Position numbers and translations under genes: made by a program
The notes under the pieces: model-generated
Database searches by the model: none
What the model was told of the DNA's origin: nothing
The model's input: only the letters and a program-made list of their open reading frames with translations
NCBI GenBank assembly: GCA_009843735.1
Contig: VYCW01000087.1
Span: 7,589 to 71,588 of the forward strand
DNA from: Acidimicrobiaceae bacterium
Lineage (GTDB): Bacteria; Actinomycetota; Acidimicrobiia; Acidimicrobiales; Aldehydirespiratoraceae
Direction: 5' to 3'
Length of the DNA stretch: 64,000 nucleotides
Shown here: positions 1 through 64,000 of the stretch, in pieces
How the letters are laid out: each line of letters opens with the position of its first letter
Position numbering within the stretch: position 1 is the stretch's first letter

Positions 1-918
1 GTCCACATCCTGGAAGCCGGGGAACTTGTTGGGTATGGCCCCCATGTCGCCGCCGCCCTGAACGTTGTTCTGGCCCCGGAGGGGGCAAAGACCCGAGCCC
101 CAGCGGCCCACGTGGCCGGTGAGCAGAGCCAGATTGCACAGCGACACCACATTGTCGACGGCGTTGTGGTGCTCGGTGATGCCGAGGGTCCACAGGATCT
201 GGGCCTTGTCCGCGGTGGCGTAGGCGTGGGCCATCTCGCGGATGGCCTCGGCGGGAACTCCGGTCTGCTCTTCGGCCCAGTCGAGGGTGTAGGACTCGAC
301 GTGGGCGGCGTAGGCCTCGAATCCCTGCGTGGAGTGGGCGATGAAGTCGGGATCGTGCAACCCGGCGTGGATGATCTCGCGCCCCATGGCGTTGGCCAGC
401 GCGATGTCGGTTCCCACCGACAGGCCCAGCCAGCGGTCGGCGAACTTGGCCGAGGACGTGCGGCGGGGATCGATGGCGTACATGCGGGACCCGTTGCCGA
501 GGCCCTTGAGGACGTGGTGGAAGAAGATCGGGTGGGCCTCACGGGCGTTGGAGCCCCACAGCAGGACGACGTCGGCCTCCTCGACCTCGGCGTAGGACGA
601 GGTTCCGCCTCCTGCTCCGAACACTGTCGCCAGACCGACGACGGAGGGAGCGTGTCAAGTTCGGTTGCAGGAGTCGATGTTGTTCGACCCGATTGCCGTG
701 CGGATGAACTTCTGGGCGGCGTAGTTCATCTCGTTGGTTGCCTTCGAGCAGCTGAACATGCCGAAGCCGTCCGGTCCGTGGCGGTCGAGGACGGCTCGGA
801 AGCCGTCGGTGGCCCGGTCGAGGGCCTCGTCCCAGGTGGCTGGACGCAGCCTCCCGTTGTCGCGCACCATCGGAGTGGTCAGCCGCGGCAGCCGCTTGTC
901 GCGTGATCGTCCGCCCAT
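1..918 (-). CDS. Formate dehydrogenase H-type molybdopterin oxidoreductase, selenocysteine-containing (3' end outside window)
   Basis: Tracked ORF 655..951 ends ...GSNNIDSCNRT at TGA 655..657. The same frame stays open to nt 1 and reads HAPSVVGLATVFGAGGGTSSYAEVEEADVVLLWGSNAREAHPIFF..., collinear with E. coli FdhF ...NNVDCCARV-U-HGPSVAGL.... ATG at 918 is preceded by AGGAGG. Confidence 0.8.
626..642 (-). other. Putative bacterial SECIS apical hairpin (GUCGUC-GGUCU-GGCGAC)
   Basis: Starts 12 nt 3' of UGA 655..657. It has a 6-bp stem (one G-U pair) and a GGUCU loop. The GGUCUG sits at the same codon offset (+7/+8) as in the E. coli fdhF SECIS. Confidence 0.55.
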
Positions 919-962
919 TTGCCCCTTTCCTCCTTGCTGTTCCCTCAGCACAGCCTCACGCG

Positions 963-1844
963 TCAGCCCAGTGACAGAGTCTCGCGGGCCTGATCCGGAG
1001 ACTGGATTCTGCCCCCCATTGACTCCACTACCTCACGGGCCCGGTGCACCAGATCCGCGTTCGACGCGAACACGCCCCGAGCGAGGTACAGGTTGTCCTC
1101 CAAGCCCACCCTGATGTGCCCGCCGAGCAGCATGGACTGGGCCACCCAGGGGATCTGGTTGGCCGACAGCGCGAAACTGGTGAACTCGGCGCCGGCCGGC
1201 AGCAGGCGGACCAGCGCGGCCAGCAGGCCCACATCGGTGGGCGTGCCGTAGGGGATGCCGGTGCACAGCTGGACCCACGGCGGATCGGCGATCAGGCCCT
1301 CGTCCACCAGCGTGTTGGCCAGCCACAGGTGGCCGGTGTCGAAGATCTCCAGCTCGGGCTTGACCCCGATCTCCCGCACTCTCTTGGCCATGTCGCGGAT
1401 CATGTTCGGGGTACTCACGTACACCTGGTGGCCCTCGCCGAAGTTGAGCGTGCCGCAGTCGATGCTGCACATGTCGGGCTTGAGGGCCTCCACGTGGGCG
1501 AGGCGCTCCAGGCCGCTCACCAGGTCGGTGCCGTCGGACCCGAAGTCGAAGGGGTCGGGATCGCCGATCAGCAGGTCACCGCCCATGCCGGCGGTGGTGT
1601 TGATGATCACGTCACCGTTGGCCGCCCTCACCTGCTCGAGCACCTGGCGGTACAGGTCCACGTCGCGGGTGCCCTTGCCGGTGGAGGGATCGCGCACGTG
1701 GATGTGCACGATGGCCGCGCCCGCATCGGCTGCCTCCAGCGCGGCCGTCGCGATCTGAGAGGGCGTTATCGGCAGGTCGGGATGCTTGCCGGCGGTGTCG
1801 CCCGCACCGGTCACCGCGCAGGTGATGATCGGGTTGCGATTCAC
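963..1844 (-). CDS. 3-keto-5-aminohexanoate cleavage enzyme family protein (BKACE/DUF849)
   Basis: 293 aa. N-terminal PIIITCAVTGAG..., HIHVRD and GHIRVGLEDN motifs are typical of BKACE TIM-barrel enzymes. GTG start. Confidence 0.85.
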   Translation of the reverse strand: MNRNPIITCAVTGAGDTAGKHPDLPITPSQIATAALEAADAGAAIVHIHVRDPSTGKGTRDVDLYRQVLEQVRAANGDVIINTTAGMGGDLLIGDPDPFDFGSDGTDLVSGLERLAHVEALKPDMCSIDCGTLNFGEGHQVYVSTPNMIRDMAKRVREIGVKPELEIFDTGHLWLANTLVDEGLIADPPWVQLCTGIPYGTPTDVGLLAALVRLLPAGAEFTSFALSANQIPWVAQSMLLGGHIRVGLEDNLYLARGVFASNADLVHRAREVVESMGGRIQSPDQARETLSLG

Positions 1845-1941
1845 TGCCGGAACCCTACCGCTCTCGACGCGTTAGGGCAGCCCGTGGACGGCGCGAATCA
1901 AGCGCGTCCGCGCGCCCGACAGTAGATACGGTGACGGAGCC

Positions 1942-3651
1942 ATGAGATGGTCGAGACTGTTCATCCCGACACTGCGCGACGCGCCCGCCGACGCCGAGGC
2001 GGCCAGCCACAAGCTGCTGGTGCGCGGCGGCTTCATACGACAACTCCACGCCGGCCACTACTCGCTGCTGCCTCTGGGGCTGCGGGTGCACGACAAGGTC
2101 GAGAGCATCGTGCGCCAGGGCATGGAGGAGATCGGCGCCCAGGAGTTCCTGCTGCCGGCCATGCACCCGGCGTCGATCTGGCAGCGCTCGGGGCGCTGGG
2201 ACTCGGTCGGCCCCGAGATGTTCCGGCTCCAGGACCGCAAGGAGGCCGACCTCGCCCTCGGCATGACCCACGAGGAGGTGTTCAGCGAGATCGCCAGGGA
2301 GATCACCTCGTACCGGTCGCTGCCCCAGATCTGGTACCAGATCCAGTGGAAGTTCCGCGACGAGCCCCGGCCCAAGTCGGGCCTGCTGCGGGTGCGCGAG
2401 TTCGCCATGAAGGACAGCTACTCGTTCGACCTCGACGACGCCGGGCTGGACCACAGCTTCGGGATCCACCGCGAGGCCTACGCCCGCATCTTCGAGCGGC
2501 TGTCGCTCGACGCCATCGCGGTGCAGGCGTCGTCGGGGATGATGGGCGGCACCGGGTCGGTCGAGTTCATGGTGGCCTCCCCCGCCGGCGAGGACGACAT
2601 CGCCCGCTGCTCGGGCTGCGGCTACGCGGCCAACGTGGAGCGGGCCACCTCCACCCTGGCGCCCGTCGACGACGGCGAGTCCAGCGGCGAACTCACCCGG
2701 TTCCCGACCCCGGGAGTGCGCACCATCGCCGCGCTGGAGACGGTGGAGGGCGGCGCGCCGGCCCGCCGCCAGATCAAGACCATGGTGATGGTGCTGGACG
2801 GTGCGATGACGCTGGCCCTGGTGCGGGGCGACCACCAACTCAACCTCCAGAAGCTCGCCGACGGAACCCGGGCCACCGAGATCCGCCCGGCCGAGCCGGC
2901 AGAGACGCTGGAACGTCTGGGCGCTCACCCCGGTTCACTCGGAGCGGTGGGAGTGAAGGACCTGCCGATCGTGGCCGACCACTCGCTGCGGGGGCGGCGC
3001 AACCTGGCCACCGGCGCCAACACCGACGACTGGCACTACTCGGGCGTGGACATCGACCGCGACATCGCGGTGGACGAGTGGCTCGACCTGCGAGAGGTGT
3101 CGGCCGGGGAGCCGTGCGTGAACTGCGGCCAGCCCCTGGAAGTGATCCGCTGCATCGAGACCGGCCACATCTTCAAGCTGGGCCGGCGCTACGCCGAGGC
3201 CATGGGGGCCACCGTGCTGGACGCCGACGGGGTGGAGCGCCCCATCACCATGGGCTCCTACGGCATCGGCATCGGTCGGGCCATGGCCGCGGTGGCCGAG
3301 GTGCACCACGACGACAGGGGGCTTGTCTGGCCGGTGGCGGTGGCGCCCTACGAGACGGTGATCACGGTGGCCAGCATGCGCGATGACGGCGCGGTGGCCG
3401 TCGCCGAGCAGCTGTACGTCGAGCTTCAGGGTCTGGGCGTGGAGGTGCTCCTGGACGACCGCGACGCCCGGGCCGGTGTGAAGTTCGCCGACGCGGAGCT
3501 GGTCGGCATCCCCTGGCGGATCACCGCGGGACGGGCGGTGGCCGACGGCGAGGTCGAGCTGACCGACCGGGCGACGGGCGACACTCAGCGGGTCGGCATT
3601 CCAGATGCGGCGGCCCAGGTAGCCGCTCTGCTCGACAGCGCCCGATCCTGA
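1942..3651 (+). CDS. proS: Proline--tRNA ligase (bacterial type)
   Basis: 569 aa. [30 protein letters not shown]... and class II aaRS motifs. Full-length ORF. Confidence 0.95.
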   Translation: [569 protein letters not shown]

Positions 3652-3679
3652 CGGGCCTGGCGGGCCGCCGGGCGGGCTT

Positions 3680-4423
3680 TCAGTCGGACAGCTGCATCGA
3701 GAGGCGGCTGGCCGCCTCGATCACGGCCATCCCATGATCGTGGGTGTCGTCCGGGTCGGGGAACCGGTACGCGGGACCGTGGACGTGCAGGGCCGCCTCC
3801 ACGCTGCCGTCGCTCTCGAAGACGGGAGCAGCCACTGAGTTGAGCTCCTCAGCGAACTCCTCGTACACCCAGGCATAGCCGATGCTGCGCACCTGCTCCA
3901 GACGGTCCCGGAGCTCGTCGGGGTCGGTCATAGTCCACGACGTGCACTGCGCCAGCGGAGCGGCCAGGTACTCCTCGATGAAGCGCTCAGGCTGGTGGGC
4001 CAGGATCACCAGCCCCGACGGCACCGCGTGCAGGGGTGCGTACTCGCCGGTCCAGTCCCGAACCTGGATGTTGGAGGAGGACTCGGTCTGGTCGAGGTAG
4101 TAGACCTGTCCGCCGTCGATGATCGAGAGTCCGGCGACCTCGTCGATGCTCTCGGCCAGCTCGAGCAGGTGGGGCCGGGCGGTGGCTACGAGGTTCCGGC
4201 CCCGGGGGGCCGAGCCGGCCAGGTCGATCAGGCCGGGGCCCAGCCTGTACTCGCCGCCCGCCTCGGTCTGCTCGACGGCCTGCTCCTCCTCCAGGGAGGC
4301 CAGCAGCCGCGCCACCGTGCTCTTGGGCAGGTCGACGCGCTCGGCCAGTTCGGTGACACCCACCGGACCCAGTGCGAGAGCTCGGAGCAGCGCGAACGAC
4401 CTCTTGATCGACTGGACGGTCAC
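3680..4423 (-). CDS. IclR family transcriptional regulator
   Basis: 247 aa. N-terminal winged HTH (SIKRSFALLRALA-GP-GVTELAERVDLPKSTVARLL) plus a C-terminal IclR effector domain. Last gene of the dmgdh-etfBA transcription unit. Confidence 0.9.
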   Translation of the reverse strand: MTVQSIKRSFALLRALALGPVGVTELAERVDLPKSTVARLLASLEEEQAVEQTEAGGEYRLGPGLIDLAGSAPRGRNLVATARPHLLELAESIDEVAGLSIIDGGQVYYLDQTESSSNIQVRDWTGEYAPLHAVPSGLVILAHQPERFIEEYLAAPLAQCTSWTMTDPDELRDRLEQVRSIGYAWVYEEFAEELNSVAAPVFESDGSVEAALHVHGPAYRFPDPDDTHDHGMAVIEAASRLSMQLSD

Positions 4424-4466
4424 ATCGACAGCCTACGGTTCGACCGCTGGAGCACCGGAGCGGCTC

Positions 4467-5474
4467 TCATGACCACCGGCGGCGGATCTCGGCGCTGATG
4501 GCCGGGATGACCTGGTGCAGGTCGCCTATCACCGCCCAGTCAGCCTTGACCACCATGTTGGCCTCCGGGTCGATGTTGACGGCCAGGATGTGCTTGGAGC
4601 CCATGGCGCCCACCCAGTGCTGGATGGCGCCGGAGATACCGGATGCGATGTAGATCTCCGGGGCGATGCGGGTGCCAGTCTGGCCGACCTGGTCCGAATG
4701 GGGTCGCCAGCCGTTGTTGGTGACCGCCCGGCTGCAACCGACCCGCCCGCCGAGAAGCTCGGCCAGCTCCTCGAGGGGAGCGAACCCCTCGGCGGAGCCG
4801 ACGCCGCGGCCGCCGCCCACCACGACGGGCGCGGTGGGAAGGGTGACTCCGGCCTCCAGGACGACACGCTCCTTCACGACAGTTCGGGCCAGTTCGGGCG
4901 GCAGGTCGACGTCGATGGCCTCGACCGGGGGCGGGGCGCTGGGCGGCGGCTTGACCGGCGACGACGCCACCGTGTGGAGGGCGCAGGTGAGCAGAGCCGG
5001 TCCGGCCGTGCTCAAGGTGGCGTCCTCCAGGAGCGAGCCTCCCCACTGCACCCGGATCATCGACCACTCCGCTCCGTCGCCGCCCGGCGGGGTGATATCG
5101 GTGCAGTTGGCCACCATCGGTGCGTCCAGGCGTACCGCGGCCTGGGCAATGACCTCGTTGCCCCGCTCGCTGCCACAGGCCAGGACCGCATCGGGGGCCA
5201 GGAGGCCGGTGACCCGGGCGATGGACTCGCCCCATGCCTCCGGCCCGAAGTCGCTGAGCACGCCGTCGTCCACGGTGTACACCCGCACCGCGCCGTGATC
5301 GCCGGCTTCGGCTGCGATGGCGTCGGGTCCGGCCGCTTCGGGTGCGCCGGCACCGATTACGGCTGCGTGCATCTCGGCGCCCATCTTGGCGGCCAGCGTC
5401 CGGCCGAAGGTGAGCGCCTCCCGGCCGGCCTCGCCGAGCGTGCCCCGGTCGTGCTCCAGCACCACCAGCAGCAT
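4467..5474 (-). CDS. etfA: Electron transfer flavoprotein subunit alpha
   Basis: Real start is the internal ATG at 5474 (MLLVVLEHDRG...), which overlaps the etfB stop (TGATG). C-terminal FAD motif IYIASGISGAIQH. The upstream part of the 550-aa tracked ORF is out-of-frame read-through of etfB. Confidence 0.9.
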   Translation of the reverse strand: MLLVVLEHDRGTLGEAGREALTFGRTLAAKMGAEMHAAVIGAGAPEAAGPDAIAAEAGDHGAVRVYTVDDGVLSDFGPEAWGESIARVTGLLAPDAVLACGSERGNEVIAQAAVRLDAPMVANCTDITPPGGDGAEWSMIRVQWGGSLLEDATLSTAGPALLTCALHTVASSPVKPPPSAPPPVEAIDVDLPPELARTVVKERVVLEAGVTLPTAPVVVGGGRGVGSAEGFAPLEELAELLGGRVGCSRAVTNNGWRPHSDQVGQTGTRIAPEIYIASGISGAIQHWVGAMGSKHILAVNIDPEANMVVKADWAVIGDLHQVIPAISAEIRRRWS

Positions 5475-6238
5475 CACAGCACCCCCAGCTCCTCGAGCAC
5501 GTCTACCACCGCGGGGGCGGCCTCGGGACCGTGGCCCAGGATGGTCGTCTGCGACAGGGTCTCGGCAGGCCGATGCAAACGCACCAGGGCCTGACCCCCC
5601 GCCTCGGCGTCGATCTCCATGGTGGTGATGGCCAGCTTCTTGGACGCCAGGCGGCCTCGCATGGTCGGGTACCGGGGCAGGTTGATGCCCTCCTTCACGC
5701 CGAGGGCGGCGGGCATCGCCAGTTCGTAGACCTCGAAGCCGCCGTCGATCTCGCGGCGGGCCCGCAGGGTCGAACCGTTGATCTCGATCCCCTTGATGCC
5801 GTTGACGATGGGCCGTCCAAGGGAGTAGCACACCCGCACCCCCACCTGGAATCCGCCCGAGTCGGCCGACTCGTTGCCGAACAGGATCAGGTCGAAAGGA
5901 CCGCCGGACTCCTCCAGCGCTTCGATGGCCGCCGTGAGGGCCCGGGCGGTGCGCTCGGGATCCCAGGCCGCGCCGTCGGTCTGGATCAGCACACCGTGGT
6001 GGGCGCCCACCGACGCCGCGTAGCGCAACTGCTCGGCGGCCTCGGCCGGACCCAGGGTCAGCACGGTCACCTCGCCGCCGGTGCGTTCGGTAATCTGCAC
6101 CGCTTCCTCGACGCCGCACTCCTCGTGCGGGCTGGTGGTGAAGCCGAGGTGGGCGGCGTCAACGGCCAGGCCGTCGGCGGTGACGTTGATACGGGCGCCC
6201 GGCGCCGGCACCCGCTTCACGCAGCACAGGATCCTCAT
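5474..6238 (-). CDS. etfB: Electron transfer flavoprotein subunit beta
   Basis: 254 aa. MRILCCVKRVP... typical EtfB N-terminus. Coupled to etfA. Confidence 0.9.
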   Translation of the reverse strand: MRILCCVKRVPAPGARINVTADGLAVDAAHLGFTTSPHEECGVEEAVQITERTGGEVTVLTLGPAEAAEQLRYAASVGAHHGVLIQTDGAAWDPERTARALTAAIEALEESGGPFDLILFGNESADSGGFQVGVRVCYSLGRPIVNGIKGIEINGSTLRARREIDGGFEVYELAMPAALGVKEGINLPRYPTMRGRLASKKLAITTMEIDAEAGGQALVRLHRPAETLSQTTILGHGPEAAPAVVDVLEELGVL

Positions 6239-6257
6239 CGTTCGCCGCTCGGGCCTC

Positions 6258-8792
6258 TCAGCTCTTCATGCGGGAGTCATCGGGGTCGAACACCGCGCCG
6301 GTTCCGGCCACCCGCACCGGGAACAACTCGTTCATGTACATCACCTGGAGGTCGGTGCCCGGCACGGCCAGCTCGGCCGGCAGGTACCCCATCAGCAGGT
6401 GCTTGCCCAGCGACGGGCCCGGTCCTGCGGTGGTGACCCTCGAGACCCGGCCGTGGGAGTCGACGATGCGCTCGCCGTCGGAGGTGAGGATGGGCTCGTT
6501 GCCGCCCTGCATGTAGCGCTTGCGGCCCCGGCTGTCGTGCAGGTCCTCCACGGTGAGCACGCACATCTGAACTTCGGGGTCTCCGGCCTCACGGGCGGCC
6601 AGGTAGGCCTCCTTGCCGATGAAGTCGGCCGCCTTCACCCGGGGACGAGCCAGACCGGCCTCCAGCGGGTTGTACTCGCTCTCCAGCTCGGCCCCCATGA
6701 GCCGGTAGCCCTTCTCGAGGCGGCCGGAGGTGCCGTACACGCCGCCGCCGGTGGGCCGCAGGCCGTAGTCGGCGCCGACCCGCATCAGGGCGTCCCACAC
6801 CGCGGGGCCGTCGTCCCAGGCCAGGTAAATCTCCCAGCCGGTGTCGCCCACGTAGGAGATGCGGAACAGGGTGGCCGCCACCGGCCGGCCCGTGCCGCCT
6901 TCGAGCTCCACGTCGACCAGCGAGCCGTAGGGCGAGCCGGCCTGGCTCAGGTCGGCCTCGCACACGGCGCCGAGCACCGCCGGGGCGTTGGGCCCCCACA
7001 GACCCAGGGTGGTGATGTGGTCGGTGACGTTGGCGAAGCTCACCGACCCGTCGGTCGGCATGTGGCGGCGGACCCAGAACTCGTCGCGCCCGCCGTCGAA
7101 CACGCCGGTCACGACCCTCACCCTCTCGGTGCCGAGACGCATCATGGTCAGGTCGGAGTGGAAGCCGCCGTCGGGGGTGAGCCACGGCGTGTAGATGGAG
7201 CGGCCTACGGGCACGTCGATCTTGTTGACCGCGAGGCGGTCGGCGAAGGCGACCGCGCCCGGCCCGGCGAGCTCGTAGATCTGGAACGCACTGAGATCGA
7301 CCAGCCCGCAGTTGTCCCGCAGGTTGAGGTGCTCGGCGTTGGTGATCGGGCTCCACCAGCGGTTGTCCCACTCGACCTCCCGCTCCCCCAGCCCGTAGCG
7401 CTCCACCAGGTCGGCGTTGGACTCGAACCACTGGGGCCGCTCCCAGGTGCGGGCCTGGAAGAAGAAGGCGCCCAGGTCCTGCTGGCGCGAGAAGTAGGGC
7501 CCGACCCGCAGGTTGCGGCGGCTCTCCCACTGCTCGGCCGGGTGGACGATGCCGTAGGTCTTGTTGAAGTGCTCGGCGGAGCGGGCCCAGATGTGCTCGT
7601 CGGGACGCTCCTCGGGATAGAAGCGGGAGATGTCGGCGCCGTGGGCGTCGATCACCCGGGGGTAGCCGTAGGTCATCCACTCGGCTACCACCTGGGCCAT
7701 GCCCGGCCCTTCCTTGACCCACACCGCGGCGGCCGACCATAGGTTGCGGACCTCGGGGACCTCGCCCAGGCACGGCATGGCGTCGGGGGTGAGCGAGAGC
7801 AGGCCGTTGATGGCGTACTTGATCTCGGCGTCGCCCAGCATGTCCATCAACTCGATGGCCTGCTCCATCTGGGGGTCGAAGTCGTCGGGGGTGAACGGCA
7901 TCTCAGTGGGCGAGAGCGCGGCCTCCTCGTTGGAGGGGATCTCGTCGGGGTGGTGGAAGATGGGGCGGTGGGCGTAGGAGCCCACCTCCATCGAGCCGGC
8001 GGTCTGGCGCTCGTAGCAGAACGTGTCCATGTCCCGCACGATCGGGTAGCCGATCTCGTTGCCGGTCTCGGCGAGGATGTCCATCGGGCCCACGTCGGCC
8101 ATCTGGTGCACGGCGGGGACCAGCGGGATGGTGGCGCCGGCCATGTTGGCCAGCCGGTTGGACCACACGCCGCAGGCGATCACCACATAATCGGTCTCGA
8201 TGGTGCCGGCGTCGGTCACCACGGCCTTGACGGTGTGGTCGCCCGGGTTGGGGCCGGGTTCGGCGACGATGTCGAGCACCTCTGTGTTGGCCAGCACCCG
8301 GCACCCGTTGTCGGTGGCCAGGCGGCGCATGACGGTGCCGGTCTCCAGAGAGTCCACCACCGACACCGTCGGGCAGTAGAAGCCTCCCAGAATGACCTCG
8401 GTGTTGACGAAGGGGACCAGCTCGGCCACCTCTTCGGGGGTGAGCAGGTGGGCCTCCACTCCCCAGGCGGTGGCCGACGTCATGCGCCTCTGCAGCTCGT
8501 CCATCCGCTCTTGGGTGCGGGCCACTTCGATCCCGCCTGAGTCGACCGACAGGTCGAGGTCCCGGTACTGGTTGGCGCTCTGCACGCCGAGCAGGCACAT
8601 CTCCTTGTTGTGGTCCACCGGGAAGATGAAGTTCGATGCGTGACCGGTCGACCCGCCGGGGTTGGGCAGGGGCCCCTTGTCGAGGAGCACCAAGTCGTTC
8701 CAGCCGAGCTTGGTCAAGTGGCCTACGAGACAGTTGCCGACGATGCCGGCCCCGATCACCACGCACTTGGCGCTGGCGGGGAACTCGCTCAC
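6258..8792 (-). CDS. Dimethylglycine/sarcosine dehydrogenase family protein (FAD oxidoreductase fused to GcvT-like folate-binding domain)
   Basis: KCVVIGAGIVGNCLVGHL dinucleotide fold, STGHASNF, and a C-terminal aminomethyltransferase-like domain. Preferred GTG start at 8792 lies behind AGGAGGA. Alternative ATG at 8837. Tracked ORF extends to 9041. Confidence 0.85.
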   Translation of the reverse strand: MSEFPASAKCVVIGAGIVGNCLVGHLTKLGWNDLVLLDKGPLPNPGGSTGHASNFIFPVDHNKEMCLLGVQSANQYRDLDLSVDSGGIEVARTQERMDELQRRMTSATAWGVEAHLLTPEEVAELVPFVNTEVILGGFYCPTVSVVDSLETGTVMRRLATDNGCRVLANTEVLDIVAEPGPNPGDHTVKAVVTDAGTIETDYVVIACGVWSNRLANMAGATIPLVPAVHQMADVGPMDILAETGNEIGYPIVRDMDTFCYERQTAGSMEVGSYAHRPIFHHPDEIPSNEEAALSPTEMPFTPDDFDPQMEQAIELMDMLGDAEIKYAINGLLSLTPDAMPCLGEVPEVRNLWSAAAVWVKEGPGMAQVVAEWMTYGYPRVIDAHGADISRFYPEERPDEHIWARSAEHFNKTYGIVHPAEQWESRRNLRVGPYFSRQQDLGAFFFQARTWERPQWFESNADLVERYGLGEREVEWDNRWWSPITNAEHLNLRDNCGLVDLSAFQIYELAGPGAVAFADRLAVNKIDVPVGRSIYTPWLTPDGGFHSDLTMMRLGTERVRVVTGVFDGGRDEFWVRRHMPTDGSVSFANVTDHITTLGLWGPNAPAVLGAVCEADLSQAGSPYGSLVDVELEGGTGRPVAATLFRISYVGDTGWEIYLAWDDGPAVWDALMRVGADYGLRPTGGGVYGTSGRLEKGYRLMGAELESEYNPLEAGLARPRVKAADFIGKEAYLAAREAGDPEVQMCVLTVEDLHDSRGRKRYMQGGNEPILTSDGERIVDSHGRVSRVTTAGPGPSLGKHLLMGYLPAELAVPGTDLQVMYMNELFPVRVAGTGAVFDPDDSRMKS

Positions 8793-8888
8793 AACCAATC
8801 CTCCTGTGCTGCCGTGCCAGCGGGACGAGGTTCTCATGTAGTCTGCGGCGTCCGCCTTGGGGGCAGGCACCACAGCCTGTTCTGTAAT

Positions 8889-8913
8889 GCGGAATCGTTC
8901 CGCGATACGGAAC
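8889..8913. promoter_or_regulatory. Candidate operator: three alternating CGGAA/TTCCG half-sites (GCGGAA-TCG-TTCCG-CGATA-CGGAAC)
   Basis: Two overlapping perfect palindromes in the divergent dmgdh/fhs intergenic region. The same GTTCCG-N5-CGGAAC core recurs at 14653..14669. Confidence 0.5.
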
Positions 8914-9000
8914 GACAAGCTACCCTCGGGGGCGGTGCCGCGCCAACTCCCCGGCCGGTGCTCGCAACCGCGCAAGACTGCTGCGAAAGGATCCGCATCG

Positions 9001-10704
9001 ATGCCGTTTCCGACCGATCTGGAGATCGCCTCCCAGGCCAATCTGAAGCCTCTCGGAGAGATCGCCGCCGACGCCGGAATCCCGGCGGAGATGCTGGAGC
9101 CCTACGGCGCGGGCGCGGCCAAAGTGAGCCTCGACGCGGTCGAGGCCATGGCCGACGCCGGTCGGCCGCGGGCCCGCTACGTGGTGGTGTCGGCCATCAC
9201 CCCGACCCCGCTCGGCGAGGGCAAGACCACCACCACCGTCGGACTCGGCCAAGCCTTCCAGCACATCGGGCGCAGTGCCACCATCGCCATCCGCCAGCCG
9301 TCGATGGGCCCGACCTTCGGGATCAAGGGCGGCGCCGCGGGCGGCGGCTACAGCCAGGTAGTGCCGATGGAGTTGTTCAACCTCCATCTCACCGGTGACA
9401 TGCACGCCGTGACCGCGGCCCACAACCTGTGCTCGGCCATGGTCGACGCCCACCTCTATCACGGCAACGAGGCCGGCCTCGACATCCACAACATCACCTG
9501 GCGCCGGGTGCTCGACGTCAACGACCGGGCTCTGCGCAACATCACCCTGGGACTGGGCGGACGGCTCGACGGCGTGCCCCGGGAGTCCGGCTTCGACATC
9601 ACCGCCGCGTCGGAGGTCATGGCCGCGCTGGCGCTGTGTACCGGTCTCCACGACCTTCGGGCCCGACTGGGGCGGATCGTGGTGGGATACACCAAGGCCG
9701 GGACGCCGGTTACCGCCGAGGAGATCGGGGTGGCCGGCTCGATGGCCGTGATCCTGCGCGAGGCCATCAAGCCCAACCTGATGCAGACCCTTGAGAACAC
9801 GCCTGCGCTGGTGCACACCGGGCCGTTCGGCAACATCGCCACCGGCAACTCCTCCATCGTGGCCGACCAGGTGGGCATCCGCACATCGGACTTCCTGCTC
9901 ACCGAGGCCGGTTTCGGCGCCGACATGGGCGCCGAGCGGTTCTTCAACATCAAGTGCCGCTACTCGGGCATCGCTCCCGACGCGGCCGTGCTGGTGGCCA
10001 CCGTGCGCGGCCTGAAGGCCCATTCGGGCAAGCACAAGATCGTTGCCGGCCGTCCGCTGCCGGAGGCAATCCTGGCCGAGAACCCCGACGAGGTGCACGC
10101 GGGCGGCGACAACCTGCGCAAGCAACTCGAGAACATGCGTATCCACGGCTGCACGCCGGTGGTGGCCATCAACGTGTTCCCCGAGGACCACCCGGCCGAC
10201 ATCGCCGCCATCGGCGAGATCGCGGCCGAGTACGACGCCCGCTCGGCGGTGACAACCCACTTCGCCGACGGCGGTCGGGGCGCGGCCACCCTCGCCGAGG
10301 CGGTGGCCGAAGCGGCCGAGGAGCCCAGCGACTTCCAGGTGCTGTACCCCGACGACGCCTCCCTCAAGACCAAGATCGAGACGGTCGCCACGCGGGTCTA
10401 TGGCGCCGACGGGGTCGAGTACTCCAGCACTGCCGACAAGCAGTTGGCCACCTATACGGAGGCCGGGTTCGGGAACCTGCCGGTGTGCATCGCCAAGACC
10501 CACCTGTCGATCTCGTCGGATCCGACGCTGAAGGGCGCCCCGACTGGGTGGACGCTGCCGGTACGGGAGGTGCGGGCATCGGTTGGCGCCGGGTTCGTGT
10601 ACCCCATCTGCGGCGACATGCGCACCATGCCGGGCCTGGGCCGGGTGCCGGCGGCGGTGGGGATCGACATCGACGCTGACGGCAACATCGTCGGCCTGAG
10701 CTGA
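9001..10704 (+). CDS. fhs: Formate--tetrahydrofolate ligase
   Basis: Start at internal ATG 9001 (MPFPTDLEIA...). TPTPLGEGKTTTTVGL P-loop. About 567 aa. Confidence 0.95.
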   Translation: MPFPTDLEIASQANLKPLGEIAADAGIPAEMLEPYGAGAAKVSLDAVEAMADAGRPRARYVVVSAITPTPLGEGKTTTTVGLGQAFQHIGRSATIAIRQPSMGPTFGIKGGAAGGGYSQVVPMELFNLHLTGDMHAVTAAHNLCSAMVDAHLYHGNEAGLDIHNITWRRVLDVNDRALRNITLGLGGRLDGVPRESGFDITAASEVMAALALCTGLHDLRARLGRIVVGYTKAGTPVTAEEIGVAGSMAVILREAIKPNLMQTLENTPALVHTGPFGNIATGNSSIVADQVGIRTSDFLLTEAGFGADMGAERFFNIKCRYSGIAPDAAVLVATVRGLKAHSGKHKIVAGRPLPEAILAENPDEVHAGGDNLRKQLENMRIHGCTPVVAINVFPEDHPADIAAIGEIAAEYDARSAVTTHFADGGRGAATLAEAVAEAAEEPSDFQVLYPDDASLKTKIETVATRVYGADGVEYSSTADKQLATYTEAGFGNLPVCIAKTHLSISSDPTLKGAPTGWTLPVREVRASVGAGFVYPICGDMRTMPGLGRVPAAVGIDIDADGNIVGLS

Positions 10705-10716
10705 CCTGCGACGGAG

Positions 10717-11592
10717 ATGCTGTCGAAGCTGCGGCGCGCCCCGCTGTCTGGGGAGACTCTCGGAGCCCGCCACTACCGGCTGCACCTCGTTAGGGATCTG
10801 ACCTTCGAGGTAATCCCGCTCAAGAGCCTCGACGCGGCGATCGAGGCTCTCCCCGCTGGTTCCCGGGTCTCGGTGACCGCGTCCCCGGTGAAGGGCCAGG
10901 ACGCCACCTGCGAGATCACCGAGCGGTTGATGGAGCTGGGCCATGAGGCCATCCCGCACGTCTCCGCCCGGATGGTGACCGATCGGGCCCGGGTGTCCGA
11001 GCTGGCCGGCTGGTTCCGCTCGGCCGGGGTGTCGACGATGTTCCTCGTCGGCGGCGATGTGGAGTCGCCAGGCGCCTACTCGGACGCGGCGTCGTTCCTG
11101 CGGGACCTGCTGGAATGCGACCACGGGCTGAGCACGATCGGCGTGACCGCCTATCCGCACGGCCACCCGCTCATCGCGGAGGAAGTGCTCCATGAGGCCC
11201 TGCACACCAAGCAGGCACTGCTGGCGGAGGCCGGCGTGGAGGGCTACTGCAGCACGCAGATGTGCTTCGACCCGGCGCTGATCGAGGGCTGGCTGCGGGG
11301 CGAGCGGGCCGCGGGGATGACGCTCCCCGTGCATCTCGGACTGTCGGGGGTGTTGGATCGGGCCAAGCTGCTCACTATGGGCGCTCGCCTGGGCGTGGGG
11401 CCGTCACTGCGGTATCTCCGCAAGAACCGGGCCGCCATCACGAAGCTGATGACCTCACCCAACTACGACCCCGACCACATCCTGATGGCCCTGAGCCCGT
11501 CTTTGGACGACCTCGGCGTGACCGGCCTGCACGTGTTCACCTTCAACCAGGTAGCCACCACCGTCACCTGGCAGTCTTCCCACCACGGCTAG
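10717..11592 (+). CDS. metF: Methylenetetrahydrofolate reductase family protein
   Basis: 291 aa MTHFR-like TIM barrel (FEVIPLK..., VGGD..., TQMCFD). Lies 12 nt downstream of fhs. Confidence 0.7.
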   Translation: MLSKLRRAPLSGETLGARHYRLHLVRDLTFEVIPLKSLDAAIEALPAGSRVSVTASPVKGQDATCEITERLMELGHEAIPHVSARMVTDRARVSELAGWFRSAGVSTMFLVGGDVESPGAYSDAASFLRDLLECDHGLSTIGVTAYPHGHPLIAEEVLHEALHTKQALLAEAGVEGYCSTQMCFDPALIEGWLRGERAAGMTLPVHLGLSGVLDRAKLLTMGARLGVGPSLRYLRKNRAAITKLMTSPNYDPDHILMALSPSLDDLGVTGLHVFTFNQVATTVTWQSSHHG

Positions 11593-11671
11593 CCATCTAC
11601 AAGCGGCGGCCTCCGACCATTCCTGATGTAGTCATACCGTTCTAGTTTGAATAAAAAGCATTGATATAGCA

Positions 11672-12823
11672 TCAACCAACAAGGCGTATCGGTTCGGTCT
11701 CCAGTTCCTCACGATTGTCGGAGTTCAAGGCGTTCGACTCGCGAAGGTGCTCGATCTTGCCAAGCTGCTTGTCCATCATCCTGCGACGGGTTCCCCCCGG
11801 CATGAGCTCGTCAACTCCCCTTCTGAGCAAGTCAGCGCGATTCGACACAGTCGTTATCGCCTCCGTGAACTTGTCCCACTGGGTCTCGAACGCGCCGAGC
11901 ACACCCAGGATCTCCTGGGCTGAGCGCTCGAGAGCGAACGTGTCCATGGCCTTGCGCACGATGACCAGCACAGCTAGCAGTGTGGAGGGCGAGCAGATCA
12001 GAACGCCCTTCTCCAGCGCCTTGTCGGTCTCATCCCTGCACCTCTCGTGAATTGATGCATACAAGCCGTCGTTTGGGATGAACATCAGGACGCAACCGAC
12101 GGTCTCTTGGGTATCGAGATAGCCATCCCGTCCGACTAGGCCGTTGACATGGCTTCGTACGGCCAGTCTCAGCCTCTTCGTGGCCTCGCGCCTCTCGCTC
12201 TCAGAGGCTGCCTCCACGTACTCGGAATGGGCGGCCAAAGGGAACTTCACGTCCATGTGAAGCCTCTCGTCCTTGGGCAACAGGAACGTGTAGTCAGGAA
12301 TCTTGCCTGTGGGAAGCTTGGTTTGCTTCAAGTAGTTGACGTTCTCCTTCATTCCCGCGACACGGAGAACATCCTCAGCCATCCGCTCACCCCACTTGCC
12401 GCGGGCGGTGGGGTTGGACAGCACGTCCTTGAGTTGGCCCGTGGTCTTGGTTAGTTCGGAAGTCCCTCTGGCAGCTTCGCTGAGTTGCTCCGCGATGGTG
12501 CCGTGCTGCTTCGCTGCGTCAGTCTGCATCGATGTCAGAGCATCACGCATCGTCTTGACCTCGGCCTTGAACCCTTGAACCTGCTCATCGATGGCCCTGT
12601 GTCGCTGCTCCAGTTCTGTCTTGCCTGTTGAGAGGCGCGAATCAAATGCCTCGCGCGCCTCGCCCACCACGCTGGCGATGGCTGCCTCGACGGCGTCCTG
12701 TACCGAGTCGTCCCGGCGCCGGACGGCCGCGACCACGGCAAACCCAACCATGATGACTGCGACGACGATGATGATTACGGCGGTGAGATCCATGACATCC
12801 ACTGTAGGAAGGGGGTGTGACAC
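11672..12823 (-). CDS. rmuC: DNA recombination protein RmuC
   Basis: 383 aa. N-terminal TM helix, coiled coil, and an RmuC nuclease-like C-terminal domain (PDYTFLLP...DVKFPL...MFIPNDGLY). Visibly lower GC than its neighbours. Alternative ATG at 12793. Confidence 0.85.
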   Translation of the reverse strand: MSHPLPTVDVMDLTAVIIIVVAVIMVGFAVVAAVRRRDDSVQDAVEAAIASVVGEAREAFDSRLSTGKTELEQRHRAIDEQVQGFKAEVKTMRDALTSMQTDAAKQHGTIAEQLSEAARGTSELTKTTGQLKDVLSNPTARGKWGERMAEDVLRVAGMKENVNYLKQTKLPTGKIPDYTFLLPKDERLHMDVKFPLAAHSEYVEAASESERREATKRLRLAVRSHVNGLVGRDGYLDTQETVGCVLMFIPNDGLYASIHERCRDETDKALEKGVLICSPSTLLAVLVIVRKAMDTFALERSAQEILGVLGAFETQWDKFTEAITTVSNRADLLRRGVDELMPGGTRRRMMDKQLGKIEHLRESNALNSDNREELETEPIRLVG

Positions 12824-12882
12824 GAGGGTGGAGGCTCGCTGATCGTGCTTGACTGCCCGGCGGGGGGTGGTGGCAGAATGGG

Positions 12883-13641
12883 GTGATGACTGGGTCGAGT
12901 CATGGATGGCCGGCGGTGGAGCCGGTGCTGGAGGATCCTGTCGCTGAGCGGGCCCGGCTCCTGGACGATCTGGCCACCGCCTACAGGCTCTTCGGGACGC
13001 TGCGCTGGGCCGAGCTGGGCGACGGCCACATCACCTGCCGCGACACCGAGAAGCTCGATCACATGTGGCTGCTCCGCCATCGCGTCCCCTTCGAGCGGGC
13101 CGGGCCCACCGACCTCGTGCTGGTCGCGCCCGACGGCAGTGCCGCCGACCAGGACGGGCGCCCCGCCCGCATCAACAACTCCGCCTACCACATCCACCAC
13201 CCCATCCACGAGGCCCGGCCCGACGTGGTGGCCGCGGCGCACGTGCACACCCACTGGGGCACCCCGTTCGCGGCCGAGCGACGCATGATCGAGCCCATCA
13301 GCCAGGAATCGGCGCTGTTCTACGGCGATCACTCCCTGTTCGACGACGAGGAGATACAGATCCTGTCCTGCGACGGCGGCAAGCGGATCGCAGCCGCTCT
13401 CGGCGAGCACCGGGCCGTGATCCTGGCCAACCACGGACTCCTCACCGTCGGATCCAGCCCCGCCGACGCCGTCGGCTGGTTCGTGCTGATGGAGCGGGTC
13501 GCCGAGGTCCAGATGAAGGCCCGCCACGGGATCCCGGTGTCGCCCGAGGCAGCTCGGGACGCCCAGGCCGACATCGTCGTCGAGGGCTACGGCTGGGACC
13601 TATACAACTGGGCCATCCGCCGTCACCTGGACGTCGTCTAG
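12883..13641 (+). CDS. Class II aldolase/adducin family protein
   Basis: 252 aa. HIHHPIH...AAAHVHTHWG...ANHGLLTVG metal-binding His pattern of class II aldolases. Confidence 0.75.
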   Translation: MMTGSSHGWPAVEPVLEDPVAERARLLDDLATAYRLFGTLRWAELGDGHITCRDTEKLDHMWLLRHRVPFERAGPTDLVLVAPDGSAADQDGRPARINNSAYHIHHPIHEARPDVVAAAHVHTHWGTPFAAERRMIEPISQESALFYGDHSLFDDEEIQILSCDGGKRIAAALGEHRAVILANHGLLTVGSSPADAVGWFVLMERVAEVQMKARHGIPVSPEAARDAQADIVVEGYGWDLYNWAIRRHLDVV

Positions 13642-13667
13642 CCCGGGAGGGACCGGCGCCCCGGAGG

Positions 13668-14567
13668 CTAGGCCGGGAAGGCTCCCAGCATCCGGGCCCC
13701 GGCCAGGGTGTTCTGCAGCAGGCAGGCGATGGTCATGGGACCGGTGCCGCCGGGCATGGGCGTGACCGCGCCGGCCACCTCCTGGACCGCATCGAAGTCC
13801 ACGTCACCGACGATGCCGTCGGCCGTGCGCGAGATCCCCACGTCGATCACCGCGGCGCCAGGCTTCACGAAATCGGCGGTGACCAGCCGGGCCATGCCGG
13901 CCGCGGCTACCAGGATGTCGGCCTGCCGGCAGACGGCCTGGAGCTCGGGCGTGCGGCTGTGGGCCAGGGTGGGTGTGGCGTCCACGCCCTTGCGGCCCAG
14001 CAGCAGGATCTGAGGGAGCCCCACCAGAGTCGAGCGGCCGATCACCACGGCCCGCGTGCCCGAAGTCGGCACCCCGTAGCGATCCAGCAGGCGCATGACC
14101 CCCAGCGGCGTGCACGGCACGTGCCCGGACTGACCGCGCACCAGGCGGCCCATCGACCGGGGCGTCAACCCGTCCACATCCTTCTGCGGCGGGATCAGCT
14201 CCAGCACAGCGTCGGCGTCGAGACCCTCGGGCAGGGGGAGCTGCACCAGGATCCCGTGGACGCCGGGATCGGAAGCCAGGTTCCGGACCGCCTCCTCCAC
14301 CTCGCCCTGGGCCGCGTCGGCACCCAGCTCGACATGGCGCGACACCATGGCCGCCTCCGCAGCCTTGCGCTGCTTGTTCCGCACGTAGATCCGGCTCGGC
14401 TTGTCGTCGCCCACCAGCACCGTGGCCAGGCAGACCTCAGGACTCCCGGCCGCAGTGATCTCCGCGTTGAGCTCAGCAACGATCTCGTCCCGCAGCCGGT
14501 TGCCGTCCATCAGAACCGCCCCACCCCCGGTCCTCTCGAAGTCGTCCAGATGGGAATGCTCGGTCAT
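13668..14567 (-). CDS. folD: Bifunctional methylenetetrahydrofolate dehydrogenase/methenyltetrahydrofolate cyclohydrolase
   Basis: 299 aa. YVRNKQKAA, GILVQLPLP and GGTGPMTIA motifs. AGGAGG directly upstream of the ATG. Confidence 0.95.
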   Translation of the reverse strand: MTEHSHLDDFERTGGGAVLMDGNRLRDEIVAELNAEITAAGSPEVCLATVLVGDDKPSRIYVRNKQRKAAEAAMVSRHVELGADAAQGEVEEAVRNLASDPGVHGILVQLPLPEGLDADAVLELIPPQKDVDGLTPRSMGRLVRGQSGHVPCTPLGVMRLLDRYGVPTSGTRAVVIGRSTLVGLPQILLLGRKGVDATPTLAHSRTPELQAVCRQADILVAAAGMARLVTADFVKPGAAVIDVGISRTADGIVGDVDFDAVQEVAGAVTPMPGGTGPMTIACLLQNTLAGARMLGAFPA

Positions 14568-14652
14568 CGTCCTCCTGTCGGGGGGTGAAAAATCGTCGAT
14601 TCTTGTCGTTAGACGGTCTCGACAGGGTAGACACCGCGGGCCTACGATGGCC

Positions 14653-14675
14653 GTTCCGGCATACGGAACTGTTCC
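14653..14675. promoter_or_regulatory. Candidate operator: GTTCCG-GCATA-CGGAAC-T-GTTCC (three alternating half-sites)
   Basis: Lies in the divergent folD/serA-like intergenic region. Same half-site and 5-nt spacer as 8897..8913. Confidence 0.5.
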
Positions 14676-14734
14676 AAAACAGCGCGTCTCAAGTTCGAAT
14701 CGCGCCGTTTGAGAGATTCCGAGGTGGGAGCAGC

Positions 14735-15937
14735 ATGAGGATCCTGTTCGCCGACGGCCTGTCCGACGCCGCCGTTGAACGGCTGCGCGCCGGCGGCGAC
14801 GCCTGCACGCTGCGACCCTCCCTCACTGCCGAGGAACTGCCCGCCCACGTCGCCGGCTTCGACGTGCTCGTGGTGCGCAGCACCCGGGTGACCGGCGAGG
14901 CCATCGAGGCCGGCACCGACCTAGGACTGGTGGTGCGCGCCGGCGCAGGCACCAACACCATCGACTGCGAGCGCGCCTCGGAACTCGGCGTGTTCGTGTG
15001 CAACGTCCCGGGGCGCAACGCCATCGCGGTCGCCGAGCTGACCCTGGGACTGATGTTCGCCATCGACCGCCACATCGCCGACGCGGCCGCGGACGTGCGG
15101 GCCGGCCAGTGGAACAAGAAGGCCTACAGCAAGGCCCGGGGCCTGCACGGCGCCACCTTGGGCATCATCGGGATGGGCGCCATCGGGCTGGAGGTGGCCC
15201 GGCGAGCCGCCGCCTGCGGGCTGACCGTCGTCACCGAGGACAAGCCGAGACCCCACGACGTGCGCCAGCGCATGAGCGACATCGGGGTGCGGGCCCTCCC
15301 CGATCAGGCCTCGGTGCTCGCCGCCAGCGACATCGTGTCGCTGCACGTGCCCGGCGGACCCGCGACCACCGGGATCGTCGACGCCGAGTTCCTCGCTGCC
15401 ATGAAGCCGGACTCGGTGCTGATCAACACATCCAGGGGCGAGGTCGTAGACGAGGACGCCCTGCTGGCCGCACTCAACTCGACCGACATGAGGGCCGGTG
15501 TGGACGTGTTCGCGGACGAGCCCGCGGGCGGGGCCGGCATCGTCGACTCCGCGCTGGCCCAGCACCCCAAGGTGATCGCCACCCACCACATCGGAGCCTC
15601 TACCCGCCAGGCCCAGGAGGCGGTGGCCGAGGGCACGGCCGAGGTGATCGAGGCGTACCGCAGCGGCTCGGTTCTCAACTGCGTGAATCTCGAGCAGACT
15701 CCCACCCGCACCGCCACTCTCAGTATCCGGCACTACGACCGGGTGGGCGTGCTGGCCGCCGTGCTGGAGGAGCTCCGCCGCGGGCACCTCAACGTCGCCA
15801 CCATGCAGAACCGGATCTTTGCGGGCTCGGTGGCCGCGGCCGCCACCATCGACGTGGCCGGCGCCATCGACGACAGCCTCCTCGACGCGGTCCGGGCCCT
15901 CCCCGACGTGATCCAGGTATCGGTGTTCGAGGCATGA
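14735..15937 (+). CDS. serA: D-3-phosphoglycerate dehydrogenase-like 2-hydroxyacid dehydrogenase with C-terminal ACT domain
   Basis: Start at ATG 14735 (MRILFADG...) behind GAGGTGGGAG. GIIGMGAIG NAD fold. About 400 aa. Confidence 0.75.
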   Translation: MRILFADGLSDAAVERLRAGGDACTLRPSLTAEELPAHVAGFDVLVVRSTRVTGEAIEAGTDLGLVVRAGAGTNTIDCERASELGVFVCNVPGRNAIAVAELTLGLMFAIDRHIADAAADVRAGQWNKKAYSKARGLHGATLGIIGMGAIGLEVARRAAACGLTVVTEDKPRPHDVRQRMSDIGVRALPDQASVLAASDIVSLHVPGGPATTGIVDAEFLAAMKPDSVLINTSRGEVVDEDALLAALNSTDMRAGVDVFADEPAGGAGIVDSALAQHPKVIATHHIGASTRQAQEAVAEGTAEVIEAYRSGSVLNCVNLEQTPTRTATLSIRHYDRVGVLAAVLEELRRGHLNVATMQNRIFAGSVAAAATIDVAGAIDDSLLDAVRALPDVIQVSVFEA

Positions 15938-17211
15938 GCTGGGCGGAGCCGATGCTGGCGCCCTTCGCGGGATGGCTGGTCAAGCCGGAGTGGGCCGGCC
16001 GGGTGATCAGCCGCGCCTACGACAACCTCACTCCGGGTCAGCGCCGCTCCATCGTCAGGGAGAACCCGTACAGCTACGTCAACGTCACCCGCAGCAGCGA
16101 GGACCTGCTCGAAAACGAGGATCTGTCCCTCGACAGGCTCGTTACGCAGGGCGCGGCCGCCCTGACCCGCCTGCTCGACGCGGAGGTCTTCGCCCCGACC
16201 GGGCGCCGCGCCCTGTACCTGTACCGCCTGACCCACGCCCGGGGCTCCCAGACCGGCCTCATCTGCACGGTGGCGGTGAACGGCTTCGACGAGGGCCGCA
16301 TCCGAATACACGAGGGCGTGAGGCAGGATCGCACCGAACTGCTGACCGATCATCTGATGGGGGTGGGCGCCACGTCGCACCCTGTGGCGCTCGCGGTCAG
16401 GGCGTGGGCGGACTCCGAGTACGCGGCGCTGCTGGACGAGGCCGCCCACGCCGCAATACCCGACCTGGAGTTCGGCTCGGAGCTGGTCCGTCACCAGATC
16501 TGGACGGTTCCGGCCAACCTGACCGACAAGCTCCTGGAGTCGCTGGCCGGCAAGGTCCTGTATGTGACCGACGGTCATCATCGCTCGGCCGCGGCCCAGC
16601 GGGCCCTGACCCGTGATCCGGACAACCCTGTGCTGGCCCGCACGCTGGCTGCGGTCTTCCCGCACAGCCAACTGCACGTCGAGGCGTACCACCGGGTCGT
16701 CGCCGACCAGAACCACGAAAGCCACGACGACTGCCTGTGGGCCGTTCGCTCCAGGGTCAGCTACATGGGGGGCGAGCTGGAGCGCGTACCGAGCGCGGAG
16801 GACGCCCGGCCCCGGCACCGGGGCGAGGTGGGCGTGTACGCGACGGGAACCTGGCACCGGCTGACGCTGCCACCGCCGGACTCCGAGGCGGGGGCCCTCG
16901 ACGCGCTCGACGTCGACCGGCTGCGCCGGCTGGTGCTGGACCCGGTGCTGGGCGCCGAGGAACTGGCGGCCACCGGCACCGTGGACTACGTCCCGGACAC
17001 CGCGGGCCTCGACGAGCTGATCAGACGCTGCGAGGACTCCGACAGGATCGGCTTCGTGATGTACCCGCTGTCGGTGGACGAACTGCTGGCCGTGGCCGAC
17101 GAGAGCAGCAAGATGCCGCCCAAGTCGAGCTTCTTCTACCCGAAGCCCCGGGCCGGCGCGTTCCTGCGGGTGCTCGGTCGGGGCGCCACCGCCCACTTGG
17201 ACCCGTCTTAG
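15934..17211 (+). CDS. DUF1015 family protein
   Basis: ATG 15934 overlaps the serA-like stop (ATGA). MSWAEPMLAPFAGW...VTDGHHRSAAA... is typical of DUF1015, a family often linked to serA. Confidence 0.75.
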   Translation: MSWAEPMLAPFAGWLVKPEWAGRVISRAYDNLTPGQRRSIVRENPYSYVNVTRSSEDLLENEDLSLDRLVTQGAAALTRLLDAEVFAPTGRRALYLYRLTHARGSQTGLICTVAVNGFDEGRIRIHEGVRQDRTELLTDHLMGVGATSHPVALAVRAWADSEYAALLDEAAHAAIPDLEFGSELVRHQIWTVPANLTDKLLESLAGKVLYVTDGHHRSAAAQRALTRDPDNPVLARTLAAVFPHSQLHVEAYHRVVADQNHESHDDCLWAVRSRVSYMGGELERVPSAEDARPRHRGEVGVYATGTWHRLTLPPPDSEAGALDALDVDRLRRLVLDPVLGAEELAATGTVDYVPDTAGLDELIRRCEDSDRIGFVMYPLSVDELLAVADESSKMPPKSSFFYPKPRAGAFLRVLGRGATAHLDPS

Positions 17212-17248
17212 CGGCTGCGACGGGTAGGGCCGGGCTGAGCCGGGCAGC

Positions 17249-19522
17249 CTACTGGCGGGCCATCTCGGCGCGGGCTGTGTTGGCGTCGTCCTGTGCGGTC
17301 CGGGGGGCCAGCTGGATCTCCACCTCGTGCAGGGTGCCGGTGAACGGGAACGGCCCCTGGTAGCGGTCCGAGACCGCGGAGCCGTGGTCGCGGCCGATGC
17401 TGGCCCCGACCGCGGAGACGATCCCCATGAACACCGGCAGGTCGCGCCGCCCGCACCCGGCACCGTCGATGGCGACTTCCGCCGTCCCGGTAGTACGGCT
17501 GACGCGCTCAAGGCGCACCGACAGCGTGCAGTCGCCCTCAGGCACCGCCGCGCTGGACTCCAGGATGGTGTGGTCGCCGTAGGCGTTGTAGTCCACGACC
17601 AGCCGGTCGCCCTGCACGAATAGCGAGACCCCAGCGCTGGCCGTGCCGGTCGCCCAGATGACGCCCTCGTCGCCGGAGGCGCGGGTCACCCGGGCATCGA
17701 GGTGGAACCTCCGACCGCCCGGACCGGGGGCAGCCTGCACCGCGATGGGCGACATCGGCAGGCGGTACCGGTAGCGGCGGCTGGTGGGGTGGGGCGAGCG
17801 GTCGTTGAGGCGGGGCCTGAACATCCCGACGAAGCTGTCGTCGAGGGGCAGCACGCCGTTGCGCTCGGCCTCGCTCCACCACAGCTCGATCAGCTCGGCG
17901 AGCTTGTCGGGCTGCCGCGTCGCGAGGTCGTCGCATTCCGAGGCGTCCGCCGACAGGTCATACAGCTCCCACTGATCGGCGTCGAAGTCGGTGCCGTGGA
18001 TGTGTCGGCACACCGCCTTCCAATGGCCGGCCACCAGCGCCCGCGAGCCGGCCATCTCGAAGTACTGGAGGGTGTTGGTGGCCGGATGGCCGGCGTCGGC
18101 CATCACCGGCGCGAACGAGTGGCCCGTGACCGGCATCTGCTCGAATCCGTTGAGCACTTCGGGCGGGGTGATGCCCAGCAGTTCGTAGATCGTGGGCACG
18201 ACATCGGAGACGTTGGTGAACTGGTGCCGCATCGTTCCCCGCTCGGAGGCGCCTATTCCCTCGGGCCAGTGGACGATCAGGGGCACATGAACCCCACCCT
18301 CGTGGGTGTTCTGCTTGTACCACTTGAACGGGCTGTTGCCGCACTGGGCCCAGCCCCACGGGTAGTTGACGTAGCTGCGGGGCCCGCCGATCTCGTCGAG
18401 CCGGGCGACCGCCTCCTCCGGTATCTCCGGTATGCCGTTGAACCACTTCATCTCGTGCATCACCCCGAACGGGCCGCCCTCCTGCGACGCCCCGTTGTCT
18501 GAGAGCACCACCAGGATCGTGTTGTCGAGTTGGCCCAGCCGGTCGAGGCCACCGACCAGCCGCCCGATCTGGTCGTCGGTGTGGTCGAGGAAGGCCGCGA
18601 AGGCCTCCTGGAGGCGGGCTGCGAACCGCTGGTGGCTCTCGGGGAGCGTGTCCCACGGCTCCACGCCCGGGTTGCGGGGCGCCAGCCGGGTGCCCTCGGG
18701 GATCACCCCGAGTTCGAGCTGGCGCCGGTACCAGCGCTCCCGCACGATGTCCCAGCCCTCGTCGTAGCGTCCCCGGTACTTGGCCAGGTAGCCGGCGGGC
18801 GCCTGATGGGGGGCGTGGGTGGCGCCGAAGGGCAGGTAGGCGAAGAAGGGCCGGTCGGGCCGCACCCCCTTGCTGTCGCTGATCATCAGCAGCAGCTGAT
18901 CGACGAGATCCTCGCTGAGGTGGTAGCCGTCGTCGGGCCCGGCCGGGGGGTCGGCCCGGTGGTTGTCGATCACCAGCTCGGGGTGGAACTGGTCGGTCTC
19001 GCCTTCGAGGAACCCGTAGAACCGGTCGAAGCCGCGGCCCAGCGGCCACTGGTCGAAGGGACCGGCGGCCGAGCTGTCCTGGGTGTGGCCCAGATGCCAC
19101 TTGCCCGCGCAGAAGGTGGCGTAGCCGATGGCGCTCAGGACCTCGGCGACGGTGGCCGCATGGTTGGAGACATGGCCGAGCTGGTTCGGGAAGCCGCTCC
19201 TGAAGTTGGCCAGCGTGCGCATGCCCACCGCGTGCTGGGAGCGTCCGGTGAGCAGCGCGGCCCGGGTGGGCGAGCACAGCGGGGTGACGTGGAAGTTGGT
19301 GAACTGGAGCCCGCCCGCGGCCAGCCGGTCGACGTTGGCGGTGTCGATGTCCGAGCCGTAGCAGCCGAACTGGGCGAAGCCGGTGTCGTCGAGCAGGATG
19401 ATCACCACGTTGGGGGCGTCCTCGCCGGGGTGCGGGGGCTCGCTGAAGCAGGGTTCGGACTCAGCGCGGGTCCGACCGATGCGCCCCCCGAAGGTCGGGA
19501 TCGGGATGCTCGGTTGGGTCAT
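17249..19522 (-). CDS. Arylsulfatase (long AtsA-type, formylglycine-dependent)
   Basis: Start ATG 19522 (MTQPSIPIP...). LCSPTRAALLTGR C-x-P-x-R motif, DDTGFAQ, GKWHLG. 757 aa. The rest of the 1269-aa tracked ORF is read-through. Confidence 0.9.
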   Translation of the reverse strand: MTQPSIPIPTFGGRIGRTRAESEPCFSEPPHPGEDAPNVVIILLDDTGFAQFGCYGSDIDTANVDRLAAGGLQFTNFHVTPLCSPTRAALLTGRSQHAVGMRTLANFRSGFPNQLGHVSNHAATVAEVLSAIGYATFCAGKWHLGHTQDSSAAGPFDQWPLGRGFDRFYGFLEGETDQFHPELVIDNHRADPPAGPDDGYHLSEDLVDQLLLMISDSKGVRPDRPFFAYLPFGATHAPHQAPAGYLAKYRGRYDEGWDIVRERWYRRQLELGVIPEGTRLAPRNPGVEPWDTLPESHQRFAARLQEAFAAFLDHTDDQIGRLVGGLDRLGQLDNTILVVLSDNGASQEGGPFGVMHEMKWFNGIPEIPEEAVARLDEIGGPRSYVNYPWGWAQCGNSPFKWYKQNTHEGGVHVPLIVHWPEGIGASERGTMRHQFTNVSDVVPTIYELLGITPPEVLNGFEQMPVTGHSFAPVMADAGHPATNTLQYFEMAGSRALVAGHWKAVCRHIHGTDFDADQWELYDLSADASECDDLATRQPDKLAELIELWWSEAERNGVLPLDDSFVGMFRPRLNDRSPHPTSRRYRYRLPMSPIAVQAAPGPGGRRFHLDARVTRASGDEGVIWATGTASAGVSLFVQGDRLVVDYNAYGDHTILESSAAVPEGDCTLSVRLERVSRTTGTAEVAIDGAGCGRRDLPVFMGIVSAVGASIGRDHGSAVSDRYQGPFPFTGTLHEVEIQLAPRTAQDDANTARAEMARQ

Positions 19523-20811
19523 GTGTCGGCGGCGGCTAGCGCGTCGACGATCGCGGCTGCGCCCTCGTCGATCTCGGCCTCGGCCACGTTGAGCATCGGG
19601 GTGATCCGGATCACGTTGCCGTAGAGGCCGCCCTTGCCGACGAGCAGGCCCCGCCGGCGGCACTCCTCGAGCACCCGCCCGGCCCGGGCCGCATCGGGCT
19701 CGATCGAGCCGGGATGCACGAACTCCATGGCCTGCATCAGTCCCCGGCCCCGGAGCTCGGCCACGAAGTCGGCCCGGTCCACCGCCGGGGTCAGCGTGTC
19801 GACCAGGCGCCGTCCCATGGCCAGCGCGTTGGCCTGGAGGTCGTCCTCCAGCACCCGCCGCAGCGTGGCCCGACCGGCGGCGGCCGACAGCGGGTTGCCG
19901 CCGAAGGTTGAGAACTGGAGCGCGCCGATGGAGTCGAAGATCTCGGCCCGTCCCACCACGCCGGCCAGGGTGATGCCGTTGCCGACCCCTTTGGCGAAGG
20001 TGAGCATGTCGGGCACGATCCCGTGGGCCTCGTAGCCCCAGAAGTGCTCGCCGGTGCGGCCCCAGCCGGTCTGCACCTCGTCGGAGATGAACAGGATGCC
20101 GTGGGACGACAGCACCTTTCCCATGGCCCCGAAGAAGCCGTCGGGGGGAACCGCGAACCCGCCCACGCCCTGGATGGGCTCGGCGATCATGGCGGCCACG
20201 TCCCCCGAGGTGGTCATGTCGATGAGCTGCACGAGGTCGTCGACGCACGCTGTGGTGTATGCGTCGTCGTCGAGGTGGCGGAACGGGCTTCGCAGCCGGT
20301 AGCCGCCCTGGACAAAGGTGACGTTGAGCCCGGTGAGGCTGGTCGACGACCAGCTGCGGTGGGCGGTGATGGCCTGAGCCGAGAAGGTGCGCCCGTGGTA
20401 GCTGTTGCGCATGGCCAGGATCTGGTTGGAGCCGCGGTGCACGGTCGCCATGAGCAGGGCGGCGTCGTTGGCCTCGCTGCCCGAGGGCGTGAAGAACACC
20501 CGGGCGTCGTCGATTCCCGACACCCGGGCCACGTCCTCGGCGAAGGCGATCATCGGCTCGCTCAGGTACAGCGTGGAGGTGTGCATCACCTTGGCCGCCT
20601 GCTCCTGAACCGCGGCCACCACGCTGGGCTCGGCGTGGCCGATCATGGTGGTGAGCACCCCGCCGAAGAAGTCGAGGTAGCGACGGCCCTCGACGTCCCA
20701 GACGTAGCTGCCCTCGCCCCTGTCGATCGACACCGGCTCGTCGTGGAGCAGGTGCAGGAAGCTGGGCAGCGCCGAGCCGTAGCGCTCGGCCAGTTCGGCG
20801 TTGTTGGTCAT
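19519..20811 (-). CDS. Class III pyridoxal-phosphate-dependent aminotransferase
   Basis: 430 aa. SGSEANDAAL, DEVQTGWGRTG and TFAKG (PLP lysine). Its stop overlaps the sulfatase ATG (ATGA). Confidence 0.9.
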   Translation of the reverse strand: MTNNAELAERYGSALPSFLHLLHDEPVSIDRGEGSYVWDVEGRRYLDFFGGVLTTMIGHAEPSVVAAVQEQAAKVMHTSTLYLSEPMIAFAEDVARVSGIDDARVFFTPSGSEANDAALLMATVHRGSNQILAMRNSYHGRTFSAQAITAHRSWSSTSLTGLNVTFVQGGYRLRSPFRHLDDDAYTTACVDDLVQLIDMTTSGDVAAMIAEPIQGVGGFAVPPDGFFGAMGKVLSSHGILFISDEVQTGWGRTGEHFWGYEAHGIVPDMLTFAKGVGNGITLAGVVGRAEIFDSIGALQFSTFGGNPLSAAAGRATLRRVLEDDLQANALAMGRRLVDTLTPAVDRADFVAELRGRGLMQAMEFVHPGSIEPDAARAGRVLEECRRRGLLVGKGGLYGNVIRITPMLNVAEAEIDEGAAAIVDALAAADT

Positions 20812-20895
20812 AGCGCAGTTTATGTCCGAGCCGAACCGCCGTGCCCTGCGGTCGCGGGCTGGTGTCGGGGGTCTGGTGCGGGTGCCGACGCCCGG

Positions 20896-22296
20896 TCAGT
20901 CGTTGCGGATCTTGCGGGCTAGGGCTACTGCGGTTCTGGCTTCGCGGTTGGTGCGGTACTCGTAGATGTCGGCACCGGCCAGCATCCAGCGGCTGCCCCG
21001 CACCCCCAGCCAGCGCAGCGGCTCGGGCTCCCAGCGGCGGTGGCGCACGCCGACCCACGGCAGGTCGATCCGTTCGGAGTCGGCTCCGGTGATCAGGTCG
21101 GCCAGGGTGCGCCCGGCCAGGTTCGACGGCGCAACCCCCTCCCCCACGTACCCGCCCGCGCCGGCGGTGCCCGCGGCCCGGTCGAAGTGCACGAACGGGG
21201 TCCAGTTGCGGGGCACGGCGAGCACGCCGCCCCAGCGGTGCGTGATCCGGGCGCCCGACAGCGCGGGGAACAGGTCCACCAGGGTGCGGTGGATCCGCTC
21301 GTGGGAGCGATGGTGGCGCTCGATCGACGGGCTGATCCGAGATCCGTACAGGTAGGGCACCCCCCGGCCCCCGAAGGCGATCCGGTCATCGGCGGTGCGC
21401 TGGCCGTAGATCACCATGTAGCGGTCGTCGGCGAAGGTGGGCCGGTCGGCCAGGCCGATCTCGTCGAACACCGACTGGGGAAGCGGCTCGGTGCCGATCA
21501 TCAGCGAGTAGACGGGCAGCAGTTGGCGCCGACGGCCCCGCAGGTCCCGGGTGTAGGCCTCGGTGGCCCTCACCACCACCTCGGCCCGCACCGTTCCCCG
21601 GTCGGTCAGCACCCGGCCGGGCTCGATGGCGAGGGCAGCCGTCTGCTCGACGATGGTCGCACCCCGCCGCTCCACCGCCTCGGCCAGTCCCCGCACCAGC
21701 CGGGCCGGGTCCACCGCCGCACACGGGGCATAGAAGATGCCGCTGAGCACGCCGGTGGCGTTGGCGTGAGCCCGTGCTTCATCCGCGGTCAGCAGCCGGA
21801 TCTCGTCGGCGGTGAGACCGAGTTCGTGGTGATGGGCTGTCTCGGCGGCCTGGCGCTCCGCCTGGGGGCGGTTGCGAGCGAAGCGAATCACCCCGCCCTT
21901 GTGATAGCCGCAGTCGATGCTCTCGGCCGCAGCCACCCGACCGATCTCGTCGACGCTGTCGAGGACGGCCCGGGCGAGGCGCAGCGACGCAGGCAGGTCC
22001 GCGAGGGCCGCGTACTTCCCGATGCCCGCGGCCAGTTCGCCCACCACCCAGCCGCCGTTGCGCCCGGAGGCACCGAAGCCGCATATGTCGCGTTCGATCA
22101 CCGTCACCCGGAGCGTCGGGTCGAGGCCGAGCAGGTAGTAGGCGGTCCACAGGCCGGTGAACCCGCCGCCCACGATGGCCACATCGGCGTCGGTTTCGCC
22201 GTCCAGCGCCGGGCGGGGGGCGAGAGAGCCGGGGAAGGTGTCGAGCCACATCGACCGCTCGCGGTATCGCGCTTCCGGGCTCGGGCCGGGGGGCAT
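20896..22296 (-). CDS. FAD-dependent oxidoreductase (DAO family, PuuB-like)
   Basis: DVAIVGGGFTGLWTAYYL Rossmann motif. ATG 22296 chosen, alternative ATG at 22251. The N-terminal 47 codons of the tracked ORF run through the repeat element. Confidence 0.8.
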   Translation of the reverse strand: MPPGPSPEARYRERSMWLDTFPGSLAPRPALDGETDADVAIVGGGFTGLWTAYYLLGLDPTLRVTVIERDICGFGASGRNGGWVVGELAAGIGKYAALADLPASLRLARAVLDSVDEIGRVAAAESIDCGYHKGGVIRFARNRPQAERQAAETAHHHELGLTADEIRLLTADEARAHANATGVLSGIFYAPCAAVDPARLVRGLAEAVERRGATIVEQTAALAIEPGRVLTDRGTVRAEVVVRATEAYTRDLRGRRRQLLPVYSLMIGTEPLPQSVFDEIGLADRPTFADDRYMVIYGQRTADDRIAFGGRGVPYLYGSRISPSIERHHRSHERIHRTLVDLFPALSGARITHRWGGVLAVPRNWTPFVHFDRAAGTAGAGGYVGEGVAPSNLAGRTLADLITGADSERIDLPWVGVRHRRWEPEPLRWLGVRGSRWMLAGADIYEYRTNREARTAVALARKIRND

Positions 22297-22320
22297 CTCG
22301 CCAATGTACGCCCGCCACGT

Positions 22321-22452
22321 CCGACCACACCGCGAATTGGCAGCACAATGCACGCCATCCGTGCACAACGCTGCCAATTCCCCAGCAACGCCGGACCGCA
22401 CCGCGAATTGGCAGCACGACGCACGACATCCGTGCACAACGCTGCCAATTCC
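22321..22452. repeat. Tandem duplication (period 71 bp) of a ~61-bp palindromic unit: GAATTGGCAGC-N25-GCTGCCAATTC
   Basis: Copy 1 is 22321..22381, with arms at 22334..22344 and 22370..22380 and an inner TGCACG-CCATC-CGTGCA. Copy 2 is 22391..22452, with arms at 22405..22415 and 22441..22451. Only a few substitutions and one 1-nt indel separate the copies. Confidence 0.9.
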
Positions 22453-22463
22453 TTACCGGAGGG

Positions 22464-22832
22464 TCAGCGGATCTGGACTATCCGGCCCGACTGGCCCCAG
22501 GACTTGTCGGCAGTGAACACCTTGGCGTCGAGGCGCTCGGCCAGGGCCAGGCAGAGCCGGTCGGCGAGCGAGAGACCCTCGCCTTGACGCCAGCGACGAG
22601 CCGCCCACTCGGCGTCCTTGCGGACCACCGGCTCCACCCGCATGGCGTACCTCGCCAGCAGGGCTTGGGCCAGGTGCCAGTCGCGGCCGGCGCTCATGAC
22701 CCGCCGAGCCACTTCCGACCAGTTTGCTGCGCCGCACCTGGGATCGTCGGCCAGCGCTCCCTCGACGATTTCAGCACCGTCCTCGCCCAGCAGGAACGCG
22801 AGGACCGCTGACGCGTCGAGCACCGAAGTCAC
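22464..22832 (-). CDS. vapC: Type II toxin VapC (PIN-domain ribonuclease)
   Basis: 122 aa. N-terminal LDASAV acidic motif and PIN-like layout. 4-nt overlap with the upstream antitoxin gene. Confidence 0.8.
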   Translation of the reverse strand: MTSVLDASAVLAFLLGEDGAEIVEGALADDPRCGAANWSEVARRVMSAGRDWHLAQALLARYAMRVEPVVRKDAEWAARRWRQGEGLSLADRLCLALAERLDAKVFTADKSWGQSGRIVQIR

Positions 22833-23089
22833 CCGGCATCCCCGCTCGCTGCGTCCTCGATCGCGGCCGCTCTGCGCCGGTCGGCCAGGAGTTCGTTCAC
22901 CAGGTCCAACCCCGCCAAGTCCTTGCGGACCCGATCCCGAAGCTGCTCACGAGTCAGCAGGACCAGGCCGTCCGGCGACTCCAGAAGCACCATCGGCGAC
23001 CCGGCAACCAGCCCGGCGCGCTCCCGGACGGCGGCCGGCACCACGATCCTGCCGCGGTCTCCCATTGCAACCATGTGGGTCCCACTCAT
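22829..23089 (-). CDS. vapB: AbrB/MazE/SpoVT-type antitoxin (VapB)
   Basis: GDRGRIVVPAAVRERAGL swapped-hairpin motif. Start set to ATG 23089 because a TACTAT -10 box lies 6 nt upstream (leaderless candidate). Tracked ORF starts at 23134. Confidence 0.7.
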   Translation of the reverse strand: MSGTHMVAMGDRGRIVVPAAVRERAGLVAGSPMVLLESPDGLVLLTREQLRDRVRKDLAGLDLVNELLADRRRAAAIEDAASGDAG

Positions 23090-23095
23090 GTATCT

Positions 23096-23101
23096 ATAGT
23101 A
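23096..23101 (-). promoter_or_regulatory. Candidate -10 box (TACTAT) for a leaderless vapBC transcript
   Basis: TTCCCA-N18-TACTAT-N6-ATG on the minus strand, in an AT-rich patch of an otherwise GC-rich region. Confidence 0.4.
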
Positions 23102-23204
23102 CCACTCACCCCATAGATCTGGGAAGAGTCGCATCTCTCTGATTGCCGCTTGACACGACCGGTCAGGAACTTCGGCAGCATGGTGCCAGCGCTAGCCTGC
23201 GGGT

Positions 23205-24311
23205 ATGCGACGGCCGCCGATCAGGCACCTCGAGTTGGCCGGGTCGCCCGAGGCCATGGGCGACGCCCACGGACGGGCCCACGCAGAGGAGATCCGGCGA
23301 TACGCCCACGAACGGGTGGAACTGGTCGCCGAGGGGCTCTGGAGCGGTGGACCGCTGGAGCGGGGCGCGGTGCTGGAGCTGGCCGAGGCGTGCTTGCCCG
23401 CCCATGAGGCGTTCTCGCCCCGGCTGCACGCCGAGATGCTGGCCATGGCCGGCGCGGCCGGCATCACCCCGGCCGAAGCGGTGGTGGTGGGCGGCTTCAC
23501 CGACTTCGTGGACACGGTTCGAGCGGTCACAGCCGGACCTCATCCGGTGTCGGTGACCGAGGACGACTGCACCGCCTTCTTGGTGCCCGACGCCCGGGCC
23601 GACGGCGCCGGGATGATCGGGCAGACCTGGGACATGCATGACACCGCCACCGACCATGTGGTGCTGGCCCGCCTGCGCCCCGACACCGGGCCCGACGTGC
23701 TGGTGTTCACCACCGTCGGGTGCCTGGGCCAGATCGGCATGAACTCTGCCGGAGTCTGCGTGGGCATCAACAACCTCACCGGCAACGACGGCCGCTTCGG
23801 GGTGATGTGGCCCACCGTCATCCGCGAGATGCTGGCTCAGGCCACAGCGGCCGACGCTTTGGACGTGCTGCTGGGAGCCGACCTGGCCGGCGCCCACAAC
23901 TACCTGATCCTCGACGCCGACGGCCGGGGGTTCAACGTGGAGGCCATGCCGTCGGCCCGGCCGATCGATGTGCTGGCCGACAAGCCGCTGGCGCACACCA
24001 ACCACGTCACGCATGCCGCGGCCGAGCCCTTCGAGGGCGAGAGGGACGCAGAGGTCATGGCCAACTCGCGCCTCCGGTTGGAACTGGCCGACGCCATGCT
24101 GTCCGACGCGGGCCTGCCGATCGACGCCGAGCGGCTGATGGAGGTCACCCGGGAGCCGACAGCCATCTGCCGCTGGCCCGACCCCAAGTACCGCGTCGAG
24201 TCGAGCGGCGCAGTGATCATGCGACCCCGCACCGGCGACTTCTGGGCCTGCTGGGGCCAGCCCGCCGACAACGACTACCGGCACTTCTCGCTGGCCCCCG
24301 CCGCGGCCTAG
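23205..24311 (+). CDS. Peptidase C45 family (acyl-CoA:6-aminopenicillanic-acid acyltransferase-like Ntn hydrolase)
   Basis: 368 aa. L-GSP-EMG--HG N-terminus, DDCTAF nucleophile-Cys context, QTWD and NHYLI-like motifs. Confidence 0.7.
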   Translation: MRRPPIRHLELAGSPEAMGDAHGRAHAEEIRRYAHERVELVAEGLWSGGPLERGAVLELAEACLPAHEAFSPRLHAEMLAMAGAAGITPAEAVVVGGFTDFVDTVRAVTAGPHPVSVTEDDCTAFLVPDARADGAGMIGQTWDMHDTATDHVVLARLRPDTGPDVLVFTTVGCLGQIGMNSAGVCVGINNLTGNDGRFGVMWPTVIREMLAQATAADALDVLLGADLAGAHNYLILDADGRGFNVEAMPSARPIDVLADKPLAHTNHVTHAAAEPFEGERDAEVMANSRLRLELADAMLSDAGLPIDAERLMEVTREPTAICRWPDPKYRVESSGAVIMRPRTGDFWACWGQPADNDYRHFSLAPAAA

Positions 24312-24344
24312 GGCACCGCCCTCCCGTAAGAACCGGTCTACAAG

Positions 24345-24366
24345 CACAGATTTTCAAGCATCTGTG
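24345..24366. terminator. Hairpin CACAGAT-TTTCAAGC-ATCTGTG between convergent genes
   Basis: 7-bp perfect stem in the 79-nt gap between the C45 peptidase and the second vapC. No clear U-tract. Confidence 0.35.
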
Positions 24367-24390
24367 GCACTCAGGTTCGCCGTCCGCGGC

Positions 24391-24786
24391 TCAGGCGGCG
24401 GTTGTGCCCAGGACTTCGAGGCCGCGGTCGGCGGCCCGAGCGGCCAGTTGCTCGTCGAAGGTGGCGACCGCTCGGGCGACCTGGTGGAGGGCGGTGTCGA
24501 GCACGATGGCATCGGGAAGCCGCAGTCCGGTCGCAGCCCGCAGCCGAGCCCACCGCAGCGGGGCGTCAGGATCGACATAGACCACGTCGAACGAGGCCCG
24601 AAGCCCAGCGGAGGCCTCCTCCAGCACTCCGAGCCTCGCCGGTGCAACCAGGCACTCAGCGAGAGTCACCGGGTGCAGCACCGCATCCTCGTCGGCAATC
24701 TCGCGGGACGTCTCCACCGCTCGGCGGTGATGGTCGTCGCCAGGGTCTCGCAGAGCCACGACCCAACTGGTGTCGACCACGATCAC
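24391..24786 (-). CDS. vapC: Type II toxin VapC (PIN domain)
   Basis: 131 aa. MIVVDTSWVVAL N-terminus is typical of PIN toxins. 4-nt overlap with the upstream small gene. Confidence 0.8.
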   Translation of the reverse strand: MIVVDTSWVVALRDPGDDHHRRAVETSREIADEDAVLHPVTLAECLVAPARLGVLEEASAGLRASFDVVYVDPDAPLRWARLRAATGLRLPDAIVLDTALHQVARAVATFDEQLAARAADRGLEVLGTTAA

Positions 24787-25028
24787 GCCGGCCAGTCCTC
24801 GGCACGGTCATAGATGTCCGAAGAGCCCGGCAGCGAGCCGACCAGGCCCTCTCGGGCCCGAGCACGAGACGACGGCGACCGGCCACCCTCGGCCCAGTCC
24901 TGCATGACAAGGAGAATGAGCCTGGCCCTGGGCACACCGGACCATCGCCTCGACGCCTCATCTAGGATCTCGCTGATCTCATCGGTCTCCGTCACAGCGT
25001 GTCGGGGGCGCGTAGTCGGCATGGCCAT
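24783..25028 (-). CDS. Putative VapB-type antitoxin
   Basis: 81 aa ORF translationally coupled (4-nt overlap) to the PIN toxin. Fold not recognised. Confidence 0.55.
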   Translation of the reverse strand: MAMPTTRPRHAVTETDEISEILDEASRRWSGVPRARLILLVMQDWAEGGRSPSSRARAREGLVGSLPGSSDIYDRAEDWPA

Positions 25029-25088
25029 CAGTGTACTACCAGGTGTAACACCATGTCGAGTGGATCAGGCGAAATATATCGACGTATA

Positions 25089-25730
25089 ATGACTTCCATG
25101 GGCGAGCTCACCTACACGAGCATCCGGGCCGAGTGGGCCGAGGCGCTCCAGCACATCGAACACACCGCGTTCCCGACCGCGGACACCGAAGACCTCTACT
25201 GGGCCGACGAGCTACGGGCCCTGGCCCTCGAGTTCCCCGAGGGCGGGGTGGTCGTGCTCGACGGTGACACGCCGGTGGCCATGGGCCTGGGCATCCGGGT
25301 GGACTTCGACTTCAGCCACACCCAGCACTCGATCCGTGACCTAGTGGGGGTCGACGGCGGCACCGGTCACGTGCCCGACGGCGCCTGGTACTACGGGACC
25401 AGCATCGCGGTGCTGCCCGAATACCGCCGCCGGGGCATCGGCAAGCGGCTCTACGACATGCGCAAGCAGATCTGCCGCGACCTCAACCTGGCCGGCATCG
25501 TGGCCGGCGGGGTGATCCCCGGCTACGCCGACCACAAGGACGAGATGTCGGCCGCCGACTACGTGGCCAAGGTCTCGGCCGGCGAGCTGTACGACGCCAC
25601 CCTCACCATGCAGATCGCTAACGGCTTCGAGGCCCGGGGAGTAATCGCCGACTACATCACCGACCCGGCGGTCGACAGCTGGGCGTCCCTGATCGTCTGG
25701 AACAACCCCGACTACACCCCCGGATCCTGA
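25089..25730 (+). CDS. GNAT family N-acetyltransferase
   Basis: Start ATG 25089 (MTSMGEL...). The Q/R-x-x-G-x-G/A-type motif YRRRGIGKRLY is present. Confidence 0.75.
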   Translation: MTSMGELTYTSIRAEWAEALQHIEHTAFPTADTEDLYWADELRALALEFPEGGVVVLDGDTPVAMGLGIRVDFDFSHTQHSIRDLVGVDGGTGHVPDGAWYYGTSIAVLPEYRRRGIGKRLYDMRKQICRDLNLAGIVAGGVIPGYADHKDEMSAADYVAKVSAGELYDATLTMQIANGFEARGVIADYITDPAVDSWASLIVWNNPDYTPGS

Positions 25731-26932
25731 CGCTCGGCGGCTTGCCGGGTCAACGGGATCAGGTCGCGCTGGGCGATGCTGCCTCCTATGCGGCTGACCG
25801 CGGAACCCAGGCCGTCTACGAGCCGCACGAAGCGGGCGCTACCGCCCTCACCGTAGCTGCGGAAGGCCTCCACCAGCGGCGCGACCACCTCAGCGAACGT
25901 GGTGTCGTTCTCGCTGGCGCCGGCCTCGCGCTCCGCCAGGCCCTCGAACCAGAGCCGGGCCCCAGGGTGTTGGGGCCTGCGGGCGAATGCCACCGCGGCG
26001 TGCACGTCCAGGAAGCCGCAGGTGTGGCGCTCGGCCACCCCGTCCCAGCGGTCGGCCAGCCCGTCCCAGCGGTCGCCGGCGTTGCAGCCGCCCAGCTCCA
26101 GGCGCCACAGCAGCGATGTCTGGTCGCAGAGCTGGAATGCGGTCTTGGCATGCGGCCGGCGCTCGTCGAAGACCGCCAGCGCACCGGCGGCGTCCCCGGC
26201 CGCCAGCAGGCGCAGGGCCAGGTGCCACCAGATGTGGGTGGCGAACAGCTCCTGGGCGTTCCACCGTTCGACCGATCCCTCCAGCAGCTCGCGGGCTGCC
26301 GGCGTGTCGTCGGTGGACTCGTAGACGTGGGCCAAGGCGTGCCTGGCCCAGAGGTCGTCGGGATCGAGGCTCAGAGCCTGCCGGCCCAGGTCCTCGGCCT
26401 CGTCGTAGCGTCCGACCTCCTCCAGGGCGAAGGCGTGCTGGCCGGCCACGAACCCCCACCCCGGTTCGCCTCGCCAGGCCTCGACGGCGCGGGAGCTCGA
26501 GGCCAAGCGCGCGTCGGCCTCCCCGACGTGCAGATAGACATCGTGGGCGAAGCGCACCGCCGCGAAGTCCTGCTCGCCGGCCGCGATCTCCTCCCAGGAC
26601 CGGGTCGCAGCAGTGAACTCCCCGGCGACGAGAAGCTCCAGCGCCCGCGCGTGGACCCGTTCGCGGTCAGCCGACCCACCGGCCCTCTCGCGGACTCGGG
26701 CCGCGTCCTCGGCCAGGGCGGGCGAGCCGACCGGAGTCCCCGCCAAGACCCGGTAGACCGAGGCAAACACCGGTCCCATGACGAACGACTCGTCGCGCTC
26801 CCCCGCCTCCGACATCACGGCCACGGGATCGCCGCGGTAGTGCAGGTACTGCTCCCAGCCTCTCGCCCAGGCTTCGACGCTGGCCGGCTCGCCCCGCACC
26901 GGCCCGAGATCGGGCAGGCCGGCTGCGCTCAC
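25712..26932 (-). CDS. Tetratricopeptide repeat protein (TTC38-like)
   Basis: 406 aa helical-repeat protein with TPR-like periodicity. Resembles the TTC38 family. Confidence 0.55.
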   Translation of the reverse strand: MSAAGLPDLGPVRGEPASVEAWARGWEQYLHYRGDPVAVMSEAGERDESFVMGPVFASVYRVLAGTPVGSPALAEDAARVRERAGGSADRERVHARALELLVAGEFTAATRSWEEIAAGEQDFAAVRFAHDVYLHVGEADARLASSSRAVEAWRGEPGWGFVAGQHAFALEEVGRYDEAEDLGRQALSLDPDDLWARHALAHVYESTDDTPAARELLEGSVERWNAQELFATHIWWHLALRLLAAGDAAGALAVFDERRPHAKTAFQLCDQTSLLWRLELGGCNAGDRWDGLADRWDGVAERHTCGFLDVHAAVAFARRPQHPGARLWFEGLAEREAGASENDTTFAEVVAPLVEAFRSYGEGGSARFVRLVDGLGSAVSRIGGSIAQRDLIPLTRQAAERQDPGV

Positions 26933-27540
26933 GGTTCGCCGGTCAGCAACCCCAGGAGATCGTCGTAGTCGGTGCAGGAGGGGTACTGCGGATACTCGGA
27001 CCGCACGTTGGCCGGCGCCCGGAACAGCACCCCGGCGTCGGCTGCGGCCAGCATGGTCATGTCGTTGTAGGAGTCACCGACCGCCACCACCCGGTAGTTG
27101 AGCGAGCGGAAGGCGTCGACGGCCTTCGCCTTCTGGTCGGGAAGCCGCAGCCGGTAGTCGGCGAGGCGGTCGTCCTCCACCACCAGCGTGTGGCACAGCA
27201 GCAGCGGCCAGCCCAGCTGGGCCATCAGCGGTCGGCCGAACTGCTCGAAGGTGTCCGAGAGAAGCACCACCGGCATGCGCGACTGGAGTTCCCGCAGGAA
27301 GTCGAGCGCGCCGTCGAGCGGGACCAGGCCCTCGACCACGTCCATGATCGTGGTCATCCTGACGCCGGCCGCGTCGAGGGCCTCGATCCGGCCCTTCATC
27401 AACACGTCGTAGTCGGGCTCGTCCCGGGTGGTGCGGCGCAGGAAGTCGATGCCGGTGCGCTCGGCCACCGCGATCCACACCTCGGGTGTGAGCACGCCCT
27501 CCACGTCGAGCACGGCCAGAGACTGGCGGGGGGAGGGCAC
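26929..27540 (-). CDS. thrH: Phosphoserine phosphatase/homoserine phosphotransferase ThrH-like HAD hydrolase
   Basis: 203 aa, collinear with P. aeruginosa ThrH (LDVEGVL-PE-WIA-AE-TGI...DYDVLM...GDSYND). Confidence 0.8.
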   Translation of the reverse strand: MPSPRQSLAVLDVEGVLTPEVWIAVAERTGIDFLRRTTRDEPDYDVLMKGRIEALDAAGVRMTTIMDVVEGLVPLDGALDFLRELQSRMPVVLLSDTFEQFGRPLMAQLGWPLLLCHTLVVEDDRLADYRLRLPDQKAKAVDAFRSLNYRVVAVGDSYNDMTMLAAADAGVLFRAPANVRSEYPQYPSCTDYDDLLGLLTGEP

Positions 27541-28004
27541 TAGTGCTCGGACCCCTCCATCATCGCGGCGGCGCGGCGGTCGAGCTCTTCGTCGTCCACG
27601 TCCTCAATATGGGTGTGCACGCTCCACTTGTGGCCCCATGGGTCGAGGAACTGGCCCATGCGGTCACCGTAGAACTGATCCTCGACAGGGCTCAGCTCCG
27701 TGGCCCCGGCCTCCAGGGCGGCTGCGAAGACCGCGTCGCAGTCTTCAACGTTCACCGCCATCGACACCGGCGTACCGCCGAGGGTCTTGGGGCCGACCAC
27801 GCCCATTTCGGGCCACTCGTCGGACAGCATCACCAGCGAGTCTCCGAGGCGCAGCTCGCAATGGCCGATGCGACCGGCGAAGGTCATGCGGCGGCTCTCG
27901 GTGAGGCCGAGTACGCGTGTGTAGAAATCGATTGCCTCGGCGGCACCATCAACGCACAGGTACACGCTGATCCTCGGATAGTCGTCGGGGATGGGCTTGA
28001 CCAT
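27540..28004 (-). CDS. VOC (glyoxalase/bleomycin-resistance) family protein, PhnB-like
   Basis: 154 aa. AIDFY--VLG...GDRMGQF-DPWGH-W pattern. Confidence 0.8.
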   Translation of the reverse strand: MVKPIPDDYPRISVYLCVDGAAEAIDFYTRVLGLTESRRMTFAGRIGHCELRLGDSLVMLSDEWPEMGVVGPKTLGGTPVSMAVNVEDCDAVFAAALEAGATELSPVEDQFYGDRMGQFLDPWGHKWSVHTHIEDVDDEELDRRAAAMMEGSEH

Positions 28005-28127
28005 GGAACTATTCCTTCCCGGTGGGCGAGCGGTAGGAACCTGGCGGGTCCATCCGTCCGTGTCGGCACTGCATTATCGCGGGGCGGCGGCCGACTCGCC
28101 CACCTCCAACCCCGGAGGCAGGGCGCC

Positions 28128-28460
28128 TCAGGCCTCCACCATGGCGATCAGCTCTTCGTCGCTGGGGATCTCGACGCCGGGCACGTAGTAGGTGTAGAGG
28201 CTGGCGATCACCTCGCCGAGCCCCGAGTCGTCGCCGGTGGCCAGCTCGGCGGTGATCACCGAGCCGTGCATGTGGATCGACGACAGCTTGCCGGTGGCCA
28301 GCATCCGGCGGGCCAGCTCATCGGAGGGGCGGTCGCCGAGGATCTCCTCGCCGGCCCGGTAGCGCTCGTGACCCATACCGGTGAGGGTCCGGTTCAGCTC
28401 GAACCGCACGAGCCCGGGCCGGGGCGACGAGGTGCGCAGGAAGGTGACGGGCTGGCCCAT
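28128..28460 (-). CDS. Hypothetical protein (possibly Nfu_N-like fold)
   Basis: 110 aa with coding-like composition and clean boundaries. Only a weak resemblance to NifU N-terminal-like domains. Confidence 0.45.
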   Translation of the reverse strand: MGQPVTFLRTSSPRPGLVRFELNRTLTGMGHERYRAGEEILGDRPSDELARRMLATGKLSSIHMHGSVITAELATGDDSGLGEVIASLYTYYVPGVEIPSDEELIAMVEA

Positions 28461-28472
28461 GGCGACTGAAGG

Positions 28473-29282
28473 CTACAGCCGACCGTTCGCCGCGGCTGCA
28501 CCCCCGAGCGGAGCGTCGAACAGCCGGGGCTGGGCGTCCTCCGGCGGCGGCATCAACCGTGGGACTCCGCTCCAGCGCAGATCGTCCATGAACACCCAAC
28601 GCCGGCGGTGGATGGCGCTCGGGCCCCAGGCGGCCAGCGCGGCTATGTGGCGGGGGCACGGGTAGCCCTTGTTGGACGCGAACCAGTAGGCCGGATAGCG
28701 CTGGGCAGCCTCGACCATCAGGCGGTCGCGGGTGACCTTGGCGACCACCGACGCGGCCGCGATGGAGAGGCTCGACGCGTCACCCCTCACGATGGTGGTC
28801 ACGTCCGGTCCGTCGCCGCGGTCCGCTGCGGCTCCGCCCGGCTCATCGGGGCCGTCGGGGCGCGGCTTCAGGAAGTTCCAGGACCCGTCCACCAGGACAT
28901 GGTCGACATCCAAGCCCAGACCATCGACGGCCCGGCGGGCCGCGAGGCGCTGGGCGTCGGCCATGCCCAGCTCGGCGCACTCGGCCACGGTGGCGTGGCC
29001 CACCGACACGGCCCGGGCCCATCCGATGATGCGGTCGTGCAGCACCTCGCGCTCGGAGGCGTTGAGCATCTTGGAGTCGCGCACCTTGTAGATCCGGGTG
29101 CCGGGATCGGCGACCACGGCCGCCACCGTGAGCGGCCCGGCCCACGATCCCCGGCCCACCTCGTCCACTCCGGCCACGACGTCGGCGCCGTCCGACCACA
29201 GACTGCGCTCCACCCGCAGCCCCGGGGCGCGTCCCCGTAGGGCGCGCCGCAGCGGGGCGGCGGCGGAGGCAGTGTTGGCCAT
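28473..29282 (-). CDS. rnhB: Ribonuclease HII
   Basis: VAGVDEVGRGSWAGPL and DSK-L motifs. 269 aa. Confidence 0.9.
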   Translation of the reverse strand: MANTASAAAPLRRALRGRAPGLRVERSLWSDGADVVAGVDEVGRGSWAGPLTVAAVVADPGTRIYKVRDSKMLNASEREVLHDRIIGWARAVSVGHATVAECAELGMADAQRLAARRAVDGLGLDVDHVLVDGSWNFLKPRPDGPDEPGGAAADRGDGPDVTTIVRGDASSLSIAAASVVAKVTRDRLMVEAAQRYPAYWFASNKGYPCPRHIAALAAWGPSAIHRRRWVFMDDLRWSGVPRLMPPPEDAQPRLFDAPLGGAAAANGRL

Positions 29283-29319
29283 CGGCGCGACCGTAGCCGC
29301 GCCGAGTCAGCTCAAAGAG

Positions 29320-29808
29320 CTAGAGGGTCCAGGTGGAGAGGACCAGGGCCCTGTCGCGCCAGGCCTGGATGTTGGCGTCGAGGACGTCGAGCGGGTTGAA
29401 GGGGGTCACGCCCTCCATCACGTCGTCCTCGCGCATACCGTAGAGCGCGCCCATGGCGAAGCGGCAGCAGTACACCGTCGCGCCCTCGTTGATGAGGGTC
29501 TGGAGCTGGCGGTTGTACCCGAGGTTGCCGGGGAAGCCCTCCTGGCCCACCGCCGGGTAGCCCCGGGCAGCGTTGGCCATGAGCACGGCCGGGCCGTACA
29601 GCACGAACGTGAGCTTGAAGCCCTTGCGCTGCAGGCGGGTGGCGGTGAGCATGTTCACCAGGCCGACCGAGCCCTCGAAGGGCACGGTGTGCATGAACAC
29701 GTACGCCTGATCGCCCTCCTCAGCCTTGTAATCGGGGAAGACCTTCTCCTCGATGTTGTGCATGACGTCGCCCTCTTGGGGCGGCGGGATGGTCACTGTC
29801 TTTGGCAT
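29320..29808 (-). CDS. Hypothetical protein, proposed MSMEG_0572/Sll0783-family (Nit1C 'Hp1') member
   Basis: 162 aa. Assigned from size and conserved gene order (flavoprotein, small protein, ~160-aa protein) as in the MSMEG_0569-0570-0572 arrangement. Family identity not verified. Confidence 0.5.
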   Translation of the reverse strand: MPKTVTIPPPQEGDVMHNIEEKVFPDYKAEEGDQAYVFMHTVPFEGSVGLVNMLTATRLQRKGFKLTFVLYGPAVLMANAARGYPAVGQEGFPGNLGYNRQLQTLINEGATVYCCRFAMGALYGMREDDVMEGVTPFNPLDVLDANIQAWRDRALVLSTWTL

Positions 29809-29859
29809 TTCGCCTCCTTGTTGTCGATGTTGTCGATGTCTGGATCGGTTGCGGAAGGG

Positions 29860-30120
29860 TCAGACAGCCGGTCCCCGGGGCCGGCCCGACCGGATAGGCC
29901 AGTCCCTCCGGTGAGAGCCCGGCAGGATAGCGATGACGCGGCGCCGGATGCCCCACGGAAGCAGGCGGTACACCGGCGTGAACACGTGCCTCCAGAAGAT
30001 CTCCCGAGCGCCTCGCGCCTTCTGGGGAGCCCGGGCGCCGTAACGGGCCCCGACACGCCGCTGAGCGTCGATGGCCAGGTAGCGCTCGGAGTTCGAGCGG
30101 AGCCAGTGAGCGAAACTCAT
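29860..30120 (-). CDS. Small hypothetical protein, proposed MSMEG_0570-family (Nit1C 'Hp2') member
   Basis: 86 aa, 18 nt downstream of the flavoprotein gene. Assignment by position and size only. Confidence 0.45.
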   Translation of the reverse strand: MSFAHWLRSNSERYLAIDAQRRVGARYGARAPQKARGAREIFWRHVFTPVYRLLPWGIRRRVIAILPGSHRRDWPIRSGRPRGPAV

Positions 30121-30138
30121 GAGCGAGTCTGCCGGCCC

Positions 30139-31461
30139 CTACAGCCCGGCCAGGAGGTTCTGCGCGGCCACCGAGATCGGCTCGTTGAGGGCGCCGATGG
30201 CGGGCGAGTAGACGTTCTCCATCGTGGCCAGCTCCTCAACGGTGAGCCCGACCCGCACCGCCATGGCCAGGAAGTCGGCCCGCTCCTTGATGCCCTCGCC
30301 GCCCACCATCTGCGCGCCGATCAACCGGAGCGACCCCGGCTCGGCCAGCAGCTTCACGGTGATGGGCCTCACGCCCGGGTAGTAGCGGGCCCGGGTGATG
30401 CCCTGGGCCTTGCCCACCACGTGCTGGATGCCCAACGCGGTGGCCAGCGTCTCGCCGAAGGACACCCCGCCGATCATCCACTCTCCGGCCAGCAGGCCCC
30501 ACGGCACGAACACCGGCCGGTAGTGGCGGGTGCCGCCCGCCGCGTTGGTGCCGGCCGTCTTGCCCTGGGCGTAGGCGTGGGAACCGGTCAGCCCCTGGAT
30601 CGGGATGTCGGTGACGCCGTGCGGGATCTCGGTGCAGTCGCCGGCCGCGTAGATGTTCGGATCGGAGGTCTGCATCCTGGAGTCGACGACCAGCCCGCCG
30701 GTCGTACCCAGCTGCAGACCGGCGGCCTCGGCCAGCGGGTTGTTGGGCACCTTGTGAGTGCCGATGATGACGATGTCGGTGTCGATGTCGCCCTGCTCGG
30801 TCTCGACCCGACTCACAGCGCCATCGCCCCTGAAGGCGGTGACCCAGTTGCCCCACTGCATGTCGACATCGGCGTCCTCCCAGGCCTGGCGGACGGGCTC
30901 GACGATGTCGGGATCGAGCACATCGGCCATCGGCCAGGGGGCCCGGTCGACGACGGTCACCTTGATCCCCCGGTGCAGCAGGGCCGCGACCATCTCCATG
31001 GCCACCAGACCGGCCTCGACGATCACCGCCGACTTGCAGGAGTCGAGGCGCTTGTCCCAGTCCATGGCCGCCCGGATGTACTTGACCTCGTAGATCCCGT
31101 CGAGGTCGGCCCCATCGACATCCACCTTGGCGTAGTTCCAGCCGGCGCCGATGATGAGCCGGTCATAGGACACCACGCCCTCACCCGCGACGGTGAGGGT
31201 GCGCGCCTTCGCGTCGATGGCCTCGACGGTGGTCTCGTAGTGGACGTCGATCCCGGTGTTTACGTACTGCTCCTTGGTGGCCAGGAAGAGCCGCTCGAAT
31301 GAGTCGATCTCGCGCCCGTGGACGTAGGGGATCCCGCAGGGGCTGTAGGCCACATCAGTGTCGGCGGTGTAGACCACCACCTCCGCGCTGGGATCGACCG
31401 CCTTGGCCGCGCCGGCGGCACCCAGTCCTGCGGCGCCTCCGCCGATCACTGCGATCCGCAT
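30139..31461 (-). CDS. Pyridine nucleotide-disulfide oxidoreductase (NADH oxidase/CoA-disulfide reductase-like); proposed MSMEG_0569-family flavoprotein
   Basis: 440 aa. MRIAVIGGGAAG, single redox Cys in YSPCGIPY, and a second Rossmann fold. Confidence 0.8.
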   Translation of the reverse strand: MRIAVIGGGAAGLGAAGAAKAVDPSAEVVVYTADTDVAYSPCGIPYVHGREIDSFERLFLATKEQYVNTGIDVHYETTVEAIDAKARTLTVAGEGVVSYDRLIIGAGWNYAKVDVDGADLDGIYEVKYIRAAMDWDKRLDSCKSAVIVEAGLVAMEMVAALLHRGIKVTVVDRAPWPMADVLDPDIVEPVRQAWEDADVDMQWGNWVTAFRGDGAVSRVETEQGDIDTDIVIIGTHKVPNNPLAEAAGLQLGTTGGLVVDSRMQTSDPNIYAAGDCTEIPHGVTDIPIQGLTGSHAYAQGKTAGTNAAGGTRHYRPVFVPWGLLAGEWMIGGVSFGETLATALGIQHVVGKAQGITRARYYPGVRPITVKLLAEPGSLRLIGAQMVGGEGIKERADFLAMAVRVGLTVEELATMENVYSPAIGALNEPISVAAQNLLAGL

Positions 31462-31503
31462 TGTCTTCCTCTCGTCACTCCGAACCGTCTCCCGGCCCGC
31501 TCA

Positions 31504-31565
31504 CCGACGTGTCGGATGAGATATCTACGTATCGGAACCTAAAGCCGCCACCGCTCGGGTGTCAA
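31504..31565 (-). promoter_or_regulatory. Promoter TTGACA-N18-TAGGTT plus conserved +5..+25 box (ATATCTCATCCGACACGTCGG)
   Basis: -35 at 31560..31565 and -10 at 31536..31541, with the box at 31504..31524. 31/43 identity with 36666..36708, in the same register relative to the -10. Confidence 0.6.
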
Positions 31566-31592
31566 GCCCGCGGAGCCTCCACAGTGCGGGCA

Positions 31593-32048
31593 TCAAACGG
31601 CCACCACCGACAGCTCGGGGGTGTTGCGGATGGTGTTGCTCACGTAGCACACCCGGGCCGCGGCCTCCACCAGCGCGGCCTTGACGGACTCCTCGCAGCC
31701 GGCGTCGACCCGTATCTCCAGCGCCGAGAACCGGGGCCCGTCGTAGGTGCCGGTCACCTCCACATCGACATGGGACAGCTCGATGCCGCGCTTGCCGGCC
31801 GCGTGGGCCACCGCCAGCGTGAAGCAGGACGACAGCGCGGCCAGGAGCAGCTCGGTCGGCTGGGGCCCCTCGTTGGTGCCGCCCACGCTCTCGGGCTCGT
31901 CCACCGGGATCGTGAAGTCGCCGGCGGTGACATCGCAGCGGTATGCACCCAGCCACCGGGCCGAGACTGTGCGGGTAAGCGAACTCACGAAGAAGTCGTC
32001 CTTCAGGCGGTGGCTCAGCCCGTCAACTATACGACGCCCCCCGATCAC
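31593..32048 (-). CDS. OsmC/Ohr family peroxiredoxin-like protein
   Basis: GGTNEGPQPTELLLAALSSC and VCYVSNT motifs. Alternative GTG start at 31988. Confidence 0.8.
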   Translation of the reverse strand: MIGGRRIVDGLSHRLKDDFFVSSLTRTVSARWLGAYRCDVTAGDFTIPVDEPESVGGTNEGPQPTELLLAALSSCFTLAVAHAAGKRGIELSHVDVEVTGTYDGPRFSALEIRVDAGCEESVKAALVEAAARVCYVSNTIRNTPELSVVAV

Positions 32049-32081
32049 AAGCGAAAGACGGCCGTCTAGGATTCACGCCCT

Positions 32082-32720
32082 ATGCGCCGCGAGACCGGCA
32101 ACGGCAACGGAGGAGACGGCTCGGAGACACCGCCGAGCCCGACGCACGGCGAGGACCTGAGCGCGGTCGTGAACTCGATCGGACCCAAGGTCCGCCACCT
32201 TCGCAAGCAGTGGAACCTGTCGCTGCAGCAGCTCGCCGACCGGTCCAACGTCTCGACCGCAGCCATCCACAAGGTCGAGCAGGGCGCGATGGTGCCGACC
32301 ATCACGACGCTGCTGAAGCTGGCTGCGGCCCTGGAACAGCCGGTGTCGTACTTCGTGGAGGAGGACCAGGAGCCGCCGCTGTACGCGGTCTTCACACCCG
32401 CCGCCGAGCGCCGGTCGATCTACACGCCCCATGAGGGTCTCTCCCTGGGCGGCATCTCGGGCCCCTACGGGCAGTACTTCGTGGCGACCGCCATCGCCGA
32501 GGTCGAGCCGGGGGCCGACAGCGGCGAGAACCCTCTGCGCCACGCCGGCGAGGAGCTCATCCACATGCTGTCGGGGCGGCTCGACGTCGATGTCGGCGAC
32601 CAGTCGTTCCAGCTGCGCCGGGGCGACTCGATCCACTTCCGGACCGACCAGGAGCACCGCTGGCACAACCCGTACCGGCACACCGCACGGGCGGTGTGGA
32701 CCGCCCTGAGACCCACCTGA
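32082..32720 (+). CDS. XRE-family HTH transcriptional regulator with C-terminal cupin domain (PuuR-like architecture)
   Basis: IGPKVRHLRKQWNLSLQQLADRSNVSTAAIHKVEQG HTH, followed by a cupin (GEELIHMLSGRL...GDSIHF). Confidence 0.85.
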   Translation: MRRETGNGNGGDGSETPPSPTHGEDLSAVVNSIGPKVRHLRKQWNLSLQQLADRSNVSTAAIHKVEQGAMVPTITTLLKLAAALEQPVSYFVEEDQEPPLYAVFTPAAERRSIYTPHEGLSLGGISGPYGQYFVATAIAEVEPGADSGENPLRHAGEELIHMLSGRLDVDVGDQSFQLRRGDSIHFRTDQEHRWHNPYRHTARAVWTALRPT

Positions 32721-32744
32721 GCGGACCCGCGCCCGCGCTTGCTC

Positions 32745-34160
32745 TCAGTCCTGTGACAGCCGCTGGTCGAGGTCGAGGAGGGCCTGCATGAAGCACTCGG
32801 CGGGGGCGCGGGCCACTCCGGCGCCCACCTGGCCGGACCCGTCGGAGACGTGGAGGATCCCGGTGTTGACCGCCGGGGTGATGGAGGTCTCGACCACCCG
32901 GCGGACATCGACCCCGAGGGGGGTTCCGGCGTTGTCGAGCACCGGTAGACGGAACCGGCTGCTGGTGCTGGCGCAGATGCGGCTCATCGCCGCCGTGACG
33001 GCTGCCGCATCGGCCATACGGCCCCCGAGGAAGCCGGCCACCGCCGGAGAGTTGGCCGCGGCCGGGCCACCCAGCCCCACCAGTTCCAGCACGGCGCTGT
33101 CACCGATGTCGGGGGCGCTGGTGTCGGGACCCTGATCCGGGTAGTACAGGGCGTCCTGCACAGGGGGCGCCTCCGCGATGAACCAGTTCTCGGGCCGGCC
33201 GGCCAGGCGGATGCCGTAGGTGGTGCCGTTGCGGCACATGGTGGTGACGATGCTCGAGTCCGGCACCTGGCCGGCCCACTCGACCAGAGCGCGGGCACCG
33301 GCCATGACCACGTTGAGGAACATCAGGTGGTTGGTGCTCAGGAAGTCGGCCACCTCGCCGATCCGGGCGACATCCGAGCGGACTAGTTGCGGGAGCAGGT
33401 CGCGCAGCAGCAGGTTGGTGGTGGCCTGGACCCGCATGTGCACGTCGTCGCCCATGGTGATGCCCTGAGCGGCCAGTGAGAACACATCGACCGGTCCGGT
33501 CCCGTCGAGAGCCCGGGCCAGGGCCGGACCGAGCGCGTCCCGCAGGAACCGGAGGCGCTCGATGGCCGCGTCGGAGTCGACCCCGAACCAGGCGACCTCC
33601 CCGGAGCCCTGGTTCAGGCTGGAATAGGCGGTGGTGCCGCCAGCATCGACCGAAACCACGTAGACCGGCGCGCTGGGACCGATCGCGGTGGCCATCGGCA
33701 CCACCGTGCAGTGCTCATTAGCCGGCTCCAGGCCGATCTCACCGGCCTGCACCATGCGGTCGGCGGCATCGCTGTTGGAGGCCCAGCCCTCGGCCACGAC
33801 CGCGGCCCTGACCGAGCGCCGGAGCGGGTCGCACATGTCGGCCCAGGCGATCCGCGGCCCGCAGTGCAGGATCGTCGCTTCGTCCAGGCCGCCGATCACC
33901 GAGCCCGCCGTGTCCACGCCCTGCAGCATGGGCACACCGCGGTCCAGGCGGCTGATCACCTCCGCGTTGGCCGCGTCCACCCGGTCCGAGGCCGGGCCCA
34001 GCAGCCGGGCCAGCGCCGCCACCGCGTCGAGGTCGCCGCCGGCGGGGATGCGCCAGTCCACGCCGACCGCGGGGGCGCCCTGGTCGCGTACCGCGGTCTC
34101 GAACCGCTCCAGGCCGATGTTGACGACTTCCACCCTGTCGGGCAACTCGATGGCGCCCAT
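32745..34160 (-). CDS. DUF1116 family protein (YlbE/AllG-like)
   Basis: 471 aa. Resembles the E. coli YlbE family that partners FdrA and YlbF. Confidence 0.65.
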   Translation of the reverse strand: MGAIELPDRVEVVNIGLERFETAVRDQGAPAVGVDWRIPAGGDLDAVAALARLLGPASDRVDAANAEVISRLDRGVPMLQGVDTAGSVIGGLDEATILHCGPRIAWADMCDPLRRSVRAAVVAEGWASNSDAADRMVQAGEIGLEPANEHCTVVPMATAIGPSAPVYVVSVDAGGTTAYSSLNQGSGEVAWFGVDSDAAIERLRFLRDALGPALARALDGTGPVDVFSLAAQGITMGDDVHMRVQATTNLLLRDLLPQLVRSDVARIGEVADFLSTNHLMFLNVVMAGARALVEWAGQVPDSSIVTTMCRNGTTYGIRLAGRPENWFIAEAPPVQDALYYPDQGPDTSAPDIGDSAVLELVGLGGPAAANSPAVAGFLGGRMADAAAVTAAMSRICASTSSRFRLPVLDNAGTPLGVDVRRVVETSITPAVNTGILHVSDGSGQVGAGVARAPAECFMQALLDLDQRLSQD

Positions 34161-34335
34161 CGCAGCCGGTGTGCGTATCCGTTCCGCCCGAGGCCCCTAG
34201 AGGCCCCGCGGATTGACGAGCAAACCCGGTCCACACGGGCGGGGCCGTGGCCCGAGCGGCCCGTGAGCGCAGCGAACAAGAGCGGGAATGACCCCGCCGC
34301 ATCGCGATCGACTGCCGAGCAATCCGCGCACGCTC

Positions 34336-34881
34336 TTACGACATCGTGACGAGCAGGGCGCTCGGCGTGTCGCGGGCGGCGGGCAGTCGCAGGTGGGCGT
34401 CCTCCGGGATGTCGGCTTCGACCAGCCTCCGGGCCTCAGCCAGCCGGAAGATCATCGGCTGGTGGGGCAAGCCGTAGTAGGGCACGGGCGGCCCGTTGTG
34501 CTCCCATCCGATGCGCTCGAAGAAGGTGACGTTCTGGAGTTGCACGAAGGCGTCCATCACAGTGCCTCCGGCTTCAGCGGCAGTCGACACCGCGAAACGG
34601 ACGAGCCTGATCCCGACGATTCCCGCCCGGTAGCCGGGCAGCACGGCCAGGCGGTCGCCCTTCCAGCGGCCGGCGTCGTCGGTGCGGTACAGGCGGACCG
34701 TGCCGATCACCTCCGGTCCCCGGCCGGCGACCACGTGGATCGTGTCGGGGTCGGCGTCCCAGTCGTCGACGTCGGTGAGGGGAATGACCCGCTGCTCCTC
34801 CACGAACACCCGGTGCCGGATGCGCATGTGCCAACTCCGGGCCTCCGGGGAGACAGCCCGCCAGCATTCGATGCGCTCCAC
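34336..34881 (-). CDS. GNAT N-acetyltransferase, proposed MSMEG_0567/Sll0786 family
   Basis: 181 aa. RHRVFVEEQ... GNAT core. 13 nt downstream of the radical SAM gene, as in Nit1C clusters. Confidence 0.7.
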   Translation of the reverse strand: MERIECWRAVSPEARSWHMRIRHRVFVEEQRVIPLTDVDDWDADPDTIHVVAGRGPEVIGTVRLYRTDDAGRWKGDRLAVLPGYRAGIVGIRLVRFAVSTAAEAGGTVMDAFVQLQNVTFFERIGWEHNGPPVPYYGLPHQPMIFRLAEARRLVEADIPEDAHLRLPAARDTPSALLVTMS

Positions 34882-34894
34882 TGCCGCCTCGCTG

Positions 34895-36013
34895 TCAGCC
34901 CAGGGCCTTCACGGGGATCAGCTTGCGCCCATTGGACCCCTGCAGTTCCCGCTCCATCGCTCCCACCGGCGAGCAGGCCTGGCAGCGGGCGCATCCGGCC
35001 GCGACCTTGTCCGCGGTCAGTCCCCGCTCCACCAGGTACGGCGCAACCTTCCGGGCGACCTGATCGACGTAGCCGGCGGCCGGCGGCGTCCAGTCGCCCA
35101 TCAGCGAGCCCGGGACCGGCCGCAGGGGCACGACGAAGGGGTACACGCCTATGTCGGCGGCCCGCCGGCAGCCCTCGACGATGAGGTCCGGGTCCTCTCC
35201 CATGCCCAGGATCACATAGGTGGAGACCTGGCCCTCGCCGAAGCGCTCCACGGCGTACTCCCAGGTCTCGAAGTAGCGGTCGATGCCGGTGCGGTACTTG
35301 GGGGGAGCGACCCACCGCAGCACCTCCGGATCGAAGGTCTCCACATGGATGCCCACCGAGTCGATGCCCCGTGCGGCCACTTGGTCGATCACACTGAGGT
35401 CGTCGGGCGGCTCGAACTGGACTTCGACAGGAAGGCCCGAGGCCTCCTTCATCGCCTGGCCGCACTTGGCCACGTAGAGGGCGCCCTTGTCGCGGCCGTA
35501 GGTGGAGCCTGTGGTCAAGGTGATGTCCACGGCGCCGTCGAGTTCCTTGGCCGCCACCGCCACCTCGGCCAGCTGCGCGGGGCGCTTCACCAGCACGGTG
35601 CTGCCGGAGTCCAGCGACACCCCGATCCCGCAGAAGCGGCACTGATCCTCGTTGCCCCAGTAGGCGCAGGTCTGCAGAACGGTGCTGGCCAGCGAGTCGA
35701 GGTGCATGAGGGCCAGGTGCCAGTAGGGGACGCCGTCGTCGGTGGTGAGACCGTAGAACCGGGGCCGGTCGGCGGGAGCCGCGCCGGCCAGCCGGACGCC
35801 GTCAGCGTAGATCCCGAACCCGACGTCCTCAGGCTCCAGCGAGTAGGGGGAGTCGGCCACGAATCCAGCGTCCACCGGCACCGTCACCGCAGTGCCCTCG
35901 ATCCAGACCATGCCCGCGTCCGACGGCCCGGCACCGCCCGGCCGTCGCTCGAAGGGGGCGTTTATCCGCAGACCCTTGAACTGGAGGTCAATGATGAGTT
36001 CGGCCAGGGACAC
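34895..36013 (-). CDS. Radical SAM protein, proposed MSMEG_0568 family
   Basis: 372 aa. Cys triad C116-X8-C125-X2-C128 (CAYWGNEDQCRFC), TIM-barrel-like core, and a C-terminal CARCQAC. Confidence 0.75.
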   Translation of the reverse strand: MSLAELIIDLQFKGLRINAPFERRPGGAGPSDAGMVWIEGTAVTVPVDAGFVADSPYSLEPEDVGFGIYADGVRLAGAAPADRPRFYGLTTDDGVPYWHLALMHLDSLASTVLQTCAYWGNEDQCRFCGIGVSLDSGSTVLVKRPAQLAEVAVAAKELDGAVDITLTTGSTYGRDKGALYVAKCGQAMKEASGLPVEVQFEPPDDLSVIDQVAARGIDSVGIHVETFDPEVLRWVAPPKYRTGIDRYFETWEYAVERFGEGQVSTYVILGMGEDPDLIVEGCRRAADIGVYPFVVPLRPVPGSLMGDWTPPAAGYVDQVARKVAPYLVERGLTADKVAAGCARCQACSPVGAMERELQGSNGRKLIPVKALG

Positions 36014-36115
36014 TAGACAATTCCTACCACCGGATTGTCGGCTTCGTCGTGTCCGGCGCGGTTCGCCCGACCGTTGTCGCGATCTAGAGCCGGGAGAGCC
36101 CGGATGCTGTCGCGG

Positions 36116-36643
36116 TTAGGGGATCTCGTTCCCCGTGGCGAGGATCAGAGCCGGCACCCAGAACGTGTAGATCGCGGTTCCGGCCAGGACCAGGCCCAGG
36201 AGCTTGGCTTCGAGCTTGCCGTAGGTGGTGAGGGCCACCGACCCGAACGCGACCAGCCACACGATAAGGATCGACTGGAACATCCAGCTGCCGTCGAAGA
36301 AGTCCCACCAGAACATCGGGAGGATGGCCGTCGGCACGGCGAGGTTCCCCACCACGCGCAGGTCCCATCCATTGGCCTCTGTCTTGCCGAGAACCACGAA
36401 GAACAGGCCGTAGAACGTGACCAGTCCGGCGAGGACGACCGACGCGTCGTCCAGCGGCCGGGCCCACATGATGTAGACGGCCTGGACCAGGTTCAGCAGA
36501 CCCACGATCAGGCTGGCGTGCCCGATGCTGACAAGCGGGTTCGTTCCCCCCTCCTTCTGATCGGCGCCCACGCCGAGGAAGTAGAGGGCGTTCAGCCACA
36601 CGATTAGGCCGGTGGCAATGAACACGATGGTTATGGGAGGCAT
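36116..36643 (-). CDS. AmiS/UreI family amide/urea channel
   Basis: 175 aa with six predicted TM helices. Size and W/F-rich pattern are typical of AmiS/UreI. Confidence 0.65.
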   Translation of the reverse strand: MPPITIVFIATGLIVWLNALYFLGVGADQKEGGTNPLVSIGHASLIVGLLNLVQAVYIMWARPLDDASVVLAGLVTFYGLFFVVLGKTEANGWDLRVVGNLAVPTAILPMFWWDFFDGSWMFQSILIVWLVAFGSVALTTYGKLEAKLLGLVLAGTAIYTFWVPALILATGNEIP

Positions 36644-36665
36644 GACAAGCCCCTTCCTGCCCCAC

Positions 36666-36726
36666 CCGACATTTCGGATGAGACATAGTTATTTCCCAAC
36701 CTAAACCCTGGGCGATCAGGCGTCAA
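36666..36726 (-). promoter_or_regulatory. Promoter TTGACG-N17-TAGGTT plus conserved +5..+25 box (ATGTCTCATCCGAAATGTCGG)
   Basis: -35 at 36721..36726 and -10 at 36698..36703, with the box at 36666..36686. Paralogous to 31504..31565. Confidence 0.6.
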
Positions 36727-36779
36727 ACCTGGCGCGGCAACACTCCGGATCCGGGGCCGGCTAACGCCCCGGCGCCATC

Positions 36780-37148
36780 TCAGTGATCGTGATGATGGTC
36801 GTGATCGCCGTGGTCGTGATCGCCGTGGTCGTGGCCCGGTGGGCGGGCCGCGTAGGCCGCGGCCAGCGCGTCCACCTCGGGCTCCGAGACGATCGCCCGC
36901 TCCTCCACGATCCACTCGAGGGCCTCCTGCCAGCGCTCGTAGTAGCGGTACTCCCCCACCGGATCCGACTCCCAGCGCTGCACGGCCGCGATCAGATGGT
37001 CGCGGAAGTCATCCCAGGTGAAGTGGCCACCCTCCACCAGAGCCATGGCCATGGCGAAGCTGCGCCCCTCCCAGGGCGCGTCGAATACCAGCTCACCGTT
37101 GAGCCGGGGCGGAGCGGCCGGGCCTTCGATGTCGAGGGTGAGAGCCAC
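36780..37148 (-). CDS. Nitrile hydratase accessory (activator/metallochaperone) protein with His-rich tail
   Basis: 122 aa. Beta-subunit-like N-terminal region (FDAPWEGRSFAMA) and a C-terminal HDHGDHDHGDHDHHHDH. Confidence 0.8.
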   Translation of the reverse strand: MALTLDIEGPAAPPRLNGELVFDAPWEGRSFAMAMALVEGGHFTWDDFRDHLIAAVQRWESDPVGEYRYYERWQEALEWIVEERAIVSEPEVDALAAAYAARPPGHDHGDHDHGDHDHHHDH

Positions 37149-37158
37149 CGGCGCCCGT

Positions 37159-37755
37159 TCAGCCTGCGCTGACCTTGGCCACCCCCACCATGGCGTCGCG
37201 GGTCACCAGCGCAGCCAGCTCGTCCTCGCCGAGGTCGTCGGTGCCTTCGGGGCGCTGGGGAAGGACCAGGTAGCGGTTCTCGGCGCTGGAGTCCCACACC
37301 CGGACCTCCACATCGTCGTCGAGGTCCAGGCCCATCTCGCTCAGCAGCGTGCGGGGCTCGCGCACCATGCGACTGCGGTAGGCGGGGTCCTTGTACCACT
37401 CCGGCGGCAGGCCCAGTACCGGCCACGGGTAGCACGAGCACAGCGTGCACACCACCACGTTGTGCACGTCGTCGGAGTTCTCGACCACCACGATGTGCTC
37501 GCCCTGGGGTCCGGCGAAGCCCAGCTCCTTGATGGCGCCGGTGCCGTCGGCCAGCAGGTGCTGGCGGTAGTCGGGGTCGGTCCACGCCTTGGCCACCACC
37601 TTGGCGCCGTTCATGGGGCCGACGTCGTTGACGAAACGGTTGATGAAGCCGTCGAGCACCTCGGACTTGACCAGGCCGCGCTCGGTCAGCAGGGACTCCA
37701 GCGCCTCGGTCCGCACCGCGGGCGGGAGCCGGTCGGTGGTGTTGGTGTCAGCCAT
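37159..37755 (-). CDS. nthA: Nitrile hydratase subunit alpha (cobalt type)
   Basis: 198 aa. Metal site [10 protein letters not shown] (Thr and Tyr, as in Co-type enzymes) encoded at 37432..37449. Confidence 0.92.
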
Positions 37756-38415
37756 CTAGGTCGCCTCCAGGTAGCTCTCGAACAGGTCGATGCGCAGCGT
37801 GGCCGCCTCCGCGTCCGGGCCCCACAGCTCGGCGGAGTCGAACTCCACGGTGTACACGTGCTGGGGGTTCTCGCCCTCGAAGTGGGCGTTGGTGTCGGGC
37901 AGCAGCGCGGCGGGGCGCAGCGCGTGGACGGTGCCGGTGCGGCCCCGGATGTAGCCGGGCATCCGGGTGTGGCCGCCGGTGCGAATGTCCTTGGCCCGCA
38001 CCCGGTCAGCCGGTGAGAAGGCGGGCTCGTCGTCGATCTCGCGCAGCGAGCCGGCGCCGCCTCGCTCGTAGACGGGCTTGTTCTCCTCGACGTCGGCGGG
38101 CTCGTCGACCGTCTCCCCCGTCAGGTTCCGGGCCCTGGCCTCCACCGCTCCGGGCGCGAGCACGCCGCTGTCGACCAGCAGCGTCTCGGCGCAGGCCAGC
38201 CAGCGCCCGTAGTAGCCGTCGACCAGGTAGTCGTAGGGATGCAGGCGTTCCAGGCCGTGGCGGAAGGCGTCGAGGTTGGTGCCCGACAGACCCATCGACA
38301 TGGCCCCCATGGCGAAAGCCCGGCCGTGCCAGGGCTCCCGGAAGACCGGCTCGTCGGGGTCGATGGCCACCGTGCCCCAGCCCTGCATTCCGCCCATGTC
38401 GTGGATGCCGTCCAT
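37756..38415 (-). CDS. nthB: Nitrile hydratase subunit beta
   Basis: 219 aa. MDGIHDMGGMQGWG N-terminus. Its stop abuts the nthA ATG. Confidence 0.9.
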   Translation of the reverse strand: MDGIHDMGGMQGWGTVAIDPDEPVFREPWHGRAFAMGAMSMGLSGTNLDAFRHGLERLHPYDYLVDGYYGRWLACAETLLVDSGVLAPGAVEARARNLTGETVDEPADVEENKPVYERGGAGSLREIDDEPAFSPADRVRAKDIRTGGHTRMPGYIRGRTGTVHALRPAALLPDTNAHFEGENPQHVYTVEFDSAELWGPDAEAATLRIDLFESYLEAT

Positions 38416-38463
38416 CGGAGCCTCCCGTTTGCTGGATTCCTCGGTCGCTGACCCGGCGTGTCA

Positions 38464-38469
38464 ACTATA
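38464..38469 (-). promoter_or_regulatory. Candidate -10 box TATAGT upstream of nthB
   Basis: TCTTATAGT on the minus strand, 49 nt upstream of the ATG. The same 9-mer recurs at 45674..45682. No good -35. Confidence 0.3.
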
Positions 38470-38506
38470 AGACAGCGACTCGTCGCAAGAGAAACGCGAG
38501 CGCCCC

Positions 38507-40027
38507 TTACACCAATCCGGCGAGAGTTCGGGCCTGCGCCAGCAGCGCCTCCTCGGCGTGGGCGTAGCGCTCCTGCTCCTCGACGGCCCGGGCCCGCAGC
38601 TGGGCGGCCCGGGCGGTGAACTCCTCGGCCATCGACTTGACCTCGCCGGGGGACGCTCCGCCAGTCGCCCTGCGGGTGGCCACGATACGGCGCGGGTCCA
38701 GGGCGTCGGCCAGGGCGGCCGGGTCGAGCCCGAGCCGCCGACCGCAGACCTCGGAGGCCGCGTCGTCCAGCATCTGCGGTGTGATGTCGAGGCCGGTGAG
38801 CCCCTGGCGGCTGGCTGCTCGCACCGTCCTTCCCACCACGTTGTAGGCCGTGCGGTAGTCGACGCCGCCGGCCACCATCACGTACTCGGCGAGGTCGGTG
38901 GCCTGGGCGAAGCCGCGCTCCAGTTCAGACCACATGCGCTCGGCGTTGACGCTCAGGGTTCTCACCACTCCGGTGGTGAGGGCGCTCACCCGAATGGTGA
39001 AGTCGAGGGCCCTGGGGATCTCGCCGTAGGCGAAGATCAGGTTGTCGCTGCGAGCCGACGGGCTCTTGACCACGGCCAGGAAGCCGCTCATCCGGCCGAT
39101 CAGCACCCCGCTGGCTCCCCGGATGATCGACAGTGCGTAGGGGTTGCGCTTCTGGGGCATCAGCACCGAGGCCCGGGTGAACGGTCCGGCCAGGTCGACG
39201 TAGTCGAACTCCTGGCTGGACCAGATCTCGAGGTCCTCGGCCAGCTTGGCCTGGTTGGCGATCATGCTGGCCGAAGTGGCCAGCAGGTCGATGAAGACGT
39301 CGGTCTGCCACATGGCGTCGCGGGTGTGGGCGATCACGCCGTCGAACCCGAGCGCGTCGGCGATGGCGCCCCTGTCGTCGAGCAGCCGGCTGCCGTTGAC
39401 GCAGCCCGCGCCGCCGGGGCTGGTGTTCACCTGGTCGAGGGCGGCCGAGAACCGCTCACCGTCACGCAGCGCGGGTGGAACGAACGCGAGGAGGTAGTGC
39501 CCGAATGTCGACGGCTGGGCCTGCTGGAGGTAGGTCTGGTCGCCCATGAAGGTCTCAGCGTGGTCGGCGGCGACCGCAGAGGCCGCCGACGCGAAGTCGG
39601 CCCCCACCTCGATGAGGTGTGCCGTCTGGGACCGCAGCAGCAGCCTCAGCGCTACCCGGGCCGCCTCCCGCCGGGGACGACCAGCATGGAGCCACCCGGC
39701 GGAGTCGCCGATGCGTTGCGCGAAGTGGCGCTCCCGCGAGTTGTAGACCTCCCCGGTGGCGGCGTCGTACGGGAAGTCGGCGGGGTCGGTGCGGTGGGCT
39801 TCCAGCAGCACGCCCAGCAGCGCGGCCGCGGCCGGCTCGGGAATGAGGCTCCGGGCCCGTAGGTCGAGCACGTGACCCAGGTCGGCCAGGTTCAGACCGT
39901 GGTGCAGCAGCGGTGCGTCGGCGATCTCCCAGGCGAACCCGGCGTCGACCAGTTCCCGGGCCGGCGCCTCCGACGACGGCCCGGCGAGCCGCGGCACCGG
40001 GTTTGATCCCTTCGGGTCCACACTCAC
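38507..40027 (-). CDS. Argininosuccinate lyase-like fumarate-lyase superfamily protein
   Basis: 506 aa. ArgH-like layout with the signature region SVLMPQKRNP. Confidence 0.75.
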   Translation of the reverse strand: MSVDPKGSNPVPRLAGPSSEAPARELVDAGFAWEIADAPLLHHGLNLADLGHVLDLRARSLIPEPAAAALLGVLLEAHRTDPADFPYDAATGEVYNSRERHFAQRIGDSAGWLHAGRPRREAARVALRLLLRSQTAHLIEVGADFASAASAVAADHAETFMGDQTYLQQAQPSTFGHYLLAFVPPALRDGERFSAALDQVNTSPGGAGCVNGSRLLDDRGAIADALGFDGVIAHTRDAMWQTDVFIDLLATSASMIANQAKLAEDLEIWSSQEFDYVDLAGPFTRASVLMPQKRNPYALSIIRGASGVLIGRMSGFLAVVKSPSARSDNLIFAYGEIPRALDFTIRVSALTTGVVRTLSVNAERMWSELERGFAQATDLAEYVMVAGGVDYRTAYNVVGRTVRAASRQGLTGLDITPQMLDDAASEVCGRRLGLDPAALADALDPRRIVATRRATGGASPGEVKSMAEEFTARAAQLRARAVEEQERYAHAEEALLAQARTLAGLV

Positions 40028-40030
40028 CGG

Positions 40031-41380
40031 TTAGGCCCACTCATCGGTCTCGGCGGATCGGCGGCCGGAGGCGGCGGCTACGACCGCGTCGACCATCGCC
40101 GAGGCTGCGCCGGTCTCGGGCCGGTCCAGACCCTCCAGGTCGGCCGGCGACGCGACATGCTCCAGGACCTCCGTCAGCGGGCGGCCGCTGAGCCGGGCGG
40201 TCCGGTAGGCCTGCTGGAGCTCGTCATTGGCCCGGTGCTTGCCCAGGCGGGCCGACAGGCGCCTCAGCAGTTCCTGGGACCCGAAGTCGCCCATGGTCTC
40301 CAGGTTGGCCGCCATCGCCTCGGCATCCACCTCGATGCTCGCCGCGAGGCCGCGGGCCAGGCCCAGTTGGGCCAGCAAGTAGTGGCCAATCTCCGGCAGC
40401 AGCACCCACTCGGTCTTCCAGGTGCGGCCGTCGCGCTCGTGGTCGCCGACCATGGTCTCGGTGAGCACACCCGAGGCCGAGCGCACCAGCCGGGCGAGGG
40501 TCACGATCTGCTCGCTGCGCTCCGGGTTGCGCTTGTGGGGCATGGTGATGCTGCCCATGGTGGCCTCGGACGCCGCCTCCGCGACCTCGCCGATCTCGCG
40601 CCGCTGGAGGTTGTACACCTCGTTGGCCATCCGGGCCATGGTCGCCGAGACCAGAGCCGAGTTGTTGGCGAACTCGGCGATCCGGTCCCGGGCCGTGAGC
40701 CAAGAGACGGTCGGCTCCCCCAGTTCGAGGCGTTGGCAGAAGCGGCGGCGCAGTTCGGGTCCGAGCTCTCCGTAGAAGCCCAGGGCCCCGACCGCCCCGG
40801 CCAGCTGGCCCACCACGAGGCGGGGACGGCTCTGGCGCCAGCGCTCCAGATGGCGGGCCGTCTCATCGGCCCATGAGGCTGCCTTGAGCCCGAAGGTCAC
40901 CGGAGCGCCCGGCTGGCCGTGGGTGCGGCCCAGCATGGGCGTGTCGCGGTGGCGCCCGGCCAGATCGAGCAGCGAGGCCTCCACCGCCCGCAGGTCTCGC
41001 CACACGATGGCGCCGACGTCGCGCATCTCCAGCGCGGCGGCGGTGTCGGTGACGTCCTGCACGGTGGCGCCGTAGTAGACGTGCTCGCGGGCCTCGGCGG
41101 GCAGCAGGGCTTGCAGCTCGCGCACCAGCCCGATGGTGGAGTGGGACGTCCGGCGGGTCTCCGCGCCCACCGCGGCCGGGTCCAGCCGGCTCGCGTCGAG
41201 GTCTTCTATCGCCGCGGCGGAAGCGGCAGGGATGATCTCGAGGTCGGCCTGCGCGGCGGCCAGAGCCTTGAGCACCCGCACCCAGCGGGACAGGCGGGCG
41301 CGCTCGGAGAACAGGGCCAGCGACTCCGAGGTGGACCACCCGTGGCCGTAGATGGCCGAGTCGATCAGGTGGGCGTCCAC
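40031..41380 (-). CDS. Adenylosuccinate lyase / 3-carboxy-cis,cis-muconate cycloisomerase-like fumarate-lyase superfamily protein
   Basis: GTG 41380 (VDAHLIDSAIYG...) overlaps the upstream gene by 16 nt. GRTHGQPGAP and GSITMPHKRNP signature. 449 aa. Confidence 0.8.
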   Translation of the reverse strand: MDAHLIDSAIYGHGWSTSESLALFSERARLSRWVRVLKALAAAQADLEIIPAASAAAIEDLDASRLDPAAVGAETRRTSHSTIGLVRELQALLPAEAREHVYYGATVQDVTDTAAALEMRDVGAIVWRDLRAVEASLLDLAGRHRDTPMLGRTHGQPGAPVTFGLKAASWADETARHLERWRQSRPRLVVGQLAGAVGALGFYGELGPELRRRFCQRLELGEPTVSWLTARDRIAEFANNSALVSATMARMANEVYNLQRREIGEVAEAASEATMGSITMPHKRNPERSEQIVTLARLVRSASGVLTETMVGDHERDGRTWKTEWVLLPEIGHYLLAQLGLARGLAASIEVDAEAMAANLETMGDFGSQELLRRLSARLGKHRANDELQQAYRTARLSGRPLTEVLEHVASPADLEGLDRPETGAASAMVDAVVAAASGRRSAETDEWA

Positions 41381-42312
41381 GCGCCGTCCTCGGTCCCGGC
41401 CAGCGTGTGGAGGGCGGTGCGCACCTCTTCGAGGGTCGCACCCCACGGCACCATGACGGTGTCGCCGTGCCGCTCCATTCCCTCGTCCAGCATGCAGCAG
41501 CGGCTCAGGACGAGTCCCGCGCCGGCCGCGTCGCCGGCGGCGTCCATGAGCCGGCGGGGGCACCAATCGATGGTGCGGGGAGCGTCGGTCCCGTAGAACC
41601 AGCGGTGGATCTGCTGGGAGCGCTCGCAGCCGAGCAGGGTCGAACCGGCGAAGGACGGGCGCTCGTCGAGGTGCGACACCGAGACCCCCTCGAGTTCGAT
41701 CCCCCCGCCACGGCAGGGAACGATCAGACCCTCCGACGGTTGCGAACCGGCCTCGGCCACCAGCGAGCGGCTGTCGACGATCCACTCGCTCACCGAGATG
41801 GGCGGCAGGTCCTCGGCCGAGTCCAGGACCCTGGCGACCTGGTCAGCCAGCTTGGAGGGCTCCGGTGGCACGACATCCATCACCGTCACCCGGACGGGGT
41901 CGGCGTTGAGCAGGAAGCTCACATGGCGGTACCGGCCCTCCACCACCACGCACCGGTGATCGGGGCGCTGGGCCGCGGCCCGGGCCAGGTGCGATCCGAC
42001 GCCCAGGTCGAGGCTGTCGTCGCGCACGTAGGCGCATTCGGCGGCCGTTGCCAGCACACGGGCGGCGACCGCCTCGGAGAACAGGTCGTCGCTGCCGTCG
42101 CGGGCCAACTCCACCAGCGCGCAGCGTTCGGGGTCGCCATCCAGGCGGGCGATCACGAATCTGGTCCGGTGGTACGCCTCGCGTCCGGTGAAGCGGGCCA
42201 CCAGATCGTCGGGCGACAGGCTGGGAACCGATGCCACCGACACCTGCCGGTAACGGGCCGGCATCACGTTGGGCGCGGCCGGATCTAGCTCGAACACGGC
42301 CTCATGGTCCAC
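41365..42312 (-). CDS. Cys-rich hypothetical protein (family not recognised)
   Basis: About 300-315 aa (GTG 42312 or ATG 42264) with coding-like composition. C-terminal Cys pattern VPCRGGG...GCERSQ...WCPRR...SRCCMLD. Overlaps both neighbours. Confidence 0.6.
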   Translation of the reverse strand: MDHEAVFELDPAAPNVMPARYRQVSVASVPSLSPDDLVARFTGREAYHRTRFVIARLDGDPERCALVELARDGSDDLFSEAVAARVLATAAECAYVRDDSLDLGVGSHLARAAAQRPDHRCVVVEGRYRHVSFLLNADPVRVTVMDVVPPEPSKLADQVARVLDSAEDLPPISVSEWIVDSRSLVAEAGSQPSEGLIVPCRGGGIELEGVSVSHLDERPSFAGSTLLGCERSQQIHRWFYGTDAPRTIDWCPRRLMDAAGDAAGAGLVLSRCCMLDEGMERHGDTVMVPWGATLEEVRTALHTLAGTEDGAWTPT

Positions 42313-43105
42313 CGAGCGACCCCGCGGTGTGGGTGGGAAGGCTGGTCCTGAGGGTGTCGGAGCGCAGCCCGCGCCGGAGCGCCTCCACGCCGAGCACCTC
42401 AGCCGGAGCGATGTTGGCCAGGTTGACGTTCGCGCCCAAGTGGTTGATGAGCCAGGCCTGCTGCTGGCGCCGCGGCGCCTCGTAGACGACCGGCGCGTCC
42501 TCGCCGAGGCGTCCCAGGGCCTCCACCAGGTCGGTGCGAACCGACCCGTCGGCGCCATAGAGGCCCACCGTCCCGCTCTCGCGGCCCTCGGCCACCAGCC
42601 ACGCCGCGCCGCAGTCCAGGTCGCTGCGGGCCTCGTCGAGCCATTCCGACGGCAGGGCCGGCTCATGGGGATCCTTGCTGCCCACCTCCGAGAACACTTC
42701 GAAGCCGTGGCCGCGGGCCGCACCGATCAGTTCGCGCTTGGAAGAGGCCGGCAGGCCGGTAGCGCCCCGCGAGACCTCCACGCAGCCGAAGCCGAGACGG
42801 CGGGACCAGTCGAAGAACTCGGCGCTGCGGCCCTGCCACCACGCTGCTTCCAGCAGGGTCCCGCCCGGACAGGCCTTGACGCCGTGGGTCTCCAGCAACT
42901 CGATCTTGGCTCCGACCGTGCTGTCGATGTAGGCGGTGCCGAAGCCGAACTTCCAGACATCCACGAACGCGCCGTGGGCCTCGAGCAGTTCGCCCATGCT
43001 CTCCAACGGCGTGCCCTTGTCGATTATGTGGGTGATCCCCCGGCGGCGCGGCTTGGTCGTCCGAGCGGCAGTCTCAAGGAACCGGGGAGGCTCGGAGATG
43101 GGCAT
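42302..43105 (-). CDS. Phosphosulfolactate synthase (ComA) family protein
   Basis: KPRRRGITHIIDKG and DVWKFGFGT motifs of the ComA TIM barrel. ATG 43105 lies behind AGGAGA. Tracked TTG start at 43135. Confidence 0.75.
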   Translation of the reverse strand: MPISEPPRFLETAARTTKPRRRGITHIIDKGTPLESMGELLEAHGAFVDVWKFGFGTAYIDSTVGAKIELLETHGVKACPGGTLLEAAWWQGRSAEFFDWSRRLGFGCVEVSRGATGLPASSKRELIGAARGHGFEVFSEVGSKDPHEPALPSEWLDEARSDLDCGAAWLVAEGRESGTVGLYGADGSVRTDLVEALGRLGEDAPVVYEAPRRQQQAWLINHLGANVNLANIAPAEVLGVEALRRGLRSDTLRTSLPTHTAGSLGGP

Positions 43106-43127
43106 CGGGATGATCTCCTGACCGGCG

Positions 43128-43964
43128 TCACCCAACGGCGGGCCGAGACACCATTGTACGGGTCACGTCAGTACGGGGCAGTTCGGTGGCGGCCAGAGCG
43201 AGGCCGGCGGTGAGCGCCCGGCCCGAGGTCGCGCCCACTGCGGCCAGCGACTGGGCGGCCCGCACCATTGCGTCGCCGTCGCCGGATCCTGCCGCGTCCA
43301 GCAAGGCGTGGGCGGGCTGGATGCTCTGGCCGGCCGCGGCCCACCTCAGGTAGGCGCGGCTGAGCGTGGTCGTGCGGGCCGTGCGGGCCAAGCGCCCCAG
43401 GGCTACGCGGCGTGCCGAGTCCGTGGCGCACGCCAGCAGGATCCCGGCGAGCACGTCGTCGCCGCTCGGCGTGAGCCCGGGGCCACGCCCCGCAAGCCGA
43501 CCGAACACCGCGGCCAGGTCCCCGCGCCGAAGGTCATGTTTCACCGCTTCCCAAACGGGTGCCAGATCGACGTCCACTCCGGCCGCGAGACCATGCCAAG
43601 CCTCCGGGTCTGCCTTGAGGCGCTCGGGCAGGCTCGGTGCCCAGCGACGGCATCCGTCGAGCAGTACGGCGACCGGGCCGGCCACAAGGGTGCCGTCGGA
43701 GACACGCACTCTCTCGTGAACCGCAGGTAGTTCAGCCATCTCGCCGACGACGAGGTGCAGGGGCCCCGGCCAGTGTCGGGGACCCACTACCGCGAAGATC
43801 TCCTCGGAGGGGCCTGAGACATAGAAGCCGTCGTCGAAGGCGCCCTGCACCCGGCCGACGAATCCGGGACAGGCCGCTTCGAGAACCCCGGCACCGCACC
43901 AGAGCACCGGGACGGGCTCCGCTACTGCTGTACCGTGCGGCCGTGGCCCCGCCCGAGTCATCAT
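43128..43964 (-). CDS. DUF2877 family protein (YlbF/AllH-like)
   Basis: GRGPGLTPSGDDVLAG motif. ATG 43964 (MMTRAG...). The upstream part of the tracked ORF is Arg-rich, non-coding-like sequence. Confidence 0.65.
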   Translation of the reverse strand: MMTRAGPRPHGTAVAEPVPVLWCGAGVLEAACPGFVGRVQGAFDDGFYVSGPSEEIFAVVGPRHWPGPLHLVVGEMAELPAVHERVRVSDGTLVAGPVAVLLDGCRRWAPSLPERLKADPEAWHGLAAGVDVDLAPVWEAVKHDLRRGDLAAVFGRLAGRGPGLTPSGDDVLAGILLACATDSARRVALGRLARTARTTTLSRAYLRWAAAGQSIQPAHALLDAAGSGDGDAMVRAAQSLAAVGATSGRALTAGLALAATELPRTDVTRTMVSRPAVG

Positions 43965-43978
43965 CGCTGGACCGGCTG

Positions 43979-44902
43979 GTGGACGCGGTCCGCACCCATG
44001 GAGGCTTGCGGGCCAAGCGGGCGATCGGAGCTGTCCGGCGCGTCCTCGGTGCCGCCGATCCGCTGAGCGGTCCCGGCGACGACGGCGCCGCGGTGGAGAT
44101 GTCCACCGCCGGCTCGGTGATCGTGTGCGGCGAAGCGCTCCTTCCCGGCTTCGTGGCATCGGATCCCCGGGGCGCGGGGATCGCGGCGGTGCTCGCCAAC
44201 GTCAACGACCTCGCGGCCATGGGAGCGGTCCCCAGAGCGATCGTGAACACTGTCGTAGCGACGGCACCAGTGGCGGCTGAGGCTCTGGGAGGCATGGCCG
44301 AGGCCGCGGCCCTCTACGACGTGCCCATTGTGGGCGGTCACCTGACCGAGCACCAGGGCGAACCGGCGCTGTCGGCGTTCGCGGTCGGCGACGCCGACCG
44401 GGTCCTGTCGGCCGACCGAGCCCGTGCAGGCCAGCATCTCGTGTTCGCCTGCTGCCTCGACGGCAGGATGCGGACCGACTTCGACTTCTTCACCACCCTC
44501 GAATCGCAGGGACCCCGCCTGGCTGCTGATGTGCGTCTGCTGGCCCGGGCGGCCAGCGAGGGTCTCGCTTCGGCGGCCAAGGATGTCAGCATGGCCGGAG
44601 CGATCGGTTCGCTGGCGATGCTGCTTGAACCCGGACGCCTCGGTGCCGAGATCGACCTGCACACGCTGCCGGGGCCTGAGGGGGTGGCCCTGGACCGCTG
44701 GCTGGTCTGCTTCCCGACTTACGCCTTCTGGCTGGCCACGGGCAGACCCGAAGCCTGTGTGGACCTGTTCCGGTCGGCGGGACTGGCCGCCAGCGTCGTC
44801 GGGACCGTCACCGACAGCGGCGTTCTGGCGCTCCGGCAGGGCACCGAGAGCCGGGATGTGATCGATCTCAGACGAGAACCCGTCACCGGTCTCTGGGATT
44901 GA
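43979..44902 (+). CDS. AIR synthase-related (PurM/ThiL/HypE-like) protein, proposed sll0787 family
   Basis: GPGDDGAAVE ATP/Mg motif, NVNDLAAMGA, and the C-terminal PurM_C-like half. Start uncertain (GTG 43979 or CTG 43967). Confidence 0.7.
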   Translation: MDAVRTHGGLRAKRAIGAVRRVLGAADPLSGPGDDGAAVEMSTAGSVIVCGEALLPGFVASDPRGAGIAAVLANVNDLAAMGAVPRAIVNTVVATAPVAAEALGGMAEAAALYDVPIVGGHLTEHQGEPALSAFAVGDADRVLSADRARAGQHLVFACCLDGRMRTDFDFFTTLESQGPRLAADVRLLARAASEGLASAAKDVSMAGAIGSLAMLLEPGRLGAEIDLHTLPGPEGVALDRWLVCFPTYAFWLATGRPEACVDLFRSAGLAASVVGTVTDSGVLALRQGTESRDVIDLRREPVTGLWD

Positions 44903-44933
44903 CCACACCGGCTCGCCCGGCTGCGCCCCCATG

Positions 44934-45593
44934 TCAGGCTCCGGCCGCCTCGATCCGGCTCTTCATGGTCAGCCGGTGATCCTCGAAGAGTTCAGGGTCG
45001 CCGGTCTCCACGTCCCCGAAGGACGCCGCATCCAGCTCAGCCGTCCGGCCGTGCTCGTCGCCCAGCGCGGCCACCATCACCACATAGGTGGGCGCCATCG
45101 TCGAGGGATCGGGCTCGACGGTGCTGACCACCGCCAGCCCGGTGGCCAGATGCAGCTCGATGCGCTGGTAGGGATCGACGAGGCCGGCACCCAGGTCGCC
45201 CTGCTCGTGGACCACCGCCCACGCCTCTCCGGCCTCGCGGGCCGCGGCGATGCGGTCCCGGCGCTCCCGCTCGGCCCGCTCGGCCAGCAGCTCGCGGCGG
45301 CGAATCGCGAACCCAGCCCCGGCGATCTCCGCCTCGGGTAGCCGGTACCCGGCGATGTCGCCGGACGCCCGCAGCGCCCCGTCCACCAGATCGAACCGGC
45401 GCTCCCACCACTCCGCCAGCCCGTCCAGGTCCTCGACCTCCGCCAGGGCGTCGGCCACCGCTCTCACCAGCCTCACCGCGGACTGGTATGCGTCCGGGTT
45501 GGTGGTGGCCACCGGATAGAGCCGGCGCTCACTCTCGTCCCAATGGGCGGCCAGCACCGCAGTGGGGTCTGTGGCCGGAGAGCGGTCGCTCAT
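44934..45593 (-). CDS. Hypothetical protein
   Basis: 219 aa from ATG 45593 with an acidic, coding-like composition. No recognised family. Confidence 0.5.
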   Translation of the reverse strand: MSDRSPATDPTAVLAAHWDESERRLYPVATTNPDAYQSAVRLVRAVADALAEVEDLDGLAEWWERRFDLVDGALRASGDIAGYRLPEAEIAGAGFAIRRRELLAERAERERRDRIAAAREAGEAWAVVHEQGDLGAGLVDPYQRIELHLATGLAVVSTVEPDPSTMAPTYVVMVAALGDEHGRTAELDAASFGDVETGDPELFEDHRLTMKSRIEAAGA

Positions 45594-45673
45594 GGTGCCG
45601 ACTCCTCGTCGTGGGCGCACCCGTCGTTCAGCACGAGACATTGTGGCTTGGCAGGGCCTTGAACGCGTCATCT

Positions 45674-45679
45674 ACTATA
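45674..45679 (-). promoter_or_regulatory. Candidate -10 box TATAGT
   Basis: TCTTATAGT on the minus strand in the divergent 45594..45764 region. Shared with 38464..38472. Confidence 0.25.
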
Positions 45680-45764
45680 AGAAAGTCGGTTCTGCTATCG
45701 GCAGGTCCGCCAACTGGGGCCGGCTCCGCCGGACCCGATCAGGCCTGACGAGAGGGAGTGCGCC

Positions 45765-46745
45765 TTGGCCGAGACCGCAGTCCTCGCTCTCGGTGGCAAC
45801 GCGCTGATCCGCGAGGACCAGCGGGGCACCCTGGAGGAGCAGTACGCCAACGCGCTGGCCATGGCCCTGTCGGTCCGCTCGCTGATCCGCAAGGGCTGGA
45901 ACGTGGTCATCGTGCACGGCAACGGCCCCCAGGTCGGCAACCTGGCCATCCAGCACGAGGGCTCGATCGATCTCGTCCCCGCCCTGCCCCTGTTCACGCT
46001 CGGAGCCATGACCCAGGGGCAGCTGGGAAGCCTGATCTGCCTCGCCCTCAACGAGGTGTGCAAGCAGGAGATCGCCGGGGCGGTGTCCATCATCACCCAC
46101 GTCGAGGTTGACTCGGGCGATCCCAGACTGTCCGAGCCCACCAAGCCGATCGGCCCGTTCTTCGACCAGTCCGAGGCCGAGTCCCTGGCGGCCAATAGGG
46201 GCTGGACAATGGCCGAGGACGCCGGACGCGGCTACCGGCGGGTGGTGCCGTCACCGCGGCCGATGGCACCCATCGAGGCCGACGCCATCTCGGCGCTCAT
46301 CGATCTGGGGTACATCGTGGTGGCCGGCGGCGGGGGCGGGATCCCCGTGGCCCGGTCCGCCGACGGCGCCTACCGGGGTGTCGATGCGGTCATCGACAAG
46401 GACTTCGCGGCCGAGCGCATCGCGGACGCGGTGGCGGCCCAGGCTCTGGTTATGGTCACCGGTGTGGCCGCGGTTCAACTCCATTTCGGCACTCCCCGGC
46501 AGCAGGCGGTGACCGAGATGACGGCCACCGAGGCCCGGCGCCATCTGGCCGACGGCCAGTTCCCTCCAGGAAGCATGGGACCCAAGGTCGAGGCGGCGAT
46601 CGAGTTCGTGGAAGCTCCGGGACGGATCTCGGCCATCACCACTCCCGAATTGGTGTACGGGACCCTCGACGAGCCTGCCGGTGTGATAGCAGGCCCGCGG
46701 GGCACCCGGATAGTGCCCGATCCGGTTCCCGCGCTGATCTCCTGA
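45765..46745 (+). CDS. arcC: Carbamate kinase
   Basis: 326 aa. LALGGNAL, VIVHGNGPQVG and GGGGIPV motifs. TTG start behind AGGGAG. Confidence 0.9.
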   Translation: MAETAVLALGGNALIREDQRGTLEEQYANALAMALSVRSLIRKGWNVVIVHGNGPQVGNLAIQHEGSIDLVPALPLFTLGAMTQGQLGSLICLALNEVCKQEIAGAVSIITHVEVDSGDPRLSEPTKPIGPFFDQSEAESLAANRGWTMAEDAGRGYRRVVPSPRPMAPIEADAISALIDLGYIVVAGGGGGIPVARSADGAYRGVDAVIDKDFAAERIADAVAAQALVMVTGVAAVQLHFGTPRQQAVTEMTATEARRHLADGQFPPGSMGPKVEAAIEFVEAPGRISAITTPELVYGTLDEPAGVIAGPRGTRIVPDPVPALIS

Positions 46746-46757
46746 CGGATCCAGGCC

Positions 46758-48308
46758 ATGACCGCCACAGCCAAGGTCGTCGCAGACTGCTACGTCGACA
46801 GTGTGCGACTGCTCGAGGCAACCCGCGCCATGCGCGAGGCTCCCGGTGTCGACTGGGCCTGGGCGCTCATGGCCACGCCGGCCAACCTGGAGGTCCTCTT
46901 CGACGAGGGAGTGACCGAAGGGCTCGACGGCGCCGCGGCCAACGACCTCGTCCTGGCGGTCAAGGGCACCGACGAGAACTTGCCGGCAGCCCTGTTGAGA
47001 GCCTGGGCGGTGCTGTTCGAGGAGACCGGTTCAGCCGGTACCGGCGCCCCGCCTGACGCACGCCCCGCCGGCCTGGACGACGCTCTGGTCTCGGCACCGG
47101 AGGCCAACGTCGCCATCGTCTCCGTGCCCGGCCCGTACGCAGCCCTCGAGGCCCACAAGGCCCTCACCCGCGGTCTCGACGTGCTGCTGTTCAGCGACAA
47201 CGTGGACTTGGCCGACGAGATCGATCTGAAGCGCCGGGCCCGCTCTATCGGTCGCCTGGTCATGGGACCGGGCGCGGGCACGGCGGTGCTGGCCGGTGTG
47301 GGCCTCGGCTTCTCGAACCGGGTGGCTCGCGGCCCGGTGGGGGTGGTGGCCGCGGCCGGCACCGGCGCTCAGGAAGTGATGACGTTGCTCGACCGTTGGG
47401 GATCGGGCGTGTCCCATGTCATCGGGGTGGGCGGCCGGGACCTCTCGGCCGCGGTCGGAGGGGCCATGGCCGGGGCGGCCATCGAGGCGCTCGACCGCCA
47501 CGAAGGGACCGAGTTGACGCTCCTGGTGTCCAAGCCGCCCGCAGCCGAGGTCGCCGAGCGCCTGCTGGGCGCTTCCCGCAGCAAGCCGCTGGTGGCCGCA
47601 TTGATCGGGTTGGACCGGCCGGTGAACGCAGCGCCCGGCGTCACGGTGTGCGGCACGCTCGAGGAGGGAGCCGTGGCCGCGCTGAGCGCGCTCGGTTCGG
47701 CGGAACCCGACCCGGTCGGCTCCCTCGACGCCGAGGTCGCCAGGCTCACCACCGCCCTCAGCCCATCCCGCAGGCGCATGGTCGGGCTGTTCAGCGGGGG
47801 CACGCTGGCCTACGAGGCCATGGTCGTCGCCAGTCGCCACATCGGGCCGGTGTACTCGAACACGCCGCTCGAGCCCTCCTGGGGGCTGCCCGGTCCCGGA
47901 GATGGTCACGTGTGCCTGGACCTCGGCGAGGAGGAGTACACGCAGGGCAGGCCCCACCCCATGATCGACCCCGAGGCCAGGGTCGAGCTGCTGCGCCAGC
48001 AGGCCTCGGATCCGAGCGTGGGCGTCGTGCTGCTCGATGTGGTCATCGGCGACGGGGCCCACCCCGACCCCGCAGCGGTGCTGGCTCCGGTCGTCGCGGA
48101 GCTGGTGGCGACGGGCGCGGCCGTGGTGGCCTACGTCCTGGGCACCGACCGCGACCCGCAGGGCTTCGAGCGCCAGCGCGACGTGATGCGCCAGGCCGGC
48201 TGCGTCGTCGCCGACACCAGCGCCCGGGCGGCCCTGGCCGCGGCCGCTCTCATCAACCGCGACGCTGCCCTCCTCCACTACGACCTGTCGGCGCACCTGG
48301 CGACGTGA
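46758..48308 (+). CDS. fdrA: FdrA family protein (succinyl-CoA-synthetase-alpha-like; AllF-like)
   Basis: 516 aa. YVDSVRLL N-terminus and CoA-ligase-like GPGAGTA / GTGAQE segments. Confidence 0.75.
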   Translation: MTATAKVVADCYVDSVRLLEATRAMREAPGVDWAWALMATPANLEVLFDEGVTEGLDGAAANDLVLAVKGTDENLPAALLRAWAVLFEETGSAGTGAPPDARPAGLDDALVSAPEANVAIVSVPGPYAALEAHKALTRGLDVLLFSDNVDLADEIDLKRRARSIGRLVMGPGAGTAVLAGVGLGFSNRVARGPVGVVAAAGTGAQEVMTLLDRWGSGVSHVIGVGGRDLSAAVGGAMAGAAIEALDRHEGTELTLLVSKPPAAEVAERLLGASRSKPLVAALIGLDRPVNAAPGVTVCGTLEEGAVAALSALGSAEPDPVGSLDAEVARLTTALSPSRRRMVGLFSGGTLAYEAMVVASRHIGPVYSNTPLEPSWGLPGPGDGHVCLDLGEEEYTQGRPHPMIDPEARVELLRQQASDPSVGVVLLDVVIGDGAHPDPAAVLAPVVAELVATGAAVVAYVLGTDRDPQGFERQRDVMRQAGCVVADTSARAALAAAALINRDAALLHYDLSAHLAT

Positions 48309-49456
48309 GGCGACCGGACCGGATCGCGATCGTCACCTTCTCGGTCAAGCCTCGCGGCGGCGCCGTGCACAGCGTGGAACTGGCGGAGGCTCTGGCCGCC
48401 GAAGGCGTCGACGTGACCCTCATCGCCCTGGGCGATCCGGCGGAGGGGTTCTTCAGGGCCGCGACGGTGCCGGTGCACATCATCGAAGCCCCCCGGCGTG
48501 CCCCGACGCTGACCGAGCGGGTCTTCTCGCACATCGACGCCCTCGAGTCGGGCCTCGGGGACCTGCGGGGCCGGTTCGACATCGTGCACACCCAGGACTG
48601 CATATCGGCCCGGGCCGCGGCCCGGGTACGGGACCGCGGCGGCGGCTTCCGGCTCTTCCGGACGGTTCACCACATAGACGACTTCACCACGCCCGCGCTT
48701 GTCGAGTGCCAGGACGCGGCCATCCTGGAGCCGGACCGGGTGCTGGTGGTTAGCGAGCCCTGGAGGCGGCGCCTTCTCGACGAGTACGGCGTGGAGGCGG
48801 CGGTGGTCACCAACGGGGTGAGGGTCGAGCGGTTCGCGGGCGCAAGGCCACCCGGCGAACGGGACCGGCTACGAACCCGGATCGGCGCCGCCGACCGCCA
48901 CGTGTTCCTGACGGTGGGAGGGATCGAGCCCCGCAAGGGCTCGCAGTACCTGGTCGAGGCGCTGGGCCTGCTCAAGGCCATGCCGGGACAGGCCCCGATG
49001 CTGGCGGTGGTGGGCGGGCACTCCTTCCAGGACTATCGGGCCTACCGGGACGACGTGCTCGACTCGCTGGGGTCCCACGGCCTGCGGCTCGACGACGACG
49101 TGGCGCTGATCGGGACGGTTCCCGACGCCGAGCTGCCCGGCTGGTTCGGTGCTGCCGACAGCTTCGTGTTCCCGTCGGTCAGCGAGGGCTGGGGCCTGGC
49201 GGTGCTGGAGGCCCTGGCCGCAGGGCTGCCGGTGGTGACCTCCGACATCGAGGTCTTCAAGGAGTTCCTGACCCACGAAGTCGATGTGGTAATGACCGAG
49301 ACGGCCAACCCGGCCTCGCTGGCCGCCGGCATGGCCAGGGTGAGAGACGAACCCGACCTAGTGCAACGGCTGCGGGCCAACGGCGCGGCCACGGCCGGCC
49401 GCTACTCGTGGTCGAGCACGGCCCGGCGCCACCTGGAGCTCTACACCGGGGATTGA
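48305..49456 (+). CDS. GT4 glycosyltransferase, proposed MSMEG_0565 family
   Basis: GTG 48305 overlaps the fdrA stop (GTGA). PSVSEGWGLAVLEALAAGLPVV E-x7-E motif. 383 aa. Confidence 0.8.
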   Translation: MRRPDRIAIVTFSVKPRGGAVHSVELAEALAAEGVDVTLIALGDPAEGFFRAATVPVHIIEAPRRAPTLTERVFSHIDALESGLGDLRGRFDIVHTQDCISARAAARVRDRGGGFRLFRTVHHIDDFTTPALVECQDAAILEPDRVLVVSEPWRRRLLDEYGVEAAVVTNGVRVERFAGARPPGERDRLRTRIGAADRHVFLTVGGIEPRKGSQYLVEALGLLKAMPGQAPMLAVVGGHSFQDYRAYRDDVLDSLGSHGLRLDDDVALIGTVPDAELPGWFGAADSFVFPSVSEGWGLAVLEALAAGLPVVTSDIEVFKEFLTHEVDVVMTETANPASLAAGMARVRDEPDLVQRLRANGAATAGRYSWSSTARRHLELYTGD

Positions 49457-50160
49457 GCGTCGCTCGAGTCTCGGGCCGGCGCACGCGACAGCAGCGTGCC
49501 GGTCGCGAGGGCCATCACGGCCCATGCCACCGCCAGCGCGCCCAGGGAGGCCAGCCGGAAACGCCACACGAGGTCGGCGGGGGCCTCGACGGTGTCGGGA
49601 CTGGCCGGCAGGGCCAGGAAGATCACGGCCAGGCCCGCGGCGTAGAGCACGGCCGTCGCCCAGGTCTGCGCCGCCGGGGGCAGCCGGACGGCCCGATGGA
49701 ACCTCCAGACCGCCCACGCCAGCAGGATCGACAGCGCCAGCACCGCGAAGTACAGCATCGTGCGCTCGTTGACGGTGGAGGGATCGCCGACCGCCGGAGG
49801 GTTGGCCGGGTACTTGAGGAAGGGCACGACCACCACCGCCACGAACCCCACACATCCGAGCCGGACCGAAGCGGCCAGGGGCGTGGATGCGGCCAGCCGG
49901 GGCCCGACCGCGCCGAGCACCACCGCGAAGATCACGCCCAGAGCCAGCCCGAAGACGATCAGCCCGACCGCTCCGCCGATCTCCTGGGTGCCCCGGGTGA
50001 ACAGGTCCTCGTGATGGGCGCCGCTGGTGGCGTGGCTGAGGCTGTCCTCGAGGGCGATGGCGTCGCGGATCGGCCCGCGGCCCGCGGTCGCTGCGAACAG
50101 CGCCGAGGCAGCACCGGCGGCCAGCCCGGCCAGGCTGCCGGCGGCCAGTAGTCGCTTCAT
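49441..50160 (-). CDS. cbtA: Putative cobalt transporter subunit CbtA
   Basis: 239 aa multi-TM protein with a His-containing loop (SHATSGAHHED), located directly downstream of cbtB. Confidence 0.55.
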   Translation of the reverse strand: MKRLLAAGSLAGLAAGAASALFAATAGRGPIRDAIALEDSLSHATSGAHHEDLFTRGTQEIGGAVGLIVFGLALGVIFAVVLGAVGPRLAASTPLAASVRLGCVGFVAVVVVPFLKYPANPPAVGDPSTVNERTMLYFAVLALSILLAWAVWRFHRAVRLPPAAQTWATAVLYAAGLAVIFLALPASPDTVEAPADLVWRFRLASLGALAVAWAVMALATGTLLSRAPARDSSDAQSPV

Positions 50161-50229
50161 CGGCGCGGGATGGGAGCTAGCCCGCTCGCCGGCGCCGGTG
50201 CGGGCGGAACATCCGGCGGCCTCCGGGCG

Positions 50230-50436
50230 TCAGTGGCAGGGCACGCCAACGAAGTGCCGGCCGTCGTGGAAGAACTCGTGGAGGGTCTCTGCTGCGCCAC
50301 TGAGCACCGCGCCGTTCTCGAGCATCACGAAGTACGACACCAGAGCGGCCACCGCGACGAGAGCCCAGGCCCAAACCGGTATGTCGATCTCCTCGAATGC
50401 GGGGGCAGCCAGCGCGGGCAGAGCGTGAGTCTCCAT
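50230..50436 (-). CDS. cbtB: Putative cobalt transporter subunit CbtB
   Basis: About 68 aa from ATG 50436. One TM helix and the C-terminal HEFFHDGRHFVGVPCH motif characteristic of CbtB. Confidence 0.65.
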   Translation of the reverse strand: METHALPALAAPAFEEIDIPVWAWALVAVAALVSYFVMLENGAVLSGAAETLHEFFHDGRHFVGVPCH

Positions 50437-50495
50437 GCCAGCAGTGTCGCACACGCCCGACGCCAGCACCAATACCTACACCTGGCGCGGCACGT

Positions 50496-52001
50496 CTAGG
50501 CCACCGGACCGAGCAGAGCCTCACCCGTCGGACCGGACGCCGACCAGGACGGGTCGAGCCCGCAGCGCAGTTCCGCTCCAGCGGCGGGGCGGGCGGTGGC
50601 CGAGCGATCCGCGGGCGTCAAGTCCCAGAGCAGCGCCGGACGGGATCCATGCCAGCGCACCGAGAACGACAGCGTGCCGTGACGGGTCGCGATCGAGAGG
50701 GCGTCGGCCGATGCCCCCCGCCATACAGCGGGCAGGGCGGGCGCCATCACAATGTGATCAGCAGCCTCGGCCACCAAGCAGTCCATGAGGGCCTCGATCC
50801 CGGCCAAGCCGTCACCGCCGAAGACGACACTGTCCCGGACCAACGCGTGTACGCGATCATCGGAACCCTCGCTGCGGGTCACCGGCGCTCGTGAGGTGCT
50901 CTCGAAGAGCAGCCGGCGCGCGTCGCGGGCCGCCGCGGGCGCCTCCTGTTCCAGTGCAGCTGCGACCTGCTCCAGCGTGGAGGCGTCGAGACGGTCGCCG
51001 GCGGCGTCGACCAGGGGGCCGGCCCACTCGGCCAGACCCGACATCCGGCCGCTGCGCAGCCGGCGCGATGCCAGGGCCCGCAGGATCGCGGCCGCCTCAA
51101 CCGGTGACAGCCGCGAGCCCACCAACCCCCGCATGATCGCGTCCCATCCCCGGTCAGCCTCATCGGCGAGCCCCACCCGGTCGAGCACCACTGCGGCTCG
51201 GGATGCAGTCACGATGTCGGCTCCACCCGCGGCCAGGATGCAGGCCGCGATCCCTCGCCGCCATGCTCGCTCTGCCGACTCATCGGTCAGCGCCACCGAC
51301 GCAGCTCTCGACACAAGAGCCAGCCAGCCGGCCGCGACCTGCGCCGGTGGTCGGATCTCCACGGGGCTGCCGGCGACGGGCACGGTCACCCGAAGCGGTA
51401 CGCCCACGGCCAGCGGAACCAGCACCGCTGCGGCCGCCAGCCCCGACCGGCTGCGAGCCTCGCAGTCGCCCGCCGGCGGCCCGGACCGGACGGCTTCCCA
51501 TATGTCACCGTCGCTCACGGCCGCCGCGCCCCCCGGCGTCCGGTCGAGTTCCAGAGCGTTCCGGCCGTCGGCCAGCAGGCGCGATCCTTGTACCCGCGCG
51601 GTCGAGAGCGAGCCGGATACGGCCAGGGCCACGCTCACCGGCCCGGTGGACTCGTTCACGAACTCGACCACCACCGCCCGGCCGGCCCCGTCGGTGATCG
51701 CCGCCGCCCGCTGGACCACATCCCCGCCCGGCACCCTCATGGCCGTCGCCACCACGGGCATGTCGTCGACCAGACGGGCGCGGACCGCGGCCTCCTCGGC
51801 GGCGATGTGCCAGCGGTCCTCCGTCCCGACGGCCCAACTCACGCGCCACGGCGACCCCAGGGGCTCGACAGTGCCGCCTGCGCTCACCGCGGCGACCGGT
51901 CCCTCAAGGTCGCCGATGAGCTCTCGAGCCCCGCGGTCGGACGCCTCCGCCTCCCGCAGACCGGCATCCCTCCGGGTGGGTTCGGTCCGCCGGGACCTCA
52001 C
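50496..52001 (-). CDS. Hypothetical protein (Ala/Arg-rich, ~501 aa)
   Basis: GTG 52001 overlaps the gpsA stop (GTGA). No recognised domain. The upstream part of the 823-aa tracked ORF is out-of-frame gpsA. Confidence 0.5.
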   Translation of the reverse strand: MRSRRTEPTRRDAGLREAEASDRGARELIGDLEGPVAAVSAGGTVEPLGSPWRVSWAVGTEDRWHIAAEEAAVRARLVDDMPVVATAMRVPGGDVVQRAAAITDGAGRAVVVEFVNESTGPVSVALAVSGSLSTARVQGSRLLADGRNALELDRTPGGAAAVSDGDIWEAVRSGPPAGDCEARSRSGLAAAAVLVPLAVGVPLRVTVPVAGSPVEIRPPAQVAAGWLALVSRAASVALTDESAERAWRRGIAACILAAGGADIVTASRAAVVLDRVGLADEADRGWDAIMRGLVGSRLSPVEAAAILRALASRRLRSGRMSGLAEWAGPLVDAAGDRLDASTLEQVAAALEQEAPAAARDARRLLFESTSRAPVTRSEGSDDRVHALVRDSVVFGGDGLAGIEALMDCLVAEAADHIVMAPALPAVWRGASADALSIATRHGTLSFSVRWHGSRPALLWDLTPADRSATARPAAGAELRCGLDPSWSASGPTGEALLGPVA

Positions 52002-53002
52002 CTTCGGGTTTCGCTGGTGAGCGGTCGGTCGAGCAGCGCTCGGTAGGCCGCGGCGGCGGTGCGGCCGTCCTCGATCACGGCCCGCACCTCCTCTGTGATG
52101 GGCATGTCCACCGACAGCGAGCGGGCCAGCGACGCCACCACCGGGGTGGACTTCACGCCCTCGGCCACCTGGTCCATGGACGCCACGATCTCGTCGATGG
52201 TCTCTCCCCGGCCCAGACGCTCGCCCACATGGCGGTTGCGGCTCTGAGCGCTCACGCAGGTGGCCACGATGTCGCCGATGCCGGCCAGACCCGCGAAGGT
52301 GAGCGGCTCGCCGCCGAGGGCGACGCCCAGGCGGGTGACCTCGGCCAGGCCCCGGGTGATGAGCGTTGCCCGGGTGTTGTCCCCCGCACCGAGCCCGTCC
52401 GCGATGCCGGCCGCCAAGGCGATCACGTTCTTGGTGGCTCCGGCGATCTCGGCCCCGACGACATCGGTGTTGGTGTAGACGCGGAAGTCGTTGGCGCATA
52501 GCACGTCCCGGAGCATCTCGGCCGTCGGGGCGTCCGGGGGTGCCATGGCCAGGACGGCGGCGGCGGCGTGGCCGGCGAGGATCTCCTTGGCCAGGTTCGG
52601 CCCGGTGAGGACCCCGGCCGGCCGGCCGGGCAGTTCGTCGGCCACCACCTCGGTCATCCGCTTGCGACTCTGGGCTTCGAGACCCTTGGTCAGCGACACG
52701 ACAGGCGTCCGGTCCCCGATATGGGGACGCAGCTGTCGCAGCGTGTCGCGGAATCCGTGCGACGGCACCCCCATCACCACCGCGTCTGCGCCACCGGCCG
52801 CCTCGGCGATATCGGAGGTGGCCCGCAGGTCGGGATGCAGCCGCCGGCCGGGCAGGTAACGGCTGTTCTCGCCGGTTGTGTTCACCCCGCCGGCCACCGC
52901 CGAGTCGCGGGCGTAGAGCACCGTGGCAGTGTTGTGAGCGCACAGATGGGCGACGGTCGTGCCCCACGATCCGCCGCCGATCACCGCGACCCGGACGTTC
53001 AC
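51998..53002 (-). CDS. gpsA: NAD(P)H-dependent glycerol-3-phosphate dehydrogenase
   Basis: VAVIGGGSWGTT, GPNLA-E and KNV-A-A-G motifs. GTG start at 53002. Confidence 0.9.
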   Translation of the reverse strand: MNVRVAVIGGGSWGTTVAHLCAHNTATVLYARDSAVAGGVNTTGENSRYLPGRRLHPDLRATSDIAEAAGGADAVVMGVPSHGFRDTLRQLRPHIGDRTPVVSLTKGLEAQSRKRMTEVVADELPGRPAGVLTGPNLAKEILAGHAAAAVLAMAPPDAPTAEMLRDVLCANDFRVYTNTDVVGAEIAGATKNVIALAAGIADGLGAGDNTRATLITRGLAEVTRLGVALGGEPLTFAGLAGIGDIVATCVSAQSRNRHVGERLGRGETIDEIVASMDQVAEGVKSTPVVASLARSLSVDMPITEEVRAVIEDGRTAAAAYRALLDRPLTSETRR

Positions 53003-53057
53003 AGCCGCAACCCTAGACTCGGCCCAGCCCTCGAACTCCAATGCCCGGAGCCGCCCA

Positions 53058-53684
53058 GTGGCGTCGCCACCAGTCCCTGAAGAGCCCGCGACGGCGGTGA
53101 TCGTTCCCATCCGCTCCTTCGACGGCGCGCTGTCGCGGCTCGCGGGCATCCTCGGTGAGGCCCGCTGCCGCGACCTGATGCTCCTGATGGCCCACCGGGT
53201 GGTGGCCGCGGCCGAGCCGCTGCCCGTCCACATCGCCACCGACGACGCCGAGGTGGCGGCCTGGGCCACGGACCTGGGCGCGGCGGTCGTCGCGGCGGGA
53301 CGTCCCGGCCTGACCGTTGCCGTCACCACGGCCGTGGATCACCTGGCCGGCGCCGGAGTCGAGCGTGCCGTGGTGGCCCACGCCGATCTGGCCCTGGCCC
53401 GAACGCTGCGACCCGCGGTCGGTCCGGGGCTGACCATCGTCGGCGACCGCCGGCGGGACGGCTCCAACGTGGTGTGCGTGCCCACCGCGGCCGGTTTCCG
53501 GTTCTCGTACGGGCCTGGCTCCTTCGGACGGCACGTCGCCGAGGCTGAACGGCTCGGGCTCGAAGTGAACGTCGTCGACGACGCAAGCCTCTCGGTGGAC
53601 ATCGACCATCCCGAGGACCTGCGCCACCTGCCCGAAGACCTGCGCGGGGCGCTGGGGCTCGATGAGTTGGTGACGAGCCGGTGA
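53058..53684 (+). CDS. fbiD: 2-phospho-L-lactate/phosphoenolpyruvate guanylyltransferase (CofC/FbiD, F420 biosynthesis)
   Basis: VIVPIRSFDGALSRL N-terminal motif. Start uncertain (GTG 53058). Confidence 0.65.
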   Translation: MASPPVPEEPATAVIVPIRSFDGALSRLAGILGEARCRDLMLLMAHRVVAAAEPLPVHIATDDAEVAAWATDLGAAVVAAGRPGLTVAVTTAVDHLAGAGVERAVVAHADLALARTLRPAVGPGLTIVGDRRRDGSNVVCVPTAAGFRFSYGPGSFGRHVAEAERLGLEVNVVDDASLSVDIDHPEDLRHLPEDLRGALGLDELVTSR

Positions 53685-54412
53685 CCACTGTCGATGTGGC
53701 CGTTCCGGGCCGGGCGCTAGCCGTCGGCGCCCATCCCGACGACATCGAGTTCGGCTGCGGCGCGACCCTGGCCAAGTGGGCCGAGGCCGGCTGCGAAGCG
53801 AGCCTGCTGGTCTGCACCGACGGCTCCAAGGGCACCTGGGACGCCAACGCCGACATCGCCGCCCTGGTTGAGCGCCGCCAGGCGGAGCAGGCCGAGGCGG
53901 CCCGCAGGCTCGGCGCCACCGGCGAGGTGCGCTTCCTCGGCGAGGTGGACGGGGAGCTGGAGGTGACCATGGCCCTGCGCAGCCGGATGGCGAGGATCAT
54001 CAGGGAGCTGCGCCCCGACGTGGTGCTGGGCCACGACCCCTTCAAGCGCTGGAGGTTGCATCCCGATCACCGGGCGGCCGGGTTCTTGTGCATGGACGCG
54101 GTGGTGGCCGCCCGCGACCCCCATTTCTTCAAGGAGCACGGCGTGCCGCACCACCGGCCGGTCGAGCTGCTGCTGTTCGAGTGCGAGGACCCCGACCACG
54201 TCGAGCAGGTGGTCGAGGACCACATGGAGGCCAAGGTGAACGCCCTGCTCGCCCACCAGAGCCAGTTCCGCAGCACCCATGGCATAGGCCCCGACGACGA
54301 CGGCACGGACCGGGCCGCCTTCCGCTCCGGCGTCCTCGACAAGTGCCGGGCCGCCGGCCGCCGGGCCGGTCTGCCCTACGGCGAGGCCTTCAAGCGTGTC
54401 GAGCGGGTGTGA
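53681..54412 (+). CDS. PIG-L/LmbE family deacetylase
   Basis: AVGAHPDDIEFGCG and HPDH motifs. 4-nt overlap with fbiD. Confidence 0.85.
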   Translation: MTTVDVAVPGRALAVGAHPDDIEFGCGATLAKWAEAGCEASLLVCTDGSKGTWDANADIAALVERRQAEQAEAARRLGATGEVRFLGEVDGELEVTMALRSRMARIIRELRPDVVLGHDPFKRWRLHPDHRAAGFLCMDAVVAARDPHFFKEHGVPHHRPVELLLFECEDPDHVEQVVEDHMEAKVNALLAHQSQFRSTHGIGPDDDGTDRAAFRSGVLDKCRAAGRRAGLPYGEAFKRVERV

Positions 54413-54421
54413 CCAGCTCCG

Positions 54422-56857
54422 GTGACCGCCGATAGCCCCGATCCCACCCCCGCAGCCGGCATGCCCGATCAGACCACCGCGCCCCGGGGACTCAGCGCGG
54501 CCGAAGTGGACCAGCGCCGGCGCGACGGCCTCACCAACGACGTGCCCGACGCGCCGGTGCGCACGGTGGGCCAGATCGTGCGGGCCAACGTGCTCACCCC
54601 GGTCAACGCCATCATCGGCTCGATGTTCGCGCTCATCATGGTGGCGGGCTACCCGGCCGACGCCCTGTTCGCCGGGGTCGTGGTGTCCAACAGCGTCATC
54701 GGCATCGCCCAGGAGCTCAGGGCCCGCCGCACGCTGCACCGGCTGGCCGTGCTGTCGGCACCCCGGGCCCGGGTGGTGCGCGACGGCCGGGCGCTGGAGA
54801 TCGACACCAGCGAGGTGGTGGCCGACGATGTCCTGGAACTCCGGCCCGGCGACCAGGTGGTGGTGGACGGCGACGTCGTTGCGGCCCGGGGACTCGAGGT
54901 CGACGAGTCGCTGCTGACCGGCGAGAGCGACCCCGTCGACAAGGCCCCCGGCGACGGGGTGATGTCGGGGTCGTTCGTGAGCGCCGGCGCCGGCTGGTAC
55001 CGGGCCACCGCCATCGGCGCCGACTCCTACGCGGCCCGGCTGTCGGAGGAGGCCCGCCGCTTCAAGCTGGCCGGCAGCGAGCTCAAGGGCGGCGTCGACG
55101 TGATCCTGCGCCGCCTCACCTGGATCATCCCGCTGGCGACCGTGCTGCTGCTGGCGAGGCTTCTGGTCGCCGAGGACCGCTGGCAGGAAGCATTGCAGGG
55201 CACGGTCGCGGCGGCGGTGGCCATGGTGCCCGACGGGCTGGTGCTGCTGACAAGCCTGGCGTTCATCACGGGAGTCGTCGCCCTGGCCCGCCGTAAGGCG
55301 CTGGCCAAGGAGCTGGCGTCGGTGGAGCTGCTGGCCAGGGTGGACACGCTGTGCCTGGACAAGACCGGGACCATCACCACCGGCGACATCTCGTTCGGGC
55401 GAGCCGAGCCCGTGGGCCCGACGACCGAGTCCGAGACGACCGAGATGTTGGCCGCGCTGGCCTCGGCCGACCCGGCTCCCAACGCCACCTTGGCCGCCAT
55501 CGCAGCCGCGGTCGGCGACCGGCCCGACGGATGGGACCTGAGGAGCAGTGTGCCGTTCTCGTCGGCCCGCAAGTGGGCCGCGGCCAGTTTCGAGGGCCGG
55601 GGCACGTTCCACTTGGGTGCTCCCGACGTGCTGCTGGGTACCGGCGAGGCCAGCGACGCGGCCCGGGCCAGAGCAGCAGCCGCGTCCGCCGCGGGCGGCC
55701 GGGTGCTGGTGGTGACCCGCTCCGCTGCGACCGCATCTTCCGACGACAGCCTTCCCGAGGACCGGGAGCCGGTCTGCCTGGTGCACCTCGGCGACACGAT
55801 CCGCTCCGACGCACCGGAGATCTTCGCCTTCTTCCGCGATCAGGGCGTCGACCTAAAGGTCATCTCCGGTGACCACCCCGCCACGGTGGCTGCGGTGGCC
55901 CATCGAGCGGGAATCACCAGCGGCCCGGACGGCAACGGAGAGGGCCGGGTCGCTGCGCCTGCCTTCGACGCCCGCCGGCTTCCCTCCGAGCCCGAGGAGC
56001 TGGCCGACACGCTGGAGTCGAACACCGTGTTCGGTCGGGTCGACCCCCACCAGAAGCGGGCCATGGTTCACGCCCTGCAGTCACGGGGACGCACGGTGGC
56101 CATGACCGGCGACGGCGTGAACGACGTGCTGGCCCTGAAGGACGCCGACATGGGCATCGCCATGGGCACCGGATCCTCGGCAGCCAGGGCCGTAGCCCAA
56201 CTGGTACTTCTGGACAACCGGTTCGCAACCATGCCCCGGGTGCTGGCCGAGGGCCGCCGGGTGATCAACAACATCGAGCGGGTCGCCAACCTGTTCATCA
56301 CCAAGGCGGCTTACGCGGTGCTGCTCACCGTGCTCATCGGGATCGTGGGCTCGCCGTTCCCCTTCCTGCCCCGCCACCTGACTCTCATCGGAACGTTCTC
56401 CGTCGGCGTGCCCGGATTCTTCCTGGCCCTGGCCGCCGACGACCAGCTCGTGCGGCCCGGATTCCTGCGCCGGGTGCTGCGGTTCTCCCTTCCCGCGGGG
56501 ACGGCCGCCGCTGCGGTGACCTTCGCCCTCTACGAGGTCGTGCGCCGGCTCGACGGCATCAGCCTCTACGAGGCCCGCACCTCGGCCACCATGACCCTGC
56601 TGGGGATCGGCTTGGTCATCCTGGTGCTGATCAGCCGACCCCTCAGACCGTGGAAGGTGGGTCTGGCCGCATCCGGGGCCGCCTCCTACGGCGCGACGAT
56701 GGCCTTGCCCTTCGTCCGTGAGTTCTTCCAACTCGACAGCCCGTCACTGGTCGCGTGGCTATGGGTGCTGGGTGCGGTGGTGGTGGGCGGTGTCCTCGCC
56801 TGGGGTGCGGTCGAGGCGCAGGAACGGATCGGCGGAGCCGCAGCGGCGGACGCATGA
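54422..56857 (+). CDS. Cation-transporting P-type ATPase (HAD-IC)
   Basis: 811 aa. TGES, CLDKTGTITTG phosphorylation site and MTGDGVNDVLALK motifs. Confidence 0.92.
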   Translation: MTADSPDPTPAAGMPDQTTAPRGLSAAEVDQRRRDGLTNDVPDAPVRTVGQIVRANVLTPVNAIIGSMFALIMVAGYPADALFAGVVVSNSVIGIAQELRARRTLHRLAVLSAPRARVVRDGRALEIDTSEVVADDVLELRPGDQVVVDGDVVAARGLEVDESLLTGESDPVDKAPGDGVMSGSFVSAGAGWYRATAIGADSYAARLSEEARRFKLAGSELKGGVDVILRRLTWIIPLATVLLLARLLVAEDRWQEALQGTVAAAVAMVPDGLVLLTSLAFITGVVALARRKALAKELASVELLARVDTLCLDKTGTITTGDISFGRAEPVGPTTESETTEMLAALASADPAPNATLAAIAAAVGDRPDGWDLRSSVPFSSARKWAAASFEGRGTFHLGAPDVLLGTGEASDAARARAAAASAAGGRVLVVTRSAATASSDDSLPEDREPVCLVHLGDTIRSDAPEIFAFFRDQGVDLKVISGDHPATVAAVAHRAGITSGPDGNGEGRVAAPAFDARRLPSEPEELADTLESNTVFGRVDPHQKRAMVHALQSRGRTVAMTGDGVNDVLALKDADMGIAMGTGSSAARAVAQLVLLDNRFATMPRVLAEGRRVINNIERVANLFITKAAYAVLLTVLIGIVGSPFPFLPRHLTLIGTFSVGVPGFFLALAADDQLVRPGFLRRVLRFSLPAGTAAAAVTFALYEVVRRLDGISLYEARTSATMTLLGIGLVILVLISRPLRPWKVGLAASGAASYGATMALPFVREFFQLDSPSLVAWLWVLGAVVVGGVLAWGAVEAQERIGGAAAADA

Positions 56858-57522
56858 GTCGCGACATCCTCGTCGTCGGCGGAGACGACCCGGCCACCGC
56901 GCTGGCGTCGGAGTTGTCGGGGAACGTGCTGCACGTCGCGCCCGAAGCTGAAGAGGTCGACGACGGCTTCGTCGACGGCGTGCGACGCGCCGACGGCACC
57001 CCGGTCGACGGACTGGATCTGGTGGTCCATGCCCTCTACCCGCAGCAGAGCCGCACTCCCGCACGCATCGACGAGATGACGGAGAGCGAGTGGACCGCGG
57101 CCTGCGACGATCCGCTGGAGGCCGGCATCCGGCTGGCCCGCGGCGCCCACCGGCACCTGACCGCCCGGCAGGGGACGATCGTGTTCTGCGTGCCGCTGGT
57201 CGGCGCGGCCGGCGCGGCGAGCTTCGTGGCTCTGTCGGCTTTGGCCGAGGGGCTGCGAGTCCTGGCCAGGTCGCTGGCCAGGAGCTGGGGGTCGGAGCAG
57301 ATCCGGGCCCACGCCGTGACCCTTCACCCCTCGATGTTCCTGGCGCCGGAGGATGCAGCCGCAACCGCTGAGGCGACCGCATTGCACGACCCGGCGCTGG
57401 GCCGGCTGCCGTCGGCGGCCGAGATCGCCGCGGTGATCGACGCCCTGTCCGACAGCCGGATCACGGCCGGCCTCACCGGAGCGTCGCTGGTGATGGACGG
57501 CGGAACCTGGATGGCCGGATGA
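56854..57522 (+). CDS. Divergent SDR-like Rossmann-fold protein
   Basis: ATG 56854 overlaps the ATPase stop (ATGA). ILVVGGDD... N-terminus and an SDR-like C-terminus (TGASLVMDGG). The glycine motif is atypical. Confidence 0.5.
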   Translation: MSRDILVVGGDDPATALASELSGNVLHVAPEAEEVDDGFVDGVRRADGTPVDGLDLVVHALYPQQSRTPARIDEMTESEWTAACDDPLEAGIRLARGAHRHLTARQGTIVFCVPLVGAAGAASFVALSALAEGLRVLARSLARSWGSEQIRAHAVTLHPSMFLAPEDAAATAEATALHDPALGRLPSAAEIAAVIDALSDSRITAGLTGASLVMDGGTWMAG

Positions 57523-58298
57523 CCGGGGCGCACGGGGGCCGGGTGCTGGAGGGCCAGGTGGCGGTGGTCACCGGGGCCGGGCAGGGCGTCGGCGCCGGGA
57601 TCGCGTCGGCGCTGGCCGCCGCGGGCGCCGCGGTCGTGATCGCCACCCGTCGAGCCGCCAACGGCGAACCGGCGGCCGAGTCGATCCGGGCCGCCGGCCA
57701 CGAAGCTGTCTTCGTTCGCTGCGACGTCACCCAGGCCGGTGACGTGGAGGCCACGGTGGCTGCGGCGGTGGAGCGCTTCGGCGGTCTCGACATCATGGTC
57801 CACAACGCGGTGGCCCACGCGGGACGGCCCGGAGGGGTGCAGTTCACCCGCAGCGACATGATCCGGCCCCAGATCGCCACCGCCACCACCGCCAGCTTCC
57901 TGTGCGCCCGGGCGTCGCTGCCCCACCTGCGGCAACGGCCCGGGACGTTGATCCTGCTCACGTCGCCTGCCGGGGTGGAGGGATCGGCCAACCTGCCCGT
58001 CTACGCCGCGGTGAAGGCCACCCAGCGCGGGATCGTCAAGAGCCTGGCGCGGGAGTGGGGTCCCCACGGCGTGAGAGTCAACGCCATCGCCCCGGTGGCT
58101 CGTACCCCGGCCATGGACGCGGCCGTTTCCGCCAACCCCGACCTGGAGACCCGCCTCGTCGCCCGCACTCCGCTGGGCCGCATGGGCGACGCGGCCGCCG
58201 ACATCGGACCCGTCGCCGTGTTCCTGGCGTCCGACGGTGCCCGCTACGTCACCGGCCAGACCATCGTGGCCGACGGCGGAGGCTTCCTGGGCCTGTAG
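57519..58298 (+). CDS. SDR family oxidoreductase
   Basis: VVTGAGQGVGAG, NAV and Y-x3-K (YAAVKAT) motifs. 259 aa. Confidence 0.9.
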   Translation: MTGAHGGRVLEGQVAVVTGAGQGVGAGIASALAAAGAAVVIATRRAANGEPAAESIRAAGHEAVFVRCDVTQAGDVEATVAAAVERFGGLDIMVHNAVAHAGRPGGVQFTRSDMIRPQIATATTASFLCARASLPHLRQRPGTLILLTSPAGVEGSANLPVYAAVKATQRGIVKSLAREWGPHGVRVNAIAPVARTPAMDAAVSANPDLETRLVARTPLGRMGDAAADIGPVAVFLASDGARYVTGQTIVADGGGFLGL

Positions 58299-58369
58299 CT
58301 GCGACGATCTGACCGCAAGCGCGGTCTGCACGGTCGGGTGCTAGACCGGGCGGCGTGGGCGAGGTTCAC

Positions 58370-59230
58370 ATGCTGGTCAGCCCCCACGGGGGCCGGGGCC
58401 GGGCCGCGGCGGCGGCGCCGGTCGTTCGGCGGGTGATCGAGCAGGCCGGACACACGCCGGTGGACATCAGCGGGGACTCCGCGGAAGCGTCGGCCGAGGC
58501 GGCCCGGGCCGTGGTGGCCACCGGCGCGGAGCGGCTGATCGCGGTGGGCGGTGACGGAACCCTCCATCTGGCCGTGCAGGGGGTGGCCGGTTCCGGCACG
58601 GCCCTGGGCCTAGTGCCCGCAGGCACCGGCAACGACTTCGCCCGGGCTGTGGGACTGTTCGGCCTCAGCCCCGAGGAGGCAGCGGCCGCCGCACTAGGGC
58701 CGACCCGCCCGGTGGACGCCATCCGCACCGACCGGGCGAGGTGGGTGATATTGAGCATGACCGGCGGCTTCAGCGTGGACGTGAACGTCCGGGCCGATCG
58801 GATGAGCTTCCCCAAAGGGCCGAGCCGCTACACGGTGGCCACCCTGCTGACCATGCCCGGTCTGCGGCATCGCGAGCTCGTTGTCACCGTCGACGGGCAG
58901 CGCAGCGAGTTGCGCAGCGCTCTGTTCGCGGTGAACAACGCTTCGACGTTCGGGGGCGGCATGGCCATCTGCCCCGACGCCGACATCGCCGACGGGCTTA
59001 TCGACGTGTGCGCGGTGGGTCCGGCCAGCCGGACCACGATGCTGCGACTGCTGCCCAAGGTGTTTGAGGGAGGCCACGTCGGCCATCGCCACGTGCACAT
59101 GATGCAGGGCCGCTCCGTCACCATCGAGGGCGAGCCCATGGACCTCGTCGGCGACGGCGAGCCGATCGGAGCGACGCCGATCACGCTGGAGGTCGTTCCC
59201 GGAGCGGTCAACTTCGCCGCCGGCGGGTGA
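58370..59230 (+). CDS. Diacylglycerol kinase family lipid kinase (YegS/BmrU-like)
   Basis: IAVGGDGTLH and PAGTGNDFAR motifs. ATG 58370 preferred over the tracked GTG 58355. Confidence 0.85.
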   Translation: MLVSPHGGRGRAAAAAPVVRRVIEQAGHTPVDISGDSAEASAEAARAVVATGAERLIAVGGDGTLHLAVQGVAGSGTALGLVPAGTGNDFARAVGLFGLSPEEAAAAALGPTRPVDAIRTDRARWVILSMTGGFSVDVNVRADRMSFPKGPSRYTVATLLTMPGLRHRELVVTVDGQRSELRSALFAVNNASTFGGGMAICPDADIADGLIDVCAVGPASRTTMLRLLPKVFEGGHVGHRHVHMMQGRSVTIEGEPMDLVGDGEPIGATPITLEVVPGAVNFAAGG

Positions 59231-59969
59231 CCGGAGCGAGGGCCTCGAGCAGTTCGTCCGCGAAGTCGGGGCGGCAAATCACCAGGCCAGGCGTGTGCGG
59301 GCGGGTCTTATTGAATCGCAGGGGTGAACCGTCGACGCACGAGACGTGCAGGCCCGCAGCCAGCGCCACCGCGGCCGGGGCGCACGTGTCCCACTCGTAG
59401 AGCCCGCCGGCGTGCACGTAGGCGTCCACCTCGCCCCGCACGACCGCCATCGCCTTGACCCCGGCCGAGCCCATGGCCACCACGTCGGCGTCGAGGCGGT
59501 CGGCCAGCATGCGGCCGTCGCTGTAGCCCCGGGACCGGGCCACCACCACCCGGCGGCGCCCGACCCGGCACATCGTCGGCTCGGGAGGCGGATCGGTGGC
59601 GAATGTGGTGTCCCAGGCGGGCACGGCCACCGCCGCGGCGGTGGGCACGCCTCGCTCGCACAGCGCCACGTGCACCGACCATGCCCCGCTCACGCCGAAG
59701 TCGTAGGAACCGTCGATCGGGTCGACAATCCAGACGCGGTCGACATCAAGCCGCCGCCGGTCGTCGTGGCCCTCCTCCGACAACACCGCGTCGCCGGGGC
59801 GGTGACGGGCCAACTCCTGCGTCAGGAACTCATGAGCCTGCCGGTCGCCCGCATCTTCCAGGCCCCAGCCCTGTGGCGCCGACGGGTCACGGAGCAGGTC
59901 GAGCAGCCGCTGCCCGCATTCGTGGGCCAGCCGGGCCGCCAGAGCGTGATCGCCGCTGGCCGCGCTCAC
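59208..59969 (-). CDS. cysQ: Inositol monophosphatase family protein, CysQ-like 3'(2'),5'-bisphosphate nucleotidase
   Basis: SEEG, WIVDPIDGS and WDTCA motifs. 253 aa. Confidence 0.7.
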   Translation of the reverse strand: MSAASGDHALAARLAHECGQRLLDLLRDPSAPQGWGLEDAGDRQAHEFLTQELARHRPGDAVLSEEGHDDRRRLDVDRVWIVDPIDGSYDFGVSGAWSVHVALCERGVPTAAAVAVPAWDTTFATDPPPEPTMCRVGRRRVVVARSRGYSDGRMLADRLDADVVAMGSAGVKAMAVVRGEVDAYVHAGGLYEWDTCAPAAVALAAGLHVSCVDGSPLRFNKTRPHTPGLVICRPDFADELLEALAPVTRRRRS

Positions 59970-60649
59970 GCGGCCGGCGGGCGGCGGTGCACCGTCACCG
60001 CGTAGCTGCCGCCGTCGTAGGGCTCACGGTCCCAGGTGGTCCAGCGGTGCTCCAACTCGAGCCCGGCAGCAGCCGCGAACCGGTCGTAGTCGGCGAAGGT
60101 CAAAGGGGTGAGGCCCAACCGGAAACCCGACACGATCCGGCCGCCAACCGCGAGGTGCCGGGCCAAGTTGGCCACCACTGCCGCCTCGGTGCCGATCTCG
60201 ACGAACGCCATCACGTTGCCCGCCAGCACGACCACGTCGAACCCCCGGGTCGCATAGTCGCCGGGCCCGGCAACGGTTACATCGGTGAGATCGCCCAGGA
60301 TCCAGCGCACGTTCGGGGCCTTGCTGCGGGCTTCGGCCAGCATGCGCTTGTCCACGTCCACGCCCACGACGTCCAGGCCTCGACGGTCGAGTTCGATGGC
60401 GACCCGCCCGGTCCCGCAGCCGGCGTCCAGCACGGAGTCGGGCTCGAACCAGCACACCAGGTCGGCCTCGCCGTGGATCCATTCGCCCCTGGCCTCCATG
60501 CGCTTCCAGCGGTCGTCGTAGACATCGCCCTGGGACGCTCCACCGATCTCCCACCAACGGGTCACCCGATCGACCCTAACCGGGGCCGTCACCGCCCCGG
60601 CGCGGGCGGCCGGGTCCTCGATCACAGCCGCCGCCCACGACCGGGGCAC
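59966..60649 (-). CDS. Class I SAM-dependent methyltransferase
   Basis: VLDAGCGTGRVAIEL motif I. Start uncertain. Confidence 0.8.
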   Translation of the reverse strand: MPRSWAAAVIEDPAARAGAVTAPVRVDRVTRWWEIGGASQGDVYDDRWKRMEARGEWIHGEADLVCWFEPDSVLDAGCGTGRVAIELDRRGLDVVGVDVDKRMLAEARSKAPNVRWILGDLTDVTVAGPGDYATRGFDVVVLAGNVMAFVEIGTEAAVVANLARHLAVGGRIVSGFRLGLTPLTFADYDRFAAAAGLELEHRWTTWDREPYDGGSYAVTVHRRPPAA

Positions 60650-60710
60650 GGCCCGTTAGCCTCGGCTTCGACAGCCGCTTGCTCCGACCACGCACCACAA
60701 GGGAGGGCTC

Positions 60711-61925
60711 ATGGAGTTCGGGATCTTCCAGAACGGGTACATTCCCGGCCCTTCGGCGCACATACCGGAGCATGAACACCTGATGCTGATGCGGGAGGCG
60801 TCGTACCCGATCCTCGGCGACAAGCACAACTGGAAGTTCGCCTGGTTCGGCGAGCACCACTGCCTCACCGAGTACAGCCACATGTCCGCTCCCGAGGTGG
60901 TGATGGGCTGGGTCGCGGCCCAGACCGACTACATCCACCTGGGCACGGCCATCACCAGTCTGCCCACCACCAAGGAGCACCCGGTTCGCATCGCGGAGCG
61001 AGCCGCCATGCTCGACCACTTCTGCGAAGGCCGCTTCGAGTTCGGCACCGGACGGGGCGCGGGCAGCCACGAGGTGGCCACCTTCAACGGCACGGTTACA
61101 TCCGAGACCAAGGCGATGTGGAACGAGGCCATCGCCGAGATCCCCCGGATGTGGGCCCAGCGGGACTACTCCTACGAAGGCGAGCACTTCCGGGTGCCTC
61201 CCAACCACAACATCCTCCCCAAGCCCCTCAACGGCACCCACCCGCCGCTGTGGGTGGCCTGCGGCAACCTGGCCACCTTCGCCACCGCCGGGCAGATGGG
61301 CATCGGAGCGATCGCATTCAATTTCGAGCCGGCGCCCGCGCTCAAGGGTCGCATCGACAGCTACAAGGAGGCCATCGCGGAGTGCTCCGAGCCCCTCGGC
61401 TCGTACATGAACGACAACGTGATGATGACCAACTCGCTGATCTGCCTGGAGGACCGCGACCGGGCCCGGGAGATCGCCCTGATGCACGGCCGGGGCTACT
61501 TGTACTCGATGGTGTGCCTCTACCACGACACCATCCCCAAGCGCGAGGGCGCCCCCACCTGGCCCGAGCCCGCCCAGGGCATACCCGACGAGGCCACCCT
61601 CGACTTCGCAATCGACGCGGGCTACATGCTGTGCGGCACGCCCGAGGAGGTGTGCGAGCAACTGGAGAAGTCCTATGTGGCCGTGGGCACCGACCAGCTG
61701 GTGTTCGGCCTGCCCAACGAGGGCTTCGAGTACGAGGAGATCCTCGAGATGATCGAGATCTTCGGTGACCAGGTGATCCCCGAGTTCGACAAGGACAGGG
61801 TGCACTCCACCGAGAAGTACCGGGCCGGCGCGGTGCGCAAGTACCCGGAGTGGAACGCGCCGCCGCCCGACATCAAGACCAGCCTTCCGCCCAGCGCGTC
61901 GATGCCGATCCCCTACCACCACTGA
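60711..61925 (+). CDS. LLM-class flavin-dependent oxidoreductase (luciferase-like)
   Basis: 404 aa. MEFGIF... and EHH... pattern of luciferase-like monooxygenases. Confidence 0.8.
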   Translation: MEFGIFQNGYIPGPSAHIPEHEHLMLMREASYPILGDKHNWKFAWFGEHHCLTEYSHMSAPEVVMGWVAAQTDYIHLGTAITSLPTTKEHPVRIAERAAMLDHFCEGRFEFGTGRGAGSHEVATFNGTVTSETKAMWNEAIAEIPRMWAQRDYSYEGEHFRVPPNHNILPKPLNGTHPPLWVACGNLATFATAGQMGIGAIAFNFEPAPALKGRIDSYKEAIAECSEPLGSYMNDNVMMTNSLICLEDRDRAREIALMHGRGYLYSMVCLYHDTIPKREGAPTWPEPAQGIPDEATLDFAIDAGYMLCGTPEEVCEQLEKSYVAVGTDQLVFGLPNEGFEYEEILEMIEIFGDQVIPEFDKDRVHSTEKYRAGAVRKYPEWNAPPPDIKTSLPPSASMPIPYHH

Positions 61926-61942
61926 GCGACCGCATTGGCGGT

Positions 61943-62965
61943 TCAGCCTTTGACGAGCTCCACGGCCTGGCGGCACTCCTGCTCGGATCGGGCGGCCACG
62001 TTCAGCATGGTGACCGGAGAGTCCTCCCAGGCCTGGAGCCGTTCGCGAATCCGCTCGGCCGGCCCCACGAGGGAGATCTCGTCGGCGAACTGGAGGGGCA
62101 CGGCCGCGATCGCCTCATCCCTGCGTCCCTCCAGGAACAGCCGCTGGACCTCGTAGGCGGCCTCCTCGTATCCCATCCGGGCCATGAGCTGGGTGTGGTA
62201 GTTCTGGCCCTCGGCACCCATCCCGCCGATGTAGAAGCCGAGGCTGGCCCGCACCGGCCACAGAGCCTCCTCGATCCCATCGGGGTCGCACACCCGCAGC
62301 GTGGTGTGCACCGCGATCTCGAATCCATCGGGGGCGCCGGACAGCTGGGACGCGTAGACCTCGGGTCGCAGCGGCGAGTAGTACAGCGGCAGCCAGCCGT
62401 CGGCTATCTCGACGGTCTGGGCCACGTTGCGGGGCCCCTCGGCGCCGATCCAGATCGGGATCGGGCGCAGAGGATGGGTCATGATCTTGAGCGGCTTGCC
62501 GAGGCCCTCCGCCCCCTCGCCGGAGTAGGGATGCTGGAAGTGGTCGCCTTCGAAGGTGAGGTGGTCGGCGCGCTCGAACACCCGTCGCAGGACCTCCACG
62601 TACTCGCGGGTGCGGGCCAGGGGCCGGGCCGAGGGGCGGCCGTACCAGCCCTCCACCACCTGGGGCCCGGAGACGCCCAGCCCGAGGATGGCCCGCCCGC
62701 CGGAGATGTGGTCCAGGGTCACCGCGTGCATGGCTGTGGCCGTGGGCGTGCGGGCCGCGATCTGCGCCACGCCCGTTCCCAGCCGGATGCGCTCGGTGGC
62801 CGCCGCGATGAGGACGAGGGGCGAGAACGCGTCGGAGCCCCACGACTCGCCGGTCCACGCCGCGTCGAACCCGGCCCGCTCGGCTGCGGTGGCCAGCTCT
62901 ACCAGACCGTCGGGCATCGCCCGGCCCCAATATCCCAGCGTCAATCCGAGTTGCACGGACGGCAC
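61943..62965 (-). CDS. LLM-class F420-dependent oxidoreductase
   Basis: LGLTLGYW..., AAWTGESWGSDA and GLGVSGPQVVEGWYG patterns. Start uncertain (GTG 62965 or 62956; tracked 63028). Confidence 0.75.
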   Translation of the reverse strand: MPSVQLGLTLGYWGRAMPDGLVELATAAERAGFDAAWTGESWGSDAFSPLVLIAAATERIRLGTGVAQIAARTPTATAMHAVTLDHISGGRAILGLGVSGPQVVEGWYGRPSARPLARTREYVEVLRRVFERADHLTFEGDHFQHPYSGEGAEGLGKPLKIMTHPLRPIPIWIGAEGPRNVAQTVEIADGWLPLYYSPLRPEVYASQLSGAPDGFEIAVHTTLRVCDPDGIEEALWPVRASLGFYIGGMGAEGQNYHTQLMARMGYEEAAYEVQRLFLEGRRDEAIAAVPLQFADEISLVGPAERIRERLQAWEDSPVTMLNVAARSEQECRQAVELVKG

Positions 62966-63026
62966 GCTAACGCCGGTGGCCTGGGCTGGTAGCGTGTCCG
63001 CGGTTCTTGGCGGGCGGAAAACCACC

Positions 63027-64000
63027 ATGACTGTGAGATCCTCCCACCGCCGCTTCCCTGCGTTCTACCGGCGCCGCTTGGGCGTGCTCGGGCTCTTGCT
63101 CGCGATCGCGGTGGCGGCCGCATCGGGCCCGGCCGCCGCGCAGAGCGACGAGGAGATCATCGACCAGAGCAAGAGGATCATCGAGAGTCGAGAGGCCAAT
63201 CGCAAGGAGTTACAGCGGGTGGCCGAGGACGCGACCGAGAACCTCGATGCGGCCACGGCCGAGGCCGCGGATCTGATCGACGCGCTCAACAAGGCGCAGG
63301 CCGCGGTCGACGCCCAGCAAACCGCCCTCAACGAGGCCGAGCGGGCCGTGGCCGACGCCGAGACCATCGTGGCCGAGGCCGAGACCCGGATCGTCGAGCT
63401 CGAGGCGGAGCTGGTGTCCACCCAGGAGGGGCTGCTGAAGGCTGTGGTCGAGTCCTACGTCTCGTTCCAAGCCCCGACCGGCACGTTGAGCGTCCTCGGC
63501 GCCGATCCGTGGGAGAACGCCCGCGAGGAGGCCCTCGCCGGGTTCGCCACCGGCAGCGGGATCGACGACCTCGACGATCTGCGCCGGCTGGGCGAGGAAC
63601 TGGAGCGCTGGCGACTCCAGGTCACCGAGGCGGCCGCCGAGGCCGAGACTCGCCGCCGGGAAGCGAACCTCGTCCTGGCCGATCTGCTCGAGGCCGTCGA
63701 CCGCGAGGCCGCGCTGTCGGTGGAGGCCGAGGCGCGGGTCGACCGGCGCCTCGTGGAGGTTCAGCTGATCAGGCAGCAGGACGCCGAACTGGCCGCCGAG
63801 ATCGAGGCCGCCGAGCGCGAGATCGTCGAGGCCCTCGCCCGGCAGCGGGCCGCCGAGGAGGCTCGGCGGAGAGCCGAGGAGGAAGCCCGGCGCAAGGCGG
63901 AGGAGGAGGCCCGGCGCAGAGCCGAGGAAGCAGGCCGGGCGGAGGAGCCGGTCGCGACGGTGGGCCCCGATGGCGTCAACTTCACGCTCGTCTGGGTGCG
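63027..64000 (+). CDS. Secreted coiled-coil protein (5' part; probably the N-terminal region of a cell-wall hydrolase-type protein)
   Basis: Not in the ORF track because there is no stop in the window. ATG 63027 begins MTVRSSHRRFPAFYRRRLGVLGLLLAIAVAAASGPAAAQS (signal peptide), followed by long Ala/Glu-rich heptad-like sequence and an EEARR(R/K)AE x3 repeat. The frame is open to nt 64000. Confidence 0.7.
   Translation, partial: MTVRSSHRRFPAFYRRRLGVLGLLLAIAVAAASGPAAAQSDEEIIDQSKRIIESREANRKELQRVAEDATENLDAATAEAADLIDALNKAQAAVDAQQTALNEAERAVADAETIVAEAETRIVELEAELVSTQEGLLKAVVESYVSFQAPTGTLSVLGADPWENAREEALAGFATGSGIDDLDDLRRLGEELERWRLQVTEAAAEAETRRREANLVLADLLEAVDREAALSVEAEARVDRRLVEVQLIRQQDAELAAEIEAAEREIVEALARQRAAEEARRRAEEEARRKAEEEARRRAEEAGRAEEPVATVGPDGVNFTLVWV

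Follow-up and report, generated by a model that had tools for sequence, protein, structure and literature searches.

The window, the whole 64,000-nucleotide stretch of DNA that was analysed, corresponds to C20:7589-71588 in the assembly of an uncultured Acidimicrobiales MAG (3.43 Mb in 140 contigs, 84.6% complete) belonging to the genus 'Candidatus Aldehydirespirator'. At its left edge a minus-strand open reading frame of 98 amino acids extends from a GTG start codon at position 951 to position 655. The encoded peptide ends in ...NNIDSCNRT and is followed by a TGA codon at 657..655. When the TGA is read as U, the frame remains open through base 1 of the window with the translation HAPSVVGLATVFGAGGG..., and in the contig it continues for 554 further codons past the TGA until a TAG terminator is reached. 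The first-pass annotation of this DNA, which proposed a selenocysteine-containing formate dehydrogenase (FDH), had described the 98-residue frame, its end at TGA 655..657 and the open continuation to the window edge exactly as found here.

The gene, designated fdhA, comprises 642 codons with a single internal TGA. Its 5' part of 306 codons occupies positions 1..918 on the minus strand, as defined by the translation and by matches to Pfam, to TIGR01591 and to solved FDHs, and its 3' end is located beyond the left edge of the window, at C20:6578. The true start is likely the ATG at 918..916 and not the GTG at 951. A Shine-Dalgarno sequence, AAGGAGG, can be read at 929..935 (minus strand), 10 nt upstream of this ATG, and orthologue alignments begin at residues 1-12 of the fdhA ORF. 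The upstream neighbor, a gene for a beta-keto acid cleavage enzyme (BKACE; window 963-1844, minus strand), ends 45 nt before the fdhA start.

The FdhA protein (P0002) contains Pfam domains Molybdopterin (244.7 bits) and Molydop_binding (90.4 bits). With the NCBIfam model for the formate dehydrogenase alpha subunit, TIGR01591, a score of 639.7 bits was obtained over model positions 51-672; this whole-protein score falls below the curated cut-off of 666.25. Solved FDHs, including HDCR FdhF, archaeal FDHs and E. coli FdhH, were matched with E values ranging from 4e-153 to 1e-137, the latter being the value for the E. coli enzyme. Both the U88-H89 pair and the arginine motif LRGQNNVQG are present in FdhA according to its sequence and the alignments. 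With the TGA translated as U, the product is predicted to be the catalytic subunit of a Mo/W-bisPGD formate dehydrogenase.

Comparison with the RefSeq entry of E. coli K-12 fdhF confirmed that the TGA occupies the position where the E. coli enzyme carries selenocysteine, as the earlier annotation had recognized from the motif. The two proteins share 39% identity and U140 of E. coli FdhF is aligned with residue 88. The in-frame UGA (655..657, minus strand) is accordingly assigned, from this alignment and its conservation, as U88, the predicted Mo/W ligand, with the putative catalytic histidine next to it (U-H-A-P-S). The context of the site is ...SCNRT-U-HAPSVVGLATVFGAGGGTSSYAEVEEADVVLLWGSNAR. 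Starting from the UGA, the codons are TGA CAC GGC CCA TCG GTT GCA GGT CTG in E. coli fdhF and TGA CAC GCT CCC TCC GTC GTC GGT CTG in fdhA, which gives both proteins the motif U-H-x-P-S-V-x-G-L. The recoding machinery, selA, selB, selD and most probably selC, is also the same in both cases. E. coli FdhF (Sec140; PDB 1AA6/1FDO), however, is one chain that includes an N-terminal 4Fe-4S domain and is part of the formate-hydrogenlyase complex, whereas in the present system a different protein carries the 4Fe-4S domain and the partner subunits resemble NuoE/F. FdhA is not an FdhF-type monomer but supplies the catalytic portion of an NAD-type FDH encoded by three genes, a distinction that the first-pass annotation missed.

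The three-gene organization extends beyond the window. The fdhA stop codon is followed, after a gap of 3 nt, by a gene for a 587-residue NuoE-NuoF fusion protein (P0003), and the stop of the latter overlaps the start (ATGA) of a gene encoding a 287-residue Fe-S protein (P0004). The domains detected by Pfam in P0004 are Fer2_4, two ferredoxin-type clusters and Molybdop_Fe4S4. Since FdhA matched the FDH model only from position 51, its N-terminal 4Fe-4S domain is missing. Model positions 1-49 were matched by P0004 residues 239-287 (55.7 bits), which indicates that the Molybdop_Fe4S4 (FS0) domain is supplied in trans. In agreement with this division, P0004 residues 12-286 match residues 23-303 of Rhodobacter capsulatus FdsA and P0002 residues 11-633 match FdsA 307-932. 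Together P0004 and P0002 tile a normal NAD-type alpha subunit, with the cut falling between two domains.

The cofactor modules are the same as those of FdsGBA(D) from R. capsulatus or Cupriavidus necator (PDB 6TG9) and of Fdh1AB from Methylorubrum extorquens (PDB 7VW6), with P0003 comprising NuoE and NuoF like FdsG plus FdsB, or like Fdh1B. Those enzymes have a Cys ligand, a single fused alpha subunit and the gene order gamma-beta-alpha, whereas the enzyme described here would have a Sec ligand, an alpha subunit split after Molybdop_Fe4S4, and the gene order catalytic part, NuoEF, Fe-S part. This order was found in nearly all loci with enough flanking sequence. A fused, Cys-type relative from the same bacterial order (L053) has the conventional arrangement of NuoF followed by alpha. 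Some loci deviate in detail. In two Chloroflexia MAGs (L118 and L125) the catalytic and NuoEF genes, which form a tight operon elsewhere, lie about 3-3.8 kb further apart. In two other loci (L062 and L072) the match to the NuoE/F homologue is broken into two or three neighboring segments that are not in the same frame, as would result from frameshifts or from errors in the sequences of these MAGs. Downstream of the operon there is a divergent gene for a FocA-type formate/nitrite transporter (L009 2213-3094, plus strand). A gene of the fumarylacetoacetate hydrolase family is also located downstream (L009 3110-3901, minus strand).

The same three-subunit layout has been described by Rohwerder et al. 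2020 for FDH3 of Actinomycetospora chiangmaiensis DSM 45062 (PMC7176365). FdhA3 (WP_084681743.1) has 640 residues with U80 and is devoid of an Fe-S domain, FdhB3 (614 residues) is a fusion of NuoE and NuoF, and FdhC3 (316 residues) is a separate Fe-S subunit with homology to the N-terminal part of FdsA (PMC7176365). The FDH3 proteins were detected in the proteome of this organism and formate removal was selenium-dependent (PMC7176365). With subunits of 642, 587 and 287 residues and U88, the Acidimicrobiales enzyme resembles FDH3 (640, 614 and 316 residues, U80), the likeness being drawn from the description in the paper. The hosts differ: A. chiangmaiensis is a cultured member of the Pseudonocardiaceae and the present genome is an uncultured MAG. 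Judged by its domain and gene content, the enzyme can be assigned to the three-subunit, Sec-dependent NAD-type FDHs ('FDH3' type) with tightly coupled genes. In view of the FDH3 paper, both the recoding and the split layout have already been described (PMC7176365). A literature search for Acidimicrobiia with a Sec-containing FDH retrieved no description, and neither did a search for a 'split' FdsA, although the three-subunit layout itself is in PMC7176365.

Conservation of the TGA was followed in several sets of genomes. In a set of 40 related genomes each of the 25 orthologues, 23 from the same genus (83-97% identity) and two from other families (about 65% identity), contained one TGA within a full-length match. 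The TGA was at the identical codon in the 20 same-genus loci that were read. A wider scan with one genome per species, in which the genus of the closest relatives was 'Candidatus Aldehydirespirator', yielded 80 loci. The pattern ...DSCNRT-TGA-HAPSV was present in 78 of these and the remaining two were outside the search pattern. The 80 loci span at least 8 phyla and include the cultured Ilumatobacter nonamiensis as well as representatives of Acidimicrobiia, Gaiellales, Solirubrobacterales, Streptosporangiaceae, Chloroflexia, Dormibacterota, Acidobacteriota, Spirochaetia and Verrucomicrobiales. In a sample of 300 genomes from the phylum, the TGA was found in 33 of 36 orthologues with an identity of at least 62%. 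The three without it (L135, L136 and L137, from genomes G064, G248 and G292 of 7-9 Mb; about 62% identity) have TGC, encoding Cys, with a frame that is continuous at this codon, and they retain the split three-gene layout. The comparison of Cys with TGA codons that the first-pass annotation had suggested thus gave TGA in 25/25 and 78/80 loci and few TGC codons. The three TGC orthologues provide an example of Sec/Cys exchange within a clade.

The frame downstream of the TGA is also conserved. In comparison with 18 same-genus sequences, the synonymous share of codon differences was 70% downstream of the TGA and 79% upstream, a count that leaves out an orthologue with a deletion of seven codons. 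In this same-genus sequence (L040; G009:C82) the codons for GGGTSSY are missing directly past the outer SECIS stem and the protein reads ...VFGADTEVEQ; the deletion may be real or an assembly error. The substitution pattern indicates that purifying selection continues past the TGA.

These data bear on whether the TGA could be a genuine stop, with the gene being a pseudogene or truncated remnant and the downstream frame a leftover. Gene callers do cut the gene at this position. The best 120 proteins matched in a collection of 5.8 billion sequences are all fragments of 524-572 amino acids, covering 81-86% of the gene and cut at the TGA, which is the truncation by automatic annotation that had been foreseen. 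Furthermore, the N-terminal Fe-S domain is absent from the ORF, as might be the case in a remnant, but it is supplied by the second gene downstream, which belongs to a conserved operon. A decaying gene is also difficult to reconcile with over 100 orthologues from different phyla that are conserved over their full length and share a single TGA at this codon, or with the downstream synonymous share of 0.70. The truncated gene with a decayed frame in close relatives, named at the outset as an observation that would speak against selenocysteine, was not encountered; their downstream frame is intact. We consider it next to impossible that the TGA marks a pseudogene.

The sequence following the TGA contains the proposed SECIS element. 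The core hairpin, located at 626..642 on the minus strand, has the stem GUCGUC/GGCGAC and the apical loop GGUCU, and is identified from the minimum-free-energy fold and from comparative constraint. It begins 12 nt past the TGA, with GUCGUC at 642..637, GGUCU at 636..632 and GGCGAC at 631..626, and covers codons +5 to +10 (GUC GUC GGU CUG GCG AC). The GGUCU loop corresponds to nucleotides 22-26 counted from the U of the UGA, as in fdhF. The first-pass annotation had given this hairpin, its distance of twelve nucleotides and the placement of GGUCUG at +7/+8 as in fdhF correctly in every detail. In both E. coli fdhF and fdhA the codons GGU CUG at +7/+8 are in the apical loop of the hairpin at equal distance from the UGA. 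The elements differ in that the loop is GGUCU closed by a C-G pair in fdhA and GGUC closed by an A-U pair in E. coli fdhF, and in the sequences of the stems.

RNA folding, which had been recommended as a check, gave a divided outcome. The minimum-free-energy fold includes the hairpin. In terms of folding energy, this region was no better than shuffled sequences (z = +1.0), with 172 of 200 shuffles folding as well, and the GC-rich sequence context makes the thermodynamic test uninformative at this site. A scan of positions 540..720 against Rfam at E <= 10 matched no family, which means that no curated bacterial SECIS model was applicable. Since the energy was no better than shuffled and no Rfam family was matched, the significance of the hairpin rests on comparative data.

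The comparative data were obtained from a codon alignment of 79 orthologues, in which 219 columns have a conserved amino acid with degenerate codons. Over these columns the mean third-position entropy was 1.36 bit. The five lowest entropies, 0-0.1 bit, were those of residues 93-97, encoded by GTC GTC GGT CTG GCG, which are exactly the hairpin codons. The GGT codon is invariant in the hairpin but variable at other Gly positions. In 58 distinct sequences the six stem pairs were formed in 347 of 348 cells, and the changes in the stem consist of U-A/U-G and U-G/C-G/U-A shifts and one compensatory change from C-G to G-C. In the three TGC orthologues the hairpin codons vary (GGG/GGA, GTC/GTG, AGC/TCG) and the hairpin is gone. 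These orthologues serve as a natural control: because the codons vary where TGC replaces TGA, the constraint on the RNA goes together with the UGA, which is the behavior that a SECIS element should show. The hairpin is thus under selection at the RNA level. Two rare variants were seen: in L063 the loop is GGUCG, changing Leu to Arg, and in L082 the stem has a U-U mismatch, with Ala changed to Ser.

The minimum-free-energy fold also contains a possible extension of the SECIS element (614..651, minus strand), in which GCUCC (651..647) pairs with GGAGC (618..614) to form an outer stem. This outer helix is 93.8% paired across the sequences, with some covariation at one pair, and two bridging pairs are broken in about 40% of them. 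The outer stem is a possible feature with less support than the core hairpin.

The constraint on the hairpin also bears on the possibility that two polypeptides are made without selenocysteine, i.e. an N-terminal peptide of 87-98 residues and a protein of 544 residues that is re-initiated at GTG 624. This GTG is located 31 nt past the TGA and is the start used by gene callers. A break at the TGA would, however, remove the metal-ligand residue itself, and this residue is Sec or Cys in every characterized FDH (PMC8808070). Moreover, the synonymous sites that do not vary make up a hairpin of the SelB type and not a ribosome-binding site, the frame runs on through a TGC codon in three orthologues, and the genome keeps dedicated Sec machinery and a second UGA-containing selenoprotein gene. 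Re-initiation is thus very improbable.

Most of the Sec machinery, for which the first-pass annotation had advised a genome-wide search, could indeed be located. The genes selA, selB and selD scored 368, 275 and 360 bits, respectively, in each case above the curated cut-off; selA and selB are adjacent on contig C25 and selD is on contig C15. The selD gene (C15:8228-9142, minus strand) itself contains an in-frame TGA at C15:9110-9112, in the context SHGAG-U-GCK, and stem-loops are predictable directly past this UGA. It is a second selenoprotein gene in the genome.

The remaining component, tRNA-Sec, was found only as a fragment. Searches for a complete tRNA-Sec with the covariance model, with Rfam on the selA, selB and selD loci and with ARAGORN under default settings detected ordinary tRNAs only, and ARAGORN at lowered thresholds produced only noise. 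Only 31 tRNA genes are present in the assembly, and seven amino acids have no tRNA. The 3' 55 nt of tRNA-Sec are present at the very start of contig C45 (C45:1-55) and are identical to the selC sequence of relatives, while the other flank of the selC locus of these relatives matches the end of contig C96. In all five closed same-genus genomes tRNA-Sec was detected at 66-68 bits. We conclude from these matches that selC is most probably present and is broken by the assembly gap between C96 and C45. A position of selC just upstream of selA, as found in mycobacteria (PMC13449736), was considered and rejected, the fragment being located on a different contig (C45).

A remaining question is whether the UGA could be read as a standard amino acid, either Cys or Trp by a near-cognate tRNA or through a reassigned code. 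Cys can replace Sec in this FDH family, as the TGC orthologues illustrate, and a complete tRNA-Sec is absent from the assembly. However, TGA is the ordinary stop codon of five neighboring genes, so the code is not reassigned. The presence of selA, selB, selD and the tRNA-Sec fragment, and a hairpin constraint that is tied to TGA and lost with TGC, also disagree with this reading, and A. chiangmaiensis, which has the same type of enzyme, requires selenium for formate removal (PMC7176365). Decoding as a standard amino acid is therefore highly unlikely. In summary, the conservation of the TGA, the constraint on the hairpin and the nearby TGA stops led us to reject a pseudogene, re-initiation and code reassignment.

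With a probability of about 95%, the UGA in fdhA is a SECIS/SelB-recoded selenocysteine codon in the gene for the catalytic subunit of a cytoplasmic three-gene NAD-type FDH. According to this selenocysteine reading, SelB carrying Sec-tRNA(Sec) would bind the mRNA hairpin GUCGUC-GGUCU-GGCGAC and bring the tRNA to the UGA, where it would compete with release factor 2, and codon 88 would be decoded as selenocysteine. This mechanism is standard SelB/SECIS recoding and raises no new mechanistic question.

The roles of the subunits can be proposed from their domains. FdhA would be the catalytic part lacking the usual N-terminal Fe-S domains, with the Sec-His pair forming the active site. The NuoE-NuoF fusion is predicted to carry FMN, a 2Fe-2S and a 4Fe-4S cluster and would provide the NAD+ site, and the 287-residue protein would hold a 2Fe-2S cluster, two ferredoxin-type 4Fe-4S clusters and the Molybdop_Fe4S4 cluster. 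The latter cluster normally adjoins the pterin. Electrons from formate would flow from Mo/W via the Fe-S subunit and FMN to NAD+. The NuoF-type FMN/NADH domain suggests that the complex has formate:NAD+ activity. Selenium insertion, the identity of the metal, complex formation and NAD+ reduction are all features that we infer from these assignments. The gene content, including the nearby gene for a FocA-type channel, suggests that the enzyme would oxidize formate derived from C1 units to CO2.

One may speculate that the split of the alpha subunit and the permutation of the operon are not neutral but tied to Sec decoding. In a fused FdsA the UGA would lie at about codon 380; with the UGA at codon 88 of a short first gene, the products of aborted translation would be small and cluster-free. 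Sec is found in 33 of the 36 split-type orthologues of the phylum sample, which is an association and does not imply causation. Five fused relatives in the same order have no in-frame stop, with Cys confirmed in the one that was read (L053), and fused Sec-containing FDHs exist elsewhere in the phylum. As a separate idea, the 17-nt SECIS, which is nearly identical in at least 8 phyla, could mark horizontal spread of the operon. We regard these proposals as unlikely.

Sec-dependent FDH is the commonest and most widespread bacterial selenoprotein. The value of the present finding is mainly practical, as it allows annotation to be corrected for a widespread enzyme family with members in Acidimicrobiia, Thermoleophilia, Chloroflexota, Dormibacterota, Acidobacteriota and other groups. 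Judged by the best 120 matches, nearly all of its entries in public protein sets are C-terminal fragments without the active-site residue. As a result, formate oxidation and the dependence on selenium can be mislabeled or overlooked when the metabolism of these mostly uncultured lineages is reconstructed. In the sponge-associated lineage studied here, the enzyme points to a need for selenium and to a complete path by which C1 units are converted to CO2 with a gain of NADH. The only FdhD-like (sulfurtransferase) match in the assembly is located at C76:19023-19739 and has a score of 124.9 bits, with a curated cut-off of 140.9.

Follow-up and report, generated by a model that had tools for sequence, protein, structure and literature searches.

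A block of 21 kb and about 24 genes, within the 64-kb window that makes up the whole stretch of DNA analysed, combines part of a Nit1C cluster with coenzyme-M-type sulfur genes, a nitrile hydratase (NHase) of the cobalt type, and a carbamoyl-phosphate module. The block is kept, in rearranged form, in 64 species-representative genomes of two phyla. The preliminary description had taken it for a relative of the Nit1C/MSMEG_0565-0572 cluster that has a nitrile hydratase and lacks a nitrilase, and this view is supported. The main reinterpretation concerns two lyases, a ComA-like enzyme, and a Cys-rich protein, which by sequence correspond to the bacterial coenzyme M (CoM) biosynthesis operon XcbB-XcbA-XcbD-XcbC without XcbE; neither this operon nor the AllFGH-AllK set had been recognised as such. 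No published description of the combination was found in the searchable literature.

The open reading frames described earlier are all present at their coordinates, and those of the block show the strong third-position GC bias expected in a genome of about 70% GC, which argues that the genes are real. Counting strand changes only, the block has seven or more transcription units, where at least six had been proposed. The reported coupling overlaps also match the junction sequences, given plausible start codons: fdrA and the glycosyltransferase gene share GTGA, XcbD and XcbA overlap by 16 nt, and XcbA and ComA overlap by 11 nt. Profile matches confirm every additional gene listed, namely the NHase and its accessory protein, the AmiS/UreI channel, the lyases, ComA, the Cys-rich protein, the FdrA set, the XRE-cupin regulator, and OsmC.

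Nit1C-type genes and their neighbours

Nitrogen starvation induces Nit1C clusters, and cyanide assimilation requires them (PMC11049912; PMC6039565). All members except the nitrilase were said to be present here. With the NCBIfam curated cut-offs as the criterion of membership, four of the seven non-nitrilase families pass their models and the AIR-synthase-like member is a divergent relative, whereas the Hp2 and flavoprotein positions are filled by proteins not homologous to MSMEG_0570 and MSMEG_0569.

The MSMEG_0572/Sll0783-family protein (NitB/Hp1 type; 29320..29808, minus strand) has a Cys-Cys motif and scores 201.5 bits against TIGR04044 (cut-off 109.9), in agreement with its earlier assignment as Hp1-like. 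It is weakly DsrE-like (Pfam DsrE, E=9e-4; weak match to PDB 3mc3) and is 73-100% identical to its counterparts in related loci versus 54% to canonical Klebsiella Nit1C. The earlier GNAT, radical SAM, and glycosyltransferase assignments likewise hold. The MSMEG_0567/Sll0786-family GNAT acyltransferase (34336..34881, minus) scores 91 bits against TIGR04045 (cut-off 68.5) and also matches FeeM N-acyl amino acid synthase at 30 bits. The MSMEG_0568-family radical SAM protein (34895..36013, minus; TIGR04043, 362.8 bits, cut-off 303.7) carries a variant Cx8Cx2C motif at Cys-116/125/128 and a C-terminal CxxCxxC at Cys-341/344/347. The MSMEG_0565-family GT4 glycosyltransferase (48305..49456, plus; TIGR04047, 370.3 bits, cut-off 259.9) is translationally coupled to fdrA and has MshA as its second-best match (94 bits), with BshA at 54 bits. 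The divergent sll0787-type AIR-synthase-like protein of the PurM superfamily (43943..44902, plus; start at 43943 or 43979) contains AIRS and AIRS_C domains. Its top match is TIGR04049 at 245.9 bits, below the cut-off of 321.3, and it scores 179 bits against methanogenesis marker 2.

The proposed Hp2 is a basic 86-aa protein of an unnamed family (29860..30120, minus), which we call sm86. With a threshold as loose as E<=1 it still matches nothing in NCBIfam or Pfam, TIGR04042 included, which a genuine MSMEG_0570 protein does match as a positive control. It also lacks BLASTP similarity to that protein, so its identification as MSMEG_0570 is rejected, and it is a positional rather than a sequence counterpart. 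The 69 protein clusters homologous to it are all of about 86 aa and unnamed. The family has the invariant motifs WLRxNxE...PGSHR, and in loci that show both neighbours its gene sits between the flavoprotein and 0572 genes. An AF2 model of three helices has a pLDDT of 70.

The flavoprotein (30139..31461, minus; Pyr_redox_2 and Pyr_redox_dim) is a single-Cys pyridine-nucleotide disulfide oxidoreductase of the CoA-disulfide reductase/NADH oxidase/persulfide reductase group, and its placement in the MSMEG_0569 family as a Nit1C member is rejected. Its top NCBIfam match, below cut-off, is CoA-disulfide reductase; its closest solved structures are NADH oxidase 6ruz, CoA-persulfide reductase 8a56, and CoADRs; and its motif is SPCGIPY. 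Nearby lie an OsmC/Ohr-type thiol peroxidase-like protein (31593..32048, minus; PF02566, 72.9 bits) and a PuuR-like XRE-HTH and cupin regulator (32082..32720, plus; NF007408 PuuR, 67 bits, below cut-off), whose homologues contain HTH_3 and Cupin_2. A conserved, unnamed 219-aa protein (unk245 ORF, true start Met27; 44934..45593, minus) has no match in Pfam, NCBIfam, or PDB sequences. Its 152 homologues are typically 218-219 aa. Homologues of 29-35% identity occur in the distant cluster versions L072 and L074. Its AF2 model (pLDDT 88) gave no match in a PDB fold search.

The coenzyme-M-type sulfur module

Canonical Nit1C clusters function without any Xcb or AllFGH genes, both of which the block contains. 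The phosphosulfolactate synthase ComA/XcbB (42302..43135, minus) matches PF02679 at 252.6 bits and TIGR03849 at 244.9 bits, below the cut-off of 280. The XcbA-family (DUF7714) Cys-rich protein (41365..42312, minus) scores 290.9 bits against NF052538 (cut-off 150) and 267 bits against PF24830. It is 39% identical to M. chubuense XcbA and 35% identical to Xanthobacter Xaut_5051, a conserved hypothetical gene adjoining the xcb operon that is presumably a copy of XcbA. Xanthobacter XcbA is a [2Fe-2S] thioaldehyde reductase (PMC9457059).

The XcbD-like adenylosuccinate-lyase-family enzyme (40031..41380, minus) starts with GTG at 41380, which creates the overlap with the XcbA stop. Its top match is NF052536 (504 bits, cut-off 600), and its identity is 41% with Xanthobacter XcbD and 49% with the M. 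chubuense enzyme. The XcbC-like aspartase/fumarase-superfamily lyase (38507..40027, minus) has NF052535 as its top match at 436 bits, below the cut-off of 575 and higher than the 396 bits of XcbC from the alkene oxidiser M. chubuense; its identity is 38% with the Xanthobacter enzyme and 47% with the one from M. chubuense. In the CoM pathway, XcbC converts phosphosulfolactate to sulfoacrylate and XcbD adds cysteine to sulfoacrylate (PMC9457059). The gene order comA-xcbA-xcbD-(xcbE)-xcbC matches that of the CoM-using M. chubuense NBB4, and the Xcb model scores of the block equal or exceed those of the NBB4 proteins.

XcbE was not found in the 64-kb window, nor in the cluster views (about +/-10 kb) of the whole Aldehydirespirator clade and four alphaproteobacterial loci. 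Among the 120 best XcbE-like proteins in a large database, none comes from the chromosomes of these XcbE-less carriers. XcbE is required for thiol release in the characterised pathway (PMC9457059), and the product of this lineage may therefore not be the free thiol. No report of CoM from the carrier taxa was found in the literature searched.

Nitrile hydratase and the carbamoyl module

Judged by sequence, the NHase is an ordinary Co-type enzyme, with no hint of an unusual substrate. Its alpha subunit (37159..37755, minus; TIGR01323, 303.9 bits versus 249.9) carries the motif VCTLCSCY and is nearest to the Co-type NHase chains 4ob1, 1v29, and 2dpp. The beta subunit (37756..38415, minus; TIGR03888, 207.8 bits versus 152.2) and the activator (36780..37148, minus; TIGR03889, 67.3 bits versus 46) are adjacent. 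An AmiS/UreI-family channel for short amides or urea (36116..36643, minus; PF02293, 27.1 bits versus 25) is found only in the Acidimicrobiia loci L001-L033. The cobalt transporter subunit CbtA (49441..50160, minus; PF09490, 171.9 bits) and a probable CbtB (50230..50472, minus; PF09489, 25.4 bits, E=1.6e-5, just under the gathering score of 27) also belong to the block, and CbtA probably supplies the NHase with cobalt.

The 64-kb window contains no nitrilase, inside or outside the cluster: a tblastn search of it with two Nit6803-type nitrilases was empty at E<=1. Pfam and NCBIfam likewise found none among called ORFs of at least about 240 aa outside the block; shorter ORFs and the 15.9-19.5 kb region were covered by tblastn alone.

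The FdrA/DUF1116/DUF2877 proteins and carbamate kinase match in sequence the AllFGH carbamoyl-phosphate-forming transcarbamoylase and its catabolic partner AllK, which were characterised in 2024 (PMC11326118). They comprise AllG (DUF1116; 32745..34160, minus; PF06545, 230.6 bits), AllH (DUF2877; 43128..43961, minus; start uncertain, 43907 or 43961; PF11392, 74.8 bits; homologues of 267-276 aa), an AllK/ArcC-type carbamate kinase (45765..46745, plus; NF009007, 316.8 bits versus 266), and FdrA/AllF (46758..48308, plus; NF004760, 403 bits, just under 433). FdrA/AllF has a Ligase_CoA domain, and its homologues have HMA_AllF_N.

Conservation and proposed function

Carriers of the block include Acidimicrobiia, Kribbella, Nocardioides, Rhodobacterales, Hoeflea, and Paraburkholderia. 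Its genes co-occur in differing orders in Acidimicrobiia, Kribbella, Nocardioides, Ruegeria, Silicimonas, Hoeflea, Denitrobaculum, and Paraburkholderia, so a fortuitous juxtaposition, which had been raised as an alternative, does not fit. In 53 loci the surrounding +/-10 kb is completely in view; of these, ComA and XcbA occur in all 53, XcbD and AllG in 52 each, AllH and NHase in 50 each, the flavoprotein and OsmC in 48 each, and the XRE-cupin regulator in 45. Two Kribbella/Nocardioides loci (L050, L058) have no NHase within 10 kb.

Sister clusters on Methylocystis iwaonis plasmids and in Ensifer adhaerens and Sphingobium sp. LB126 carry a Nit6803/CN_hydrolase nitrilase beside the radical SAM, GNAT, and AIR-synthase-like genes and no NHase in view, in contrast to the Co-type NHase here. 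This exchange is a non-orthologous displacement at one pathway step. Together with conservation across genomes, it argues for a selected functional unit rather than chance. In each of the 24 NHase-type loci with fdrA in view, the carbamate kinase gene is the one immediately upstream of it; carbamate kinase was not seen in the cluster views of three nitrilase-type loci or of L072 and L074. AllG and FdrA are kept in nitrilase-type clusters, where no hydratase would provide a carbamoyl product, and the transcarbamoylase therefore has at least one hydratase-independent role.

Our best explanation, held at somewhat less than even confidence, is a widely conserved composite cluster of four modules that releases nitrogen from a C≡N compound. 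The coenzyme-M-type module (ComA/XcbB, XcbC, XcbD, XcbA) would build a small sulfonate thiol from phosphoenolpyruvate, sulfite, and cysteine, or, in the XcbE-less lineage, perhaps a close precursor. A thiol-redox module would comprise the flavoprotein, sm86, the DsrE-like MSMEG_0572-family protein, and OsmC, with the flavoprotein and OsmC holding the thiol in the needed redox state. The radical SAM, GNAT, AIR-synthase-like ATP enzyme, and GT4 glycosyltransferase would form the Nit1C-type enzyme module. The nitrogen-release module would consist of the NHase with its activator and CbtAB, the AllFGH-type transcarbamoylase, carbamate kinase, and the amide/urea channel.

Under nitrogen limitation, a C≡N-bearing intermediate may be captured or built with the sulfonate thiol as its carrier or helper, and hydration by the NHase would give an amide or carbamoyl compound. 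Its carbamoyl group would then pass to phosphate through the AllFGH-type enzyme, and carbamate kinase would yield NH3, CO2, and ATP from carbamoyl phosphate. In the sister clusters, the nitrilase would instead act by one-step hydrolysis. Besides the gene identities and their conservation, points in favour of this scheme are the response of Nit1C clusters to nitrogen starvation and their role in cyanide assimilation (PMC11049912; PMC6039565), the presence of a PuuR-like regulator, and the company of CbtA/CbtB and a Co-type NHase. Points against it are the missing XcbE, the ordinary character of the NHase, the two loci that show no NHase, the retention of AllG and FdrA beside a nitrilase, the lack of reports of CoM from the carriers, and the ability of canonical Nit1C clusters to do without Xcb and AllFGH. 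The identities of the genes, their conservation, and the replacement of nitrilase by hydratase are observations; what the substrate is, which way the flux runs, what the thiol does, and how the hydratase product reaches the transcarbamoylase are inferred. Passage of the nitrile through amide or carbamoyl intermediates, as suggested earlier, is still a reasonable hypothesis. Our best guess, offered with low confidence, is that the block may salvage nitrogen from a C≡N compound via such intermediates, with the assistance of a thiol cofactor.

Nit1C-type genes and the nitrile hydratase of the window

The Nit1C or gpr cluster has been known since 2005, and to our knowledge only its nitrilase has a known reaction. 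The cluster is induced by nitrogen starvation in mycobacteria (PMC6039565) and cyanobacteria, and Pseudomonas cannot assimilate cyanide without it (PMC11049912). In the window, which has a GC content of about 70%, third-position GC picks out one coding frame per stretch and supports all seven Nit1C-like ORFs of the preliminary description as real genes at the coordinates it assigned. Six of them had been proposed as the Hp1, Hp2, GNAT, radical SAM, AIR-synthase-like (AIRS), and glycosyltransferase families, and four of the six pass the curated models. These are the MSMEG_0572/Sll0783 (NitB/Hp1) protein at 29320-29808 (TIGR04044, 201.5 bits vs. a cut-off of 109.85), the MSMEG_0567/Sll0786 GNAT at 34336-34881 (TIGR04045, 91 vs. 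68.45 bits), the MSMEG_0568 radical SAM protein at 34895-36013 (TIGR04043, 362.8 vs. 303.7 bits), and the MSMEG_0565 glycosyltransferase at 48305-49456 (TIGR04047, 370.3 vs. 259.85 bits), a family found in the mycobacterial and cyanobacterial versions of Nit1C. The AIRS protein is a near miss, with TIGR04049 as its top model at 245.9 bits against a cut-off of 321.3. It is 37% identical to canonical sll0787-type proteins, and its nitrilase-type homologue in Ensifer scores 468 bits on the same model. The radical SAM protein contains a non-canonical Cx8Cx2C motif (Cys116/125/128) instead of Cx3Cx2C as well as a C-terminal CxxCxxC, and it also matches the NCBIfam model variant_rSAM (NF045502).

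The assignment of the 86-aa protein (29860-30120, minus strand) to the Hp2 family did not hold. It has zero NCBIfam or Pfam matches, even at E≤1, and BLASTP yields no alignment with the genuine MSMEG_0570 protein of a Klebsiella plasmid, which as a positive control matches TIGR04042 at 117.5 bits; MSMEG_0570 (NitG/Hp2) is thus ruled out. The neighboring flavoprotein (30139-31461, minus strand), previously counted as a Nit1C member, is a single-cysteine pyridine-nucleotide disulfide oxidoreductase in the CoA-disulfide-reductase (CoADR)/NADH-oxidase (Nox)/persulfide-reductase group. TIGR04046 is not among the best 25 (lowest score 45 bits) of its 47 NCBIfam matches, and BLASTP aligns it with the MSMEG_0569 family over the GxGxxG motif only, which excludes membership in that family; the Klebsiella MSMEG_0569 flavoprotein, used as a positive control, scores 640 bits on its own model. 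Homologues of MSMEG_0569 and MSMEG_0570 are absent from every related locus. The canonical MSMEG_0569 flavoprotein (14420-15685 of the Klebsiella locus) has weak secondary NCBIfam matches to the ArsO flavin monooxygenase (126 bits) and to the YpdA family of putative bacillithiol disulfide reductases (55 bits). The YpdA match and the replacement by a CoADR-type enzyme in the window together hint that the flavoprotein slot of Nit1C may belong to a thiol-disulfide reductase.

Two unnamed families are part of the conserved unit. The AF2 model of the 86-aa protein is a weak one of three helices (pLDDT 70), and its family comprises 69 database clusters, every one unnamed. The 219-aa protein (44934-45593, minus strand) has a confident AF2 model (pLDDT 88) with no fold match in the PDB (best E=0.46, TM <0.3), and its homologues (29-35% identity) are present in very distant versions of the cluster.

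Nitrile hydratase (NHase) is the nitrile-hydrolysing enzyme of the window. The earlier claim that the cluster lacks a nitrilase stands, as tblastn with Methylocystis and Klebsiella queries (E≤1) found no Nit6803-type nitrilase in the window and no CN_hydrolase came up in those of its ORFs that were run through Pfam or NCBIfam. The hydratase is a cobalt-type enzyme whose alpha subunit (TIGR01323, 303.9 bits), beta subunit (TIGR03888, 207.8 bits), and activator (TIGR03889, 67.3 bits) all pass their models. Its metal motif is VCTLCSCY, and its nearest PDB chains are Co-type NHases. Thiocyanate hydrolase was considered and rejected, since TIGR03887 reaches 199 bits against a cut-off of 291 whereas the NHase model passes. 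Like the Co-type NHase operons of Pseudonocardia, Geobacillus, and Rhodococcus, the hydratase genes of the window have the beta-alpha-activator order, the motif, and a cobalt transporter in their vicinity, here CbtA with a probable CbtB, which close the block on its far side. Here, however, the hydratase lies inside a far larger conserved cluster whose sister versions carry a nitrilase instead. No amidase partner is present among the family matches in the cluster.

The block therefore resembles Nit1C in the four families that pass the curated models, in a divergent sll0787-type AIRS, in having a nitrile-hydrolysing enzyme, and in placing a flavoprotein and a small protein beside the MSMEG_0572 gene in canonical order. 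It differs in that a Co-type NHase is present where Nit1C has a Nit6803 nitrilase, and in that the flavoprotein and small protein come from unrelated families. Whereas canonical Nit1C is one co-directional operon, the Nit1C-type members here are dispersed over 20 kb in at least seven units, deduced from strand changes only, with about 14 other conserved genes between them that the canonical cluster lacks: Xcb, AllFGH, carbamate kinase, OsmC, regulator, 219-aa protein, and cobalt transport. A scan of the cluster for sigma-70 promoters and intrinsic terminators found nothing beyond shuffled expectation, and an Rfam scan of the whole window found no RNA family.

Several features lie outside the block. 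A one-carbon/methylated-amine block is located upstream at 5474-15937 and contains a DAO and GCV_T fusion of the dimethylglycine/sarcosine dehydrogenase type, an ETF subunit, formate-tetrahydrofolate ligase, FolD, a class II aldolase, and a 2-hydroxyacid dehydrogenase. It is followed at 15937-19519 by several plus-strand ORFs that fall below the GC3 filter and have no confident annotation. Between CbtB and gpsA, frame bias indicates a protein of about 490 aa (50496 to ~51990, minus strand) with no NCBIfam match. After gpsA, 4 kb past the MshA/BshA-like glycosyltransferase, is a PIG-L family GlcNAc deacetylase (53681-54412), of the family of MshB and BshB, which could serve ordinary mycothiol metabolism or be an accessory of the cluster.

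Coenzyme-M-type and transcarbamoylase modules

The main new point concerns the minus-strand run from 43135 to 38507, which contains ComA/XcbB, XcbA, an XcbD-like protein, and an XcbC-like protein. All of the interleaved genes listed in the preliminary description are confirmed, most of them under more exact names; its ComA-like enzyme, Cys-rich unknown protein, and two lyases are homologues of the bacterial coenzyme M (CoM) biosynthesis enzymes described by Wu et al. 2022, of which XcbB, XcbC, XcbD, and XcbA build a sulfonate thiol (PMC9457059). XcbB/ComA matches PF02679 at 252.6 bits and TIGR03849 at 244.9 bits, which is under the archaeal cut-off of 280, and is 40% identical to Xanthobacter ComA. 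XcbA, a [2Fe-2S] reductase (DUF7714), scores 290.9 bits on NF052538 against a cut-off of 150 and 267 bits on PF24830. The proteins that resemble XcbC (a phosphate-eliminating lyase) and XcbD (a cysteine-adding lyase) have NF052535 (436 vs. 575 bits) and NF052536 (504 vs. 600 bits) as their respective top models. These two cut-offs are specific to Xanthobacter-like proteins and say little about function, because XcbC of the alkene oxidiser Mycolicibacterium chubuense NBB4 reaches only 396 bits on NF052535, less than the window protein. The argument that a score below the cut-off speaks against a CoM-type enzyme was discarded for this reason.

The window Xcb proteins are 35-41% identical to those of Xanthobacter and 39-49% to those of M. 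chubuense, and their genes follow the NBB4 order comA-xcbA-xcbD-xcbE-xcbC minus xcbE. The 64-kb window encodes no homologue of the PLP-dependent C-S lyase/decarboxylase XcbE. In 22 of 67 loci, XcbD and XcbC flank an XcbE-like PLP enzyme; its top model is XcbE (212 bits), with the D-cysteate sulfo-lyase CuyA second (180 bits). XcbE is missing in the entire Aldehydirespirator clade, the window included, and in four alphaproteobacterial loci. None of the XcbE-less chromosomes is represented among the best 120 of 1063 XcbE-like database matches, which is weak negative evidence. Since no column of the XcbD alignment separates XcbE-less from XcbE-containing lineages, a switch in XcbD specificity tied to the loss of XcbE was rejected. 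The absence of XcbE suggests that the pathway of the Aldehydirespirator lineage may stop at, or branch from, a sulfopropionyl-cysteine-type adduct, or may use another C-S lyase. In one Ca. Aldehydirespirator chromosome (locus L005, 6017-7752), a 1.7-kb insertion absent from the other loci separates ComA and XcbA.

Four of the five Xcb proteins in the NBB4 order, next to a standard Co-type NHase, could also be read as ordinary CoM biosynthesis for an alkene/epoxide pathway that lies by chance beside a nitrile-degradation operon and a Nit1C remnant. The window, however, contains no alkene monooxygenase, epoxyalkane:CoM transferase, or 2-ketopropyl-CoM carboxylase (2-KPCC) that could be found, and XcbE is missing. 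The flavoprotein is ruled out as 2-KPCC, matching it at E=1e-11 compared with 1e-57 for Nox/CoADR. Relative to xcbABCDE of Xanthobacter autotrophicus Py2 and of the Mycolicibacterium and Nocardioides alkene oxidisers, the window has no CoM-consuming enzymes near its Xcb genes; the Xcb proteins of this cluster family form a separate clade (60-100% identical inside vs. 35-49% to the characterised set), and their genes invariably occur among Nit1C-type, transcarbamoylase, and thiol-redox genes. Such an accidental neighborhood is already disfavoured by the occurrence of the combination in shuffled order across phyla, and it is very improbable.

The FdrA/DUF1116/DUF2877/carbamate kinase set corresponds to AllF, AllG, AllH, and AllK. 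FdrA scores 403 bits on NF004760 (cut-off 433), DUF1116 scores 230.6 bits on PF06545, and DUF2877 scores 74.8 bits on PF11392, while the carbamate kinase directly upstream of fdrA scores 316.8 bits on NF009007 against a cut-off of 266. A 2024 study of E. coli characterised AllFGH as an oxamic transcarbamylase that produces carbamoyl phosphate from an acyl-urea and AllK as the catabolic carbamate kinase that converts this product to ATP (PMC11326118). All three subunit families and the kinase are thus present, but unlike the single allFGHK operon of E. coli, the AllF, AllG, and AllH genes of the window are scattered over three places (46758, 32745, and 43128) and two strands, and fdrA is translationally coupled to the glycosyltransferase. 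No allantoin-pathway families and no allantoin/ureidoglycolate genes occur among the window ORFs scanned, and oxalurate is an unlikely substrate of this enzyme.

Conservation and nitrilase-type sister clusters

A genome scan with the XcbC-like protein as query, using one genome per species, recovered 64 loci at 60-100% identity. Carriers include sponge-type Acidimicrobiia (Ca. Aldehydirespirator, Ilumatobacter), Kribbella, Nocardioides, Pseudonocardia, Ruegeria, Silicimonas, Hoeflea, Denitrobaculum, and Paraburkholderia. Gene presence was counted in the 53 loci for which ±10 kb could be viewed completely. ComA and XcbA are present in all 53, XcbD and AllG in 52, AllH and NHase in 50, the CoADR-type flavoprotein and OsmC in 48, the XRE-cupin regulator in 45, and the 86-aa protein in 43. 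The MSMEG_0572 family (40/53), AIRS-like protein (39/53), GNAT (35/53), and radical SAM protein (33/53) follow, the lower counts being largely due to the 10-kb horizon. The flavoprotein, 86-aa protein, and 0572 genes are adjacent and in that order wherever all three are in view. Gene order otherwise varies between lineages, yet the set is kept together, which points to selection for co-localisation. The co-occurrence of these modules in 64 species-level genomes across phyla, with shuffled order, rules out a chance juxtaposition and bears out the earlier view that their union is not fortuitous.

In several unrelated lineages, the supercluster is directly beside Calvin-cycle/pentose-phosphate genes, none of which occur in the window. 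These neighbors include the large and small subunits of RuBisCO, CbbX, ribulose-phosphate epimerase, HAD phosphatases, FBP aldolase, PGK, and transketolase, with GAPDH inside the cluster. Among the loci compared, they are found in L052 (12738-15589), L072 (13373-20279), L073, L077 (13063-20261), the Kribbella loci L050, L053-L057, and L061, and, as a GAPDH-like gene only, Nocardioides aquiterrae L038. Within the window, the DNA at 37500-40500 (NHase beta, XcbC, and the end of XcbD) is 97-100% identical to MAG SB0675_bin_16 (L001), whereas its flanks are 93-96% identical to SB0665_bin_5 (L013) and merely 79-88% to L001. This mosaic would be explained if co-resident strains of sponge symbionts had recently recombined or if the metagenome assembly were chimeric.

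Sponge symbionts and marine Rhodobacterales are known for their use of organosulfonates. Both are among the carriers (PMC11706023), and the cluster could be imagined to break down a nitrogen-rich sulfonate from outside the cell, for example one of sponge or algal origin. ComA and the Xcb-like lyases would then work backwards and release sulfite and phosphoenolpyruvate, while the hydratase, transcarbamoylase, and carbamate kinase would release nitrogen. The CuyA match of the XcbE-like proteins and the channel protein of some versions (AmiS/UreI or DUF1097) are consistent with such a role. However, the addition of sulfite to PEP and the elimination of phosphate are strongly biosynthetic in direction (see also PMC9457059), neither a sulfonate transporter nor a sulfite exporter/oxidase was seen among the cluster genes, and soil Kribbella, Nocardioides, and Ensifer carry it as well. 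Sulfonate catabolism is therefore quite improbable.

Three cases, the Methylocystis iwaonis plasmids, Ensifer adhaerens, and Sphingobium sp. LB126, carry a version of the supercluster with a Nit6803/CN_hydrolase nitrilase next to the radical SAM, GNAT, and AIRS genes and no NHase in view. They share the CoADR-type flavoprotein, 86-aa protein, 0572, AllG, FdrA-GT, 219-aa protein, cupin regulator, OsmC, and ComA-XcbA-XcbD-XcbE-XcbC with the other versions. Conversely, tblastn (1e-5) found no nitrilase in the 67 genome-scan loci. Nitrilase and hydratase thus displace each other non-orthologously at one step, which makes it very likely that a nitrile is a true intermediate of the pathway. In locus L074 (Actinomycetota MAG DASZOO010000038), an Amidohydro_2 (PF04909) protein at 11549-12409, just upstream of the radical SAM and GNAT genes, occupies the nitrilase slot of the canonical and nitrilase-type clusters and would be a third alternative hydrolase at this step.

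Carbamate kinase is immediately upstream of fdrA in all 24 hydratase-type loci in which fdrA is visible, and it was not seen in the three nitrilase-type loci, L072, or L074. This pattern, with its few independent nitrilase-type cases, fits a hydratase product that is processed via carbamoyl phosphate. AllG and FdrA persist in the clusters without a hydratase.

Enzymes of the PurM/PurL/ThiL/SelD/HypE superfamily use ATP to activate the oxygen of amide or carbamoyl groups, and the member HypE dehydrates S-carbamoyl cysteine to thiocyanate. The AIRS protein is in this superfamily, which raises the possibility of a HypF/HypE-like route in which a cyano group is synthesised instead of consumed. Carbamoyl phosphate would come from carbamate kinase, and the AllFGH-type enzyme would transfer its carbamoyl group to a thiol or amine, either the sulfonate thiol or a cysteine in the DsrE-like protein. 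AIRS would spend ATP to dehydrate this group to a nitrile or thiocyanate, and the hydratase or nitrilase would clear excess or spent product. AllFGH works in both directions and was assayed with carbamoyl phosphate and oxamate as starting compounds (PMC11326118), and the retention of AllG and FdrA in nitrilase-type clusters would be accounted for. The analogy is purely mechanistic: carbamoyl-phosphate-dependent transfer, a PurM-superfamily ATP enzyme, and a cysteine-bearing carrier. HypF and HypE homologues are nevertheless absent (the HypE model matches AIRS at just E=0.05), and the AllFGH-type transcarbamoylase is unrelated to them. Furthermore, carbamate kinases are normally catabolic, canonical Nit1C clusters have no transcarbamoylase, and making and hydrolysing one nitrile would be futile unless the group were transferred, for which there is no evidence. 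Such a route is unlikely.

Proposed chemistry and its significance

The cluster may serve nitrogen salvage, in which a dedicated sulfonate thiol aids the cell in processing a C≡N compound; this is the reading we favor, at a confidence short of even. The compound would be hydrated by the Co-type NHase, or hydrolysed by the nitrilase in sister clusters. In hydratase versions, the carbamoyl group would then pass to phosphate and yield NH3, CO2, and ATP, while the CoADR-type flavoprotein, OsmC, and the DsrE-like protein would manage the thiol. The Nit1C operon of M. smegmatis is induced >500-fold by nitrogen starvation (PMC6039565).

The same thiol-handling proteins, together with the Xcb enzymes, could instead belong to the biosynthesis and maintenance of a new low-molecular-weight sulfonate thiol, a redox buffer comparable to mycothiol or bacillithiol. 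Its sulfonate-cysteine core would be made by the Xcb enzymes and decorated by the MshA/BshA-like GT4 and the GNAT, with the flavoprotein as disulfide reductase, OsmC as peroxidase, and the nitrile-hydrolysing and carbamoyl enzymes in tailoring or salvage. Beyond its own family, the glycosyltransferase best matches MshA in NCBIfam (94 bits; BshA 54 bits). The flavoprotein group and the retention of OsmC argue in the same direction, as does the YpdA match of canonical MSMEG_0569, by which both alternative flavoproteins could be thiol-disulfide reductases. In M. smegmatis, the MSMEG_0565-0572 operon confers peroxide resistance and raises NADPH/NADP, and its 0572 protein was noted as DsrE-like (PMC6039565), in agreement with weak Pfam and PDB matches of the window protein. 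However, this operon is not induced by peroxide (PMC6039565), and Nit1C responds to nitrogen status and cyanide, not to oxidants. Nor would this reading give an obvious task to the carbamate kinase, the AllFGH-type enzyme, or the NHase or nitrilase that nearly every version has, and the likeness of the GT and GNAT is at the family level only. A redox buffer is thus somewhat doubtful. Like the HypE-like and sulfonate-catabolic alternatives, it covers some of the modules and leaves others idle.

Nitrogen salvage through a thiol can be given a concrete form, which is speculative: an S-cyano-thiol would be converted to an S-carbamoyl-thiol and then to carbamoyl phosphate. Equally conjectural is its wording as a previously unknown thiol-cofactor pathway, in which a CoM-type sulfonate thiol or cysteine adduct carries a one-carbon C-N unit from the S-cyano (or N-cyano) through the S-carbamoyl state to carbamoyl phosphate.

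The modules all come from known families; the novelty lies in their conserved combination, in the two small families, and in the connection of Nit1C to CoM-type sulfur chemistry. Full-text literature searches found no published description of the Nit1C, Xcb, NHase, and DUF1116/DUF2877/DUF7714 combination, and one sponge metatranscriptome paper gives phosphosulfolactate synthase and nitrile hydratase transcripts separately. Cultured carriers include Kribbella spp., Nocardioides aquiterrae, N. soli, Ruegeria sp. THAF57, Hoeflea sp. TYP-13, Paraburkholderia elongata, Ensifer adhaerens, Sphingobium sp. LB126, and Methylocystis iwaonis, so these hypotheses are directly testable and the old question of Nit1C is experimentally approachable.

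The exchange of nitrilase and NHase in an otherwise homologous cluster constrains Nit1C chemistry. The tight, repeated linkage to CoM-type sulfonate/thiol biosynthesis and thiol-redox proteins points to a previously unsuspected sulfur chemistry, and the linkage to a carbamoyl-phosphate-forming transcarbamoylase is a third constraint. Dozens of species that do not oxidise alkenes, abundant sponge symbionts among them, carry homologues of the bacterial CoM pathway. If a thiol does carry the C-N unit, the long-sought chemistry of Nit1C would be revealed, AllFGH-type transcarbamoylases would gain a new substrate class, and the bacterial CoM genes would acquire a second physiological role, much wider than alkene oxidation.

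Follow-up and report, generated by a model that had tools for sequence, protein, structure and literature searches.

The DNA analyzed here, a stretch of 64 kb that is referred to as the window throughout, stems from an uncultured marine actinobacterium of the Acidimicrobiales and contains a gene cluster of about 21 kb that runs from 49.5 kb down to 29.3 kb. On the plus strand, the cluster encodes an MSMEG_0565-family glycosyltransferase, an FdrA-like protein and a carbamate kinase. The divergently oriented part on the minus strand starts with gene X, which is conserved but has no assigned function, a second open reading frame of 323 aa that is likewise without assigned function, and genes for an AllH-like protein, ComA and an XcbA-family protein, followed by two lyases of the aspartase/fumarase type and the beta, alpha and accessory genes of a nitrile hydratase. 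Further along the minus strand, amiS precedes the genes for an MSMEG_0568-family radical SAM protein, an MSMEG_0567-family GNAT protein and an AllG-like protein. A gene for an XRE-cupin regulator then lies on the plus strand, and the cluster ends with minus-strand genes encoding OsmC, a flavoprotein of the pyridine-nucleotide-disulfide oxidoreductase type, an 86-aa open reading frame and an MSMEG_0572/Sll0783-family protein.

Families characteristic of the Nit1C/gpr clusters, for which MSMEG_0565-0572 and sll0783-0787 served as references, are present with scores above their cut-offs (radical SAM protein, TIGR04043, 363 bits; GNAT protein, TIGR04045, 91 bits; Hp1, TIGR04044, 201 bits; glycosyltransferase, TIGR04047, 368 bits). 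Among the genes examined between approximately 28 and 49.5 kb, neither an sll0784-type nitrilase nor an AIR-synthase-related protein is encoded, and the nitrile hydratase genes occupy the cluster instead of the nitrilase. The cluster is a relative of Nit1C/gpr that is devoid of the nitrilase of that group. The best models for the flavoprotein are CoA-disulfide reductases, all scoring below their cut-offs among the best 25 of 47 matches, and the 86-aa open reading frame does not match any family; in distant loci, both are found in synteny with Hp1. Family searches of the genes in question and of the regulator leave the gene assignments of a preliminary description, which was made from the sequence alone, essentially unchanged. 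The same description had spoken of two separate Nit1C-type operons, whereas the two units concerned are parts of one and the same cluster without the Nit1C nitrilase.

These two units are preceded by the promoters that are at the center of this study, S1 upstream of flavoprotein-Hp2-Hp1 and S2 upstream of amiS-rSAM-GNAT-AllG-like, both on the minus strand (Table 1). The minus strand reads TTGACA-N18-TAGGTT-CCGATACGTAG-ATATCTCATCCGACACGTCGG in front of the gene for the 440-aa flavoprotein (30139-31461) and TTGACG-N17-TAGGTT-GGGAAATAACT-ATGTCTCATCCGAAATGTCGG in front of amiS (36116-36643), such that both promoters (31565-31536 and 36726-36698) are followed at the same spacing by ATnTCTCATCCGAnAnGTCGG. 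A repeat finder grouped the two sites as one family (D12) of 43 nt with 72% identity, i.e., 31 of 43 positions. An ungapped local comparison of the two intergenic regions gave a best score of 19, a value reached by none of 2000 shuffles (mean 8.6, maximum 15), and the shared element occurs in two copies only within the window. The hexamers, the identical spacing of the box behind them and the 31 identical positions had all been reported before, and every one of these statements about the sequence is accurate on the minus strand.

Table 1. Coordinates of promoter elements, operator-like units, the leader hairpin and the candidate regulator gene in the window.
Feature	Position	Strand	Remarks
S1 -35 TTGACA	31560..31565	-	TTGAC in 27/27 orthologous S1 regions
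S1 -10 TAGGTT inside GGCTTTAGGTT	31536..31541	-	TTTAGGTT with 98% column identity in 24 distinct orthologues; spacer variable
S1 box ATATCTCATCCGACACGTCGG	31524-31504	-	Flavoprotein start codon at 31461
S1 unit 1, CGTGTCG+GATGAGATAT+C	31508..31525	+	Core of the box first described; PWM p = 1.3e-4 in window
S1 unit 2, CGTATCG+GAACCTAAAG+C	31528..31545	+	Overlaps -10 and expected start site; flank fits canonical operator, p = 8e-4
S2 -35 TTGACG	36721..36726	-	From sequence and orthologous regions
S2 -10 TAGGTT inside GGGTTTAGGTT	36698..36703	-	97% column identity
S2 box ATGTCTCATCCGAAATGTCGG	36686-36666	-	amiS start codon at 36643
S2 unit 1, CATTTCG+GATGAGACAT+A	36670..36687	+	Core of box 36666-36686 (-); 8th best of ~128,000 positions
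S2 unit 2, TATTTCC+CAACCTAAAC+C	36690..36707	+	Second member of best pair, 20-bp spacing
amiS-leader RNA hairpin UGUCUCAUCCGA-AAUG-UCGGGUGGGGCA	36658..36685	-	S2 box forms 5' arm; 12 bp
Canonical operator GGCGTCG-TATAGTTGAC-G	32021..32038	-	XRE/OsmC divergent region
Canonical operator GCTGTCT-TATAGTTGAC-A	38459..38476	-	Upstream of nitrile hydratase beta
Strongest canonical operator ACTTTCT-TATAGTAGAT-G	45669..45686	-	Divergent region between gene-X operon and carbamate kinase-FdrA-glycosyltransferase
XRE-cupin (PuuR-like) regulator gene	32082..32720	+	Candidate binder; HTH_3 + Cupin_2

Conservation was assessed for 80 loci obtained by a scan around radical SAM homologues, approximately 25 of which belong to the window's own Acidimicrobiales clade. 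In these 25 or so loci both boxes are found at orthologous positions, and conservation in orthologous clusters, by which the preliminary description had proposed to judge the box, is thus given at both places. TTGAC and GGnTTTAGGTT are retained in 27 orthologous regions for S1 and in 20 for S2. Column identity amounts to 0.97-0.98 for TTTAGGTT and to 0.91-0.94 for the box, compared with 0.57-0.70 in the spacer and 0.54-0.60 downstream of the box; at S1, a CGG that follows the box is kept in most orthologues as well. As hexamers and box are kept and spacer and leader have diverged, the twin promoters that had been proposed appear to be functional and to be equipped with a functional downstream element. 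The distances between -35 and -10 (18 bp at S1, 17 bp at S2) fall into the range of 16-19 bp typical for promoters of the sigma-70 type, and at both sites the hexamers are maintained with a spacer that is free in sequence. Based on the actinobacterial TAnnnT rule and on this pattern of conservation, S1 and S2 very probably are real sigma-70-type promoters. A scanner relying on the Escherichia coli consensus listed no promoter at all between 28 and 43 kb, S1 and S2 included, which is uninformative for a GC-rich actinobacterium; it misses the two sites because TAGGTT fits TATAAT at only three of six positions. An IdeR/DtxR iron box, of which TTAGGTT would constitute one half, was considered and rejected, since only 11 of 19 positions match the consensus at either site when counted by hand.

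A further motif recurs across the cluster and its relatives. From distant loci only, an 18-bp canonical operator with the consensus cgTnTCs-TATAGTArAC-r was derived, using a position weight matrix with seeds picked by eye and with the window's clade left out of training. Its unit is pseudo-palindromic, with 6 of 9 positions matching when the consensus is read in this way. Same-strand pairs of sites 18-28 bp apart number 65 in the fetched loci vs. 9 in shuffled sequences, an enrichment that is partly circular. Several canonical pairs are present per locus at different operon starts, most of them spaced by 20-21 bp. In distant actinobacterial loci, the XRE-cupin gene is divergently oriented and adjoins flavoprotein-Hp2-Hp1, the promoter of which typically reads TTGAC-N16-TATAGTAAAC-N10/11-TATCGTAGAC. 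All eight loci from outside the clade that have a full-length homologue of the regulator (L039, L073, L077, L078, L083, L084, L085, L087) contain a canonical pair in the intergenic region adjoining the XRE-cupin gene. In Kribbella, Nocardioides and Paraburkholderia, the loci with the motif do not have an XRE-cupin gene within 10 kb, and no regulator was found beside the motif sites in the Paraburkholderia locus L053. It is synteny on which the proposed tie between motif and regulator rests.

Within the window, the sites ending at 45686(-), 38476(-) and 32038(-) are the top-ranked distinct sites among approximately 128,000 positions scored with the 18-mer matrix, and all three are conserved throughout the clade. 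The hit at 45669 on the plus strand is the palindromic partner of the one at 45686. TATAGT in the operator between the regulator and OsmC genes likely also serves as the -10 element of OsmC. As a separate observation, the promoters of nitrile hydratase and OsmC form a second twin pair of the composition TTTCnCTTGnGA-N9-GTCnTATAGTTGAC. Gene X, although conserved beside canonical sites, has no match in Pfam or NCBIfam and bears nothing that would mark it as a regulator.

The boxes at S1 and S2 resemble this operator. On the strand opposite to the promoter, each site carries two asymmetric 18-bp units that are arranged head to tail and spaced by 20 bp. When log-odds were computed against local composition and compared with shuffles of each intergenic region, the best same-strand pair with a spacing of 19-21 bp consisted of exactly the unit in the box and the unit at the -10 hexamer, at S1 as well as at S2. 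The pair score was reached by 4 of 2000 local shuffles for S1 and by 1 of 2000 for S2; single sites are weak when taken alone, with their best scores attained by 152 (S1) and 90 (S2) of 2000 shuffles. Instead of the one box at +5 to +25 originally described, there are two operator-like units, and unit 2 overlaps the -10 hexamer and the expected start site (CCGATACG at S1, GGGAAATA at S2). Nor do the conserved positions follow the palindrome CCGAC-AC-GTCGG that had been pointed out in the first copy; they correspond to the asymmetric operator on the other strand.

This correspondence extends to individual positions. Those bases that never vary in the box (-5 T, -3 T, -2 C, 0 G, 1 A, 2 T, 6 A, 8 A) fall on positions of high information in the canonical operator, the differences between the S1 and S2 boxes (C/A, C/T) fall on the degenerate canonical positions -4 and -6, and the natural box variants TCCCAT and TCTTAT are shifted towards the canonical consensus. 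The Kribbella site CGTATCGGATGATAGAC is intermediate between box and consensus and keeps the same 20-bp phase, and one locus (L029) features three units with a period of 20-22 bp. The core of unit 2 departs from the consensus because this unit must encode the -10 hexamer, too. Among the matches listed for the exact box in metagenomes, of which there are at least 120, almost all are coding or chance occurrences in unrelated organisms, and no further members of the regulon emerged.

Six loci that do not contain amiS (L015, L025, L028, L030, L031, L033) do not contain S2 either, showing that the S2 promoter travels with amiS. This would fit a module that was inserted along with a copy of the promoter and thereby an explanation without any dedicated regulation, according to which S1 and S2 are a duplicated promoter module or reflect a constraint on the sequence that two strong promoters transcribe first. 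We consider this very improbable, as the same 18-21 nt have been kept in approximately 25 genomes in which neighboring non-coding positions are saturated with changes. Furthermore, the stretch between -10 and box differs between S1 and S2 and yet presents the same half-site in the same 20-bp phase, and Kribbella, only a distant relative, has related units as well.

With regard to the protein that may read these sites, the XRE-cupin regulator encoded between the two units had been named as a natural candidate. The predicted protein has 212 aa; its N-terminal domain belongs to XRE/HTH_3 (6.8e-10) and its C-terminal domain to Cupin_2 (1e-15), which is the architecture of XRE-cupin regulators, and its closest solved relative is 1Y9Q. 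The protein shares 26% identity with E. coli PuuR (E = 2e-15). Against the equivalog model for PuuR in NCBIfam (NF007408) it scores 67 bits with the cut-off being 211, and it therefore does not qualify as an orthologue of PuuR. From the window to distant XRE-cupin lineages, the recognition helix S[TA]AAIHK[VI]E[QR] is nearly invariant, and a distance of 44-61 bp separates the start codon of the regulator gene from the clade-conserved canonical operator in the XRE/OsmC divergent region, so that in silico the protein has a site beside its own gene. Apart from it, the cluster genes examined did not include a gene for a regulator. Synteny and motif make the XRE-cupin protein the best candidate for a binder, as had been suggested; its best predicted sites, however, are the three canonical operators, and the boxes are weak variants thereof.

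One deviation in the boxes is itself conserved. Core position 5 is invariantly G in the box units, compared with T in 152 of 159 canonical instances, and position 7 deviates as well. This could mean that the boxes have a different reader. Such a class B, which is confined to S1 and S2, might comprise operators for another trans-acting protein, either a global nitrogen regulator of the GlnR/OmpR type that binds direct repeats or an unlinked paralogue preferring G at position 5, with the XRE-cupin protein reading the three canonical sites only. The homologous cluster MSMEG_0565-0572 of Mycobacterium smegmatis is under the control of GlnR (PMC6039565), the repeated motif of 5 nt-N6-5 nt is reminiscent of GlnR-type boxes, the units repeat head to tail every 20 bp, and some loci with the motif lack a nearby XRE-cupin gene. 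Nevertheless, we regard another protein as rather unlikely. As an activator, GlnR is normally bound upstream of the -35 hexamer, whereas the units at -12 to +27 are in the position of a repressor; in their flank and at eight core positions, the units agree with the canonical operator, whose link to the XRE-cupin gene rests on synteny; and no gene for a second regulator turned up in the part of the cluster that was examined.

In the leader of amiS, the box is subject to an additional constraint. The transcript from S2 can form a hairpin the 5' arm of which is the box (Table 1), with a predicted energy of -17.8 kcal/mol in the window (z = -4.9; none of 200 shuffles folds as well). In 16 distinct S2 orthologues, the 5' arm is invariant and the distal 3' arm occurs in about ten forms, all of which pair with the box. 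Mean energy for these orthologues is -14.5 kcal/mol vs. -7.8 kcal/mol after shuffling of the distal 3' arm alone, and 80% of the hairpin cells are paired compared with 34-55% in slid controls. One C-G pair is replaced by a compensatory U-A pair in four sequences and six pairs alternate between U-A and U-G; due to the G-U pairs, folding of the sense strand is favored over that of the antisense strand in 13 of the 16 cases. A covariance model of the hairpin, run over 81 sources, gave strong hits to S2 orthologues and no more than marginal ones to S1. These results lend good support to an RNA hairpin in the amiS leader.

The situation at S1 is different (z = -0.3; mean energy -7.7 vs. -6.9 kcal/mol with shuffled arms; sense equal to antisense). 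As this copy does not have a consistent structure, structure is not what S1 and S2 share, and an extended hairpin as the common feature of both sites had to be dismissed because it holds for S2 only. Several established types of leader element were likewise considered and rejected. A riboswitch or an ANTAR target with the ACGR loops of mini-ykkC or with dual hexaloops does not agree with loops of YACG and AAUG in a single hairpin that is not followed by a terminator. A leader peptide or leaderless open reading frame is discounted by the first triplet of the box, which is ATG at S2 and ATA, TTA or TTC in S1 orthologues, so that there is no conserved open reading frame. Sequestration by anti-Shine-Dalgarno pairing of the box is possible by eye in the window's S2 and is not conserved in orthologues.

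A function of the box mainly as RNA, i.e., as a 5'-leader element consisting of UCUCAUCCGA and a small hairpin CCGA-NNNN-UCGG that acts through an RNA-binding factor or via stability or translation, would render its likeness to an operator incidental. The amiS hairpin with its compensatory changes speaks for such a role, as do the orientation of the box and its distance from the -10 hexamer, which are identical at S1 and S2, and the retention of the CGG after the box at S1. We still hold it to be quite improbable for both sites, given that the flavoprotein copy does not fold consistently, that loops and 5' arm are conserved in sequence beyond what pairing asks for, and that the second conserved unit extends over the -10 hexamer and hence partly lies outside the transcript. 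Moreover, the homologous sequence in Kribbella is antisense to the downstream gene, a search of Rfam (E <= 10) over 26-42 kb yielded no match at either site, and a U-tract is missing just as a conserved leader open reading frame is. On the other hand, the canonical motif does not account for the CGG that follows the box, and this triplet and the amiS hairpin indicate that constraints besides the operator act here.

Taken together, we consider it moderately probable that the PuuR-like XRE-cupin repressor uses the sites at S1 and S2 as weak tandem operators, which cover the region from about -12 to +27. Of the two functions envisaged originally, a repressor operator or a short conserved leader, position and sequence best fit the operator, and the leader part holds as a hairpin constraint for the amiS copy only. 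Being 20 bp apart, the two units would be exposed on the same face of the helix, with unit 2 covering the -10 hexamer and the predicted start site and unit 1, which is the box as first described, occupying approximately +6 to +26. Transcription would be expected to start 6-9 nt after TAGGTT, at about 31529 for S1 and about 36691 for S2. In the absence of an inducer, two repressor dimers or one tetramer could bind both units and block open-complex formation or promoter escape, and a ligand bound in the cupin domain would release the repressor. The resulting local regulon would comprise five promoters, three with near-consensus operators and S1 and S2 as its weak members, so that amiS-rSAM-GNAT-AllG and flavoprotein-Hp2-Hp1 would be the units most easily de-repressed. 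The sequences, their conservation, their similarity to the motif and the synteny are direct observations, and it is from these that we infer start sites, binding, repression, ligand response and graded affinity. The arrangement as such is that of an ordinary local repressor-operator switch and not a new type of element.

A more elaborate reading can be put forward only tentatively and appears unlikely to us. The same 20 or so nucleotides might act on two levels, as an operator weakened by the G at position 5 and as the 5' arm of the amiS hairpin with which the 3' arm co-evolves; or class B might be read by a second factor, which would divide the cluster into two regulons with different timing. 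If action on two levels were true, amiS would be subject to a second, post-transcriptional layer of control.

Clusters of the Nit1C/gpr kind, with genes for radical SAM, GNAT and DsrE-like proteins and described in connection with 'nitrogen starvation', are widespread. An operator that is shared from Acidimicrobiia to Kribbella and Paraburkholderia, probably with a ligand-sensing XRE-cupin protein as its reader, would provide a handle on the inducer and hence on the chemistry of the pathway. It would also delimit a regulon of five promoters within about 17 kb that includes the genes for nitrile hydratase, the AmiS channel, enzymes resembling those of CoM biosynthesis and the carbamate kinase/FdrA/AllG/AllH proteins. 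The co-occurrence of strong and weak operators would make it a testable case of graded expression within a single cluster.

Among characterized systems, the amiEBCRS operon of Pseudomonas aeruginosa possesses a structured 5' leader that is controlled by antitermination through the ANTAR protein AmiR. It shares with the unit downstream of S2 the presence of amiS in an operon for amide metabolism and a structured leader, and differs in that the leader in the window is a single tetraloop hairpin without terminator, dual hexaloop or match in Rfam; an ANTAR protein was not seen among the cluster genes examined. With regard to gene content, the gpr cluster MSMEG_0565-0572 of M. smegmatis is a counterpart, as it encodes the radical SAM protein MSMEG_0568, the GNAT protein MSMEG_0567, the DsrE-like MSMEG_0572 and the glycosyltransferase MSMEG_0565. 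That cluster forms one operon, with GlnR as an activator that acts from a box further upstream (PMC6039565). In contrast, the cluster in the window has at least five promoters with sites of the repressor type, contains a nitrile hydratase in place of the nitrilase and has many extra genes.

The regulatory layout predicted here agrees with that of XRE-cupin factors, which repress neighboring metabolic genes locally, bind beside the gene that encodes them and probably work through occlusion of promoters (PMC7901475). The Pseudomonas representatives, ErfA, PsdR, PauR and PA0535 among them, target at least one intergenic region beside their own gene and one to few neighboring metabolic operons (PMC7901475), and similarly the window has one regulator gene in the cluster and predicted sites at five promoters within 17 kb. 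Motifs of the Pseudomonas repressors are palindromic, whereas the unit in the window is pseudo-palindromic and occurs in head-to-tail pairs with a period of 20-21 bp, in a different phylum.

For E. coli PuuR, a consensus and a count of four sites were reportedly given by Nemoto et al. in 2012. PuuR is the repressor of the puu operons (PMC9397018), and the target genes in the window, unlike those of PuuR, are unrelated to putrescine. The two regulators are alike in combining an XRE helix-turn-helix with a cupin domain, and in both cases one promoter region contains a number of sites of about 15 bp that are asymmetric and rich in A and T. The sequences AAAATATAATGACCA and AAAAATATTGAACA from the puuA-puuD region resemble TATAATGAAC and TATATTGAAT, which are instances of the canonical operator. 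By analogy with PuuR, which represses neighboring catabolic operons and is freed by a small-molecule ligand, the regulator in the window may control the operons around its own gene in the same manner.

The window holds a second pair of twin promoters, 5' of the genes for nitrile hydratase beta and OsmC, which have TTTCnCTTGnGA-N9-GTCnTATAGTTGAC in common, are both kept across the clade and contain TATAGT, within the canonical operator (the 18-bp motif derived from distant relatives), as their sole -10-like element. Among the canonical operators in the window, the best is the pseudo-palindromic ACTTTCTTATAGTAGATG, located in the divergent region between gene X, a conserved gene of unknown function, and the carbamate kinase genes. 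With it, the putative regulon and the cluster reach about 49.5 kb. With regard to OsmC, the longest reading frame, starting at 32048, would take in the canonical operator as well as the -10; a GTG codon at 31988, with GAAGGA in front of it, is the more likely start and is consistent with the 131-aa gene call in the near-identical contig L005.

Coordinates of features in the window and in related or motif-matching loci (local numbering for L-numbers)
Feature	Sequence	Position	Strand	Remark
Twin promoter, nitrile hydratase beta	window	38459-38500	-	
Twin promoter, OsmC	window	32021-32062	-	
OsmC start region	window	31986-32048	-	
Divergent region	window	45595-45764		gene X (-) vs. carbamate kinase-FdrA-MSMEG_0565 glycosyltransferase (+)
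Best canonical operator	window	45669-45686		
Gene X	window	44934 to about 45594	-	
amiS leader hairpin	window	36658-36685	-	
Accessory protein, C-terminal tail	window	36780-36835	-	
GC-rich hairpin	window	about 36750-36775		no T-run
ComA, XcbA-family protein, two lyases	window	41365-43135 and 38507-41785	-	
Tandem duplication	L029	12908-12990		
Leader insertion	L013, L021, L024	about 14490-14700		
Inverted repeat	L011	about 16230-16256		
DUF6268 upstream region	L111	6150-6210		
Operator at gene X stop	L052/L054	9830-9900		same region in L051, L055-L058
Heptamer array	L040	4979-5200		

In one relative, L029, a 22-bp tandem duplication (CCGATACGCAGCCATCTCAGTT) results in three operator-like units in the flavoprotein promoter. 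In three others, L013, L021 and L024, an insertion of about 150-200 nt, whose sequence is kept among all three (…GGCAATGAACTCATCAG…GCGAACAAGAGCGGGGA…), separates the box from the ribosome-binding site of the flavoprotein gene. Many orthologous leaders, e.g., that of L011, feature the inverted repeat GGTGAC-GAAAGG-GTCAC directly 5' of the flavoprotein ATG, with the Shine-Dalgarno sequence in its loop; this repeat is missing from the window's own copy. An RNA hairpin of 12 bp is conserved in the amiS leader. Its 5' arm is invariant, its 3' arm co-varies, and the structure may act in mRNA stability or translation. Directly 5' of the amiS promoter, a GC-rich hairpin follows the stop codon of the nitrile hydratase accessory protein, whose His/Asp-rich tail, GHDHGDHDHGDHDHHHDH, is as would be expected for a metal-delivering chaperone.

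The gene X stop codon of Kribbella and Nocardioides, just 5' of the radical SAM gene, is overlapped by the canonical operator (…CGTATCGGATGA…). The other strand shows a TTGACC that resembles a -35; it would direct transcription into gene X in antisense and probably does not belong to a promoter. A family of low-GC soil-metagenome contigs (L091, L111, L127, L129, L170, L173, L204 and L207), which looks like an unrelated organism, carries CATCCGATAC-N18-TCTCATCCGATATGTCGG 5' of a DUF6268 gene with a CN_hydrolase gene close by, and shares the repeated half-site CATCCGATA. In L040, from an Acidimicrobiales metagenome-assembled genome, a tandem array of CCGACAC/CCGAGAC heptamers beside a stretch of N is a chance match to the half-site pattern.

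As to its gene content, the cluster encodes ComA (phosphosulfolactate synthase), an XcbA-family protein and two aspartase/fumarase-type lyases, adjoining nitrile hydratase, a flavoprotein resembling CoA-disulfide reductase, a DsrE-like protein and OsmC. The former four proteins recall bacterial coenzyme M biosynthesis, and their neighborhood hints at an organosulfur or thiol compound as product.
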